Positions 1 through 64,000 of a stretch of 64,000 nucleotides of DNA are shown here, in pieces (the first letter of the stretch is position 1; each line of letters starts with the position of its first letter). A model generated the notes under the pieces. It saw nothing but the letters and a program-made list of their open reading frames with translations. It was not told where the DNA came from and did not search any database. Where the stretch lies: positions 17,734,001 through 17,798,000 of the forward strand of contig NC_087245.1 of assembly GCF_037042905.1 (NCBI RefSeq). Reading direction: 5' to 3'. This stretch comes from Lytechinus pictus. Lineage: Eukaryota. A program made the position numbers and the translations under genes.

Positions 1-223
1 GGGCGCCACCTATTGCTGTCCTTTACCAGGAAACGAAACAAAACTGTTTATTCATATTTATTCATCAAAACCTAATAGACAATCATTATTCGGAGTTGTT
101 AAAACTCATATTAGTGAAAAGTGCGTAAGTTTCGGTATTTTACATCAAATCCAGACAATAACAGACTGTCATGAAAATAGCATTTTTCTCGTGACAATTT
201 TATTTCCACTCTACAAAATCCCA

Positions 224-435
224 GCCATGGCGTAATTTCTTTCAGCAAGAAATTTATCCACATTGTGCTGCACTCAACCCAGGTGAGGTGAATGGGTACC
301 CGGTAGGAAGAAATTCCTTGAAGGCTTGAGCAGCCCAGCTAAAGCCAGGGTTATAATAATAGCAGGGCCCGCTGGGAGAACAGTTTCAGAACTGAAGTGG
401 CTTCCTGGGTAAATATACCTATATAACTATATTAT
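224..435 (+). mobile_element. SINE body fragment (probably tRNA-derived, 5' truncated)
   Basis: Contains CTGCACTCAACCCAGGTGAGGTGAATGGGTACC, resembling the CCCAGGTG..AATGGGTAC core of invertebrate SINE superfamilies; ends in a (TAT)n-like tail. Boundaries approximate. Confidence 0.45.
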
Positions 436-479
436 TATAAAATACGTACCTTTTAAATTTATCTTTGATACAACCGATG

Positions 480-945
480 TAGAAGCTTGGCTATTATAGT
501 ATGACGTATAAATTTATATGTCTCTCTCTCACTTACACACTCCGATTCATAGAAAACATTAAACAGTTCAAACGGGAAATGGCTAAATGGGAAAAAACCT
601 TTAATATGTAATAGGGACTAATGGTGGAATCTATTTTATTCTTTCTCCTCATTTTGTACATATTTTATCTCTTTTCATGTGTATATAATGTTTTCGTTTA
701 GTTTTAGGTAACATCTGTACAGTATCATATTTTATTTGTTCTGTTATTTCCCATAGTTAATTATGCTTATTTCATTTCATTTTTTTGTTTCAATATTAGT
801 ATTTATGCTCTATTCTTTGTTTATATTTGAATATGTTACCATGTTTTATATTTGTGTTTGTTCACGAAGGGCCTCAACGAAAACCAGCTTGTTGCTGATT
901 GAGCTACCCTTCTTTTAAATATTTGAAATAAATAAATAAATAAAT
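480..945 (+). mobile_element. LINE 3' end (L2/CR1-like 3'UTR)
   Basis: T-rich 3'UTR-like tract, short GC-containing terminal segment, then an (AAAT)n tail at about 927-945. Confidence 0.35.
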
Positions 946-1169
946 GTGCTCATCACTCCTGGTGCTCATATTGTCTGATTAGATACATAATCCCGTTCAA
1001 GAGGATTAAATGGAGCCATGCATTTTCAAGTCATACACCAAATATTTTTCCTCGAGCGCTCGCCAGGCCTAATTCGCTTTGTGAATTAGGATATCCCTCG
1101 CTTCGCTCGGGAAGCAGCCGCCAGTGCCTCGACAAGAGGCTACGTCAGTGGCTGTTCAGACGGTGACCC

Positions 1170-1510
1170 GACAATTGCTCCGCCGACATCTGCTCCGCCG
1201 ACAATTGCTACGCAAAATACGACAACTGCTCCGCCGACAATTGCTCCGGACAGTTGCTCCGCCGACAGTTGCTCCGTCGACACTTGCTCCGCCGATATTT
1301 GCTCCGTCGACACTTGCTCCACCGATATTTGCTCCGTCGACATCTGCTCTGCCGATATTTGCTCCGCCGACAATTGCTCCTCCGATAATTGCTCCGCCGA
1401 CATTTGCTCCGATTATACGACAATTGCTCCGCCGATATTTGCTCCGCCAAAATCTGCTCCGTCAATATTTGCTCCGCCGACTTCTGCTCCGCCGTAAATT
1501 GCTCCGATAA
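1170..1510 (+). repeat. 15-bp tandem array (GACAATTGCTCCGCC)n, left TIR
   Basis: Directly visible; source of the 5-aa periodic spurious ORFs. Confidence 0.97.
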
Positions 1511-1637
1511 TGCGACATTTATATATATTTATTCATCTATTCGTACTTTCATGCGCGTAACAATTGTAGCACAGGATGAAAACGTCAATGCAAAGTAAAC
1601 TTAAACTATGCTTGCATGATATATTACATGACATACA

Positions 1638-1769
1638 CAGGGGGCGCGGAACGGTTTTCAAAGTGGGGGCTGACCATGCTAAAAATCACAATCATATGGT
1701 AATTTTTACGTTTTTGTACACGGTTTTGGAAAAAAAATTGGGGCTGAACCCCCCAGCTCCCGGCCCCTG
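1638..1769. mobile_element. Short CAGGGG-ended MITE nested in the TU-like element
   Basis: CAGGGGG...CCCCTG ends; 5-bp TSD ATACA at 1633-1637 and 1770-1774. Confidence 0.65.
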
Positions 1770-2683
1770 ATACATAACATAGAAAGAAGTAGGAAAAATG
1801 GATAAGCACAAAGGAGGCATAGATATTCTTAATTTCTTATTCCTTGGGGGCATTTGTTTAAGTTTTATTACGTGCCTGGTGATTAAAATGAAAAAAATTA
1901 CGCGTGTTCATGTAATTATTATGACAGTACAAAGAAAACTTCTTAGCGTCAAAATCGCTCTGGCGAAATATGCTCCGAAGTGGAGATATTTGCTCCAGGT
2001 GAAATTCAATAGGTATGCTTCATGTTTACAATTAAAAAAAAATGCGTATAAATGTCCCATTTCCAGGTTGATAACAGCTCGCGCTTCGTGCTCGCATTAT
2101 AAATTCAGTGCGATGCGTTATTGGGTTTCATGAATATGTAACTATATTATTACTGGTATGTATATGTATTATTTCTTTTAAAAACAACATTATTTGTTTA
2201 TACGTTATGGGAGATACATTCATTTATTGAAATATATTTATATTGTTGCTATTGCACAGAATAGAAAAAAATACAACCGAAGTCTCGTCTTATAGTAACT
2301 CACCAGTAGCGTAATGAGCCAAAAAACAAAAAAAATGTAGGGGGCCAGACAAGGATGACATTTAGTTTCCTTTCCTTTATTTTTTTTGTTGGTAGGGAGA
2401 ATGGGGAGGGGATCCGTGACCCCTAGCACGCCCCTCCCCTATCTGTACGCCAGTGATGATCATGCTTTCGTTTGAATGAAAAAAGGTGCAAGGGTAGATA
2501 AAGCCCAAGACGTATTAAAAAATATTGATAAAAATATTAATAATTATAATGCTGATAAATGTAAAATAAATCAAGCGGTAACCAATGAAAATAAATAGTG
2601 TGAAAGAACAAAACGAGAAAGAGGGAGAGAGAGAGGGGGGGCGCGCGAATGTATGGTGTATAAGTTGCTGGAAAGCAGAAGAG

Positions 2684-4546
2684 CAGGGGCGGATCCAGCC
2701 TTCGCCAATAGGGGGGGGGGCGGGGTTTTTTAAACCATTGATTTTGGTCTCTTTGAAGGGGTAGTCCTAATAATCACTTCTTAGCTTTATTATAAATCAA
2801 CATAAATATATAATATCATAATCCTTATCCATATAATGCGAGCGCAAAGCGCGAGCTAAATTTTTAAGGAAATTTTATGTATTTTTCCTAAAATTTGAAC
2901 ATTCTGGTCAATGTTTGTTATCCTGAAAAAGATGTGTATGCAACCAAATAATTACTACGAACGCGAAGCGCGAGCAGAAATGAACTGATGGAAAAGGTAC
3001 CTGTTAAATATTGCTTGCAGTTAGCCATGAAGACGTTAAATACTTTAAAAATCAAATAATGCGAGCGCGAGATTTAGACCTACTGAACGAGACACTCTAT
3101 GTTTTGTAAATCATGAAAAGGATGAGTAATTGGGAATCTTCCTTACATTAATAATGCGAGCCCAAAGCGCAAGCAGAAAATGTTTATATGTATACATTTT
3201 AATGTGATCGAAAAGGTACCTATTAAGGACTGCTTGCACTTAGCCATGAAGACGCTACATATTTCAACAATCAAATAATGCGAGCGCAAAGCGCGAGCTG
3301 AAAAATTTTGAAATTTCTACAAAAAGAATGGAAAATTTCAATCAATTTTTGTAATCGTGAGCAGGATGGCTATATAACTAACCAATTTATACGAGCGCGA
3401 AGCGCGAGGGGAAAAATCGAGATTTCGACCTAAAACGGGACACTCTATTCATGTTTTGTAAATCATGAAAAGAATGAGTAATATGGGATCTTCCTAATTT
3501 GATAATGCGAGCACAAAGCGCGAGCAGAAAATTTTTGATATTGTGATCTGAAACTGGATAATGATTTAAATAGATTAAACTTTTTGATATTCCGACCAAA
3601 AAACAGAGTCAATTTCAAGCACTTTGTAGGGAAATTGTGAGTTGGATATGGATTGCATTTAATAAAGAGCTGATATGTTCTATTATTACTTTGAGTTTTG
3701 ACATATAGGACCGGGACATCCTCAGGACATGCCATCATATGAAAATGATGACTATTTTCCTATTTCTCATGCTAAGCGCGAGACAAAACAAAAGGGACAA
3801 TTTAATTTCTAAATCAATATCTTACTCATTAATGCCTAATGACGGCACGAAATCTGATGATATTATAGTCTGAAAACTGGACATTTCAAGCACTTTTGTA
3901 GTCATGAATAGGATGCATCAGTTAATACATTGTCAACCATTAATGCAAGCGGCAAATCGCGAGCCAAATTTTTTGATAAACTGTCATTAAATGGGGATTT
4001 TAAGTAGTTTATTTGTATATTCAATATTGAGACATACATAACTCTCCATTCAAATGCGAGTGCAGCGCTAGCTGATACGTTTTGACAATCAGACCTGAAA
4101 AGGGATATTTTGAAAACTGTACGGAATACACGAAAATAATAGGTACCTGATGAATCAAAATTTGCGAGTGCGCAGCGCGAGCAGAAAATATTAAAAATCA
4201 GACCATAAAACTGACATTTTTACAGAGCACTTTTTAAAAATCAATTTGTAAATCACACAAAATAATGAAAGTTCGATTCCCGAGGTGAAATATGTTTTGT
4301 ATATTGACTTCCAAACTTGATATTTGAACTCCATAATTATTGAACAAGATATGAAAATCCCCTAACAAGCAATTTTATACAGTGACATGAAAGATTCTTT
4401 TTATTTTCCAAGTCTTTCCCTCATCTTATTTTATTTACTCGTCTTCCTCCTCTTCTTTTTACTCTTCTCTTTTCCATCTTTTTTTTTTGCTCCGCCAATA
4501 GTTTGGGGGGGCGGGCCCCTCGGCCCCTCCCCTGGATCCGCCTATG
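2684..4546 (+). mobile_element. hAT-like non-autonomous element (CAGGGGCGGATCCAG TIR) with GCGCGAAGCGC subrepeats
   Basis: TIRs CAGGGGCGGATCCAG / CTGGATCCGCCTATG; 6-bp TSD GAAGAG on both sides; internal degenerate repeats. Confidence 0.85.
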
Positions 4547-4839
4547 GAAGAGATATTGTGTCCAGCACCCCCCCCCCCCCCATTCTCTCCCCGGTCAAGT
4601 CCGGATTGAAACCAATGATAATAATATATGAACAAAAATCCAGATTCACAATTTCAATGGGGAGGGTGTCATTCCCCTTCTGCGTTACAATTTGTCAAGT
4701 GGCGGCGGCAGGGAGAACATTTTTTTTTTAAGCAGAAAGCTGTGATGATAGGGGAGAAATAAATAAATAAATAAATAAAACATTAACGAATAATAAGAAG
4801 AAAAAAAAAACAATTTGTATAAGGTGTTCATGCAATTGT

Positions 4840-5166
4840 ATTGTCGGAGCACATGACGGCGGAGCAATTTTCGGCGGAGCAATTATCGGCGGAGCAGATT
4901 TTGGCGGAGCAAATATCGGCGGAGCAATTGTCGTATAATCGGAGCAGATGTCGGCGGAGCAATTATCGGCGGAGCAATGGTCGGCGGAGCAAATATCGGC
5001 GGAGCAGATGTCGACGGAGCAAATATCGGCGGAGCAAGTGTCGACGGAGCAAATATCGGCGGAGCAAGTGTCGACGGAGCAACTGTCCGGAGCAATTGTC
5101 GGCGGAGCAGTTGTCGTATTTTGCGTAGCAATTGTCGGCGGAGCAGATGTCGGCGGAGCAATTGTC
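4840..5166 (-). repeat. 15-bp tandem array, inverted copy (right TIR)
   Basis: Reverse complement of 1170-1510, including the diagnostic variant GCTACGCAAAATACGAC. Confidence 0.97.
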
Positions 5167-5242
5167 ATGGAACCGTTCAGACAGCAGCATCAAATGCAGC
5201 ACCATCAACCGGAAAAATTATGCAATAAAAATGATTTCTACA

Positions 5243-5305
5243 GGAGCACCTCAAGGCTCAGTCCTTGGGCCGCTGCTATTTACCATCTTTATTAACGATC
5301 TACCA
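5243..5305 (+). mobile_element. LINE reverse-transcriptase fragment (CR1/L2 type)
   Basis: Translates GAPQGSVLGPLLFTIFINDLP, the canonical non-LTR RT motif. Confidence 0.85.
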
Positions 5306-5544
5306 ATACAAGTCGAGACGTTTTTTCATGTACTGTTGTAATGTTTGGTCTAATCGATTTCTAAACAATAACGAAATAAGCACATAACGAAATAAGCACA
5401 ATAACGATGAGCACATAGACCCTATGCACATTATTTTTCATCAACTGCACAAGCGTGCAGCGTTTAGGGCTATTAGCCTATATCCGGTTTCTCTTGGATG
5501 ACCCCATCAAAACAGGTATTTTATCAACTTACAACCAGCACCAA

Positions 5545-5835
5545 AAAAATGTTGATTTGATTTGAATAAAAAGAGAAAATCAAACAAGCATAACACTTAA
5601 AATTTCATCAGAATCGGTTGTAAAATGAGAAAGTTATGACATTTTAAAGTTTTGCTTAATTTCACAAAACAGTTATACAAATACTGGTCGGTATGCAAAT
5701 GAGGAGACTGGTGATGCCATCCACTCACTATTTCTTTGTATTTTAGTATATGAAATATGTAATATTCTAATTTTCTCCTCATCGTCAAGTGAAATAACGA
5801 TTAATTACTCCCTGAACCCGTGGAATTAACATTGT
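5545..5835 (+). mobile_element. Partial copy of the Kolobok-like MITE at 35068-35650
   Basis: Shares AAATTTCATCA.AATC..TGTAAAAT..GAAAG.TATGACATT and downstream sequence with the 35068 element. Confidence 0.65.
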
Positions 5836-6750
5836 ATAGATGTGGACGTCATTGGACGAAACTGGGTCGACGGACGAACTAACGGACAATTTGGTCGAAA
5901 TGATTATGTCGGGGCACTGTGGGCAATGGTAATGGACCTGAATCAGCAAAGCCCCCCCCCCCCCCCCCAAAAAAAAAAAAAAAAAAAACGAAAGAAGGAA
6001 GGAAAGAAAAATGGGCTAAGGTAATCATTTTCAATGGGGTTTTATTGACCAAATGTCGTATATTCCCTGGAATCTTTCCGTCATCTGCCAAAAGAAAAAA
6101 AAAGACACCTTTGTTTCAAGACTCGTGAAATTTACAAACATTTTTAGGCGTAATTCATATATTCCCATGTCCCACTTTTTTAATACATTTTTTAGTTATT
6201 TATCTGCATCTTCACTTCGTTGTTGCGTTGTTTTAAGTTATACTAATTGTCTTGTTATTGTATTTCTATATCATAAAAGCCAAGTCCACCCCAATAATCA
6301 AGAAGTGGATTTGGAGAAAGTGGAGAAAAATCTCGGAGAAAAATCAAACTACTATAATTATAACGCTGCATCATGAGACGGCTATTCTGATTGGAGGTTT
6401 GCTAGGCATTTAATTAATTAAAGTTCTCATCGAGGAAAAATTCTTCATCGCGGTCAAGTGTTAAATAATGCTTGATCGAGAGCTCAATATCTCTCTAAAT
6501 TATTGTGGTGGCAGCATACTATTTTTAAAAGGTTATTTTGATAGGGTCTCGCGTTACAATAGAGACGGACACATTACCTCAAAAGGCAAATCCTTGATGG
6601 GCCTATTTAAAGTGACCCATTTTGCAAATTGCATGTCTTTTCTCTAAACACTCTGTTGGGACGGATCTGACTATTCATGAATTTGGTGGAGAAAATGTTA
6701 TGTTTCTCTTTAAAAAAAACGAAAGACAAATCAAACACACCAATCAATCA

Positions 6751-8257
6751 CAGGCGCGGATCCAAGGCCCCCCCCCCCCCTATTTTTTGGCAACCAAAAA
6801 AAAAGTCCTTTTAATTTGAGGGAAACGCTGAAAAACATAAAGAAAAGTACGAAGGAGGTATTATACCCATGTTTAATTTACAACCTCGTAACGGCCGGCC
6901 CGATCTCAACAGGCCGACCTACTGGAAGTGGCACCGCATTCTGTATTCACTGTAGGTAAACCACGCTACCGCAACTGCGCTAATGAAAGACATTCTCCTG
7001 CACACGGGTTTCTTGCACTCCATCAACGGCCGATTAGCTCTGCATAGGAGGATTACCATATTGGGTGCACAAGTAGGCCGTAAAACAATACGTAAACAAT
7101 CCTTAAAATATCCGGTTTTCAGGCCGATTTCAAGGTCTCATTAATATTAGATTGATAAATAAGGTAACAGTTTCATGAGTTCCTAATAATGAAATTGTCA
7201 CTTTTTCAGAATAAAATATCGATATCGACAAGTTTCATCTCGCGTTTAGGAAGAGGAATAAGAAAATAGTCATTTTCATATGATGACAAAATGTCCTTAT
7301 TACAATTTCCCCGTTTGCTTCGTCTAAATATCTAAATAATAATTTAAAAAAAATGGCTTGCGCTTCGCGCTCGCATCGAGTACGATTCATATTAACTTCA
7401 CAATCCTACGATGATTGAAATAGTGCTTAAATTGACCCTTTTTAGATCGCCATCGATTTTTTCAGCTTGCGCTTTATTGATTTTCATAGTAAAAGAAATG
7501 TATCTAGAATGCCCAGATTCTATTAGGTCTAAACCCCAAAGCACGCAGTTTGTTCTTTATTTATAACGTGCTTAATTGAATTATCCAGTTTCATTTCAGA
7601 ATAGCGCATATCGCTCGCATTATTAATGTAGGAAGATACCCCAAAAGTCATTCTTTTCGAGATTAACAAAACATGAATAGTGTGTCCCGTTTTTAGGTGT
7701 AAATCTCATTTTTTTGGCTCGCGCTTCGCGCTCGCATAAAAAGTTTAGGTTACCTATCCTGTATAAATATGATTACAAAAGTGCTTAGAATGTCCAATTT
7801 ATAGGTCAAAATGTCAAAAGATTTCAGCTCGCGCTTCGCGCTCGCATTATTAGATTATTAAAATATATTGTTTTCATGGGTATAACTGCAAACAGTACTT
7901 ACGGTCTGTTTTCCATCATGCCAGAACGCATATTAAAAATTTCTGCTCGCGATTCGCGCTCGCTGTAATTGTTTAGTTACATACACATCGTTCACGATCA
8001 AAATCATTGCTCAGAATGTTCAGTTTTTAGGACAAAATATATGTTATTTCCTTTTAAAAAATTGCTCGCGCTCGTACTATTCAATCAGGGCTTACATGAC
8101 ATTATTTATGTTTTGTGAGAATAAAGCTAAGTGACTGTTAGGACTACCCCCTTCAAAGAAACAAATAAAAATCAACTTTGAGCGGCCAATCGGGGAAAGT
8201 ATGGGTAATTTTTTTCGGCCCCCCCCCCCCTATTGGCGAAAGCTGGATCCGCCCCTG
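6751..8257 (-). mobile_element. hAT-like non-autonomous element, same family as 2684-4546, inverted
   Basis: TIRs CAGGCGCGGATCC / GGATCCGCCCCTG; right end is the reverse complement of the 2684 left end (CTATTGGCGAA.GCTGGATCC); 5-bp flanking duplication AATCA. Confidence 0.8.
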
Positions 8258-8938
8258 AATCAGACTAGGAAAAAGGAAAAGCTTAACAAGCAACAACAAG
8301 CACGGCGACTCAACATCCCAACTTTTTAACTACGTGATCATTCAAGAAAAATAAGCACTTGTAAACAAAATAATTACGGTTCGATGACTTCAATTTATAA
8401 TTAAAATGATTCAAAGGCTTTCTTTGACAAATTTACAGAGTGCTTACAACTCAAAGAAATGCCTGTATGATTTATCCAATAAATTGAAGACAGTAAATAA
8501 AGTTATGTCGAATATTCAAAGAAATAGGAGCTCTATCAGTTTATAACAGAGTAATTGATTAAGTAATAAAATAGGATATCAACTTCAAAATTCTGTGAAG
8601 ACTCGCAGCTAAGCAAAAGCGTTGAGAAGTTGACTTGTCTGCAAAAGTTTGATCTACTTGGTGAATTGAGTTGTTCGATCTGAACTTGGAATGATGAAAT
8701 AGGTCTGCCGTGTACATCGAAGAGTGTAAACTCGTCTAGATGAATCATCGATATCAGGACAAAAACTCGTCAATGGTGAGGGTCTCAGTGGTGCCCGATG
8801 AATATCAGGAAAAAGAAGTAGGTAAAAAGTCAGCTAAAAAAGGAGTCCATTTCTCCTCTACAAAAAGAAACCCAGACTGCATCGGTGAGGTTCGCTGTTG
8901 GGAGCTAAGCCGACGATCTCGGGGAGATATTGGTTCAA

Positions 8939-11935
8939 TAGACGGGTCAATTTACGACCAAAAATACCCTTACCCGGAACAAATTGCAACAAATGATCTT
9001 TCATCGGTTTTTTGTACTATTTGACCTCAGGAATAACATACTAAAAATCTACCAAAATCTGCATCCGGGACTGAGTGATTATTTTCAACATGGCGTCCAA
9101 GATGGCCGCAATTCACTGAAAATGGATACAACTGACTTATTATCCACCCTAGAATCCTATTTCGGTTAATAATCCATGGTCTAGGGGTAAAAAAATGTTG
9201 ATACAGGCTAAAGTGAATTATAGCCCCTCCAGTGTACCTGGCAAATCCAAGATGGCGCCCAAAATGGCTGCCGTAGACTGAAAATCCTCAATTCATCTAA
9301 GTGGCTTTAATTTTGTTTTTATTCAATGGTTTTTAGGGTGAAGTAGTACATTTGAACAAGTTACAAGGACAGCCAGTGGTCTAGTGTGTCCAAAAATCCA
9401 AGATGGCTTCAAAAAATGTTTAAAATGGCTGTTGATCATTAAAATGGACATAGTTCATTTCATATCCGCCTGGGACATAATGATGTGTGTGTCTATGCCA
9501 TAGTTAAATGGGTCAAATAATACATTGGGACAAGTTACAAGGAAAGTCAGTGGTCTAGTATGTGCAAAAATCCGCGATGGGTTCCAAATATTGAGTCTGA
9601 AATGGCTGCTAATACTTAAAGCGGACATAACTCATTTCATTTTGGCATGGGAGATGTGACTTCAATGTCTAAACCACTGGTTTCAAGGGTCAAATAATAC
9701 AAAAGGATAAGTTACAAGGACTGTCAGTGATCTGATATGTCCAAAAATCGAAGATGGCTTCCAAAAATTGATCTTAAAAATAGGCTGCTTATTCTTTAAG
9801 CGGACAAAGCTCATTTCATATTGGCCCGAGAGATGTGATTTTGGTATCTAAACCACAGTGGTTTCAAGGGTCAATTAATACATTAGGACAAGTTACAAGG
9901 ACAGTCAGTCGCCTGGTATTTAAAAAAACGTATGTTGGCTTCCAAAAATTAATTCTAAATTGACTGCTGTTACTTAAAGCGGGCATAGCTTATTTCATAT
10001 CGGCCTGGGATATGCGATTTTGGTGTCTAAACCACTGGTTTCAAGGGTCAAAATATTCATTAGGACAAGTTTTAAGGACAGTCAGTGGTCTGGTATGACC
10101 AAAAATCCAATATGGCTTCCAAAAATTGATTATAAAATGGCTGCTGATACTTAAAAGTGGTATAGCTCATTTTATATCCGCCTGTGATTTGATTTCGGTG
10201 TCTAAACTATGGTTTTAAGGGTCAAATCATATATTAGGACAAGTTACAATGACAGTCAGTGATCTAGTATGTCCGAAATTCCAAGATGGCTTCCAAAAAT
10301 GGAGTAAAAATATGTCTGATGTTACTAATAAAATGAGATAGTTTGTTCAATATGTGTCTGGGGAATATGAGTTCGGTGTCTAAACCATGGTTTAAAGGGC
10401 CTAGTAATACACTAGGGTTAGTTACAAGATGACTTAAAAAATGGGGTGAAACTTGACTGTTGTTACTTAAAATTATACATAGTTTATTACAAATACACCT
10501 CGGAGGTATGATTTTACTGTCTACACTAGAGTTTAAAGGGTCAAGTAATACATTGGGTTAAATTGAAAGGACAGTCAGATGTCAGGTATGTCCGAAAATT
10601 GAAGATGGCTTTAAAATTGGGGGTCTTAAATGACTGTTGTTACTTAAAATTAGATAGAGAACATTACAAATACACATTGGGGATATTATTTTGGTATCTA
10701 CACTAGGGTTTCAAGGGTAAAAAATACTTTGTGACTGGTTACCATGATATGCAGTTATCCATTTTGCCTTAAAATCCAAGTTGGCTGTAAAAATGGGTTG
10801 TAAAGTGACTGCTGTTAATTAAAAATTGACATAGTTCATACAATATCCACCTGTGAAAAATAATCTTGGTGCCTACACTTAAATGCATGGGGATAAATTA
10901 TCATATTGTTTCATGAGTTGGTCACAGCACCCATTTTGATGAAATTTTAGAATCCGCCATGGATTTTTTGGACAAAATGGAATACTAACCATCCTTATTA
11001 CTTGTCCGAATGTATCATTTGACCCTTCATACCAAAATTTAAACACCAACATTGTTTCTTACAGATAGATATTGCAGAACTCTGACCATTATTGAGTGAT
11101 ATGAATCGTTTTAGATGTCTTTTTTGAAAACCCTCTTGGACAACTGCATATCCATGTAACCAGTCCAAACGTATTATTTCAACCATGAAACCAAAGTGTG
11201 TACACCGAAATCATATCTTCTTGGTGGATTTTAAATGAACTATGTCAATTTTTAAAGTAACAGCAGTCACTTTAGACTCCGATTTTTTGGAAGCCATCTT
11301 GGAATGACGACATACTGGACCACTGACTGTCCTTGTAACTAATTTTCTGACTTTTAAAACCATGGTAAAGACATCAAAATCATATACCCTTGATGGATAT
11401 TACATGAGCTATATCCATTTGTAAATACCAGCGGCTAATTTATACTATTTTTTAAGCCACTGTGGACTTTTGAGCAAACTTGACCACCCTTCGTCCTTGT
11501 AACTTATCCCAATGTATTATTTGACAATTGAAAGCATGGTCTACACACCGAAATCATATCTCCCAGGTGGATATTATATGAGCTATGTCAATTTTAAGTA
11601 TCAACAGCCATTTTAAACTCAATTTTTGGAAGCCAGCGTGGATTTTTGGACACACCAGACCACTGGCTGTCATTGTAACTTGTACCGATGTACTACTTCA
11701 CCATCAAAACCATTGAATGAAAACAAAATTAAAGCCACTTAAGTAAGTAATAGATGAATTTTTGGTTTTTTAGCCTCCGGAAGCCATTTTGGGCGCCATC
11801 TTGGAATTTCCTGGTACCCAAGAACGCTAATATTCACTCTAACTTGTATCAATAAATTATTTTACCCACTGGAACATGGAATATGTACCTAAATAGGATT
11901 CTAGGGTGGATAATGAGTGAGTGAGTTATATCATT
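8939..11935. mobile_element. Academ-like non-autonomous element with long repeat-built inverted arms, right end truncated
   Basis: Starts TAGACGGG; about 150-180-bp tandem units containing TCCAAGATGGC on the left (9100-10850), inverted units (GCCATCTTGG) on the right; TATCCACCCTAGAATCCTATTT near 9141 mirrored near 11891-11912. Superfamily inferred from the TAG terminus. Confidence 0.6.
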
Positions 11936-12721
11936 TTGCGTAACCAAGAAAAACATTATTTACATAATATTACTCAGTCCGTGTCTCTTAGGGTTCAACA
12001 CGTATCGGAAATGCTTTCTTTTGAAATTCATCTGCTGTTCGGAAAATACTGTCTTTAATAATAACAGTGGGAAATTTCTTTGCGTCCAACAAAAAAAAAT
12101 CCAAATTGCTTTTGATTCTTTTTTTTTATACACATTATCACATTTCAGGCTTCTTTGATATCATAAAATAAACTCAGAAATTGTCACTACAACTCTCTAA
12201 ATGTAAACTGAAACTAATCAAACTAATTACTGTGTCAGAGTTGTGTAAAGGGCCTATCCCATTCAACAAAATCTAAGGCAATATTTTTTTATTTTGCTTA
12301 AATCTGTTTGCCAGAGTGCACATATTGACTCTAATCCTCGGTAAACTTCAGCAAAAGTTGCCATAATTAAGCGAACCTGTAAATAAAATTATCGTTTATA
12401 CCATCACGACAACTTGATACTTTATATATAGTGTATACCAATTTGATGAGCATCAATAGCAAAGGCCAGAAATTGCAGAATAAATATAATATTCATGAAC
12501 TTCTTTGTGATAGCTAATTATGTTCTTCATACAAACGTCCTTGGCTCGATGGCGTTATTCTCCCATGCAGCGGATGGGAGGCCTCGATATGTTGATATCA
12601 TTACTGTAACAACGGCACATTCAGATGAACACATTCTTCATTCCGAGAGAGGAACTATACCTCTTTCACACTTTACGAAACTATTTGAAGATTTCCTTAT
12701 GCTGCTCTCAGGACTCGGTGC

Positions 12722-12745
12722 ATGAAAAAAACATCAGTAATCATG
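12722..12745 (+). CDS. FReD gene coding exon 1 (MKKTSVIM)
   Basis: Two in-frame ATGs followed by a GTAAG donor, phase 0, compatible with exon 2. Confidence 0.6.
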
Positions 12746-13213
12746 GTAAGCTCATATTTTCTATTATTTTTATTATTATCATTATCGCGGATTTCATATA
12801 TGTCATTTTATCATGGACATAATTACGGTTTCATGATGTTTACTGTTACTTTTTAGGCCAATTTTCCATTTCCTTTCTTGGTCAATGAAAAAATGAACTA
12901 AAATGGTTGCCTGATATGTACATGTTGCACTCCTGTATTTATCACCCCCCCCCCCCTTATCTCTCCCTATCCCTCTCTCTCCCTCTCCCTACCTCCTCCC
13001 CCCCCCCTCTCTCTTTCCCCTGTCTCTTTCTCCCCCTCTCTCTGCCATGTTGTTTTAGAAGCAAGCTATACCTTAAATATATATAACAAGTCCTTATTTT
13101 TTTTAATGTTTGATTTATTTTACGGGAAATACAGAGAATTTATTTTGTATTCAGTTACGTCCATCATAATCGTCATGGAATTCTTGTTTGATAACTCTTT
13201 CTGCTTCTTTCAG

Positions 13214-13283
13214 TCTGTCGTATGCTCATCACAGAGGCTGCCTATTTTCCTGTTCCTCATTCCAGCGAGTTTCGTTCATGGTG
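13214..13283 (+). CDS. FReD gene exon 2, signal peptide
   Basis: Polypyrimidine-CAG acceptor, GTAAG donor, hydrophobic SVVCSSQRLPIFLFLIPASFVHG, phase 1 matching exon 3. Confidence 0.75.
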
Positions 13284-13545
13284 GTAAGTTTGAATTTTAT
13301 ATTTTGACCCTATTTTGTTATTACTTGTATTGACATGATTACAAACAAAACAGATCACATAATTACTGTAGACAACAAAGAAAACAATATAGAAGAATAA
13401 CTAAAATAATAATCAGAATAACAATATCAATAAAAACATAAAGTGACCCTGATTTTATTCATACACTTTCTTCTTATAATATTTTTGCGATTTATAAATC
13501 GTGGTATAATCTATGTGAAGAGAATGGGCCGTTTACATTGACGAG

Positions 13546-13617
13546 CAGGGGCGTCGATCCATTTTTCAGATTGGGGGGGGCAATATCATTAACGTTCCAA
13601 AGGCGCTCGATCGTACA

Positions 13618-13654
<37 letters not shown>

Positions 13655-13678
13655 TACATATATATATATATTATATAT

Positions 13679-13712
<34 letters not shown>

Positions 13713-14344
13713 GTATATATCTATATATATGTATGACTCATGAGACACAGACACGTATCTCACTACACAGATAGTACGAGTGCCGAGAGTGAGCTCAAAT
13801 TTCTTTATATTCTGAGCTGAAAACTTGATATTCTAAGCATTTTTGGTACCAATGATTAAGATTTGTATCTAAAAGAGAATAGATGCGAGCGCGAAGCGCG
13901 AGCTGAAAATTTTGATATTTCGATCTGAAAAAATGACAGTTTACTGGACGTTTTTGATAAAGAACAAGCTATATATCCAAGAAAAGATGATTGCAAATTG
14001 AAGCAGTTCTTTTGAGGCTTAGAACTGAAAATGGGACATTTACATTCACCAATTTAATCATGAAAAGTATGGGTTTTTGCTACAGAAATGATGCGAGCGC
14101 GAAGCGCGAGCTGAAAATTTTTATATTCCAATCTGAAAAGCGGACATTTTGAGCACGATTTTAAATAAAGAACGAGTTGTGTATCTCAATCTCGCTTGCT
14201 GAACATTACAATCTTGTTTTTTTTAATGCATATCCGGAATTATTGGGGGGGCAAAATGATATGTTTGCCCCCCCCCCCCCAATATTTTCATTGGTGGGGC
14301 GATCGCCCCCCTGCCCCCCCCTACCCCCAGGATCGACGCCTCTG
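13546..14344 (+). mobile_element. hAT-type MITE with internal (CA)n/(TA)n microsatellite
   Basis: TIRs CAGGGGCGTCGATCC / GGATCGACGCCTCTG; perfect 8-bp TSD TTGACGAG. Confidence 0.9.
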
Positions 14345-14586
14345 TTGACGAGTGGATACCATGCGCGACCAAAAAAAACGTAAAAAGGATGTCTTTTTCA
14401 AGATAGGATACGTTACGTACGTAACGTAATAAGGGTGTAAAAAACACTAAAATTATCATAGGGTATCTATTTCGCTAGGAAAGCTACGTGTTTAGGGCAA
14501 AATTTGCGGGGTATAAAATATCAAGACTAAAATGTTTTATAAAGGATATCATTTTTGCCCCAACAGTCAACACTACGATTTGCGCG

Positions 14587-15370
14587 CGGGGGCGTCGATC
14601 CATTTTTCAGATTGGGGGGGGGGCGCAAAATCATGAATCAACGTTCAAAAGGCGCTCGATCACACAAAACAAACTCACCCCCCCACACACATAGGCCTAT
14701 ATATATATATATATGACTCATGAGAAAAAGACACATAATTTATTAGTATCCTGGCCTGAAAATAGGAAAAGGTACCTGTTTTTGGACTCATGAGGAGGAT
14801 ACATATCTCACTACACAGATAATGCGAGTGCCGAGAGTGAGCTGAAATTTCTTTATATTCTGACCTGAAAGCTTGATATTCTAAGCATTTTTGGTACCAA
14901 TGATTAAGATAGGTATCTAAAAGAACAATAGATACGAGCGCGAAGCGCGAGCTGAAAAGTTTGATATTTCGATCTGAAAAAAATGACAGTTTAATGGACG
15001 TTTTTTAATAAAGAACAAGATATATATCCAACAAAAGATTATTGCAAATCGAAGTGGGATTTTTTTTTTAGGTTTAGAACTGAAAACGGGACATTCTATT
15101 CACCTATTTTATCATGAAAAGTATGGGTTTTTGCTACAGAAATGATGCGAGCACGAAGCGCGAGCTAAAAAAAATTATATTACAATCTGAAAAGCGGACA
15201 TTTTGAGCACGATTTTAAATAAAGAACGAGTTGTGTATGTCAATCTCGCTTGCTGATTTCTGTGTAACATTACAATCTTTGTATTTTATTTTTGCACATG
15301 CGGAATTATTGGGGGGGGGGGCAAAACGATATGTTAGCCCCTCCCCAATATTTTCATTGGTGGGGCGATC
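14587..15370 (+). mobile_element. Second copy of the same MITE, right TIR lost
   Basis: Colinear with 13546-14344 but stops at TGGGGCGATC, directly abutting the 15374 inverted duplication. Confidence 0.85.
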
Positions 15371-15471
15371 ATGTGACTCCATCCATGCGCAGTGTCTTTA
15401 CTGTACAACATTTTAAACTTGTTTCCAATCGATTATCTTTGGTATTTTTTTATTTTTATAAATCTACAGTA

Positions 15472-16340
15472 TAGAGACCAAATAATCTGTATAGTCGATT
15501 TGACATTTTCCGAACCTAGAAATGTTCTTTCCGATGAAGTTTTTTCTTGATTCGTGTTCCTATGGGGTCCAAGAACAAATTCAGCTTGGTTGCCCAAAGT
15601 TGCCGTTTGGGCAATTTTGCTAATTTGCATAAATCCAAAATGGCCGCCAGATGCTATCTTGAAAACCTAACTTTTGAACCCCTTTCCACAAAATGATGAG
15701 TAATGACTCGTTTTAGGGGTTTAGAGATGTGTAGAACCGATTTCTGGAATCATTTTTGCAATATAAGGTCATCTTCAGGTCAAATCCAAGATGGCCGCCA
15801 GATGCCTTCTTGAAAAATTGACTTTTAATCCCCTTGCCCCAGAATGACGAGTAATACCTTTGTTTAGGGGTTTTTGGGGTGTGTAGAATCCATTTCTGCT
15901 TTCTATTTTGCAATATAATGTTATCTTCGGGTCAAATCCAAGATGGCCGCCATATGACGCCATCTTAAAATCAACTTTTGAACCCTTTGCCCCAGAATCA
16001 TGAATAATAACTCTATTCGTGAGTCATCTGGTATGTTGATTCAATTTATGCTGTAATTTTGCATAAAGGATAATCTTCAGATCAAATCCAATATGGCCGC
16101 CAACCGCCATCTTGAAAAATTAATTTCCGTGGCTTACGTGTAAGAGCTAATGTAAAGGGATTTCTGTATAAGAATACTCATTTCTTTTATTAATTCTCAC
16201 GTTTTTGTCCCAGAATCATAAAAAATCCCTCTTTTCGTGAGTTATTTGATATGTTGATTCCATTTCTGTAAATAATTTTACAATATATAATCATCTCCAG
16301 GTCAAAATAATCGAACATGGCCGCTAAACGCCATATTAAG
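15472..16340 (+). mobile_element. Left end of an Academ-like element with about 150-bp TCCAAGATGGCCGCC repeats
   Basis: TAGAGACC start; repeated AAATCCAA.ATGGCCGCC units at about 15632, 15782, 15934 and 16084. Confidence 0.55.
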
Positions 16341-16731
16341 AAAAAATAGATATTTCCCGAGACTATCGAACCTTGAAGAAGTACTCTCCCTAATAAGGTT
16401 ACTATTATGTATGGGAGCTCATGTAAGGGGATTTCAGTGAGAATGATTCATTTCTTTTCATTACTCCATTTTTAGTTCGAGGTCAAGTCACGTCTAAGAT
16501 GGTCAGATGGTTGATAGATTTCGTCATTAACCGCTTACTTTAGAATGAAACCATTTAAGGTTTGGGCTATGATTTCGGGAGTTCTAATCCTTTTTTTTTT
16601 CTGTCCAACCATACTTTTCCAGTGAAAGGACTTTAAAGTATTATTTGAATTAAAAAGTTATTTCTCCGTATTTTTTAAAAAAATTAGTTAACTTATTAAC
16701 TTTCTTAATAATTATCATTGGACTTTTCCTC

Positions 16732-17040
16732 CTGACAAGAGCCATTGACTTGGTCAGCAGGAGTGCACTATTTAGCCTCCTGCAGAAGATAGGCTCCCCT
16801 AAGACTGTTCCATGGTCAGGATGGATCTCATTCGTGAAATGTTGTACGGAAACGATGTCGCCCCTGCCTCTCAAGAGGTGAGAGTACAAGACCTAGTCAT
16901 ACATAACAGCTGCCTGTCCTGTGCATGTAAGGAGTTTGGATCACCCATCAGCCTGTGAGACAGAAATCCTGATCGACTCAAGACACTGACTGTCCTCCAG
17001 ATATCTATATCAACAGCACGCACTCGTCTGTTTGTGGTGG
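16732..17040 (+). mobile_element. Degraded RTE-type LINE RT fragments
   Basis: LTRAIDLVSRSALFSLLQKIGSP (compare DLTKAFDLVSR..L..LL.KIGCP) and LIREMLYGNDVAPAS (compare LIRE.L.ADDAAL). Confidence 0.75.
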
Positions 17041-18096
17041 ACTGAATCTGTTCTAGGACCCCATAGGAACACGAATCAAGAAAAAAACTTCATCGGAAAG
17101 AACATTTCTAGGTTCGGAAAATGTCAAATCGACTATACAGATTATTTGGTCTCTATACTGTAGATTTATAAAAATAAAAAAATACCAAAGATAATCGATT
17201 GGAAACAAGTTTAAAATGTTGTACAGTAAAGACACTGCGCATGGATGGAGTCAATTCAAGCGAAGAGAGAAAACGAGGACGAGGGACCAATAGTCGTATG
17301 CACCGCTATATTGACCAAAAACATGTATCATTGCATGAAATATTGTATCAGATTATTAAGTTCGTGTAAACACGATATATTTATAGATTGACTGCACTTT
17401 TTTTATTTGTTATTATTTTTTTAATAGTGAAGTCATCTTTTTCATATGTGGAAATATCAAATTGTCCAAAATCGTAAAATATGCCTTCTATACTGGAAAA
17501 TATTTATTTAAAATACTGAAAAGATATTTGCATGTCGGCAAAAACACATGGAACATCGGAGCCTCGTGGAACAGATTTTTCACGTACGCTTGAATAAACG
17601 CAGTGTACGGGAAAATTAACAGTAGTAGAAGTCATGTGATCTTCGATCAAGAATTGATTACCAATGTTAGATGCTTAACGCAAGATCGCATGTTTGCATC
17701 GAATTGAATATAAAAACAGTAACAGTAATATCGAGCCGATATTTATTTTTTTTATTTGCAAACCATACTTTTTAAAACAATATAAATAACAGTGTGAGGT
17801 TGCGTAAGCCGGATCGACACAGAAAAATACATATTTCAAGATAATAATTCAAGAAAACAATTAGTTATGATTCTGAGAGCAAACAGCTGGGTGTTTCAGA
17901 AGGCTAGTCGGAGCTGCCAACGGCCTACGCACGACTGGCTACCATATTTCTTGAGAAAATCAGCAATTATGAGGGGTATAAATGAATAAATAAATAATAA
18001 ATGAGGGGTATATCCGTAAAGTTACCCTGTGGGTATATCCAAAATAAACGTGAAGATAGTGCCACCAGTCGTGCGAGCAGCCCACGAACAGCCCTA

Positions 18097-19271
18097 AGCC
18101 CCTTTCACAATTGACGTACGACCTGTTTACGACCGCCTGCAACAGTTTTTTCTTGTTGTTGCACGATCGATCTCTTGGTGTCTTGTGAGCACTCGCAGTG
18201 GTTGTAGACGAACGCACGAATTTGAGGTGGTCGGAGGTGGTCGTGACTGGTCGCATCTGAATTTGAACACGTTCAAAATCCAAACGCGATCAAATACGAT
18301 TGATTTACTCGCATCAGGTCGTACCATCGGTCGGGCGATCATCGTGTGAGTGTTGTTCAACGTTGTACGACTTGGTGCGAGAGGTGACACAACTACGTAT
18401 AGTCGCATTTAGTCGACTGGAGGTCGTACAATACTTGCACATGCGCTAGATACCTACAGAGACCAGTCTTGCGACTGGTTGCGATAATATAAGACTGTTG
18501 CAAGACCGATCGAAATTACGGCTTACAACATTCCAATCCCGTTGCATTCGCATGTATGCGACCGTACAGCCCCTTTCACAATTGACATCCGACCAGTTTA
18601 CGACCGCCTGCAACAGTTTTTTCCTGCTGTTGCACGATCGATCTTTTGGTGACTTGCGAGCACTCGCAGTCGTTGTAGACGGTCGCACGAACTCAAGGTG
18701 GTCGTGACTGGTCACATCTGAACTTTGAACATGTTCAAAATCCGAACGCGATCAAATACGACCGATTCACTCGCATCAGCTCGTATCCGGGGTCGTACCA
18801 TCGGTCGGGCGATCATCGTGGGAGTGTTGTTCAACGTTGCACGACTTGGTGCGACAGGTGGCACAACTAAGTAGTCGCATTTACTCGACTGGAGGTCGTA
18901 CAACACTTGCACATGTGCTAGCGACCTACATGTACAGAGACCTGTCTTGCGACTGGGTGCGATAATATGATGGGCAATAAGACTGTTGCAAGACCGATCG
19001 CAACGGCTTACAACATTGCACTACCGTTGTGTGCGACCGTTCCCCTCGCAATCCCTCGTGCAACACTCGCATGTGATCGCACGAGCACAATAGGATCATA
19101 AGCGACTTACTCGTGCAACGGGTTTTACTGGTTGTTTTTGTTGTACGACAGCTGTTGCAACTGTGAAAGCCTCTGTGCGATATTATGAGATGACTGGCGA
19201 TTGATGCCTGTTGCAGCCTGTCGCACGACCAAAAGGTCGCAAGTGGTCGTACGTCAATTGTGAAAGGGGCT
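18097..19271. mobile_element. PIF/Harbinger-like non-autonomous element with duplicated left half
   Basis: 27-bp TIR AGCCCCTTTCACAATTGACGTACGACC and its reverse complement; flanks CTA/TTA (TWA-like); second left end at about 18569. Confidence 0.75.
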
Positions 19272-20984
19272 TTATGAAATGGCTTCCTGAAACAAAGTAA
19301 AAAAAAAAACAAAAAAAACAGTAGTTGTGTTAGGCGAAATCCACGTGTACAATATATTGACTAACTGCATTCAACCATCACAACCGTAGAATTGCGATCT
19401 AAAAATTACTCAAACTTCAGAATGAATATCAATATATATAAATATATATAAATATATTGATATGACGTCCAAGGTAGCATCTCCGGAAATTAGGATTTAT
19501 AAGTATGAGTGCGTCCAGTCAGAAACTTGTGCTATTTTGTTTGTTTAGATACGCAATGATAAATGTTCTCAAGCTGAGAGGGTTGGACTCACTCATGCGT
19601 CAACATGATATAGTCCAGTCAATATAGGGTTTGACCCACCACTAATTGCAACACGAGATATTCCACTGCAATGCTTTCAAGGAAGGTCCCCTAAACAACA
19701 TACTAAAAGTCCCAAGAAATCCAAGCAGTGGAAATTTATGAAATTTGCATATTATGCAAATTAGCCATAAAAAGTAAGAAAAATAAGGAAAATAGCCCAA
19801 AGATTACAAATTGAGTGTCCAAAACAATTTAATTTGAGCGAAAATTCATGATAAATAACTGTATTCAATGTTTTTTGTCAAAAGTGCAAAAAAAATCTAC
19901 CTCATTTGCATAATATGCAAATAAGCATCCTTATATGGAAAAATGTGTAGGTATTGTGATTTTCTCTCATTATCTGCTTGAAAATTTCATTAATGTTGGA
20001 ATTTACATGCTGCTATTACTAAGGACGTTGAATACATTTGTATTCAGCTTAGTGTACGTCTGTAGTGTAATTTGCATATTATGCAAATAAAAGTATCTAA
20101 CATGTTATAAATATTCAAGAAAACACACTGGTGATACATCCCTCAAAAATTGCAAGTAGATTATCTATTGAAATTGGAATATGGCAATACCTTACAGGAA
20201 GGTTTCCTAAACACCATATTAAAAGTCCTTAAATATACAAGCATATGGGAAAATCACAAAATTTGCATTTTATGCAAATTAGCCATAATAAATTACAAAT
20301 AAGGAAAATAATCCAAATATTGGAAATCAAGTGCAATCAATACGAATTGAACTGAAGCCCATGACAAGTTTTACAAATTTATTTATGTTTTAAATAAAAA
20401 ATCTTAAATAAATCTACCTCATTTGCATATATATAAGCATCTTTATATGGAAAAAATGCAGAAATTTAGATTTTTCTCACAAAAACAGTTATGAAAACAT
20501 TTCAGTCTAGATCAATATGATTTGATCACTAAGAATGGGAAATACATTAATAATCAGCTTAATATCTGAAGTGTAATTTACATATTATGCAAATAAGCAT
20601 CCGACATGTTATAAATATTCAAGGAAACACATAAGTGATACTTTCCTCTAATATTCCATGTAGATTATGTGTATTAACCATGATGACCTTCCCTACACTT
20701 CTTGCTTGGTTGATATTGAGTTTTGTCACGAGCAGTTACCCCACTCATATTGTACAATGATGAGTCAATTCTACATGGATCCCACTGCTTGAATGTTTCA
20801 TTATTTCCATCCAAGTCTTGCTCTCTTCTTGACTTTGTATAGAGACTTTGCGTTTCTTGCGAGTATAGTCCACGCTAGCAACTCCTGGATTGCCAAGTGA
20901 TCAGCACAAGATGTCACACCCGTACAAATAAAAGCCCATTAGCTTCGAATATTTGGTCCTTGTAGCACACCAATTAGCTTATAA

Positions 20985-21527
20985 ACTTGGGGGCCTTGTA
21001 TTTAAAGCGCTTAACGATAAATCTCCACCCTACATCTCAGAGCTCTTATCTCAGCATAGACCAACACGCAGTCTCAGATCAGCAGCTCAAGCATTGCTGA
21101 GGGAATCTCTCAGCCACACAACCTGGGGTGACAGAGCCTTCTATATCTCTGGACCAAAGCTGTGGAATAGCCTTCCCCAATTTATCAGGATAGCAGAGAC
21201 CCAATCAACCTGGGGTGACAGAGCCTTCTACATCTCTGGACCAAAGCTGTGGAATAGCCTTCCCCAATTTATCAGGAGAGCAGAGACCCAATCAACTTTT
21301 GAGTCTTACCTGAAGACCTTTCTGTTCCCCACTCCAACATTATCCCAAGACAAGAATAACTCAATTGTAGCATTACTAGGACAGTACTTGAACTGAATGA
21401 TGATCCTAAGCACTGTTTGAAGACATTGAAATTTGTGAGATATTTCCTATTTTTGAGCAAGCGCCATGAGCGCCCAGCTAGCTGAGGCGGATACCGACGC
21501 TTTACAAGAACCCATCATCATCATCAC
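20985..21527 (+). mobile_element. 5'-truncated L2/CR1-type LINE (ORF2 C-terminus, 3'UTR, (CAT)n tail)
   Basis: LVFKALNDKSPPYISELL..RSLRS..GDRAF...GPKLWNSLP is typical of L2 ORF2 ends; in-frame 87-bp tandem duplication; tail CATCATCATCATC. Confidence 0.85.
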
Positions 21528-21879
21528 TTGTCTTGGTGGTGAATATGAGTACTTGCTTGGATCACAAGATCTCTGGGCATGCTTAATAAGAGTAACAATG
21601 GGCATTTGCCTATACGAGCGACATGCAGGCCATTCATAAATTCATGATGAAGGCTTAAAGTGCATTATAGACATCTTTCTCAGATACAGGAATCGTAATT
21701 AGACTTTCTTGCTGAATCCAGTTGCTGCTTCATGATGAAGCATCCATTTTCTGTTCTCTCCTCTTTGATAAATCTCCTATGGCAACCATCTCCAAATATT
21801 AAAGCTATAGTTTCTAAGTAAGTCGTATGCAAATTATAATATTAATTTCCTGATATTTATGGTAAACAGAAATTCCTCA

Positions 21880-22920
21880 GTGAGACAATGAACAAACCAG
21901 ATGGAGAACTAAGCCAGATTATTGCCTTTCCAACAAGAGGACACAACATAATGGAACACCCTTAACATCACCATCAAATACCATCCAACATTGATTAGAC
22001 AGTGTGTACCACGTTCAAGATTTATTTGCCACTATGTGCTACTCATGGGTATACTGTGAGGTTATCCAGAGGAATAAACATTTTATGGTACGACTAAGGA
22101 TGTTCTTCTGGAGGAATGCTGACTTTAATAGTGTCATGCAGATGTACTTTGGACAATCATACAGCTCTCTGTACTGAAATCCGACAAGTCGAGCATAGGA
22201 GACTGAATGCCAATCGAGAGGACTTTAACAAGAACACACTGTTAACCATGTCTTCTTCCGACACAAGTTGCCTCAATGAGAAAATGGACATAAGTTGTGT
22301 CGGAAGGTGTCAAGAGTTTTAGAGAAAGGCTAGGAAGGCTTGCACATTTTAGAGCTCCAAAAGCATCAGTAAGGTAAAGCTCAGAATTGCTACAATGCAT
22401 TAAAGAGGACCATAAGAGGGTTTGTAGACAAGCCTATAATACATAATTTGTTGACCGGATTGACAATGATCCAGGCTGTAACAATTAGCATGTTGGGAGC
22501 CCTTAATATCAATAGCTATGACTACATTGGAATATCATTATTAAAGGAAGGCAAAGATTTTTAGTCTTAGTATTCACCACTGATCATGATGATGATGACG
22601 CTGAAGTCCTGGGACCCAGTCCTGACCCAGATATGGCCAGATAACATATTGTTTAGTCAAGCAGGTGTAGCCAGACTACTGAAGAAATTGTAACCTGCAT
22701 GAAGCTACTAGGCCAGACGGAATCTCTGCTGCACTTCTTAATGAGACTACTCATCAGATCTTACCTGCCATAAGTTTGCTTTTCCTGGCCTCCCTTTATC
22801 ATGTTTATGCGGTGAAATTTCAAGAAAGTCTAAGTCGTTCCCATCTATATAAGAAAGGGTTGTCAACTCTAACAAACTACACACCAATTCAAATACTGTG
22901 CTTTGTTCTTGCCAATCCCA
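21880..22920 (+). mobile_element. Old, degraded LINE ORF2 remnant
   Basis: Residual motifs GPDGI (about 22711), VVPI..KKG (about 22834) and NYTPI (about 22875), with many indels. Left boundary approximate. Confidence 0.5.
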
Positions 22921-24990
22921 TCATCTTGTCAGACTAACGCTTAGGTAGCGAAGAACATATTTCCAGTATTTTTCCTTGAATATAAATCATATTAGGATAG
23001 ATTTGAATGCTTAGTGATAGCAGCATATTAATTTGAAAAACTTAAATGTTTTCACTGCAGTCAATGTGATAAAATCTAAATTTATTGACATTTTCCAAAT
23101 AAGGATACTTATTTGCATAATATGCAAATGAGGCAGATTTGCTAGCTTTTTTAAATAAAGACATTTAACTTATTTATTCATCATGTTCAAAATTACTTGC
23201 TGTGGACATTTAATTTGTAATCTTTGGATTAATTTCCTCATTTTCTATTTTTTAAATGGCTAATTTGCATAATATGCAAATTAATTTTCAGGCATTGGGA
23301 TGAATTCTCATGCTTAGTGATGTAGTAGCATATTAATGTCAACATTAATGAAATGTTTTCAAGCAGTCTATATGAGAAAAATCACAATATCTTGACATTT
23401 TTTTCCATATAAGGATGCTTATTTGCATAATATGCAAATGAGGTAGACATTTTTGCACTTTTGATTGAAAACATTGAATTCAGTTATTTATCATGAATTT
23501 CCATTCAAATCAAATTATTTTGGACATTTAATTTGTAATCTTTGGATTATTTCCCTTCTTTTTCTAATTTTTCACGGCTAATTTGCATAATATGCAAATT
23601 TCATAAATTTCCACTGCTTGGATTTCTTGGGACTTTTAGTATGTTGTTAAGGGGACCTTCCTGGAAAGCATTTCAGTGGAATATCTCGTGTTGCAATTAG
23701 TGGTGGGTTACCCCCCTATTCTGGCTAGATTGACTGGACTAATAGGAGATGTGTTTACAAATGACATCATAAGTATTGTGCAGGAACACCCGGTACTTGC
23801 TCAATAACAGGTAAAAAGTTTTAATTTGAGCTGTCATTGAATGAAATCTGATTAACCGACAAAGTGCGACTTCATTCCGATCACTGTACAATACATATAT
23901 TTCCAAAGACAGAAGATTTAGAGCCAAAAAGCATCACGGAATGATCACGGAACACAAGGCACGATAAATACCAGACCCTGCACTCACGCTTGTAAATTCG
24001 GGAACTCAGTTCCTTGTCAATCGTCAAACATATTGTTATGCGAAGAGAGAATAAATACGCAAAACGTATATACGTATATGGACATTACTACCAGGGAAAA
24101 TTCAGTAAAACTAAAAACATCAAGTTTTTACATATAGTCGAAATGCCAGAGCCACTGTTTCATTGGTAGCTAATTACTCTATCAGGAAAAAAAATGGCAC
24201 ATTCTCATTAAGGCGAAACACTGTGGAAAAACATCCCTATAATTTGAACCACTCTCTGATCAACTTTGCTAACGTTGACAATTACACGAGAGAGAACCGG
24301 AATATGAAGCAAGCATAACATGAAAACGTGACTGAATTTGCAATTGATCCTTGCGTTGAATTCAATTAAGGGGTTGATAACAGATAAATCGAAAAGAATA
24401 TAGTTCAGTACCTCAAGCTGAGGATTATGAGGTGAGTATGAATGATTATTGTACACAAAAATATCTTTGTGGAAAGCTACAAGAGTACGTTGAAGTCAAC
24501 AGTGCAAAGTGGAACCCTTAACACTCGAAAACGGACTCCCACCATGGACCTATTAAAGTATACACCCGAAGAATCAAAAGTATTTTATAATGACTTTATG
24601 TGGTCATCATTGTAAAGGGGAAGTATTACTAATCAGATATATAACTTCACTTTTCAAAATAGTGATCAGAGTTTGCAGAAATCAGCTCTCAAAAATGATT
24701 TATTTTCATGCCATATTTCTGCCTTCCACCGGTCCTCTTGCGAGCTCCAGCTGAGTGACGTCACACAATGAGCAGTGAGCAGCTGAGCTGACAGCAGCCT
24801 ATTGGAGACAATCTTTCCAATCAGCGTTTTTTGCTCTTAGAATTGTTTATTCCTCTTAAGATTGGTCTTGTTATATAGATAAAAGTTTGAATTTACTGAA
24901 CAGTGAAAAAAGTGCACATTTAACGTATTTTGGTAACCGATATTTAGCTTAGAATTTTTTTTTTCAAGAAATATATGTGAATAAACAAAG

Positions 24991-26403
24991 CACTGGCGTA
25001 AATCCCGCGGGGGGGATAGGGGGATATATCCCCCTACTTTTCGAGGAGGGGGGGATGGCCTGTACAAACATCCCCCTCCCCCACTTTTTACGAAAGAAAT
25101 GAAAAAAAAATCACAAGAGATAATTGTTTTATTGGTGAAAATTCTTCCTAAAATACCGCTTAACAAATAAAACAATATTATTGAATCATAAAATGCAAAT
25201 AAAAAGCCATTTCACCATTTCCAAACGAAATAGTTATGTCCTTATTATAACATTGGAGAGAAACCCCCGTTTCTTCCAATTCATCAATGTTAGGGTCTTT
25301 GGAAGGGATTAAGATGGAATGTCAAAAAAATATGAATGTAATCTCTAATAAAACCATTAAACAATCATGGGGTAAAAAAGATAATAATATTGGAGGGGTA
25401 TTTGCCATATGGACATACAGTGGCGTAACTACGGGGGACATGGGGGCACATCCCCCCCCCCCCCATCGGCTGACCAGAAAAAAAACGGGGAAAGGGGGAA
25501 AAGGAGAAAAGAGGGAGAAAGGAAGAGAAACATAGTGAAAGAAGAAAATATTATTCATCATTATAATATTATATTATATTATAATTATGTTATGTTACAT
25601 TACATAAGAAACATTTTTATCATAACTTTATGATTTGCCCAGGGCCTGCGTCTTCATTGTTCCTGGTGCTCGCAGTGTCTGTTTAACGAGATATATAATC
25701 CTGTTGTACTAAAACATCCCGTTTTCAAGTCAATACAAACTAAATATGTTTCCTAGCACTTGAGTTATCATTGTTTTATGTAATGACATATATGCTTCTT
25801 TTTCATGTCTCAAAAAGTGATTGCCCCATGTTAAGGTCTTCATATATATGAAACATTTCCTGTCCGTGATTACGTTCGCATTAGTGGATTTGTGAGATAT
25901 GTCTGCTCTTCATGAATTCCCCAAATCAGTCCTTAAAATGTCCCTTCTTCTGATCTGAATATCAAAAATTTTCAGCACGCGCTTCGCGCTCGCATCATTT
26001 GGTTAATGAAATACGTATGGTCCTAGTTAATTCCTACAAAGAAACCTTAAATGCCCCACTTCAGGTCTGAATTATCTAAACGCGCTTCGCGTTCGCATTG
26101 TTTAGCGAGACAGGTACCTATCATAATTACGCAAATTTGATTATAATGTCCCTTTTTAGGTGTGAATATGAAAAAATTTCAGGTGGTCAGTATAACTGAC
26201 AACTGAGCGCGCTTCGCGCGCTCACTAGCGCACTCACTCAGTGATTTAAAAATTTTGCTAGTGCCCCCCAATGCTGCGACCCACGGTACGCCACTGTGGA
26301 CATATCAATGACAATTCCTTGCATATCTAAAAACATGATTGCAAAAAAATTCCAAAATATTTCAGTCATCCACCCCACCCATCAACACGGATTTACGCCA
26401 GTG
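24991..26403 (+). mobile_element. Composite MITE (CACTGGCGTAAATCC TIR) carrying a nested hAT MITE
   Basis: TIRs CACTGGCGTAAATCC / GGATTTACGCCAGTG. Confidence 0.85.
25418..26296 (+). mobile_element. Nested hAT-type MITE
   Basis: CAGTGGCGTA / TACGCCACTG TIRs; 8-bp TSD TGGACATA. Confidence 0.9.
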
Positions 26404-27411
26404 CAATTTAATAATTTAATTGTTCATTTTGTTCAATCTCGCGCTTAGCAAGAGGAATAGGAAGATAGTCATCATTTTTTTTAAGAAAGTCAATGCATAA
26501 CATATAATACACAATATATAAACAAATTTCAAATGTTTGGATATAAAACGGACCAATGAAAATTAAAATAATTATATACACGCGATTGATATATTGACAA
26601 TAATAAAAAGGCAGAGTAAACGACATAAAATAGACAACAGTTTATTTAAAATGAATAAACCTATGAAGCAAGAACCTCGAGAATGAATTGCTTCAAAATC
26701 TTAAAAGTTTGTTGGGCTCCCAGGGACAGGAGAAAGCAATGACGTCTATCGGTGCATGGAAAATTCATACCAAAAAATGGTTGTTGGGCCAGGCCTGGAA
26801 ATGAGACAATCCGCTGCACCCCCCCCCCCTCTCTCACACTCTGACCCTCAAACACGAACACTCTCAAAACCATCAACACAAGCACCAACCAGCCCCTCCC
26901 CTCCCCCTCCTCTCCCTCTCTGCAACAGACCCAGCCAGAAGGGTACAGCAGACTGCCTCACACCCCAACCCCGCCCAGTCATCATTTTCATATGCATGTC
27001 CTAAGGATGTCCGGTCCTATGTTAAAACTCAATGTAATAATAATATGTGATCCTTATCCACCTCACAATTTTCCTACAAAGTTTAATTCATACTTCAGTA
27101 CTTTACATATTTAAAAGAAATATTCGGGGAAACGGATAAACGATCAAAATTACCGTCTTGTCGATTTTTTTCACAACACAGTTGCTGAATTCAAAGAGCT
27201 TTGCGACCCACACCCTTTATCATGTAAGAACATCAATCTATCTGGAGGGAGATCGATTCAACTCATTCCAAGATTAGCATCAACATCAAACGATCCTGAA
27301 CCAGTTCTTTGGAAAACTCCCATCTTGGCGCCATTTTGTCTGTGTTTTACCGAAAAGAAATGGTGAGTGCTTACAAACGATCTTCTAGAGATATTTTGGA
27401 CATGATAGGCA

Positions 27412-27536
27412 CATTGGCGGCGGAAACCAAACAATTTAGGGGGACCACCAAAATTTTTTGACAAGCAAAGAAAAAAAAGGTCATCAACGAAAATTTTAGG
27501 GCGGATCGTCCCCCCCCCCCGCTTCCGCCGCCTATG
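27412..27536. mobile_element. Short MITE
   Basis: CATTGGCGGCGGAA / TTCCGCCGCCTATG TIRs; no clear TSD. Confidence 0.6.
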
Positions 27537-28067
27537 GGCCTATGTCCCCTTATATCATAAGATTTCGTACAATTATTATTGTAAGGGGCGGTATAGTATC
27601 TAAATAATTACCTGTAGTGAAAAGGATGGAAATAAAAATATTTGCTAGGCTATTTGGATTACAGTTGCTCATTTCACCTTTCTTTAGATGGGTATAATTA
27701 TGACCGGTTCCCTCAAGCCATTTGGCGCATCTTCCTGTTCTTATATGCTAAAGAGATACTGTAACCGGGCAAACTGCTTTTTTGCACCAAATATGCAAAC
27801 GTCTATACATGTTATTCATTGGCAGCGGATTGACCCAATCCTGTGCAGTCTTCTTCCTTTTCTTGAACCATGGATCATGTTTTTCATTGTTCCTTTAATG
27901 TCTCATCGAGAATGGTACTACTATCAATGTTTCTTCTAGACCAGACCGGTTTTGCTAATGTTTTTGCTCTCTTCCATTCATCTATGATCTTCCATGTTTC
28001 TCCTACACGAAGATCTTTCCCAACACAATCACCATCGGTAATTGTTTTTTATGTCAATATCGTATAG

Positions 28068-28290
28068 ATACTCCCATGGATGCATCACCACCCCAAGAAA
28101 CTCCTGGTGGAGGAAGTTCGACAACTTCACCAGAACTTTCATCCAGTGGATCAACTGAAGCTTCGTCAGAACAAGCAATGACCCCAATGACAGGCTCTTC
28201 AACTACTCCATCAGAACATACGACAGACGATGCAGCGACAACTTTGTCACACCCTACAACATTCCTTCTACGGAGGCTTTACCTGAAACC
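28068..28290 (+). CDS. FReD exon 3, 5' part: mucin-like Ser/Thr stalk
   Basis: TAG acceptor, phase 1; DTPMDASPPQETPGGGSSTTSPELSSSGSTEAS...; apparent frameshift near 28260 (continues as PSTEALPET in another frame); ends at the TSD of the insertion. Confidence 0.8.
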
Positions 28291-31200
28291 TATGAGGCGC
28301 CGAATGTACCAATATTATATAGAACAATTATTTGTTATATAATCATTATTTATTAAATAATAACTATTATTTATATATAATTTACATTTTATTTGTAAAT
28401 AACTACTATTATATAAAATATCATTTCTAATTATTTATATATAATTCCAAGTAATACTTCATTATTTGTAAATAATAATAGTTCGACATTCCATTATTTA
28501 TAAATAATGATTATTTGTTTTTCATTATTTATAAATAATGATTATTTGTTTTTCATTATTTATAAATAATGATTATTTGTTTTTCATTATTTACAAATAA
28601 TGATTATTTGTTTTTCATTATTTATAAATAATGATTATTTGTTTTTCATTATTTATAAATAATGATTATTTGTTTTTCATTATTTATAAATAATTTGTTG
28701 AGTTTTCCATTATTTATAAATAATGATTATTTGTTAAATAATGAAAACGTCTACTTCATTATTTATAAATAATTTTTTCGAGTGCACCATTATTCTCATT
28801 ATTTATAAATAATCATTATTTAATGTTCGAGTTTTCCATTATTTATAAATAAAGATTATTTGTTAAATAATGAAATATCTACTTCATTATTTATAAATAA
28901 TAATTTTGTTTCAATATCCATTATTTATAAATAATCATTATTTATAAACAATTTTTACAGTTTGCCATTATATACAAATAATCATTATTTATATACAAAT
29001 AACCATTATTTATTAAATAATGCCATTATTTATTAAATAATGCCATTATTTATTAAATAATGGAAAACTCGCTATAACATGCAAATGTGGGACCGCCCAT
29101 GATATGAATATTCATGATGCGATTTCCTTTTTCGTGATTTTTCTTCACAAATTTTTGTCCATTTCCTCTTCATAATGACATTTCTTGAAGCAATTTTCTA
29201 GGGATATGGTCTGATTGTAATATTCTTCATTTTCTATATAACCTTGTCTTCGTAGAAATATCAAAAAGTGTAATTTTATACGATTTTTCCTACAGTTCAC
29301 AATCCCCATAGGCGCGCGTGTATCGTAGGGACAACCGGTGAATCGACGAAGTGCTCTTCATCGAAATACTACGTTGGTTGGTCCCCGGAAGTGGCGGGCG
29401 GAATTTAGCCCGAATCCTCGATGGAAGTCGATCAAGTGCATATGAGCTGAGAGAGTGAAATATCAGTGTACTTGTACAGGCCCTTCTACTTTTTATAAAT
29501 ATTTATTGTTGCTTTTTTTGTTAAGTTAATTTTTCCTGGTGTAGAGATAAGTTTCAGTTCTAATAATGCACTTCAAATACATTTTGGAGTGTCTGTTTGA
29601 GGCGTTTGGGGCGATTTCACCCTGGCCCCAAAATGCTCGCAACGACAATACGGGGCCATGGTGACCCCTAAATTTTTAAAAACTTATTTTTCTATTGAAA
29701 ATTATCACAAAATTCACCAAAAGTGTGCACGAAAGCCTTCGTATTTCACTTTTAAAACTCCAAAAAGTGCCCAAATGACAAGCTTGGTCGCTTCGCTGTG
29801 TCGCTTTCAACTTGAGAACGTTTACGCGTAGCTGCTTCCCCGGCCCCCACCCGGCCCCTCCTCCGAAAGAAATTCTGTATACGGCCATGCTCTAAAGAGC
29901 CTGGCACATTGATTTATGTACCGGTATACTTCATTTTCATTATTTTTATCTCATTATCATCATGGCCTTACGCAGAATTTTTTCCGGGGGGGGGGGTGGG
30001 GGAAGCAGGACGCGCGTAAACTTTCTCATAAAAATCTTAAAAAAGCGAAGCGACCAAGCTTGTCATTTGAGCTTGGCCGGTCGCCTCGCTGTCTCGCTTT
30101 CAAGATTTTTTTGAGAAACTTTACGCGCGTCCTAGCTGCTCCCCCCCCCCCCCCCCCCGGTAAAAATTCTGTGTAAGGCCATGATGATAATGTGATAAAA
30201 ATAATGAAAATGAAAAGTACATATAAATCAATGTGCCATATGCTCTTTTGAGCATGGCCGTTCACAGAATTTCTTTCGGGGGGTGGGGGCAGACGCGCGT
30301 AAACGTTCTCAAGTTGAAAGCGAGACAGCGAAGCGACCAAGCTTGTCATTTGGGCTTGGTCCCGTGGCTGTCTCGCTTTCAAGATTTTTTTGAGAAAGTT
30401 TACGCGCGTCATGCTCCGGCCCCGGCCCCCCTGGAAAAAAATTCTGCGTAAGGCCATGTTGATAATGAGATAAAAATAATGAAAATGAAGTATACATAAA
30501 TCAATGTGCCAGGCTCTTTAGAGCATGGCCGTATACAGAATTTCTTTCGGAGGAGGGGGGGGGGGGGGAAGCAGACGCGTAAACGTTCTCAAGTTGAAAG
30601 CGACACAGCGAAGCGACCAAGCTTGTCATTTGGGCACTTTTTGGAGTTTTAAAAGTGAAATACGAAGGCTTTCGTGCACACTTTTGGTAAATTTTGTGAT
30701 AATTTTCAATAGAAAAATAAGTTTTTAAAAATTTAGGGGTCACCATGGCCCCGTATTGTCGTTGCGAGCATTTTGGGGCCAGGGTGAAATCGCCCCAAAC
30801 GCCTCAAACAGACACTCCAAAATGTATTTGAAGTGCATTATTAGAACTGAAACTTATCTCTACACCAGGAAAAATTAACTTAACAAAAAAAGCAACAATA
30901 AATATTAATAAAAAGAAGAAGGGCCTGTACAAGTACACTGATATTTCACTCTCTCAGCTCATATGCACTTGATCGACTTCCATCGAGGATTCGGGCTAAA
31001 TTCCGCCCGCCACTTCCGGGGACCAACCAACGTAGTATTTCGATGAAGAGCACTTCGTCGATTCACCGGTTGTCCCTACGATACACGCGCGCCTATGGGG
31101 ATTGTGAACTGTAGGAAAAATCGTATAAAATTACACTTTTTGATATTTCTACGAAGACAAGGTTATATAGAAAATGAAGAATATTACAATCAGACCATAT

Positions 31201-32113
31201 CCCTAGAAAATTGCTTCAAGAAATGTCATTATGAAGAGGAAATGGACAAAAATTTGTGAAGAAAAATCACGAAAAAGGAAATCGCATCATGAATATTCAT
31301 ATCATGGGCGGTCCCACATTTGCATGTTATAGCGAGTTTTCCATTATTTAATAAATAATGGCATTATTTAATAAATAATGGCATTATTTAATAAATAATG
31401 GTTATTTGTATATAAATAATGATTATTTGTATATAATGGCAAACTGTAAAAATTGTTTATAAATAATGATTATTTATAAATAATGGATATTGAAACAAAA
31501 TTATTATTTATAAATAATGAAGTAGATATTTCATTATTTAACAAATAATCTTTATTTATAAATAATGGAAAACTCGAACATTAAATAATGATTATTTATA
31601 AATAATGAGAATAATGGTGCACTCGAAAAAATTATTTATAAATAATGAAGTAGACGTTTTCATTATTTAACAAATAATCATTATTTATAAATAATGGAAA
31701 ACTCAACAAATTATTTATAAATAATGAAAAACAAATAATCATTATTTATAAATAATGAAAAACAAATAATCATTATTTATAAATAATGAAAAACAAATAA
31801 TCATTATTTGTAAATAATGAAAAACAAATAATCATTATTTATAAATAATGAAAAACAAATAATCATTATTTATAAATAATGAAAAACAAATAATCATTAT
31901 TTATAAATAATGGAATGTCGAACTATTATTATTTACAAATAATGAAGTATTACTTGGAATTATATATAAATAATTAGAAATGATATTTTATATAATAGTA
32001 GTTATTTACAAATAAAATGTAAATTATATATAAATAATAGTTATTATTTAATAAATAATGATTATATAACAAATAATTGTTCTATATAATATTGGTACAT
32101 TCGGCGCCTTATA
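28291..32113. mobile_element. 3.8-kb foldback element (arms about 1.7 kb), IS3EU-like termini, inserted in FReD exon 3
   Basis: TATGAGGCGCCGAATGTACC / GGTACATTCGGCGCCTTATA; 6-bp TSD GAAACC at 28285-28290 and 32114-32119; arms nearly identical; 31-bp AT-rich tandem repeats; no coding capacity. Confidence 0.93.
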
Positions 32114-32119
32114 GAAACC

Positions 32120-32267
32120 ACAACAAAAGGAACTTCAGGTGTGAATTCGTGTAAGACGCTCTATTCAATGGGGAAGTGGTGTCTATGCCATCTCTCCTAG
32201 CGGTGTGGGACTGACCGATGTCTACTGCGATATGACCACTGAAAGCGGAGGGTGGACAATCTTCCAG
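32120..32267 (+). CDS. FReD exon 3, 3' part: start of the fibrinogen C domain
   Basis: [18 protein letters not shown], frameshift near 32174, then [31 protein letters not shown] and a CAG|GTA donor. VYCDM..GGWT.FQ is the FBG signature. Confidence 0.92.
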
Positions 32268-32780
32268 GTACGTTCTGCCAGGTTCTCGGTGTGAAATTAA
32301 TCTATCCGATGTTTATGATTTATTAAGATGGTCAATATTTTTGCTTAATCGCATCTTTTTTTCCTTTTTCTTTTCTTTTCTTTTTTAAAAAGAACTTTCG
32401 CTCTATCCACCATTTCATTCTGGCCTCTTCATCATGTTAATATAGGCCAAATAAAACAGTAAATCTTTTCAAAATGAATGAATCTTTGTTCATTTTTCTT
32501 CAAATGTTCATCATATTCATTCCATAATATTTATTTCACATTTTTGCACTTAACAACCACGTGTATCACTTGTTCTCTCTTCTACACATTCTCTCCAATC
32601 ACTCTATTTAATGACTATTGGCAATTCAATGTATGTTTGCAAGTCTCTAACAATAAAAGAAACAAACGGGAACAGCATTTCAATTAATACAACCATTTAA
32701 TAGGAATAACAGATCAAATAAATATATCATACAAATCTATTACAATTATAAGGATTAGTTCATCCTGCTAATACTACAGT

Positions 32781-34950
32781 AGGATAAATTCATCTTAATT
32801 TCAAGGCTACATGAGGATAAATTTATCCTAATTTCAAGGCTACGCAAGGATAAATTTATCCTAATTTCAAGGCTGCACGAGGATAAATTTATCTTAATTT
32901 CAAGGATACACGAGGATAAATTTATCCTAATTTCAAAGCTACATGAGGATAAATTTATCTTCGTTTCAAAGCTACATGAGGATAAATTTATCTTAATTTC
33001 AAAGCTTCACGAGGATAAATTTATCCTAATTTCAAGGCTACGCGAGGATAAATTTATCTTAATTTCAAAGCTACACGAGGATAAATTTATCTTAATTTCA
33101 AGGCTACATGAGGATAAATTTATCTTAATTTCAAAGCTACATGAGGATAAATTTATCTTAATTTCAAAGCTTCACGAGGATAAATTTATCTTAATTTCAA
33201 GGCTACACGAGGATAAATTTATCTTTATTTCAAGGATACACGAGGATAAATTTATCTTAATTTCAAGGCTTCATGAGGATAAATTTATCCTAATTTCAAG
33301 AATACACGAGGATAAATTTATCCTTATTTCAAAGCTACATGAGGATAAATTTATCTTAGTTTAAAAGCTACATGAGGATAAATTTATCTTAACTTCAAGG
33401 CTACACGAGGATAAATTTATCCTAATTTCAAGGCTACACGAGGATAAATTTATCCTAATTTCAAGGCTACATGAGGATAAATTTATCCTAATTTCAAGGC
33501 TACGCGAGGATAAATTTATCTTAATTTCAAGGTTTCATGAGGGTAAATTCATCCTAATTTCAAGAATACACGAGGATAAATTTATCCTAATTTCAAAGCT
33601 ACATGAGGATAAATTTATCTTCGTTTCAAAGCTACATGAGGATAAATTTATCTTAACTTCAATGCTACATGAGGAGAAATTTATCCGAATTTCAAGGCTA
33701 CACGAGGATAAATTTATCCTAATTTCAAGGCTACACGAGGATAAATTTATCTTAATTTCAGTCTACATGAGGATAAATTTATCCTAACTTCAAGGCAACA
33801 TGAGGATAACTTTATCTTAATTTCAAGGCTACATGAGGATAAATTTATCTTAATTTGAAAGCTACATGAGGATAAATTTATCTTAATTTCAAAGCTACAC
33901 GAGGATAAATTTATCCTAATTTCAAGGCTACACGAGGATAAATTTATCCTAATTTCAAGGCTACATGAGGATAAATTTATCCTAATTTCAAGGCTACACG
34001 AGGATAAATTTATCTTAATTTCAAAGTTACACGAGGATAAATTTATCCTAATTTCATGGCTACACGAGGATAAATTAATCTTAATTCAAGGCTTCATGAG
34101 GATAAATTTATCCTAATTTCAAAGCTACACGAGGATAAATTTATCCTAATTTCAAGGCTACACGAGGATAAATTTATCCTAATTTCAAGGCTACATGAGG
34201 ATAAATTTATCCTAATTTCAAGGCTACACGAGGATAAATTTATCTTAATTTCAAAGTTACACGAGGATAAATTTATCCTAATTTCATGGCTACACGAGGA
34301 TAAATTAATCTTAATTCAAGGCTTCATGAGGATAAATTTATCCTAATTTCAAGGCTACACGAGGATAAATTTATCTTAATTTCAGTCTACATGAGGATAA
34401 ATTTATCCAAACTTCAAGGCAACATGAGGATAAATTTATCTTAATTTCAAGGCTACATGAGGATAAATTTATCTTAATTTGAAAGCTACATGAGGATAAA
34501 TTTATCTTAATTTCAAAGCTACACGAGGATAAATTTATCCTAATTTCAAGGCTACACGAGGAAAAATTTATCCTAATTTCAAGGCTACATGAGGATAAAT
34601 TTATCCTAATTTCAAGGCTACACGAGGATAAATTTATCTTAATTTCAAAGTTACACGAGGATAAATTTATCCTAATTTCATGGCTACACGAGGATAAATT
34701 AATCTTAATTCAAGGCTTCATGAGGATAAATTTATCCTAATTTCAAGGCTACACGAGGATAAATTTATCCTAATTTCAAGGCTACATGAGGATAAATTTA
34801 TCTTGATTTTAAAGCTACACGAGGATAAATTTATCTTAATTTCAAAGCTACATGAGGATAAATTTATCTTTATTTCAAGGCTACACAAGGATAAATTTAT
34901 CTTATTTCAAAGCTACATAAGGAAAAAAATTATCTTCATTTCAAAGCCAC
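32781..34950 (+). repeat. 33-bp tandem array (GAGGATAAATTTATCYTAATTTCAARGCTACAY)n, about 65 units
   Basis: Directly visible; each unit has the 16-bp palindrome AGGATAAATTTATCCT or a one-base variant. Unit count estimated from length. Confidence 0.97.
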
Positions 34951-35067
34951 AGCAATTACACAATTCACCTTAGAATAATTTAACACTTGGTTATTTCATT
35001 GGGTGGCAAATGACATTTATGATTAAATTTGCATTGGACTTGTAGACAAGAGTAAGTTTTTCATTAA

Positions 35068-35650
35068 AGGTCAAGTCCACCCCAGGAAAATGCTGACTTG
35101 AATCAATAGAGAAAAATCAAACTAGCATAGTGCTAAAAATTTCATCAAAATCAGATGTAAAATAAGAAAGCTATGACATTTAAAGTTTCGCTTATTTTTC
35201 ACAAAACAGTAATATGCACAACTAGGTGAGTCAGTCGATGATGTCCATCACTCACTATATCTTTTTTTTTTATTGTTTGAATTATACAATATTTCATTTT
35301 TTTATAGATTTGACAATAAGGACCAACTTGACTGAACCATGGAGTATTAAACAGTGCTAATTCCACATGTTCAGGGAGGAATTAATCGTTGTACCACTTG
35401 ACAATGAGAAGAAAATTATAATATTTCATATAATAAAATACAAAAGATATAGTGAGTGGATGACGTCATGGTCACCTCATTTGCATACCCGCCAGGATGT
35501 GCATATAACTATTTCGTGAAATTAAGCTAAACTTTAAAAAGTCATAACTTTTTTATTTTACATCCAATTTTGATGAAATTTTCAGTGTTATGCTTGTTGG
35601 ATTTTTCTTGTTTTATTCAAATCAACTTTTTGTAGGGATGAACTTGTCCT
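35068..35650. mobile_element. Kolobok-like MITE
   Basis: TTAA|AGGTCAAGTCCACCCC ... GGGATGAACTTGTCCT|TTAA: TTAA TSD with purine-purine start. Confidence 0.8.
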
Positions 35651-35757
35651 TTAACTTGTGGCCTGTGGTGCATGTTCAAAATTATGTAAACAACATGTAT
35701 GTAACTATGTACCCGGGTTAACAAATTTGTAAAATAATCTGTGACAGCTCTCCTGTC

Positions 35758-35926
35758 CTGGGCGTTGTGGCTTGCGCCTGTAATCCAAGCTGTGGGGAAG
35801 TTACAAATTGATGCAGAGGTTCGAGCCCTGGTCACGTCTTTCAGATTGTGATGTTAAAGGTCGGTCCCAGACGTATATAATCATATCTGATTGATACACG
35901 TCTGACAAAACTCGAATACACACACA
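35758..35926 (+). mobile_element. Putative 7SL (SRP RNA)-derived SINE
   Basis: Head CTGGGCGTTGTGGCTTGCGCCTGTAATCCAAGCT resembles the 7SL/Alu 5' domain; B-box-like GGTTCGAGCC; (CA)n tail; 9-bp TSD TCTCCTGTC at 35749-35757 and 35927-35935. Confidence 0.75.
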
Positions 35927-36319
35927 TCTCCTGTCTTCCAGAGACTTCTCACTGTCCTTCCCAATTCAGTTGTGGTACTTCTGAGTTCTGTAATGACATT
36001 TAAGGAGAAAAAAAATATTTCAACTCTATACAGCAATTAGTTTTTGTGTCAAATTTTGAAATGCAAAGGTTTTTCATATTGTAATATGAATGATTTGTAC
36101 TGATAGTAATCAATTTTATTTACATCACATTCACTGTTAACCTTAAGATGGGCTAGCTTTTGTGGCTACTCCACGGCCAGATGGTTGTATACACGTACCC
36201 AACCCTTGCCCCCCCCCAAAAAAAAAAAAAAAAAACCTGCAGCTGAACGAGCACATAATTTCAACAATGGTAATGTGAGATGTATTCTGCAAAGCGATTT
36301 TGCTTACTTTTCTAAACTA

Positions 36320-36577
36320 AGACAAGGCATAACATAAGCGATTTTGTGTCTCGCCCACTTATGAAAATAACCAGAAATATCATGATTTGCAAGGGCACGC
36401 AACATATATAATTATTATTATAATAATTATTTATAATCAATTTTAGTATTTGTTAAATAATAACAATAACAATTTTTATCTATAAATTGTTCTTCAAAAC
36501 GGCATTTTGTAACATCACTAATCGCAGGTACGTAATGAAGCGATTGATGGGCGAGACCTATTGTATTTGCTTTGTTG
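36320..36577. mobile_element. Small element with subterminal inverted repeats (Helentron/HINE-like)
   Basis: GTCTCGCCCA near the left end and TGGGCGAGAC near the right end; ACAAGGCA / TGCTTTGT termini. Confidence 0.45.
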
Positions 36578-36945
36578 ACAAACGGATGAGAGATCTACGA
36601 GAGATCGGTCTGGTAAGAAACCTTCCATTTTTCGCCTTTTCATTAACCAATTTTGGAAACTTTCATACCCATTAGGCGTATGAAGGTGTAAAAAAAAAAA
36701 ATCAAAATCATTTACGTGATTTTTATCTTAAAAGATGGATTTCCTAGGGAAATCCATCTTTGTTTACAAGTGTCTCTTTAAATGGCAGGCGGTTCAAGGC
36801 TCTATGATGAAGAAGTATGTCAAAATATTAAAAAATTATCATCATGGTCATGGAGTCCTCAAGACTATCGACTAGGACCTACATTAAAAGTCATTATCTC
36901 ACTCACTCAGGCACACATTATCATTGAAATTTACAATATCTCACC

Positions 36946-37208
36946 TCCATCATCTCTTTGTTTAGCCGGACGGAAACGACAGGCCTGTTGTACACTTCCC
37001 CAGTCCTCTTCCATTGAGCAAGTTGCCCGTTGACTTGAAGAAACAAAGTGTGGACTCCGAGTTCATGTCCCTTTACTCGTCGCTTTCGCTCGAACTGCTT
37101 GGCTGGCTCTGCTGGGACGGCCGCGCCCGGGAGCGAGTGACCACAGACAGTGAACGAATACGGCACGACCACTACCGGTACCAGCTGAAGAAGATGAACC
37201 TCTCGTAG
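36946..37208. other. GC-rich exon-like island of unknown identity inside the giant element
   Basis: Plus strand: TTTAG acceptor then an 80-codon open frame to TAG (36966-37208). Minus strand: 116-aa ORF containing a GAG|GTGAG donor near 36945. Strand unresolved. Confidence 0.35.
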
Positions 37209-37510
37209 TTTTAACTCGTAATTAAAAATGTCAATAATAACGCGTAAGAGAACTTCAGAAGATAGAAACACTTAAACAGTAAAACGTGATCCAAAACAAA
37301 AACAATGTCGAGAAGAGCTATATTTTGGCTTAATCAAGGACAAGGTTATCGAGAGCGGTTTGTAATCAACAGATGTCATGTTGTGAAAAAACAAGTATGC
37401 GTTCGAGGACGACCGGTCCGTGGCCGTGGCAGCGGTGCGCTGTATGCATGTGCAGCGATGTGCAGCATGCGTGACACATCCCCTATTGTTAGCGAGAGCA
37501 GGGCTATTAT

Positions 37511-38099
37511 ACAAATATACAATGACACCCGAGGATCTGGCTAAAACTATTCGCATCGAAGGAACATCACATAGTACTATTCTCCCGAGGGCCATCGGCC
37601 CGAGGGAGAATAGTACTATGTGATGTTCCTGAGTGCGAATAGTTTTAGCCTGTTCCGAGAATGGGTCATTGTATATTTGTTTTATATCCCTTCCACTCAT
37701 ACCATTTTACAGCGAAACGATTTTTAATAAGTCGATATAGAACAATCGTTGAGAAGTTGAGAAAATGATAGGTCTTGCCGTATGGATCGTCTGTTCAGCG
37801 AGCGCACCTCGCCCGGTACCTGGTTAGTGCAGCTCGCCGAAAGTTTCCCGTGGCATGCAGTGGAGAGTACCGTCTGGCTGAGCAGCGCTCTGCTCGCATC
37901 GCACCGCACAGCTCGCGAATCGCGAGGTAGGGGGGGTCAAAAAAACGTATAGTTCACTTTTTCCCTAGGGAAAAAACGGACTATGCGTGACGTCAGCAAG
38001 GAAAATGAACTATTTCATGGCAAACGTTTTTCGTAGTAAAACTATTCCTTTTCTCCTTGTGTACACTCTCAATACAACGATCTTAAGTAAGGGATATAA
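37511..38099. mobile_element. Hairpin-ended non-autonomous element (Crypton- or Helentron-like, uncertain)
   Basis: 170-bp imperfect palindrome 37511-37680 with 26-bp perfect inner arms; separate 11-bp inverted repeat TTATATCCCTT (37682-37692) / AAGGGATATAA (38089-38099). Confidence 0.55.
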
Positions 38100-41000
38100 T
38101 ATTCTATTGGTCTCGATAAACTTTAATCTCCATTCGATTCCCTGACTCTGCTTTTGTTTTGCAATTGCAACGCTACTAGCTAGGGTTACAGCTATTCTAC
38201 GAACCGAGACCCTAACATAATTATGTCAAATTATTTCTGATATCGCAAAAAATATATAGGCCTACGGCATATACATATATATCGATATTGCTTTGCTAAT
38301 AAGTATCCAATGAGCTAGTATATCAAACTAAATCATAATGTGAAAAATGAATTAATATAATATTAACTATATTATAGTCTACAAGTTTCTTTAAGAGGGG
38401 GTAACAGTTATAGGCTATCGGCCTGCTAGCATGGTGCGCTAGAAGAAATTAATATAAGAAATTTCCCTTTAGAAAATCATGATATACTCATCTAGTACAA
38501 TTAGACCTGCATGGCGTGTTCAACATTTTGGGGAAAATTTTGCTTTACCGTACGTTAGGCGCGATCGAGAACCTTTCTAGTTGTTGCATGTACGGTATAG
38601 CATCATAAAGATGATACGTACATCTATGATCTGTATACATTCTTTTTATTTGAATGTCCAGCTAACTGGTGGTCATTCTGCCTACTTTTCCCAGTAACAT
38701 TTTGTTCTACCTTAATACGTGCATGACGCATCTCATGTTTTGTGGATGATTTGGAATAATCGCTTGTGCTCGAGTATAAATGCGTCTGTGTATACAGACT
38801 ATCATACTATTGTCACTGTGCCCCGAATGTGTGCATGATAGATAGCATACATGACCATGAGCATGGAAGATGAAAAACTGGGCATTATTGACCGTCCTTT
38901 AAAAAAAATGGCCGTGGTAAAAAAAGGTTGGTTCAAAAGAGTAAATCCATGGTCTTGTGATGATTAAGGATGATATCTATTTCATCTGACATTAACGTTT
39001 TATCAATTTTGATTGTTATTAAAACAAACCTGTGCCACTATTACTTTAGTCATGCAAATTACATGACATTGTCTTCCATATTTTTCCTTTATTCCTTACA
39101 ATCGAATGGATAAAAACCAGGGAGTTGGGAGTGGATGAACTGCTATAAGCTAGCCTATACTTTAAAATTTAAATTGTTAACTTGTCCTTCTACATTCAGA
39201 TCTTTGCATGGGTGTCGATCCCGGGGGAGGGGGTATTATACCCCCCCCCCCCCCGGCCTTATTGTATATTAAAGCGTAGTACTTGTAGTCTTATAAGGAT
39301 TGCAACCTCTACTGGCGTGCGTGATGTTGGGCTATAGGGACCATGGAAGAAAAGGGGTGAATTTGATAAATATAGGCCCTATATTTGTTTATGTCAAAAC
39401 TTGTTACAAAATTAAATTCCGATTAAAAAGGTCAAAATGTTTGCTCGCTGGCTTCGCCTTCTCATTTTTTTCTAAAATAGATTTTGCCTATTATGTTATG
39501 TCTGGACCGCGCAAAATTTATGCATCCCCACCCCCCCCCCCATCAATCTTTAAAAAAAATCCCTCACAGAGAACAAAAGTTTGGTCTGTCATCCCATTGC
39601 CAGAAGCAGTGGGGGGGGGGGTTACTCCCTCCCTAAAAAAAAGGAATAGGCCGGGCCTACCGAAAATGTTTTACTTTGGAAATTGGAAATTGTAACAAAA
39701 TCAATCATAATAATTGTGCACAAAATCCTTCGATTTCATTTAGACAATGCCAGAGCGCCCCATGGCATGGACCTATCCACGGAGGACTCCCCAGCCTCCC
39801 CCCCCCCCCCCCCCCCCGCTTCCGCTAGTGGAGAAATTATATTGCTTGCAAAAAAACGCTCCTCACAGGTTATTTATCGGCCTAAATCATATTAGAGAAA
39901 ATTGAAAAAATATTAGCCATCGAAAAAATTGTGAAAGGCCTCAACTCTAATCACCAAAATACGGGAAGAGATATAGGCCTACCCTGTGTGGTAGGACACG
40001 AATATGTGACGATTCAAATTAACAGTTGCTATCAGCTAACATGTCATGTTCAGCATGTTCAGTCAAAATTAACGCCACACATAATTATGGGCTGAGTATT
40101 CTTATCGCCCCTTCGCAAAACATTTTTGTTCGTCCTTTCAGTTCCACAAACTTAACTGAGCGCACATCTTGTCATCAGACTGTCTTGACCTCAGAAATTA
40201 GTATTTCCCCCTAAATAAGGCATTCAATTTTGTGACGCCTGTTTTGGCACTTAAATCAGTTAATCATCTTTTGGTTGAAAATGCTATAGGCACGGATAGG
40301 CCTTGAGGAAGTTCCTTCAAAATGGCCGTGATATTATGAAGAACTAAAATCAGAGCAGAAAATATACATCAATACATTGGTTTAGGGGGCAAAAATTGTG
40401 TTTCTCGTGTAACGGGAGACCTCAAAATGCAAAATTTCCATTTGAGTACTCTAAAAACTAGCGCATGTTATTTTTATTGTTTATTTCAGAAAGAGTGGTC
40501 ATATTGCAAGTGAGTAATCCATTTAGCATATCAAATACTTTTTTGAGAACTTAATGCCGAAAAATACTTTTCAATGTTTCTGATGTAAAAAGTAAATAGT
40601 AAATATTTTCAAAGTGTACTTTGAAGTGGACACTTAATGTTTAAATAGAAACCACAAATAATACATAAATTAAGTAGAAATTTTAGCAATAACATAAAAT
40701 AAGATTTAATGAAAGCAATGCATGGTGTGTCACAACGTAATATTTGGGGGTCACCAAATTCATCTACAAAATACAATAATGGCCATACTTTTCATTATTT
40801 TTTATATTATTGCTAATCACTCTTTCTAAACATAAAACTATATGTAATGGCTACCAGAAAAAATCTTTAGAAAGGTAATATGCATTCTACACCCAAAAGT
40901 CGGTGTTTCCCATGTAAGCCATTTAGGGGACACCAAACCTTACATGGCATACAGTAACAATATCTTTTGATTGTCATTTTCTGTGAAAATTAATATGGGT

Positions 41001-41174
41001 TTTTCTGTACCTTTTTCGTATCAATAGACAAATCATTTTTTTAGATTGTTCTTTGGGCCTGATAGCGCCATCATAAAATGATGAAAAGTGTCCCTGACTG
41101 ACACATACACACCCGATCACGGAAAGAAAACAAAAATAAGTTAGAAATGAAAATGAAAGTCATGTATTTTATAT

Positions 41175-42495
41175 CAACTGCGTAGACAGGATTTAATTTT
41201 GGAGGGGTGGTTAGTGCACGCGAAGCGTGCCAATACTTACAGAGCGCGCGAAGCGCACTCTCGAAGGAAAGGGTGTAGGGAAGTTCTTGATATCTCATTA
41301 ATTTAATATGAAAAGAAGACATCTCTTGCATCTCTAGTATCCTTATCAACTCGCCCCCATTTGCTGTGATTAAAACAAATGTATTTGAAAGAAATTACGA
41401 GCGTCCCCAAAATGGGAAAAGATCATTTAAAACCGTTGAATGATATAATACCGCACGAAGCGCGGAAGCTAAAACGTTTTATAAAATTGAGAACAGAAGT
41501 GGCATAAAATGCCTACCTTGGTCGCATCATATTTGATGATAAAAACTTTAGCCACAGTAGATGTCTTTAGATCACAAAACATAGTAGAAGACGGGTATGC
41601 AAGGAGGAAATATTCCTTTCCGCGAATGGTTTTGAAGCTCTGAATTGAAACTTTAACCTGCTCTAATTTTGATATTTCTTAGATTATAAATGGATAACGA
41701 TGAAAAAGGAAGCTCAAAATGTGAAAGGGCCCAGTGATGCAAGCCAGACTATGAGAGGGACTTTTCATTTCCCTTCCACGTGAAATACGGTAACATCTGT
41801 GATTTATTTCGGGAGAAAAAAGTGTAATTTCGCTCATTCTTATTAAGCGCTTTATTAATTATGATTCAGAAAGTTCAGTGATATTCAAAATTTCAAATCA
41901 ATCGTACAAAACAAGACAGGAGATGGGTGTAACAGCGATATAGAATAAAGTTTCATCATACATATAGCACGGCACGAATTTATAATGCCTCGAGCCCCTT
42001 TTGAGCAGATACTTTGCCACAAATTACTCACTGAAAAGTGGGAAGATATCATAATAATTATGGGAACTCTGGGAGTGGCGGGAGTGTTGACCCGCTCCGA
42101 ACAGAAGAGCCGAAATTTTGTGTCAATGCAATTTAAAAAAGAATCATCATATTTTTTCTTAAATTTATGTATACTCTATAATTTATGGCAAGAAAATACA
42201 ATTCCCATAGATGGGAAGGGGAAAAACCGTATCATATAGTTTGGATAGAGCTCGAAAGCAATTTTTTTAATGAATTATAAGACAGAAAACTAAACGTCTC
42301 ATTTAGGTTTTTATTCTTTTGACCAAAAAAAAACCAAAAGAGAAAACATTATATTTAGGACTATACCCATCTTCCCTCTCTTCGCTTTCCCTTTTCCTTT
42401 CTTCTTCCCTTTTCCTCTCTTATTCTTTTTAGAGCGTTTTTTTTGTTGGGGGGGGGGGCGACCACCCCCATCGCTTCCCCCTGGCTACGCGCCTG
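41175..42495 (+). mobile_element. hAT-like non-autonomous element
   Basis: CAACTGCGTAGACAGG / CCTGGCTACGCGCCTG degenerate TIRs; flanks TTTTATAT / TTTTATTA; truncated homologue at 59327-59925. Confidence 0.7.
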
Positions 42496-42699
42496 TTTTA
42501 TTATGGTGCTCCTCGTTTGAGGTAAATCTTAAACGGAATTCCTCAAACCTTCACCAATATTTTTTTTCGACTGCATTTTACAACAAACTTTTCTTCAGGG
42601 AGAACTTTCCCTTCTTTTAAAAAGGTATACACTTTCCAACACACACCCGCTCCCATCTATTACGGACATGCCCATATACATGTACCTTCTTAAGGGATT

Positions 42700-43662
42700 T
42701 AACATATATTTGGATGTGAATAAGAATTGTTTAGAACTAGGTGAGATATAGTCGATAGTGATAGAGTATTAGAAGAAGAAATAAAAAACAAAGTTGAAGA
42801 TATTTTCAATCTCCAGTTCTTATTGGATTTACGTAATGATCGAGCAAATGATGTTGAACAAAATAAATTGAGAACTTAAGTTTTTAAACAGAATATACAA
42901 ACAGAGAAATATCTATTAACTGTTAAAAATCAGAAAATACGGAAAAACATCTGTCGATTTAGAATAAGTTCCCATAATTTACCCATTGAAACTGGAAGAC
43001 ATAGACGTCCAGATTAAATACCCTCACATTTAAGAACGTGCAATAATTGTAATTCAGGAAGGGTTGGGGATGAGTGGCACACGATAATAGAATGTAATGT
43101 ACACACAACTGAAAGGGTGGTGTTTTTTTGACAAAATAGCTGAAATGTATATACAGTTTAAGAACCTTAGCGATGAAGACAAATTTATATTCATAATGAA
43201 ACTTGATAATGAAAACATAATTGATAATTTTTGTAAGTTCTTCAATGCGATTATAAATAAGAGGGGTGAGTTTTTAACATCATGCAAGTACATTTTTTCT
43301 TTTTAAATTTCATTCAAAATATCTAAAATCCACCAAAGCCACCATTACCAAAGATATATCTCTAACGTTATACATTTATTTACTTCCTGATTTGTATTCG
43401 ATAATTAGATAACTTATGTATATTGCATTATGCTACACCTTGTTTATGTTAAATTTCAATTCGTCATTTCTCTTTGTATATACTATATATAGATGTATAT
43501 CTTTATTGGAAATCTATGTATTGATGTATTGCTGATTTATACGACATACATGTACAGTTATGAATGTTTTTGTTTATGTTATCATTGTAGGCCTATATAT
43601 TTTAAAACAAAATATTCATGCCATATGAATGAAGTTTGTTAATAAATTCAAATTCAAAATTC
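42700..43662 (+). mobile_element. LINE 3' portion (L2/Crack/Daphne-like ORF2 C-terminus, 3'UTR, (AAATTC)n tail)
   Basis: NKLRT..FK..TEKYLL..ICRFRISSHNLPIETGRH..RTCNNC..GDEWH..EC, with stops. Confidence 0.85.
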
Positions 43663-44083
43663 ATGTACGGAACCGTACATCATGTATATAGGTCCATGAT
43701 CATACCATGGAGGTAGACCAGTAACATACAAAGAAAAAAATACGAGACACAATATACAAACGCACCCTCACACACACCATGGACCTATATGTTCAGCACA
43801 CACACACACACTGGACGACGGCGCCCCTGTCCACCCTATAGATACCCTATGCCCACGGCCACACGATAGTACGTGTGCAAGAAGCTTGATTTCGTAATCA
43901 ATCGCACGTGTGTTTTGTTTGTACACAAAGCTGACGCTGGGCACGTGTGTAATTGTATCACACTGCACTACTTAATAATTGCATCTCGAAATCTAAACTG
44001 TTCACTCGTAAATCTAAGTACGGTACTTTTCATTCAGCACACATTTGCAATGTGGACTAAATTTAAACGAAGAAGAATATACG

Positions 44084-46773
44084 ATGGCGACGAAGCGCGA
44101 CATCTTTTCGAAGCTCTCTATTTTACAGAAGAGGAAAATGCTGCAACAAGTGAAGAGGCCACCAGTTTACGGGCCGGAGTACGGCTTAGCCTTAGGCGGG
44201 GACGACTCCCAGGCCATGCCAGGCCCAGTCTGATTATTGAGTCGAGTTTTGGCGATTTGACATCAGCTACGCCTACGGGTTTGAATATTGCAACAAGCAA
44301 CGACGTTGTTCGAGCAGATCCCGTTGGCGAAGAGAGAGGTAAGGCGCGCATATTAAAGGCTAAGCCTACTTAAGTTACTTAACCTAGCCTAAGCCTAATA
44401 TTAGATTAACCTTTGATTGAATATAGGCTTTATTTTTAGTTTATTTAGTACTACTTTACTGGGGATATACTAGACTAAAGTCTAGACTAGACCTTCTTTA
44501 GGCTATCCTCGAGTCTGTCTAGTCTAGGCTACATGCATCATTGTACATGTATGAATTGTAGCATAGAGCAATTGCTTTGGTCTCTGTTAAATTGGTTGTT
44601 CCGCCACCAAAGACTGTTTAGTGTTGGCTCGATCCACCTACCAATTACAGAGAAATTAAAAAAAATATTTAGTAACTCCTTGAGAAAGACGGCACCCAGC
44701 TGTCTAGATCTACAATGTAGATGTAGCATGACTAGACCAAAAGATTTCGGTCTCTGTTATGTTGGTTGTTCCGCTGAACTCCGTTGGCTCCACTCACCAA
44801 ATACAGAGACCGAAGTTGTAGCTCGATCTGTACAGGGACTCAATGGCCATATGTTTATGTATTAAGTTCAGATCAACTTGGGAAGTGGGAGTTGCGCGAC
44901 AGCCGAAGTAAGTCACTGTTTTCCCCCCTTTTAAGTTTCTTTTTTCCCGTTTTGGTGCATTTCAGACCAAAACGGAATAATGATCTTTAAAAAAATAAGA
45001 CTTTATTTTGGTACAGTTCATTTTATATATTTTTATGAAATAAAGACAAAAATCAATGAGCCCCATCGGGGGAATTTTGCATTGTTAACCCCCTAATGGT
45101 GGCTGCACGATAGCGAGCCGTCTGTGTACGAGGAGAAATAAGATGAAAATAAAATTGTTAAAAAACTCCTCGAAACAGACGGCTGCCAGCTGTCTATAGC
45201 ATGACTAGCTTATTTTCTCTCGTTCTTAGAAACAAATGCTTGATAATAACACTAAAAAATTGATAGATAAATCTGAAGTGAACGAACGAGAAGTCTAAAT
45301 ACTTGTTATTTTTGGTGTAGGGTGCATAGGGAACTCTTTCAATTTTTTATTTCAAAAGTGATATTTTAAAGAATGAAAAAAATTGTCATGCAATTGATCT
45401 ACATAGGATTTGAACAGAGAGAGGGCTAAAAATTTCATCAAGGTTGGACAAGGAATAACAAAATTGTGATATAATATTATCAAGCTTCTCAGTATATTTT
45501 CATTTTTTATAAACTGGGAGTTTTATACCGGTGAAACAGTTTTAGGCCTAGAGGGATCTATTCTCTACTCTATGTTTTAATTCTATGACTATGTGTGTTG
45601 TAATGAATAAAATAGATTTGTGCAATGGAAAAGTCAAGCAATCAATGTAAAATTAGCAAATTTATCAAATAACATTCAAACAATTTTTTTAGATTATATC
45701 CGACCTTTACACCACAACCATTTTTGGGGCATGTAATCTATTAATGATATGAAATGGGGTCTAGAGACATTCCCCTTTGGGGAGATAAACCAAGCTGAAG
45801 ATAAGCTTTACATGCTTTTCCTTTGTTTATCATATTTAAAAATTTACACATTACACATACAGGTTTTAATTACCTACCACATGCATGCAAAAGTGACTAC
45901 ATGGTTAGAATTACATTTACTACATCCCAGGTAAATGAGGTCATTATCGCCCTATATTAACTGGAATGAACCTATAGCCTGAATATTTGCATACTTTTAT
46001 AAAATATACAGGTAAGCATAGTATTAAAAGAAAGAAGGTTAGCCTAGGTCCTACCTACCTTGTATGATGTAATTATCATTCTAATTTTCCTTTCTTAAGT
46101 CTGGATTTTTTAAATCTTTTGCCAGGTGGAACTTGAAGTGTTCAGTGAAAGCAGTGTTGTTCAAAGAGAGAAGGTACATTCATGTACACTACGAGATGAA
46201 CTCCCAAGCAAGTGAAGTTGAGCTTCAAGCAGGTATATTGAATATGTTTTGAGTAATGTTTACAAATTCATATTCATATAAGATTGCCTCATGAAATGTG
46301 GCATCAAGGGCAAGCAAACTCAAACAAAAATTGATTTTAAAAAGACGGTGGGAGGGGGGGTGATATTAGGTAGGCCTAATGTTAACATTTTGGAGATATT
46401 ATTGTTTTTATGGAAGCAATTTAATTGTTTTTATAAGGACTTAAGTGAAGTTGAAGGATTTAGATGATTTCTTTTCTCCTTTAAGCTTTTATTAAACAAG
46501 AGGTGCTGATGCAATTATTTGCATATTCTAGAGCCCTCTCTGATTTATTTTCTTTATGATGTTCCACCTCTTTAAAATTCTGCTAACATTTATTGTTGGA
46601 CTTATCTCTAAATGAATGATGGGTGAAAGGTTTGATCTAAAATGATTGAATTTGTTGTTTTATTTTTTGTTCTTTAAACATGCCTACAGGTGGCTACTCC
46701 ACAGAAGTAGATTTCCCTTTCAGAATGTCAGATTGTTAGATTTCTGAAGTCGATATAAACTTTAATTCACCAG
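44084..46773 (+). pseudogene. Candidate 5' exons of the giant element's gene (44084-44338, 46126-46232, 46690-46773)
   Basis: GC-rich ATG exon MATKRDIFSKLSILQKRKMLQQVKRP.. ending at G|GTAAG; two AG..GT-bounded segments downstream; frames disrupted. Link to the transposase is inferred from position and strand only. Confidence 0.3.
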
Positions 46774-46970
46774 GTGAGTCTTTAAAAAATTTGTCTTGAA
46801 GATCGATACAAAGTACATTTGCGTATACATGCAGTCTATAGCTTACATAATATATGTGTATGAATTGGTATCTCATTTTGGGAGCCTGCCAATTTCCTGA
46901 AGACTCTTGTAAACATGAGTTTCTTCCATTGGTACCCACCACTAGCTTCAGGGAAAAGCAGGGAAAAAAT

Positions 46971-47858
46971 TAGTTCATATTTTATCTTTCGCCAGATTTT
47001 TTTTGAAAAAATTAAAAATTATATATTTAAAGGAAAGGTTATTGTATAAGGATTCAGAATAACAATATTTCCATTTGCACTGTGACCTATATGGCCGCCA
47101 TCTAGGATTTTTCAAAATGGCCGCCAAAAACAAAGTTTTCAACTATATCTCAGCTTCTGAGTAACCTAGAATCATGATTTTGACACCAAATTCACCTTTC
47201 ATGAGGTCAAGAAATCTATTTGTATAAAAATAATCAACTTTATTCAAGAAAGAAAATCTTTTTCTACGTATTTCCAGAATAGAATTCACATTAAAGTCCA
47301 AATTAAAAACAAACACTTAACATTGGTTAAGATTTCAAGTTGATACCCTGGCCGACAAGGCCAAAGTTCATTTACCCTAAGTGACCTAATCATGTGACCT
47401 AACACTCGACAAATGATTAGTAAAAACATGTATTACACACTGGTTTAACATTTCCCTTACTGAAGGTATGTTCAGATCACTTAATTTGCAACACTTCATT
47501 TGGCTTTTAATGGGAGTTTTAGTCTGGAAATACGTAGAAAAAGACAAAAAATATAAAAAAGATTTTTTTTTGGGAATGATATTGATTATTTTTATAGGCC
47601 TACCAATGGATTCCTTGACCTATTAAAGAAACTGTGGTTTCGGTGCCGAAATCATGATTCTATTTTACTTAGAAGCTGCGATATTGTTGAAAACAGTTTT
47701 TGGTGGCCATTTTCTAAAAAACCAAGATGGCGGCCATATAGGTATCGGTGCAAATGGAAACATTACTATTCTGATTCCTTATACAATAACCTGTCCAAAA
47801 ATGTATAATTTTCATTTCCTAAAAAAAATTGGTCAAAATTGCATAGTGAAACTGACTA
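46971..47858. mobile_element. Academ-like MITE with long imperfect TIRs
   Basis: TAGT..ACTA ends; AGGTTATTGTATAAGGA.TCAGAATA...TTTCCATTTGCAC...CCTATATGGCCGCCATCT mirrored at both ends. Confidence 0.7.
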
Positions 47859-48297
47859 TATACAGTAAAAAAAATGCAACTTGGGAATTTGAAACTGTGC
47901 TCCTCGCTATCCTCTAGGCTTGTTCATGTGTGGAGTTTGGATGATTTTTGAATGACAAGGAGAACTCAGATTAGGTACTAGGGGGCCGCTGAGTTTTCAT
48001 CGCTCAGCAATAACTTTTGGGGTGACTTCCAGATTTTATGTCACCCCTGAAAGCATGATTTTAGGTGATTATGAGGGTGACTTAAAGCATTTCCAGGGTG
48101 AATTGGCCGCCGCCCCCGTGTATTTTTTCCCTGGGCCAGTGAATTGGTCTTCTTATTTTGGATATATAGAAGTACAGTATTATTTAGAAGGGAAAAAATA
48201 TTGACGCTTGTATTAACTGTGTTAAAAGTGTTTTATAACATTTGATTTTTTTTATAGATAAAAATTTTGCCGGTGCAGGAACACCCTTAGCACCACA

Positions 48298-49540
48298 CAG
48301 TTGCGTACCATGGGTCACCAGCAAAAATTTTGAGTCACTTTATAATGAGCGCGCTTCGCGTGCTCAGTTGGCAGGTATATTGACCTAGTACAGACATTTT
48401 ATTTGTAAGGACAGTGCCGTATGTTTCTCACAGATCAAATGATGCGAGCGCGAAGCGCGAGCTGAAAATTTTTGATATTCAGATCTACAGTAGAAAGGGA
48501 TATTATAAGCAAATTTTTGTTATGTTACGTACCTGTCTCACCATATTACGTACATTACGTAGATATCTCACCATATTCATCTAATGCGAGTGCCAAATGC
48601 TTGCTGATTTTGTTAGAATTATATCTAAACACAGGAAGCACTTGTATTCATTATAACCATGATTAACAAACGCATCTCACTATTGCAAGCGCGAGCTGAA
48701 AATTTAGGAAATTCAGACCTGAAGAGGGGCATTCTAAGGCTTGTTTGTAGGAATGCACTAAGACCATACGTATTTCACTAATCAAATGATGCGAGTGCGA
48801 AGCGCGAGCTGAACATTTTTGATATTCAAATCAGAAAAAGGGACATCTTAAGGAATATTTTTAAAGAATCCATTAAGAGTATACATATCTTACCATAGTC
48901 AACTAATGTGAATGCCAAGCACTTGCTGATTTGGTTAGAATTACATCTAAACACATGAAGCACTTTTTTAGTCATTGTAATCATGATTATCACATGCATC
49001 TCACTAATCAAATATTGCGAGCGCGAACAGAAAATAAAGGAAATTCAGACCTGAAGAGGGGCATTCTAAGGCTTGTTTGTAGGAATTCACTAAGACCATA
49101 TGTATTTCACTAACTAAATGATGCGAGTGCGAAGCGCGAGCTGAAATTTTTTTATATTCAAATAAGAAAATGGGACATTTTAAGGACTGATTTTAGGAAT
49201 TCATGAAGAGCAGATATCTCACCAATCCTTTAATGCGAACGTAAGCACGGACAGGAAATGTTTTATATTAAGACCTTAAAATGGGCCGATCACTTTTAGT
49301 AGTCATGAAAAAGAAGCATATGTCACTACATAAAATGATAATAGCTCGGAGTGCGAGGAAATGTATTTGGTGTATATTAACTTGATTTGACAACGTCATG
49401 TCTCTCAAATATACTTGAAAACTATAGTATTCCGAAAAAATATTTGATATATTATATCTCGTTAAACAGACAATGCAAGCACCAGGAACAATGAAGACAT
49501 TAGCCCTGAGCAAATCATGTTTCATAAAGTTATGAAAAAA
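48298..49540 (-). mobile_element. Inverted, truncated relative of the 25418/57918 hAT MITE
   Basis: Begins CAGTTGCGTACCATGGGTCA (reverse complement of that family's right end); colinear internal sequence. Confidence 0.75.
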
Positions 49541-51086
49541 GTGATTTTATGCAAAAACGTGATTATGTGTACAAAGTCAATGCAAATTGACATACATAAA
49601 TGTATGATTATTTTTACTTTGGTTGGTTAAGATAGATTTATTTTATGTTATTTATGTTCGCAAAAGGATTTCCGACAAAGTCCATCGAAAAAAAACAATA
49701 AAAACAAAGGTTTGAAAAAACAAAGAAATACATAAGAATAAAAAAAACAAAAAGATACATAATAAATTGATTATTTTTCTTCAATTTTGTTTAGATTATT
49801 GGTAGAAATGTAAAAAATTAGAATTTTACTAGCTTTATAAATTGAGTTAAAGGCAAGAACATACACAAAAACGCCTAATTAGGGCAAACTTCATACGTTT
49901 ATTTGCATAATTAATTAATTTAAAAAATGTAAGCAATTTCGGAAAATTTTACTATACGGTCTTGTAGTTTACATCCGGCTCTAAGCACATGCAAATTTTT
50001 GCGGCAATTTCGCAATCAACCGCCGAGATCTGAGGGGAGAGGTCAAATTGACCCCCCCCCCCCAGTATATGTTGGTCTGAAATAGCCCAGTCAAGATAAG
50101 GTTAAGGGTATTTATCTCACTGATTTTAACAGAGATAAAATATTTTATTTTATCTGAGATGAAATGGATCTCAGAATACCACCCCCGACCCCCCCCCCAA
50201 AGTAGTGAATCTTATTATGGTGACATTTATTGAATTCACTCAATCTGAGTACACTGTACACTTGCAATGTAGATTTTGCAAACATTGCATTGGAAATTTC
50301 ATTATTATTACAATTCTGTTTCCTCAATTTATGTCACCAATATAATTCACTACATTGTCAACTGGGCTGAAATTAAAAATTGTGTTCAATTTCTTTCCAA
50401 GTTGCCGGATGAGCTCCACATCATTGATGTGCTAGTATTGTATTAAGTTACCTTTTTAAAGTCAATGATTAAGCCCACCAGTAGCTGAAGTAACCTTATT
50501 TTATGATTTGGCCCGATAACTTGTAATGTAACTACATGTACTACTACTTCTAGCATCATTAGTGTATGAAAAGTAGGAATGGAAATATTTCTCTTTTTTT
50601 TTAAAGTGAATAGTCTTGTGTATCATGTGACAGAAACTCAGATTCATTAAGTTGTATGTGGTATTAAAGAATGACCAGGTGCCATCCATTGACCACCCAT
50701 TAACAAAATGGATGTACCAAACAAACCCATATTGATGTTCTGAAAGTATTATTTAGACTGAGATATTTTGTCTCTAAATTATTTTGGAATTTGTTCTTCC
50801 TAAGATGCAAAACAAGAGTATTTTCCTAATTTTGAATTCCAGTAAATTTAAAACTAAAAACCTTTCATTGATACTTCTCTGCAATCAAGACAGGAAGTGC
50901 CTAATTACTGTGTCAAAGTTGCTCTAGGCTGATTTGAATGAGTTCTAATCCTCTTTTTGTCACCTTGTACAATAGTGTGAGGGTAAGCGTGCTTCAATAG
51001 ACTTGCCAAATTTAATCCCTCTTTTGTCAAAAGTAAACATCTGTGGGAGTCAAAGTTCTTCTCTTGGTAATGAGGGTTATAACATC

Positions 51087-52633
51087 CAGTGGCGTAGCTA
51101 GGATTTTTTCCTGGGGGGCACTGGGGGGTCCTTGCTTTTTCGGGGGGGGGGGGGGACATTTTTTTCTGTGTGTGTATATACTATGTCACAAGGGCAGATC
51201 CGACTGGGGGTGGAGCCCGAAATTATCTTCACCTATATTACCCCCGATCAGTCACTTCTATAAAACAACCTAAATATGAAATAATCTCATAAGCTCTATA
51301 TAAAAAAGTGCGAGCGCGAAGCGCGAGCGTTTTTTTTTATCTTTCATTTATTTTGTCCTGAAAATTGAACATTCTGGGCACAGTTTAATCCTGAACAAGA
51401 TGTGTATGTAACTAGATAATTACTGCAAATGCAAAGCACGAGCAGAAAATTTTAATAAATGTTCTAGCATGATCGGAAACAGACCTGTTAAGGACTGTTT
51501 ACAGCTACCCACGAATACGGTACATATATCAATAATGGGAGCGTGAAGCGGGAGCTAAAACTTCATTTCGACCTAAATAATTGACATTCTAAGCACTTTT
51601 TGTAATCATAAATGGGATAGGTACATGTATGTAACTAAACAATTTGGAAGAAAATTAAGATTTTAGACCTAAAAGCGGGACACTCTATTCATATTTTGCA
51701 AATTATGAATAGGATATGGTTAATTGGGTATCATTGATAATTATTGATATTCTGATCTGAAACTGGATAAGCATATTTTAAATAAAGAACATGCAGGCTA
51801 TCTCAATAAATATGCGTGCGCATATTTTAGATTTAGACCTAGAATCTTGGCATTCTGAATACATTTTTATAATCATGAAGATCAATAATGCAAGCGCGAG
51901 CTGAAAACATTTGATATTACGATCTGAAGAGGGTCAATTAAAAAAACTATTTCAAGTACTGTGTAGGAAAATTGTGAAGTGGATGTGGATCACACTTTAT
52001 AATGAAAGATTTGTTTATCTAACATGCGTAATGACAACGTGGAAGTTTTTGTTTTTAAGGCTTGACAACTAGAAATAAAAAAATAGGCCTACGTTTTGAC
52101 AGTCACATCTGAAAATTGATATTTTGAGAACTTTATGGAATACACGAAGACAAGGAAATTGGCAATCAAATAATGACCATGCAGCGTGAGCTTAAAATGT
52201 TGATAATTATGTAGACCATATTAACGGACATTTTACAGAGTGCATTAAATTTGTAAATGAAAAATAAATAATGAAAGCTCGATGTCCGAGATGAAATATG
52301 TTTTGTATATTAACTTCAAAACTTGACATTTTAAGCTCCATATCAGCCTATTGAGCAAGATATGAATCTCATCGAACAGGAAATTTGAGCGTGAAGCGCG
52401 AGCGAAATTTTTATTTAGTATCATGAAAGATTTTTTGTTTTGCAAGTCTCACTCGTCTTCCTCCTCTTATTTTCCTCTTCTTTTTTCCTTCTGTCTTTCA
52501 CCTTCTCTTTTTTTTTTTTTTTTTTTTGCTCCGCCAATTTTTTCAGGGGGGGGCAGCCGGGGGGGGGGGGGGGGGGGGGGGGCACGTGCCCCTCCTGCCC
52601 CCCCCCCCCCCCCCCCCCGGCTGCCCCCCCCTG
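51087..52633 (+). mobile_element. hAT-like MITE(s) related to the 2684 family
   Basis: CAGTGGCGTAGCTAGG start, GCGCGAAGCGCGAGC subrepeats, segment similar to 4200-4500, G/C-tract end ..CCCCTG. Confidence 0.6.
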
Positions 52634-54674
52634 AATTTTTTTTTTTTATTTGTGGCTAATTTATTTTTAATCAAAATTGAAAGATTTTATCAACTTTATA
52701 TCATCAAAACATGAATAAATACTTCATATCTACTCTCCAAACAATTGAAATCATGTCATTAAAAATCAGGATAATATTGCATTATAGCCTATAAAGTGGT
52801 GAACACTCGCCCCCTACTCCACTTGCACTATGATTTTTAAAAATCATTGATTTGAAATAACTTACATTGAAACATGTACAAATAATTGACATGTGGCAGT
52901 AATATTTTTTTTTTACTCAAAACAGAAAGATTTTATCAACGTTATATCATCGAAACAAAATCCTTCATATCTACTCAAAACAATTGGAAATCATATGTTT
53001 AAGACAGGTTGATCTTGCAATGTAGCCTATATCGGTTAACACTTTATACGCAGCTGTACACCCACAGCAATAATGGTACTCCAGAACAAAAAAAAATATG
53101 TTTAAAAAAAGGAATTCAAAGAGTAAAAACTGAATTTATACTATCATAGGCCTGAATTTAGCCAAGGCCTGTTCATACTTTCTGTACAATTGTGCTCATT
53201 CAGCAGGTACACTGAGAAAGGTTCAATAATGCACAGAAAATTGAGTGCAATAATACACAAAATCTGCATTGTCCCTGGTTTTATCCCATTAGTATAACAT
53301 TTTATTACATGTATTTAAAGCTGTAGAACCAGGTGTTCTTATTCCTAGCAAAACTGCTAAGAACTGCCAAATTAATATTTCAGGTTTATTGTACTAGAAA
53401 CCTCCCACTTCCCCGATTGTACGAAAAGAAATAATTAAAATAAACTTGCCACTTTTTCCCAGTAAGACACAGCTTTGCAAACAATGCTTTGAACAGTAAA
53501 AAAGTTCCAATTCTGGCTCAAATAACAAAGGATGTTTAACAAATAATAAAAAATTGTAGTTTTCTTTAACACATTATTTTCTGTTCTTTGCATGAAAATC
53601 GAGAATGTTTCTCTTTGGAGAATGTGAGTTTCTGAGTCATGGAATTCTTCCAAAGAAACTGATCCTCGTTTCATGTTTGAATAGGAATACGGTACTAACT
53701 TTGCTGTACCAAGACCCAAACCATTCAGTAGGAGCTAAATACCTTATACGAGAGGATGCAGAAAACAGCCTCGTCATCATGACTTTCAATACGGTACTCA
53801 ATATAAATTCTATTTTGACTGGAGTTTATTATCATGAAATAGAATAGAACTTAATAATAATTTTAGTTTCAAAATGTATGATTTTGATTATGACTTCAGT
53901 GTAAGGGTTATATTTTTGGTGTTTCCACTCTGTTTGAGAAATCTTTGTAAAAAAAATAAAATAAATAAATCTTAAAAAATCGCCAACCCTGGAAACAAAT
54001 TCCAACAAATTTCATGTAAAATAATAATGATGATTTGAATAAAACAAAGACATACATGCACTATATAAAAAATAAAAGGCATACAAATTAATTATGTTAT
54101 GGCATTTTTTTTTTTTTTTGGGGGGGGGATATTTGTTAGAAATGAAGAATTTGATATTTTCACCAAAAATTAATATTCCACTATTTACATGTACATTAAG
54201 TGAGAGTTAACTAAAAGGCAAAAACCTTAAAGATTTACGGAAAATTTCATACTTGTTTGCACAATTAATTACTAGTAGGCCTAATTAAAAAAAAAAAAAT
54301 CAAAATTTAAAAAAAGCTTAACTATACAACTGTCTTGTGGTTTACATATGGCTCGAGGTGTATGCAAATTTCTGTGGTGATTTTGCAATCAGTGGCCAAG
54401 ATCTGAAGGGGGGGGGGTCATTCGACCCCCCAGTAATTCATGGTCTGAAATAACCTAGTTAAATTAGGGTAGCAGAGTGAGACTATAGGTGCCGCTTTTT
54501 CCGACGGCGGCGTCAACACCAAATCTTAACCAAAGGTTAAGTTTTTGAAATGACAGCATAACTTAAAAAGTATATGGACCTAGTTCATGAAACTTGGCCA
54601 AAAGGTGAATCAAGTATTACTGAACATCCTGGTACATTCATGCCCTGATGTTTTTGTTTTTGATGACTTTACAG

Positions 54675-57318
54675 AGCGAAATGCAGCCTGTCTGGAATTA
54701 GCGGCAATACTGAGGATGAAATGCTGCAGAAGTTATTGTCTTCATAAGATATCAAGAATAGATGCAAGCAAGGCCCGCAGAAGATTTCAGAACAATACTC
54801 TAGCAGATCAGAGGCTATGGATTTTGCAGTACCTTATTGAACATCACAACTTTGTAAACATGGATGGAGACTCATCCTTGGGATTACTAGGACCCGCTTA
54901 TGGAAGATGGAGTCAGGATTAGCAGGTAAATGGTTCAAGAGGTATCCTTTAACATGACTAGTACCATTCTTGTAAAATTAAATCATGATACGTACTTTAA
55001 ACTTTCTTTTTTTTCACTTAATTTATTTATAAGGGATTATAGTTTTACATACATGTTGTCTCTTAGGATCTGGTTCTGCTATAATCATTGGTGCAGGAGC
55101 TAAACCCAGCAAGCTTATAAAGGACAATTCTTTGGTTCACTTGGTAGTCACAGATGTCTTTTCCCAAACATTACAATTATTCAAGCACAAATTCCATGTG
55201 AAAATGGGTCTCTATGCTTATTTAGGAGATGGGGAAGGGGAGTCTGCTTGTTTTAATCTCAAACAAGTCTTTAACATATTGTTATATGTGCATGCTGGAG
55301 AGAAAGATACATGTAATGAAGAGGAGTGCTGATATGATAAGACAACTGCAGGAGGCTTGATTGTAGGGATAGAGTAAAGAAAGTCAAAATCCTCCTTACA
55401 ATGAAAGGTGCGTTAGTATCAATTTTTTTCGACGAAAACTGGTCTAAAAAATGGACTTAAAAGCATTAGAATTGGACATATATAATACCTTGGATATCAA
55501 AATTTAGTACACCCAAAATTTCACCAGCAGAAATGTGGTTGTCACCTATCTCTTTACTCAGTCTTTCCATTGCTTGGCTTGGAATTTAGAACGTAGATAA
55601 TTCATCCAAATAGAATTTCAAAGGGTAAAAAATTACCAAGTACATGTACAAGGGTTACCAAGTTCAAATATTTGGAGGCAGGATATGATTTAAGGATCAA
55701 AGGTAAACTGAATTAATTGATAACATTTTAAAGTGATCACAATTTTAAAGCGATAGCAATTGTTGTACATGTGACCTGTGTAAATTAAGCTCAGGGAATA
55801 ATATGAAAATTTTCTATTGATAATAATATTGTAGAAGATACATGTTTATAGTTTCTTTTGCTTTAAATGTACCACTTCTGTATTCATTTAACCTCCAGAA
55901 GGATTGGTGACATCTCGTCCATCAAATCACCATCATAAAGGACTTTTTTGTCTGTGATGACGTCAATGGTGTGGCTTAGTGAATTTGTCGATAAGTTTGG
56001 AGAGAAACTGCCAACCAACAACAAAATCCATCTTCCATCATGCCTTACACGTGGAAATGTGTATTGGATTATGAAGGAGGAAGTAGAAGAGCAAGGAGGT
56101 TCTGTTTGTAGTCAGCAATACTTCTTCCGCAAATGAAGACAGGAAATGTCTCATGTTACCATTCCAAAGGTAGGTGATTCTCATGAGTATTTGCACTGTA
56201 TATTTACAAAACTATTATACCTTTAACCATAAAAAAACTGGGCTATTTTGATACCTTAGAAGACTGGGGCGGGGCTGATTCAGCCCCTCCCCCCATATGA
56301 TCTTGGCCATTGATCGCGATGAAAATCTGCACTCGCATTACACATGGCATAATCTACAAAATGGTAAAATCAATTTTCAAAAATATTACATTGCTAATTA
56401 ATTATGCCAATGTATTATGTTAATTTATGCATTAAAAAAAACCTTTCCTCTATCTAAATAAGGCCCTTTTGCTAAAAATAATTCAATATCGCAATTATTA
56501 TTTTTATACATATCATTATTTCTAGAATTCTGATTGATTTCTTTGTTTTTTATAGATTTTTTTGATGGAAATCATTGTTACTCTGACCATAGACAACATG
56601 ATATTTATTATGTTTAATCAGTGAAAGGAGAAAAGGTAATACATTTATGAACTTGAGCTAAAAACACTATTTGCATCGGATTTGAACAAAAATTCATGTT
56701 TTGGGGCAATTTGGGGTCTGTATGCACTAACAAAATATTGGGTAATTTTGGAACCATGTATTCAGGGGTCGCAAGTTTATTCTCATAAGTTGTGTGAGAC
56801 TTTAAAATGAAAATTTAGTCAAAGGCGCAGTCAGACAATTTCGCACAGCAGATATATCACAAAAAATGTTGAGGGGAAATCTGAATCATAGGGTTAATTA
56901 TAAAACCAGAGATTTTGCATTTTATTGAAAAATTTGAAATAACTTCCTATTTCTATCACATTTCATGAAGCTGTTTTGAGACCAAGTAGATTTGATATAC
57001 TTGACTATGTATTCCCCAACATAAACACAGGTCTTTAGGTGATCTACAACAATATAGCATACATGTACTTTGCTGGCTTTAGCAGTGCAGCTGCTACAAT
57101 GGTATAGCACCCAACTATGATGATGTTAACTACTATTCCTTGAAAAATTTAGAAAATATACATTGTGTAATTCTCTCTTTATTTGTTCATTCCAGGTGAA
57201 CCTTTTTTACGAAATGCGACATATGCACCAAACTGAAATCTTGCCTAGAGAAGACAACTGGCAGAGAAGAGAGACAAACTTTACTGCAAGAAAGAGAGTC
57301 ACACCTTTTCCAGCAAAA
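54675..57318 (+). pseudogene. Intron-containing DNA transposase pseudogene, N-terminal half (Sola-like); exons 54675-54925, 55899-56169, 57196-57318
   Basis: Phase-compatible GT-AG exons reading CCRSYCLHKIS..ARRRF..QRLWILQYL / LCKHGWRLILGITRTR | WLSEFVDKFGEKLPTNNKIHLPSCLTRGNVY..SQQYFFRK*RQEMSHVTIPK | VNLFTKCDICTKLK..H. Three frameshifts and one TGA; catalytic region absent. Family assigned from recalled motif similarity. Confidence 0.65.
56227..56893. mobile_element. piggyBac-like MITE in a transposase intron
   Basis: TTAA|CCAT.. and ..TAGGG|TTAA; related right-end fragments near 49560-50104 and 54130-54470. Confidence 0.55.
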
Positions 57319-57539
57319 GTAAGTTTCAATGAAATATTTGATTGTGTATATGTACATGTATTTTAATAGATTTGATTATCACAGTCTTCCAGGATAAGTA
57401 TCATTTATATGTCATGGATGTCAGCCCGGAAGACTAGCCTCCACAATTATCAATCTTTATTCACTTGCCATCTTTCTTCCCTCTTCTTTTGTGTAAATGT
57501 GGTATTTTCAAAGTATATGCAGAGATACAATGTTGAGGC

Positions 57540-59153
57540 CACTGGCGTAAATCCCGGGGGGATGGGGGGGATATATCCCCCCACTTTTTACGAAAGAAAT
57601 AAGAAAAAAATCACAAGAGATAATTGTTTTATTGGTGAAAATTCTTCCTAAAATACCGCTTAACAAATAAAACAATATTATTGAATCATAAAATGCAAAT
57701 AAAGAGCCAGTTCACCATTTCCAAACGAAATACTTATGTCCTTATTATAACATTGAAGAGAAACCCCCGTTTCTTCCAATTCATCAATGTTGGGGTCTTT
57801 GGGAAGGGATTAAGATGGAATGTCAAAAATTTTTGAATGTAATCTCTAATAAAACAATTAAACCATCATGGGGTAAAAAGATAATAATATTGGAGGGGTA
57901 TTTGCCATATGGACATACAGTGGCGTAACTACGGGGGGGGGGAGAGGGGGGGCATGGGGGGCACATGCTCCCCCCATCGGCTGACCAAAACAAAAACGGG
58001 GAAATGGGGAAAAATAGAAAAGAGGGAGAAAGGAAGAGAAACGTAGTGGGAAGGAAGAAAATATTATTCATTATAATGTTATATTATAATTATGTTATGT
58101 TACATTACATAAGAAACATTTTTATCATAACTTCATGAAACATAATTTACCCAGGGCCTACGTCTTCATAGTTCCTGGTGCTCGCATTGTCTGTTCAAAG
58201 AGATATATAATCCTGTTGTACTAAAACATCCCGTTTTCAAGTCAATATAAACTAAATATATTTCCTAGCACTTGAGTTATCATTATTTTATGTAGTGACA
58301 TGAGCTTCTTTTACATGATTAAAAAGGTGATTGGCCCATGTTTAGGTCTTCGTATATATAAAAACATTTCCTTCCGTGATTACGTTCGCATTAGTGGATT
58401 GGTGAGATATGTCTGCTCTTCATGAATTCCTAAAATCAGTCCTTGAAATGTCCTTTCTTCTGATCTGAATATCAAAAATTTTCAGCTCGCGCTTCGCGCT
58501 CGCATCATTTGGTTAATAAAATATGTATGGTCCTAGTTAATTCCTACAAAGAAACCTTAGAATGCCCCACTTCAGGTCTGAATTATCTAAATTATCTAAA
58601 TTTTCAGCTCGCGCTTCACGCTCGCAATATTTGATTAGTGAGATGCGTATAAAAATCATGATTGCAATGAGTACAAAAAGTGTTTCATGTGTTCAGATGT
58701 AATTCTAATAAAATCAGCAAGCGCTTGGCACTTGCATTAGATGACTATGGTGAAATATGCATACTCTTAATGGATTCCTAAAATATATTCCTTAAAATCT
58801 TGCTGTTTGGGGTCAAAATATACGAAAATTTCAGCTCGCACTTTGCGCTCGCATTGTTTAGCGAGACAGGTACCTATCATGATTACACAAATTTGATTAT
58901 AATGTCGCTTTTTAGGTGTGAATATAAAAAATTCAGCTCGCGCTTCGCTTGCATTATTTGATCAGTGAGATACATATCCGTTCAATGACATTGTCCTTAA
59001 AATGTCTCTATTAGGTCAGAATAACTAGCAACCAAGCGCGCTTCGCGCGCTCACTCAGTGATTTGAAAATTTTGCTGGTGCCCCCACAATGCCGTGACCC
59101 ACGGTACGCCACTGTGGACATATCAATTACAATTCCTTGCATATCTAAAAACA
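57540..59153 (+). mobile_element. Second copy of the composite MITE (nested element 57918-59114), right end truncated
   Basis: Colinear with 24991-26340, same nested insertion point and TGGACATA TSD. Confidence 0.9.
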
Positions 59154-59326
59154 ATTTAAATTCACATTTCAGTGGTACGCGAGAGTTGCAGGGATAAGAA
59201 CACTCAACACCACATGTAATCCTGGATGTCCATCATGTAATCTAACAGAATGTATTTTAGAATTTGCAATTACTTCCTATTTCTATCAGAAATTTCATGA
59301 AGCTTTTTTATTTTACTAAGTAGAGA

Positions 59327-59925
59327 CAACCGCGTAGCCAGGATTTCATTTTGGAGGGGGCGGTAAATGCACGCAAAGCGTGCCAACACTTACAAAGCGC
59401 GAAGCGCGCTCCCTAGGGGGTGGGTGCAGGGAGAGGGAGTTTCCCCCTTCCGTGCGAAGCTTTCGGTGTTTCTTAAATTAAAATGAAAAGGAGCCGTCTC
59501 TCTTGTCTCTAGTACCTATATCAGCTCCAATTAAGTTGACTATATTTTGATTTTGAACCTTGTTTTTAAAAGTGATTGTGAACGCACAAAAAGGGATAAA
59601 ATGGAGGAAATTGCAATAATATTTACCCAGCGCGAAGCGCGAAAGCTAAAGCGTTTTATCAAGTTTTTTCTAAAGAAAAGGGTCCCGAGATAAGGGTATT
59701 CCCTAAGTTATACTGAATGCTTCCCTTGGAAAGATCAGATATGATTACAAACAATTTAGCGGCAGTGCATATCTTTAACTCGCAAAACAAGAAGGGTATA
59801 TGCCGGGAGGAAGATATTTCTCCCCGTGCAGAGCAATAAAACTCTGAAATTTCAAAGGGCGGACGTTTCATCAAATGCAGATATCTCTACCCCATCGGCT
59901 CTAATTCAATCGATTTTCTAAAATT
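59327..59925 (+). mobile_element. Truncated homologue of the 41175 element abutting the right 33-bp array
   Basis: CAACCGCGTAGCCAGGATTT start; similarity ends where the array begins. Confidence 0.7.
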
Positions 59926-59934
59926 ATTGAACTT

Positions 59935-61340
59935 GAAGTTAGGATAAATTTATCCTCATGTAGACTGAAATTAAGATAAATTTATCCTCGTGGAGCCTTG
60001 AAATTAGGATGAATTTATCCTCGTGTAGCCTTGAAATTAAGATAAATTTATCCTCGTGTAGCTTTGAAGTTAGGATAAATTTATCCTCATGTAGACTGAA
60101 ATTAAGATAAATTTATCCTCGTGTAGCCTTGAAATTAGGATAAATTTATCCTCGTGTAGCTTTGAAACGAAGATAAATTTATCCTCATGTAGCTTTGAAA
60201 TTAGGATAAATTTATCCTCGTGTATTCTTGAAATTAGGATGAATTTATCCTCATGAAGCCTTGAAATTAAGATAAATTTATCCTCGTGTAGCCTTGAAAT
60301 TAGGATAAATTTATCCTCGTGTAGCCTTGAAATTAAGATAAATTTATCCTCATGTAGCTTTGAAATTAAGATGAATTTATCCTCGCGTAGCCTTGAAATT
60401 AGGATAAATTTATCCTCGTGTAGCCTTGAAATTAGGATAAATTTATCCTCATGTAGCTTTGAAATTAAGATAAATTTATCCTTGCGTAGCCTTGAAATTA
60501 GGATAAATTTATCCTCATGTAGCCTTGAAATTAGGATAAATTTATCCTCGTGTAGCCTTGAAATTAGGATAAATTTATCCTCATGAAGCCTTGAAATTAA
60601 GATAAATTTATCCTCGTGTAGCCATGAAATTAAGATAAATTTATCCTCGTGTAGCTTTGAAATTAAGATAAATTTATCCTCATGAAGCCTTGAAATTAAG
60701 ATAAATTTATCCTCGTGTAGCCATGAAATTAAGATAAATTTATCCTCGTGTAGCCATGAAATTAAGATAAATTTATCCTCGTGTAGCTTTGAAATTAAGA
60801 TAAATTTATCCTCATGTAGCCTTGAAATTAAGATAAATTTATCCTCGTGTAGCTTTGAAATTAAGATAAATTTATTCTCATGTAGCTTTCAAATTAAGAT
60901 AAATTTATCCTCATGTAGCTTTGAAATTAAGATGAATTTATCCTCGCGTAGCCTTGAAATTAGGATAAATTTATCCTCGTGAAGCTTTGAAATTAAGATA
61001 AATTTATCCTCATGTAGCTTTGAAACGAAGATAAATTTATCCTCATGTAGCTTTGAAATTAGGATAAATTTATCCTCGTGTATTCTTGAAATTAGGATAA
61101 ATTTATCCTCGCGTAGCCTTGAAATTAGGATAAATTTATCCTCATGAAGCTTTGAAATTAAGATAAATTTATCCTCATGTAGCTTTGAAACGAAGATAAA
61201 TTTATCCTCATGTAGCTTTGAAATTAGGATAAATTTATCCTCATGAAGCCTTGAAATTAAGATAAATTTATCCTCGTGTATCCTTGAAATTAGGATAAAT
61301 TTATCCTCATGTAGCTTTGAAATTAAGATAAATTTATCCT
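59935..61340 (-). repeat. Inverted 33-bp array, about 42 units
   Basis: Reverse complement of the left array unit; gives the 11-aa periodic spurious ORF at 60371. Confidence 0.97.
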
Positions 61341-61817
61341 CCTGTAGTATTAGCAGGATGAACTAATCCTTATAATTGTAATAGATTTGTATGATATATT
61401 TATTTGATCTGTTATTCCTATTAAATGGTTGTATTAATTGAAATGCTGTTCCCGTTTGTTTCTTTTATTGTTAGAGACTTGCAAACATACATTGAATTGC
61501 CAATAGTCATTAAATAGAGTGATTGGAGAGAATGTGTAGAAGAGAGAACAAGTGATACAAGTGGTTGTTAAGTGCAAAAATGTGAAATAAATATTATGGA
61601 ATGAATATGATGAACATTTGAAGAAAAATGAACAAAGATTCATTCATTTTGAAAAGATTTACTGTTATAAGTAGAATATTGTAGACTTGCTCGCTTCGCC
61701 CGCTCACAATTTTTCTGAAATATTCCAACGTATCTAAACTCAACATTCTCTTGCACGTTCACTATTCGATAATTTTTTTCACATATCACATCCTTCACAA
61801 TAATAATATGCATACAG

Positions 61818-62029
61818 AAACGTTATGACGGATCTGTGGATTTTTACCGCAATTATAACGAGTATGTTCGTGGATTTGGTGACGTCGAGGGCGATTACTG
61901 GTTGGGATTAGACCAACTCTACTTACTTGCTAAAGATGGAGTCGAACTCAGAATCGATATGGTTGATTACGATAACAATCCATTCTACGCTCATTATGGC
62001 AGTTTTAGCATTGGAAGTACCAACACCAA
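61818..62029 (+). CDS. FReD exon 4, fibrinogen C domain core
   Basis: CAG acceptor, phase 0; KRYDGSVDFYRNYNEYVRGFGDVEGDYWLGLDQLYLLAKDGVELRIDMVDYDNNPFYAHYGSFSIGSTNT; GTAAG donor; frame intact. Confidence 0.95.
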
Positions 62030-63539
62030 GTAAGGTTCTTACAATTTTCCTTCGCTATAATTATTTTTTTTTGCAGGAGTTTCTGCATTTATTGTAAAGT
62101 CAAAATAAATTTACAATACATAAACATAATCGTAGTATGACATTAAAGTACATTGAAATGTGACAATTTTATAGCAGTGTGCGAACAAGATTTTGACATG
62201 AATACAATTTAAGGATAAGACAAAGTAGTGAAAAACAAATGCAGTGGCAAACTATATAAGCAAAATAAATGCTTGAGTAATAGCAGCCAAAATATATAGA
62301 GATAGAGCGTATGGGAAACGTTACATTTTGGAAAAGCTGCAGTTTCATTTTGTAATATATCTAAAATCTTCTCTATCAGATGACACCACAATATATTTTG
62401 TGCATGCTTGAGCGCAAAACGACATGTTTTATCAGGGTGACGAGAAATGGCTTGCGCCATCATGAAGGAAATGGGCAGTGTGAAAGTAACCGACTGATAA
62501 GGACTTCAAATCAACTAATTTACTTTTTATTTAAGAACTTTTCATATACTACTTATTTTCAATCATGCATTGACAATAGAAAATTTAAAAAATATACTTC
62601 GTGTATTCACATGCGTAATTTTGACAGCTTTTTCAAAATGAAACGTTTATCATTCATCAAATTTTTATTTTTGTTTATATAGCTTATAAGTCTACATTAC
62701 AATACCTTTCTTTAACATGTTAAGAATGTTAAGAATGTCTAATAATCCAGTTATTTTGATGATCAAAAGAGAGGTTGTGTGTCTTTTAACATTTCTACTA
62801 ACTACCGAACCAACGGCAACGGTAATTATTAAACCTAATCGTCCCCGGGTAATTTGAGTCTTGTCACTCCCTGGTCATTATACCCCCCCCCCCCCGCTCG
62901 TAATCGCGATATCTGCGCGATGGTGGAAAATGACGGTTGCATCTTAGCCAACTTTCACTATCTATATTATCAATTTAACTATGTTAATTTGTGCATGGAG
63001 TTAGAATTTGGGGGTAAATCTATCGATAAAGCCATTGAAAAAGTTTTTTTTTTTGGTTCAGAGACTCTTTGTATCTAGAATTGTTATAAATATGCCTACA
63101 CATAAAATGTTTTCCTAACTGGCCTTCTTATCGTTGTGTTTTTCCTATTTATTTATTTTTTAAACTATGTTTTTTTTAATGGAAATTGTCGTCGATACTT
63201 GAAAATGCTATTTTAATCGAATGTTACAAGGGCCGCGAAACCGAGAAGAGGGGGGGGGGAGGCGCTTCAGCTCTCCCAGTATTTTCAGTAACCATTTTCA
63301 CAAAGAGTGAAAATAACCAACGATTTCATGCATGCCTCCACCCCCCCCCCTCCCCCCCCCCCCCCCCTCCTCTCGCTTTCCATATCGTTCTGCAGCCCCC
63401 TGTAAAAAGATACAGTTACGGATTTTGGCTAGAAACAGAGTTTAAATTGGATTTGTGCATGAAATTACTTTTTTTAAAGCAAATTTGGGCCTGACAATAA
63501 CCATGAGCAGATGGCCGATAAACAAATTGGAATAATTAA

Positions 63540-64000
63540 AGGGGTACTCCAGGCTGAAAATGATATGATTTGAAAAAGATATTAAAAAAAATAGACAAAC
63601 AAAACACTGAAGAATTGTTTGAAAATATACAAGGAATAACAAAGTTATGACATTATATAGATTTGCATTATTTCGGTGAAACAGTTCTAAACATGTCTTC
63701 ATGAGTAGACCAATAATATCATATCCCCACTTCTTCTTTTGTATGTTATGACATAAAATTATGTTTATTCATTTTTTCTTTAAGAAAAAAATTAAAATGG
63801 ATAGACCATTGATATAATGCATGATATATTCATGGCTGCAACTTATTTTATCATGATAAGAATATATAATACACACATGTATGAAATTATGAAATAAATA
63901 CGATTTCATGTAATAACATAAAAAGGGAAAGTGGGAATGTGACATCATCAGCCCACCTACTGAATATTCATGCAACGTTCATATAACTGTTTCACAATAT
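63540..64000 (+). mobile_element. Kolobok-like MITE running off the window end
   Basis: TTAA|AGGGGTACTCCAGG start; AAAGTTATGACATT and TGACATCATCA motifs similar to the 35068 element. Confidence 0.6.

Follow-up and report, generated by a model that had tools for sequence, protein, structure and literature searches.

The 64,000-nucleotide stretch of the Lytechinus pictus genome analysed here (hereafter, the window) most probably holds one copy, with an internal deletion, of a family of giant, non-autonomous DNA transposons whose arms are built from satellite repeats. The family probably belongs to the Sola1-1_Ec32 type and was probably cut and pasted whole by a DUF7869 transposase acting in trans. 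We give this reading a probability of about 0.82. The family has defined ends, 4-bp duplications and empty sites; its ten paired copies have interiors in common, and inactivating lesions recur among them. A 66-kb relative with similar ends carries an open transposase gene.

The window copy and its empty site

The element occupies positions 32455-61666 (29,212 bp), has the termini AACAG...CTGTT, and is abutted by ATAA on each side (32451..32454 and 61667..61670). Its outer terminal inverted repeats (TIRs), delimited by comparing the two arms, lie at 32455..32779 on the forward strand (325 bp, starting with AACAGTAAATCTTTTCAAAATG) and at 61342..61666 on the reverse strand. The first-pass annotation had noticed one mismatch between them. 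This holds: in an ungapped comparison of the arms, the pair 32561/61560 is the sole mismatch within the first 325 bp, and the following one is at 32780. The inverted arrays of 33-bp palindromic units that it described were mapped at 32774..34951 on the forward strand (66.2 units) and at 59932..61347 on the reverse strand (43.0 units). The units have a palindromic core, GGATAA-AT-TTATCC, predicted to form transposase sites, and their commonest cores are GAGGATAAATTTATCC/T.

Excising the element with one ATAA restores a 334-nt intron (32268-61817), as had been claimed. The flanking exons belong to a fibrinogen C-domain gene (PF00147, E 1.6e-16) and lie on the forward strand, with the 3' part of the upstream exon of this fibrinogen-domain paralogue at 32115..32267 and the downstream C-domain exon at 61818..62030. 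The host paralogue is a pseudogene, whose upstream exon has an 8-nt deletion and a second foldback. The empty site was looked for in paralogues, of which 12 loci were found besides the window and 11 were read. All 11 have a single ATAA, introns of 329-337 nt and no element at the site, in agreement with the ATAA duplication proposed at first pass. No RNA data on record are listed for the window junction. One contig of run X7 joins the upstream to the downstream exon, and the TIR boundary at 32455 is seen again in contigs from three public runs.

The middle domain (34952..59931) consists of a dead transposase gene and nested dispersed repeats. The majority of its blocks are common to eight other copies, and at least 34% of it matches other sequence within a sample of 382 kb. 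The domain yielded no captured host gene: a tblastx against the sister elements returned only transposase exons and dispersed repeats. The Cys-rich transposase-like exons reported at first pass are present, but they are broken and the catalytic part is missing from this copy. On the forward strand we located the first coding exon of the pseudogene (RRIYDGDEARHLFEALYF, 44050..44340; tblastn with P0004 and P0006), which also occurs in the 66-kb relative. It is followed by a likely degraded exon of an acidic N-terminal region (46127..46233), which resembles P0004 by eye in translation and has no tblastn hit, and by a degraded exon with an in-frame stop (46690..46778; tblastn 46701-46778, E 0.006). 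Further on lie a Cys-rich exon with the motif CCxxxC (54675..54925), the HLPSC exon, a predicted winged-helix region (55899..56169), and the KCDxC exon (57196..57318), the last transposase exon left. Most lesions in these exons also occur in other copies. The internal deletion and frameshift of the Cys-rich exon are common to all nine transposase-bearing copies, the stop of the 46690..46778 exon is present in 5/9 copies (the block is missing from the other 4), and the KCDxC frameshift is common to two other copies; the stop at 56134-56136 in the HLPSC exon is specific to the window copy. Comparison with the other copies places a deletion junction at 59914..59934, where some 6-7 kb were lost, and with them three 3' exons encoding the third catalytic residue and the C-terminal barrel. 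The exons that remain are all non-catalytic and 53-62% identical to relatives; a Pfam scan of four of these pieces alone gave no match. A short exon-like piece on the reverse strand (36972..37073) has 11 matches, 10 of them within or adjoining mapped copies and one elsewhere.

A non-autonomous family

Searched against the genome, the outer TIR of the window copy gave 43 matches and ten inverted pairs, which delimit elements of 23,972-57,783 bp; exact 22-mer termini occur 32 times in the genome and 0 times in a reversed control. Perfect 4-bp duplications, of seven different sequences, bound eight of the ten pairs (binomial chance ~3e-17), and the pairing of TIRs is therefore not due to chance. 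The other two pairs (C1:24.15 Mb and C11) have no clean duplication. These results support the earlier view of an unusually large Sola-related foldback family with AACAG ends (24-58 kb). The interiors of nine copies diverge by 0.46-3.08% (5,743 columns), and most elements of the family are 38-43 kb long, the window copy being one that carries a 3' deletion.

The first-pass annotation had suggested finding intact copies with the catalytic region, and none was found among the ten paired copies. The DGMDQ/DNC exon of the relative, which encodes the first two catalytic aspartates (D1/D2), matches none of the ten elements at E<=1, and its 8 genome matches all lie outside them. Judged by sequence, the window family is non-autonomous, and because the D1/D2 exon is missing from every one of the ten pairs, this applies to the whole family. 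The GHAHE exon has a frameshift in 7/7 copies that retain it. An autonomous copy of the same family was absent from a tblastn of the ten elements and from genome searches, and none appeared in a protein database search, which is weak for long proteins.

The 66-kb relative and the question of the helper

The relative (G000:C2:9149517-9215464) is 65,948 bp long, with a TATT duplication and inverted 32-bp arrays. Its transposase gene (P0002, DUF7869) has nine modelled exons, all open, whereas a gene of the same clade on C16 has a stop in the last exon. In an alignment of 34 proteins, D311 and D390 are invariant and D430/D432 near-invariant, and in the predicted RNase-H core these residues sit on beta1, on beta4 and in the final helix. 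The best structural match of this core is the Mos1 catalytic domain (rmsd 3.4 over 161 residues; Z 8.5, close to the level reached by unrelated models), followed by Metnase and then integrases. No Foldseek match reached E<=0.001, and a phmmer search of PDB with P0002 returned nothing. P0002 is predicted, from the alignment and the modelled core, to be a DDE/DDD transposase with an RNase-H core. In a tree of 17 rows (16 of 50 hits plus the window family), the dead transposase of the family lies beside the S. purpuratus-named P0004 with support 90/92, on a long branch, a placement that we do not rely on. An alignment including P0104 is circular, as P0104 was already in A2, and was used only for which segments face each other.

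The relative has a second gene in divergent orientation. Remnants of it survive in the 24-kb copy, and it matches nothing in the window copy. This gene has no Pfam hit itself; one of 17 relatives scanned has an N6_N4_Mtase domain. It matches sulfiredoxin, a protein of the ParB/Srx fold, at E ~1 only, and it seems to lack a SAM-binding motif.

Which enzyme moved the window family? A same-family copy, missing from the assembly or now lost, is the helper that we somewhat favour, and it is more likely than the relative. Cross-mobilisation by the relative, in place of an autonomous copy of the same family, is possible but doubtful. The terminal bases of the two families are identical at 19/22 positions and their unit cores are alike (GGATAA-TA-TTATCC in the relative, GGATAA-AT-TTATCC in the window family), but past these 22 bases the outer TIRs give no useful alignment. 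P0002 is the only fully open transposase of its clade found in the assembly, and no database protein is closer than 68% to the GHAHE exon of the family (4 hits among 13 candidates); yet a rare autonomous copy can escape one haploid assembly, and the exons of the relative share only 53-67% identity with those of the window family across the core and 41% across the last exon. Moreover, the ends of the relative's own family are 89-93% alike and mostly unpaired, so it has not been amplifying itself, and its two arms are only 93% alike, so this copy has not moved recently. Raw reads were nearly absent from its exons in the ~6% of two RNA runs that was covered. In four RNA runs, reads fell only on intronic repeats, except for one 260-base contig across an exon edge. 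On this weak evidence, no expression is seen.

Under the preferred reading, the ancestor would have been a two-gene element with a spliced transposase and a divergent accessory gene. One copy would have lost the exon with the two catalytic aspartates and gained frameshifts, and its descendants would still have moved, carrying nested repeats along. A related transposase may bind the palindromic GATAA-NN-TTAT core of each unit as a dimer, and tens of sites per arm could load the enzyme near the ends, making up for the burden of carrying 30-60 kb. Cleavage would fall at AACAG/CTGTT, and insertion, staggered by 4 nt, at sites that are loosely AT-rich. Blocks may also have been swapped between copies by recombination.

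Satellite arms, classification and known systems

A third family, with elements of 30.4, 30.4 and 36.0 kb, has 4-bp duplications at 3/3, AACA ends, and 57-bp arrays with GATAA-GC-TTAT. Both sister families have AACAA termini, and the three families have in common AACA ends, duplications of 4 bp and arrays whose units contain GATAA-NN-TTAT. This motif conservation, together with the analogy to Galileo, whose repeats carry extra transposase sites (PMC4079207), suggests that GATAA-NN-TTAT is a likely transposase site. It is rather unlikely that the arrays are neutral satellites, produced by slippage and unequal exchange, and that transposition needs only the outer few dozen bases. Such an origin would fit array lengths that range from ~10 to 372 units and the many family ends that are unpaired, but the palindromic core persists in units of 32, 33 and 57 bp despite differences at other bases, related cores occur in sibling families, and all ten paired copies hold arrays in both arms.

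The elements appear Sola1-like, indirectly: they were likened to published Sola1 by ends, duplication length, size and gene layout, from descriptions. The 4-bp duplication, a Sola1 feature, is found at 8/10 pairs here and at 1/1 and 3/3 in the sister families, and AACAG agrees with AACCG at 4/5 bases. All foldback features (long modular TIRs, tandem subrepeats, variable middle) are present. A profile alignment to an ORF of the L. pictus genome with DLQ, SDGCGGQN and GHT motifs, a set that we take to be typical of Sola1, gave a probability of 94%. Sola3 targets TTAA and was set aside, as TTAA occurs in 0/8 duplications. So was Sola2, whose motifs DF(S/A)ENY, SDG and HGK (PMC3627910, file S10) differ by eye from the DGMDQ, QxDNCxRENKN and GHTHEDIDQ found here. 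Two of the three supplementary files of Majorek 2014 contain no Sola rows. The AWWT target, a stated hallmark of Sola1 (PMC3845634), is found in 0/8 duplications of the window family, which is therefore not placed in the AWWT-targeting insect kind. This absence would also fit a DDE transposon of a separate lineage merely neighbouring Sola1, as would DGMDQ and GHTHEDIDQ motifs tied to no named Sola1 protein and one Atlas cluster with DUF7869 in 95% and an ISAz013 domain in 11% of members. A wrong Sola label is nevertheless improbable, given that the ends, duplication length, size and two-gene layout fit Sola1-1_Ec32 (filed as Sola-1, best hit Sola1-1_PPa), that oomycetes and streptophytes are among the DUF7869 clusters, and that the profile match is to an ORF of the motif set above. 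Finally, an origin of the copies by segmental duplication, by the joining of two independent TIR repeats or by misassembly is very improbable and already largely refuted: the two pairs without a clean duplication and the mosaic sharing of blocks could suggest it, but in each copy unrelated flanks stop exactly at the TIR with their own 4-bp duplication, interiors stay collinear whichever way the copies are oriented, no paralogue read carries the element, and the 32455 boundary recurs in public contigs.

The closest published element is Sola1-1_Ec32 of the brown alga Ectocarpus, a giant DDE element described as 21.5 kb long with AACCG-CGGTT ends (AACAG-CTGTT here), a 4-bp duplication, a 282-bp imperfect TIR, and an opposite-strand second gene with ParB-like and N4/N6 methyltransferase parts (PMC12477816). 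Its row mentions no arrays, whereas the arms described here are 1.7-4.4 kb or more long and made of satellite units, in elements of 24-66 kb in an animal, and the second gene is lost from the window family. The same paper describes giant families whose nested insertions are fixed and whose transposases are pseudogenised, with mobilisation in trans (PMC12477816). Since a giant trans-mobilised Sola1 is thus published for a brown alga, the first-pass suggestion of a possibly undescribed family does not hold for the kind, and the surprise is limited; what is new is the animal host, the size of up to 66 kb and the satellite arms. Insect Sola1 and its MITEs share the 4-bp duplication, and their TTTT(G/C)AAA(G/A)TG near the TIR end resembles, by eye, a motif here (PMC3845634). 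Unlike the present elements, insect and bivalve Sola1 are described with AWWT/AWDT targets, GGACC ends and short TIRs, at ~2.8 kb in insects and a mean of 5.4 kb in bivalves (PMC3845634; PMC10294476).

The foldback architecture would here extend to the Sola group. Among foldback elements, Tetris, Galileo and the sea-urchin TU elements share with our family long modular TIRs (outer unique part, tandem subrepeats, variable middle), non-autonomy and satellite seeding. Most foldbacks of known affiliation are assigned to the Mutator or P superfamily, and the TIRs of Tetris are up to 1.7 kb long (PMC4079207). Literature searches, with Repbase, Dfam and most subscription papers outside them, returned no foldback Sola or giant sea-urchin Sola, no paper naming DUF7869, and no link between NIPBL and a transposase.

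Taken jointly, the results lead us to a tentative reading that we consider rather doubtful as a whole. A Sola1-like clade of sea urchins, with elements of 30-66 kb, would rank with the largest non-viral cut-and-paste transposons that occur naturally in animals. The size penalty would be beaten by arms that are kilobase lattices of one palindromic predicted transposase site, kept in three families with different unit lengths; these arms would seed satellite arrays >10 kb, and a chromatin-reader-like C-terminal barrel of the transposase would share homology with the tail, of unexplained role, at the C-terminus of the human cohesin loader NIPBL. The results also show how satellite DNA can arise from the arms of a transposon and tie the orphan Pfam domain DUF7869 to real transposon ends. 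The intact 66-kb relative makes available a transposase that can be tested, along with its ends and a candidate binding site, and could point to a large-cargo delivery enzyme. Reviews state that DDE transposition declines above a few kb of cargo (PMC6431247, section 5; PMC12477816) and that ectopic recombination limits giant elements, with haploid-dominant algae and fungi as suggested exceptions (PMC6431247; PMC12477816). Here, in a diploid animal, 30-60-kb units would have spread recently, after their own enzyme died. Giant algal KDZ and EnSpm elements, of up to 30-32 kb, are also non-viral cut-and-paste elements >20 kb (PMC12477816; PMC6431247), but they belong to other superfamilies and their quoted sizes are about half of the 58-66 kb reached here.

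The insertion and its host gene

The first-pass annotation had proposed a giant foldback-type transposon at 32455-61666, and our analysis supports this description. The element measures 29,212 bp, begins with AACAG, ends with CTGTT, and is flanked on either side by the predicted target-site duplication (TSD), ATAA. Its outer terminal inverted repeats (TIRs), described as near-identical, differ at 1 position over the first 325 bp, and inside them the announced inverted arrays follow, with 66.2 and 43.0 copies of a 33-bp unit whose most frequent core is the palindrome GGATAA-AT-TTATCC. Taking the element out does restore a 334-nt intron, which belongs to a fibrinogen C-domain gene. This gene is one of the 13 tandem paralogues found, and the 11 that were read for the empty site all lack the element: each has a single ATAA, and their introns measure 329-337 nt. 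A contig from the public read run X7 leads out of the upstream exon and into the downstream one. The paralogue in the window is dead, as it has an 8-nt exon deletion causing a frameshift and a second foldback in an exon.

At least 13 mucin-like/fibrinogen-domain paralogues, most of them 97-99% alike, stand in tandem, and the host (around 32173; G000:C1:17.50-17.80 Mb) closes this array at one end. The second foldback (28290-32114; 3,825 bp) has an AAAC duplication, 31-bp palindromic units, and 1,540-nt arms reported to be 100% complementary; its site is empty in 11/11 paralogues. Another element of the window, at 1168-5166, has inverted arrays of a 15-bp unit and is reminiscent of the sea-urchin TU foldbacks.

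Copies in the genome and their transposase

At least 43 places in the 812-Mb genome match the outer TIR (of 50 candidates, 40 were scored), and they include ten inverted pairs that define a family of real, recently spread, non-autonomous giant transposons. The copies have 29.2 (window), 38.8, 39.2, 39.4, 38.0, 40.2, 43.3, 42.1, 57.8, and 24.0 kb. The 4-bp TSDs expected at such copies are perfect in eight (ATAA, TCAA, ATTA, TTGT, ATTA, TATA, CGTG, and AATA), which has a probability of about 3e-17 by chance, and are not perfect in the other two. The remaining ends are unpaired or truncated. Among the 14 stretches examined, some have grown to 278-372 units, with arrays as long as 12 kb. Such expanded arms (9-12 kb) occur at G000:C3:577522-675329, C13:45051-100782, and C2 around 5.31 Mb, and the ends on C3 and C13 have a common flank and lie close to contig starts.

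Nine copies have a collinear interior, with a divergence of 0.46-3.08%. The two arms within one copy show 0-6 differences per ~314 bases, and a single TIR variant is found at both ends in all three members of one subclade. Block sharing forms a mosaic that points to recombination between copies: two copies have a frameshift and a 1.5-kb block in common with the window copy, and four others a 4-kb block. The window copy is also the only one where the middle joins the right array near 59,930, with a loss of ~6-7 kb. An exon-like piece at 36972-37073 (minus strand), of no known family, is almost wholly confined to copies of this element.

The family's exons can be aligned end to end with sea-urchin DUF7869 proteins, and in none of the copies found is the transposase still intact. 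The DGMDQ/QMDNC exon supplies two of the three conserved aspartates. None of the ten elements contains a match to it, and its 8 matches in the genome are all outside them. All nine transposase-bearing copies have a deletion with a frameshift in the Cys-rich exon, all seven copies keeping the GHAHE exon have a frameshift there, and the stop in the last exon is matched in 7/9. Since these inactivating lesions are common to the copies, we infer that they are older than the spread and that the family moved in trans.

A larger relative with an open transposase gene

A relative at G000:C2:9149517-9215464 (65,948 bp) has a TATT duplication, inverted 32-bp arrays, and termini identical to those of the window family at 19 of 22 bases. 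The nine modelled exons of its DUF7869 transposase gene (protein P0002) are open, and an extra 5' exon resembles the first one of the window. The relative has an exact database match under the name Lytechinus pictus, so that the host is a sea urchin. The 34 homologues all have D311 and D390, and D430 and D432 are almost invariant. The AlphaFold2 model (mean pLDDT 80.6) has an RNase-H topology. VIA-align matched residues ~250-466 to Mos1, Metnase, and retroviral integrases (best Z 8.5, rmsd 3.4, 161 aligned), residues 169-245 to winged-helix domains, and residues 636-740 to chromo/PWWP/BAH-like barrels. Transposases also headed the list in a Foldseek search, though no row went as low as E 0.001.

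In a profile search, the C-terminal barrel (positions 610-705 of the transposase alignment; P0002 ~636-740), which the window copy has lost, hit the C-terminal end of human NIPBL in two PDB chains (E 2e-10); P0002 as a single query gave no NIPBL match. We found no NIPBL-transposase link in the literature searched; the domain is possibly shared or captured. In P0004, a homologous protein named from S. purpuratus, the catalytic exon has 88% identity to that of P0002, and the last exons are nearer to the window family (70% against 41%), which suggests exchange between lineages.

The relative also has a ten-exon second gene, on the strand opposite to the transposase and close to a protein named from L. 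variegatus. Homologous exons (31-53%) occur, without transposase, in the 24-kb copy carrying the TIR of the window, and are absent from the nine other copies, window included. The second gene has no Pfam match. An N6_N4 methyltransferase domain was found in one of 17 relatives scanned (of 133), and sulfiredoxin weakly matches the N-terminal part (E ~1); these sequence matches would fit a decayed accessory gene of the ParB-methyltransferase kind.

A two-gene ancestor probably gave two non-autonomous types, one keeping the broken transposase and one the accessory gene. The relative, with its open gene, is a less likely candidate for the present helper of the window family: its own arms are just 93% alike, the ends of its family are old and for the most part unpaired, and expression was looked for and none was seen. 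In the likely mechanism, a DUF7869 transposase supplied in trans would attach as a dimer to the palindrome of each unit, probably via its Cys-rich and winged-helix region, bring both ends together, cleave at AACAG/CTGTT, and integrate with a 4-nt stagger. Having many sites in each arm would compensate for the large cargo, as has been proposed for the foldbacks Galileo and Tetris (PMC4079207).

Affiliation and related families

The foldback structure given in the first-pass annotation stands, and its Sola affiliation probably narrows to Sola1-like. The transposase profile aligns (94% probability) to an ORF of this genome that carries motifs typical of canonical Sola1. Sola3 is excluded by its target, TTAA. 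Sola2 is excluded by its catalytic motifs in part of a published alignment (PMC3627910), and the family lacks the AWWT target that PMC3845634 gives as the hallmark of insect Sola1. Among known systems, the best match is the Ectocarpus element Sola1-1_Ec32, for which PMC12477816 reports AACCG-CGGTT ends, a 4-bp TSD, 21,549 bp, a best hit to Sola1-1_PPa, and an opposite-strand accessory gene, together with giant families that have nested insertions and are moved in trans.

This kind of element is already known. The literature searched yielded neither a foldback nor a giant Sola from animals, and Repbase or Dfam may contain such entries. The novelty lies in the animal host, in the size (up to 58-66 kb), in the connection between DUF7869 and transposon ends, and in the satellite arms with one palindrome conserved across three families, all of which start with AACA and have units built on GATAA-NN-TTAT. 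The third family has 57-bp units in ~5-kb arrays. Its copies at G000:C7:20437022-20467464, C19:8721594-8751994, and C5:49467984-49504021 (30.4, 30.4, and 36.0 kb; 4-bp duplications in 3/3) retain 3' exons only, the catalytic exon having been lost independently of the window family, and its copy on C16 (~19.96-19.98 Mb) keeps all exons, with one stop. Finally, sibling families at G000:C6:8750479, C9:5187074, and C8:22256503 have the identical 22-bp terminus and related array units, with different 31- and 33-bp sequences, and the one on C9 has remnants of the second gene.

Follow-up and report, generated by a model that had tools for sequence, protein, structure and literature searches.

The window, by which we mean the whole 64-kb stretch of Lytechinus pictus DNA that was analysed, is repeat-rich with a GC content of 30–43%, and it carries an angiopoietin/MFAP4-like fibrinogen-domain gene. 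Exons of the mapped fibrinogen-domain proteins lie at about 12.6, 13.2, 27.2, 28.1, 32.1–32.3 and 61.8–62.0 kb. The exon at 32145–32291 encodes a fibrinogen C domain and had ten protein matches, nine from L. pictus (94%) and one from L. variegatus (88%). L. pictus has at least nine closely related paralogue clusters, to which this gene (12625–62030) belongs, and the gene has frame breaks near 27314–27336 and 32176, which reflect either a pseudogene or a sequence error. Its long intron of about 29.5 kb (32268–61814, forward strand) was placed by protein mapping, with the donor read from the sequence and an approximate 3′ end at the edge of a tblastn match. Within this intron, in sense orientation, lies a SINE-like element of 169 nt at 35758–35926 (forward strand), which is the focus of this analysis.

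The element carries both general hallmarks of SINEs, a target-site duplication (TSD) and a simple-repeat tail. The TSD consists of 9-bp direct repeats at 35749–35757 and 35927–35935 that are identical at 9/9 positions, in agreement with an earlier note made on this DNA from the sequence alone. For comparison, 192 of the 9,058 window sites (2.1%) have a chance 9-mer repeat in a similar geometry. At the 3′ end, an A-rich spacer leads into an A(CA)4 tail at 35918–35926 (together 35905–35926); the (CA)n tail that had been described is thus present but short. The L1 target site is TT/AAAA. The insertion target here is pyrimidine-rich and not T-rich, and the tail is A(CA)4 instead of poly(A), so the element lacks the poly(A)/L1 signature of Alu, B1 and Urop. 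No second copy of the element was found within the window.

The 5′ end of the element (35758–35801, forward strand) resembles the 5′ part of the Alu domain of 7SL, the signal recognition particle (SRP) RNA. In an Rfam scan of 3.5 kb (34000–37500), the match with the lowest E-value was to Metazoa_SRP (RF00017) at 35757–35852, with 25.2 bits and an E-value of 7.9e-4; the gathering score of 70 was not reached. The alignment of the 5′ 35 nt with the SRP Alu domain claimed in the earlier note thus reappears, below the cut-off, as a match of the first ~44 nt to the metazoan SRP model. No Rfam family attains its gathering score anywhere in the 64-kb window, and no SRP match at E ≤ 1 was found in 1–35700 or 35800–64000. 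Four of the nine Rfam matches in these two stretches, to miRNA and snoRNA models, have E-values of 2e-4 to 2e-3, similar to that of the SRP match. The E-value alone is therefore not decisive, and the case depends on the detail of the alignment.

Counted by eye on the Rfam alignment, identity to the SRP consensus is 27/32 columns over 35760–35791, 33/45 columns (73%) over 35757–35801 and 34/58 columns (59%) over the entire 5′ block. The likeness ends after about 35801, where only 1 of the following 13 columns is identical, and the first columns of the model coincide with the edge of the TSD. SINEBase asks for at least 60% identity to tRNA, 5S or 7SL over at least 60 nt. Measured against the Rfam consensus alone, the values of 73% over 45 columns and 59% over 58 columns mean that the element just misses the length in this rule, its 7SL piece being shorter than 60 nt by design. 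A 5′ part homologous to 7SL RNA, which defines SINE1 elements, is indicated by the sub-threshold Rfam match, by the retained structure and by the sharing of this head among three relatives (P0011, P0012 and P0013, see below).

The paired positions of the head are largely kept. In the RF00017 alignment, the first helix (35760–35779), for which GGGCGT/GCGCCT pairing had been proposed earlier, has 7/8 pairs, and the second helix (35784–35786 with 35796–35798) has 3/3. The UGUNR motif, read as TGTAA by the earlier note, is intact at 35779–35783. One closing pair differs from the consensus in both bases and still pairs. By eye on the same alignment, the head also retains the U-turn triad G4/U23/G24 and two loop triplets, features that have been tied to SRP9/14 binding (PMC12265939, in part). 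The 5-bp complementarity between the loops (GCTTG/CAAGC) is present in the sequence and its central pairs are real, but the perfect match is probably due to a change private to this copy. All three other head-bearing relatives have Arg where the antisense frame of 35758–35926 has Ser, which by back-translation by eye is most simply explained by the Rfam-consensus base. Because these relatives imply the consensus base at SRP column 16, the loop pairing is partly an accident of one copy. The predicted minimum free energy (MFE) of the head is no better than that of shuffled sequences (ViennaRNA, z +0.67), with a program unable to model the pseudoknot. The element lacks the 3′ half of the Alu domain, a loss overlooked in the earlier note; the 3′ part of the SRP match is poor and overlaps the Deu segment described below. 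A presumed A box lies near 35762–35771, as judged from the 7SL numbering in PMC7245038, where the A box spans nt 6–15.

Alternatively, the element could be a normal Deu/Inv SINE with a tRNA head that has come to look Alu-like at its 5′ part through drift, possibly one of the Repbase SINE2 entries (e.g., SINE2-3_SP, -5_SP or -7_SP). We regard this as improbable. ARAGORN found no tRNA at the element, and no tRNA model scored at E ≤ 10 in the 3.5-kb Rfam scan. The published heads of SINE2-1_SP and SINE2-2_SP are of the tRNA type and, by eye, unlike the head of the element, which lacks the second half of the tRNA A box found in published tRNA heads. The head thus fits tRNA worse than SRP RNA, and the better tRNA match that the earlier note had named as a possible refutation did not appear in these comparisons. 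Whereas SINE2 elements have a tRNA-like head with both A and B boxes, tRNA likeness in this element is confined to the part containing the B box and T-arm. This part does give the idea of a drifted tRNA head some support, as a tRNA-like character is seen in the B box and on its 3′ side, and the spacing is also that of a tRNA. In addition, the sea urchin SINEs in the surveyed literature are all classed as tRNA-derived, and SINE2-3_SP was compared by its description, as its sequence is not among the searched supplements. Drift would nevertheless have to account for agreement with the SRP consensus in 27 of 32 columns with the right helices, and for relatives that appear to be nearer to SRP RNA and not to tRNA.

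Downstream of the head, a linker that is not SRP-like (35802–35817) is followed by a tRNA T-arm-like segment at 35818–35838 (forward strand). It begins with a tRNA-type Pol III B box at 35818–35828, which bears out the B-box-like motif of the earlier note. This is the sole B box in the 64-kb window; as 0.53 would be expected by chance, it is weak evidence when taken alone. Together with its next ten bases, it agrees by eye with the final part of the tRNA head of SINE2-1_SP in 17/21 positions, and all 4 differences are transitions. We read this match as generic T-arm likeness; a SINE2-1_SP motif had no match at up to three mismatches. SINE2-1_SP and SINE2-2_SP are MetaSINEs with full tRNA heads and a Meta domain, and membership of the element in this group was rejected.

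The tRNA-like segment overlaps with the 5′ part of a Deu/Nin (Inv/alpha-like) conserved SINE domain at 35831–35868 (forward strand). The start of this domain is printed in supplementary alignments of PMC4824008 (in part) and PMC7245038. We built a motif from the alignment rows of the latter, picking a gap length of 3 from the range of 1–3 in these rows. It had a single match in the 64 kb, at 35835–35857; the one mismatch falls in a CpG, and 0.02 matches would be expected even if three mismatches were allowed. Over the Deu/Nin part, 26/38 columns are identical to AmnSINE1_HS by eye. The similarity is limited to the first ~38 nt of the domain, and the 3′ region, by eye, departs from the printed Deu rows. 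This is short of the ~70–120 bp of the Nin domain in Nin-DC elements and of the 330 bp of the Deu domain in vertebrates, so the element is not a full DeuSINE. The position of the partial domain fits the description of the Inv/alpha domain, which has been reported from echinoderms and in which the head is immediately followed by the Nin domain's 5′ end; this tentative assignment is judged by that description and not by an Inv consensus.

The last module is a 3′ stem-loop at 35868–35904 (forward strand), the best-conserved part among seven relatives and a candidate recognition site for a partner LINE. None of 200 shuffled sequences was as stable (z -4.5), for a region that was picked after it had been seen in an earlier fold, and 60 of 1,308 real window stretches of similar GC content fold as well, which places it in the top 4.6%. 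The body had been called unrelated, a description that cannot be upheld given the tRNA-type B box, the Deu/Nin start, the hairpin and the A(CA)4 tail. There is no T4 run in 35793–35926, and the first downstream T5 run is at 36041. No partner-LINE match to the 3′ tail was found within the window, nor is there any likeness to the tail in a LINE-like remnant at 20932–21393. This ORF, presumably similar to the C terminus of ORF2 from a CR1/L2-type LINE, contains an 87-bp tandem duplication at 21119–21296 and has no Pfam support.

Relatives of the element were found by searching the antisense translation of 35804–35926 against 1.84 billion proteins. Ten proteins matched, three of which were also recovered in a second search. 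Three of the ten (P0014, P0015 and P0017) are unrelated repeat proteins and were left out. The remaining seven (P0011–P0013, P0016 and P0018–P0020) are ORFs over related elements on seven different ENA contigs, known as antisense peptides only, with 19–25 of 29 core residues identical to the query. Their flanks are unlike each other where visible, and Val-Cys runs occur in four of the seven at the place equivalent to the tail. The element is thus not a single-copy sequence, which was another possible refutation named in the earlier note. With its 169 nt and its relatives on seven contigs, it agrees with the basic SINEBase description of a SINE as short (<1 kb), interspersed and non-tandem (PMC3531059, in part). 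Repeats can be turned into spurious ORFs by gene callers. The seven public "proteins" are such ORFs over a host repeat, and a translated search can be used to locate SINE copies without a genome.

The 7SL-like head is found in three of the seven relatives (P0011, P0012 and P0013), whose matches also include the linker. As the head was absent from the query, this is independent evidence that head and body are linked. P0011 matches from 35926 to 35758 (33/37 and 18/22 amino acids) and diverges beyond, and this departure from the window sequence at 35758 fixes the 5′ end of the element at the TSD within one codon. P0012 and P0013 match as far as 35761, are mutually identical across the element and have different sequences past the CA tail. 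From these sequences, they appear to be two insertions of one young subfamily, which is 81% identical to the 35758–35926 copy in the body. They are perhaps from another species, and the divergence of this subfamily suggests that the family spans more than one urchin lineage. The other four relatives (P0016 and P0018–P0020) cover the tail and the Deu part only, and their matches end before the head, where truncation and frameshift are indistinguishable. Back-translation by eye places the heads of P0011–P0013 nearer to the SRP consensus than that of the 35758–35926 copy; P0011 requires a gap in the second loop, and P0012 and P0013 apparently do not have the one-base insertion of the 35758–35926 head.

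Further variation was seen among the relatives. By eye, the 5′ edge of the B box in P0011 appears to contain short duplications in tandem, and P0012 and P0013 have a longer linker and a different 3′ side of the B box, marking a second subfamily. The tails of P0018 and P0019 are not (CA)n, and their antisense Leu/Val/Trp/Asn residues suggest a different microsatellite. To judge from these peptides, tail switching inside the family is possible.

The joins in P0011–P0013 also bear on a one-off chimera, in which a fragment of a 7SL retrocopy was fused to a SINE at a single site. There is one copy in the 64 kb, and pattern scans of contig-collection DNA gave nothing real. Exact-pattern scans found 0 loci in the viral contigs, the genome contigs and a first metagenome set, and 3 loci in a second metagenome set, all bare 20-mer matches; a search for related loci yielded four short matches, with no element among them. 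The scanned collections, of prokaryotic, viral or environmental origin, do not necessarily contain urchin DNA, however, and the same head and body are joined on three other contigs, with differing flanks where visible. We rejected the one-off chimera as highly improbable, as it is largely refuted by these joins. Among the listed sequencing runs, 20 of 24 share part of 35400–36200 (0.22–0.53), a stretch that includes another repeat, and they were not counted as evidence; none of those listed as sharing this stretch is an RNA run.

The first ~35 nt of the element resemble the 5′ end of Alu, for which the Rfam SRP consensus served as the tested proxy. This raises the question of contamination with human Alu or of an Alu fragment acquired by horizontal transfer. 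The likeness stops at ~45 nt, where it is fused to invertebrate SINE modules, and the element is flanked by a TSD, lies inside an urchin gene and recurs on independent contigs. Human contamination was rejected on these grounds, and an Alu fragment of either origin is the least credible of the explanations considered here.

The same order of modules (head, B box, Deu/Nin fragment, hairpin and tail) occurs in relatives on other contigs. We consider it likely that the element belongs to a chimeric SINE family in which the part of 7SL that binds SRP9/14 has taken the place of half of the tRNA head, and that 35758–35926 is a slightly worn copy. Of the two origins proposed in the earlier note, the second, a 7SL/tRNA hybrid SINE, fits best. 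Several observations count against a 7SL-derived head: the Rfam score of 25.2 against a cut-off of 70, the identity of 59% over 58 columns, the ordinary MFE fold and the missing 3′ Alu half. The relatives count against it as well, since they are antisense peptides and four of the seven stop matching before the head.

Such a family could have arisen when a LINE enzyme, while reverse-transcribing an older tRNA-headed SINE of the Deu/Inv type, jumped from its template to 7SL RNA. The 5′ half of the tRNA head would then have given way to the first ~45 nt of 7SL, while the B box in the T-arm stayed. A precedent has been published for DeuSINEs, whose 5S and partial-tRNA heads are attributed to a template switch (PMC4824008, in part). 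The hybrid would be transcribed by Pol III from the internal 7SL-derived A box and the tRNA B box ~46 nt further, with a stop at a T run in the flank, the first T5 being at 36041. The head of the RNA would fold as the 5′ Alu pseudoknot, bind SRP9/14 and park the RNA on ribosomes. A non-L1 LINE of the Nimb/I, CR1 or L2 type may grip the 3′ hairpin and CA tail, and insertion by target-primed reverse transcription would produce the 9-bp duplication. A stringent LINE other than L1 is suggested by the CA tail, the hairpin and a target that is not T-rich; in bivalves, Nimb, CR1 and L2 LINEs serve SINEs of this kind (PMC11481361, in part).

For the role of the head within this mechanism, we favour ribosome targeting through SRP9/14. 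The element would thereby behave like Alu in its head and like a Deu/Inv SINE in its body. A minimal 5′ domain of 46 nt binds SRP9/14 and supports retrotransposition, and the 3′ domain does not bind (PMC11760393, in part). The piece kept in the urchin element has the length of this binding domain, and the piece that is missing is the non-binding one, which argues for ribosome targeting. As a variant of the same mechanism, the head could serve as part of the promoter only, providing the A box and transcription start, with SRP9/14 binding being irrelevant to mobility. The loss of the 3′ Alu half would agree with this, as would the head of the 35758–35926 copy being more altered than those of its relatives. 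Moreover, a LINE partner that probably recognises the 3′ hairpin may make ribosome targeting dispensable. On the other hand, a promoter role requires just the first ~15 nt, and the retained piece equals the minimal binding domain with its triad and loop triplets. We therefore see a promoter-only head as unlikely, though it is the main rival.

Among known SINEs, SINE1-1_EBu of hagfish (PMC7245038) would share with the element a 7SL-derived head on an older tRNA-SINE body, a non-L1 partner and a microsatellite tail that is not poly(A). SINE1-1_EBu differs in having an Alu domain with its two halves retained (96 + 44 nt), a 7SL B box, a bipartite RTE tail, TSDs of ~17 bp and a length of 282 bp. 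In contrast, the urchin element has ~44 nt of 7SL, a tRNA-type B box, a Deu/Nin fragment, a 9-bp TSD and a length of 169 bp, in an invertebrate host. Alu, B1 and Tu of Euarchontoglires and Urop of shrew moles share the 5′ Alu domain with its U-turn triad and loop triplets, and 7SL units are likewise combined with tRNA units in Tu and GarnAlu (PMC13023118, in part). According to the same source, Alu, B1, Tu and Urop have 5′ and 3′ 7SL pieces around a deletion of ~183 nt, poly(A) and an L1 partner, none of which is seen in the urchin element. The described SINE1 lineages (Alu/B1/Tu, Urop and Ebu1-1) have both Alu-domain halves around an S-domain deletion. Without the 3′ half, the urchin element belongs to no described lineage of 7SL SINEs.

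The 5S-headed DeuSINEs AmnSINE1, SINE3 and OS-SINE1 (PMC4824008 and PMC4758252, both in part) likewise have a new small-RNA head, followed by the remains of a tRNA and by a Deu domain. Their head is 5S instead of 7SL-like, and the urchin element has just ~38 nt of the Deu domain, which spans 120–330 bp elsewhere. Among sea urchin families, SINE2-3_SP, a DeuSINE listed as tRNA-derived, shares the Deu/Nin domain as far as its description goes. The echinoid SINE2-1_SP and SINE2-2_SP differ in the full tRNA heads and Meta domain noted above, and SINE2-1_SP resembles the element in the 3′ end of its tRNA part, near the B box. A parallel to the head alone is engineered: the mini-Alus SA46 and AY46 of Moldovan et al. 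contain the same ~46-nt 5′ domain, which suffices both to bind SRP9/14 and to retrotranspose in HeLa cells (PMC11760393, in part). These constructs are artificial, CMV-driven and dependent on L1 and poly(A), whereas the urchin element would be a natural, non-L1 counterpart.

SINEs derived from 7SL are restricted to supraprimates, hagfish and shrew moles according to PMC7245038 (2020) and the available parts of PMC10886601 (2024) and PMC13023118 (2026). The earlier note, which named mainly primates, rodents, tree shrews and hagfish, missed Urop of shrew moles (PMC13023118, in part). Described 7SL SINEs all keep both Alu-domain halves (PMC7245038; PMC13023118, in part). No invertebrate 7SL-derived SINE was found in the literature searched, which consisted mostly of listings and lay within a scope that excluded subscription journals, Repbase Reports and Dfam; the supplement of PMC5786205 gave 0 matches. 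Further SINE literature was consulted in part (PMC3747384, PMC5804259, PMC4455052 and PMC9783078). A prior database entry under a SINE2 or unclassified name is possible, as the urchin families whose heads were compared are SINE2-1_SP and SINE2-2_SP. On balance, we lean slightly towards a SINE with a 7SL head having arisen independently outside vertebrates, and towards this family being the first natural one that keeps only the ~46-nt SRP9/14-binding domain, which it combines with the B box of a tRNA, part of a Deu/Nin domain and a tail of non-L1 type.

If this is true, ribosome targeting through SRP9/14 would be a module that can be moved between elements and that raises retrotransposition whichever LINE is the partner. 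With the 5′ domain only, a family in sea urchins would be a further independent origin, and the first from an invertebrate in the literature searched. It would also be a natural test of whether 46 nt suffice for Alu jumping (PMC11760393, in part). The copies would show, by sequence alone, whether selection maintains the SRP9/14 fold with a non-L1 partner. Lytechinus is an established laboratory model genus, so SRP9/14 binding and expression are directly testable.

Several other repeats surround the element. A palindromic MITE-like element of ~590 bp (35064–35654), with arms of 181 nt that are 73% complementary, ends ~100 bp upstream of the SINE, and a partial copy of it lies at 5557–5838. The intron between two exons of the fibrinogen gene is occupied by a near-perfect inverted repeat of 3.8 kb (28290–32114; 94.6% self-match), which is either foldback-like or an assembly artefact. 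A degenerate tandem array of ~180-bp units with one inverted block is found at 9131–11922. Downstream of the SINE, no homologue was found for the ORF at 36966–37205, and a compact palindromic element with arms that are 89–94% complementary lies at 37500–37691. Near the two ends of the host intron, at 32783–34973 and 60070–61362, lie two long minisatellite arrays in opposite orientation, whose 33-bp unit (11 codons) gives rise to long spurious ORFs.
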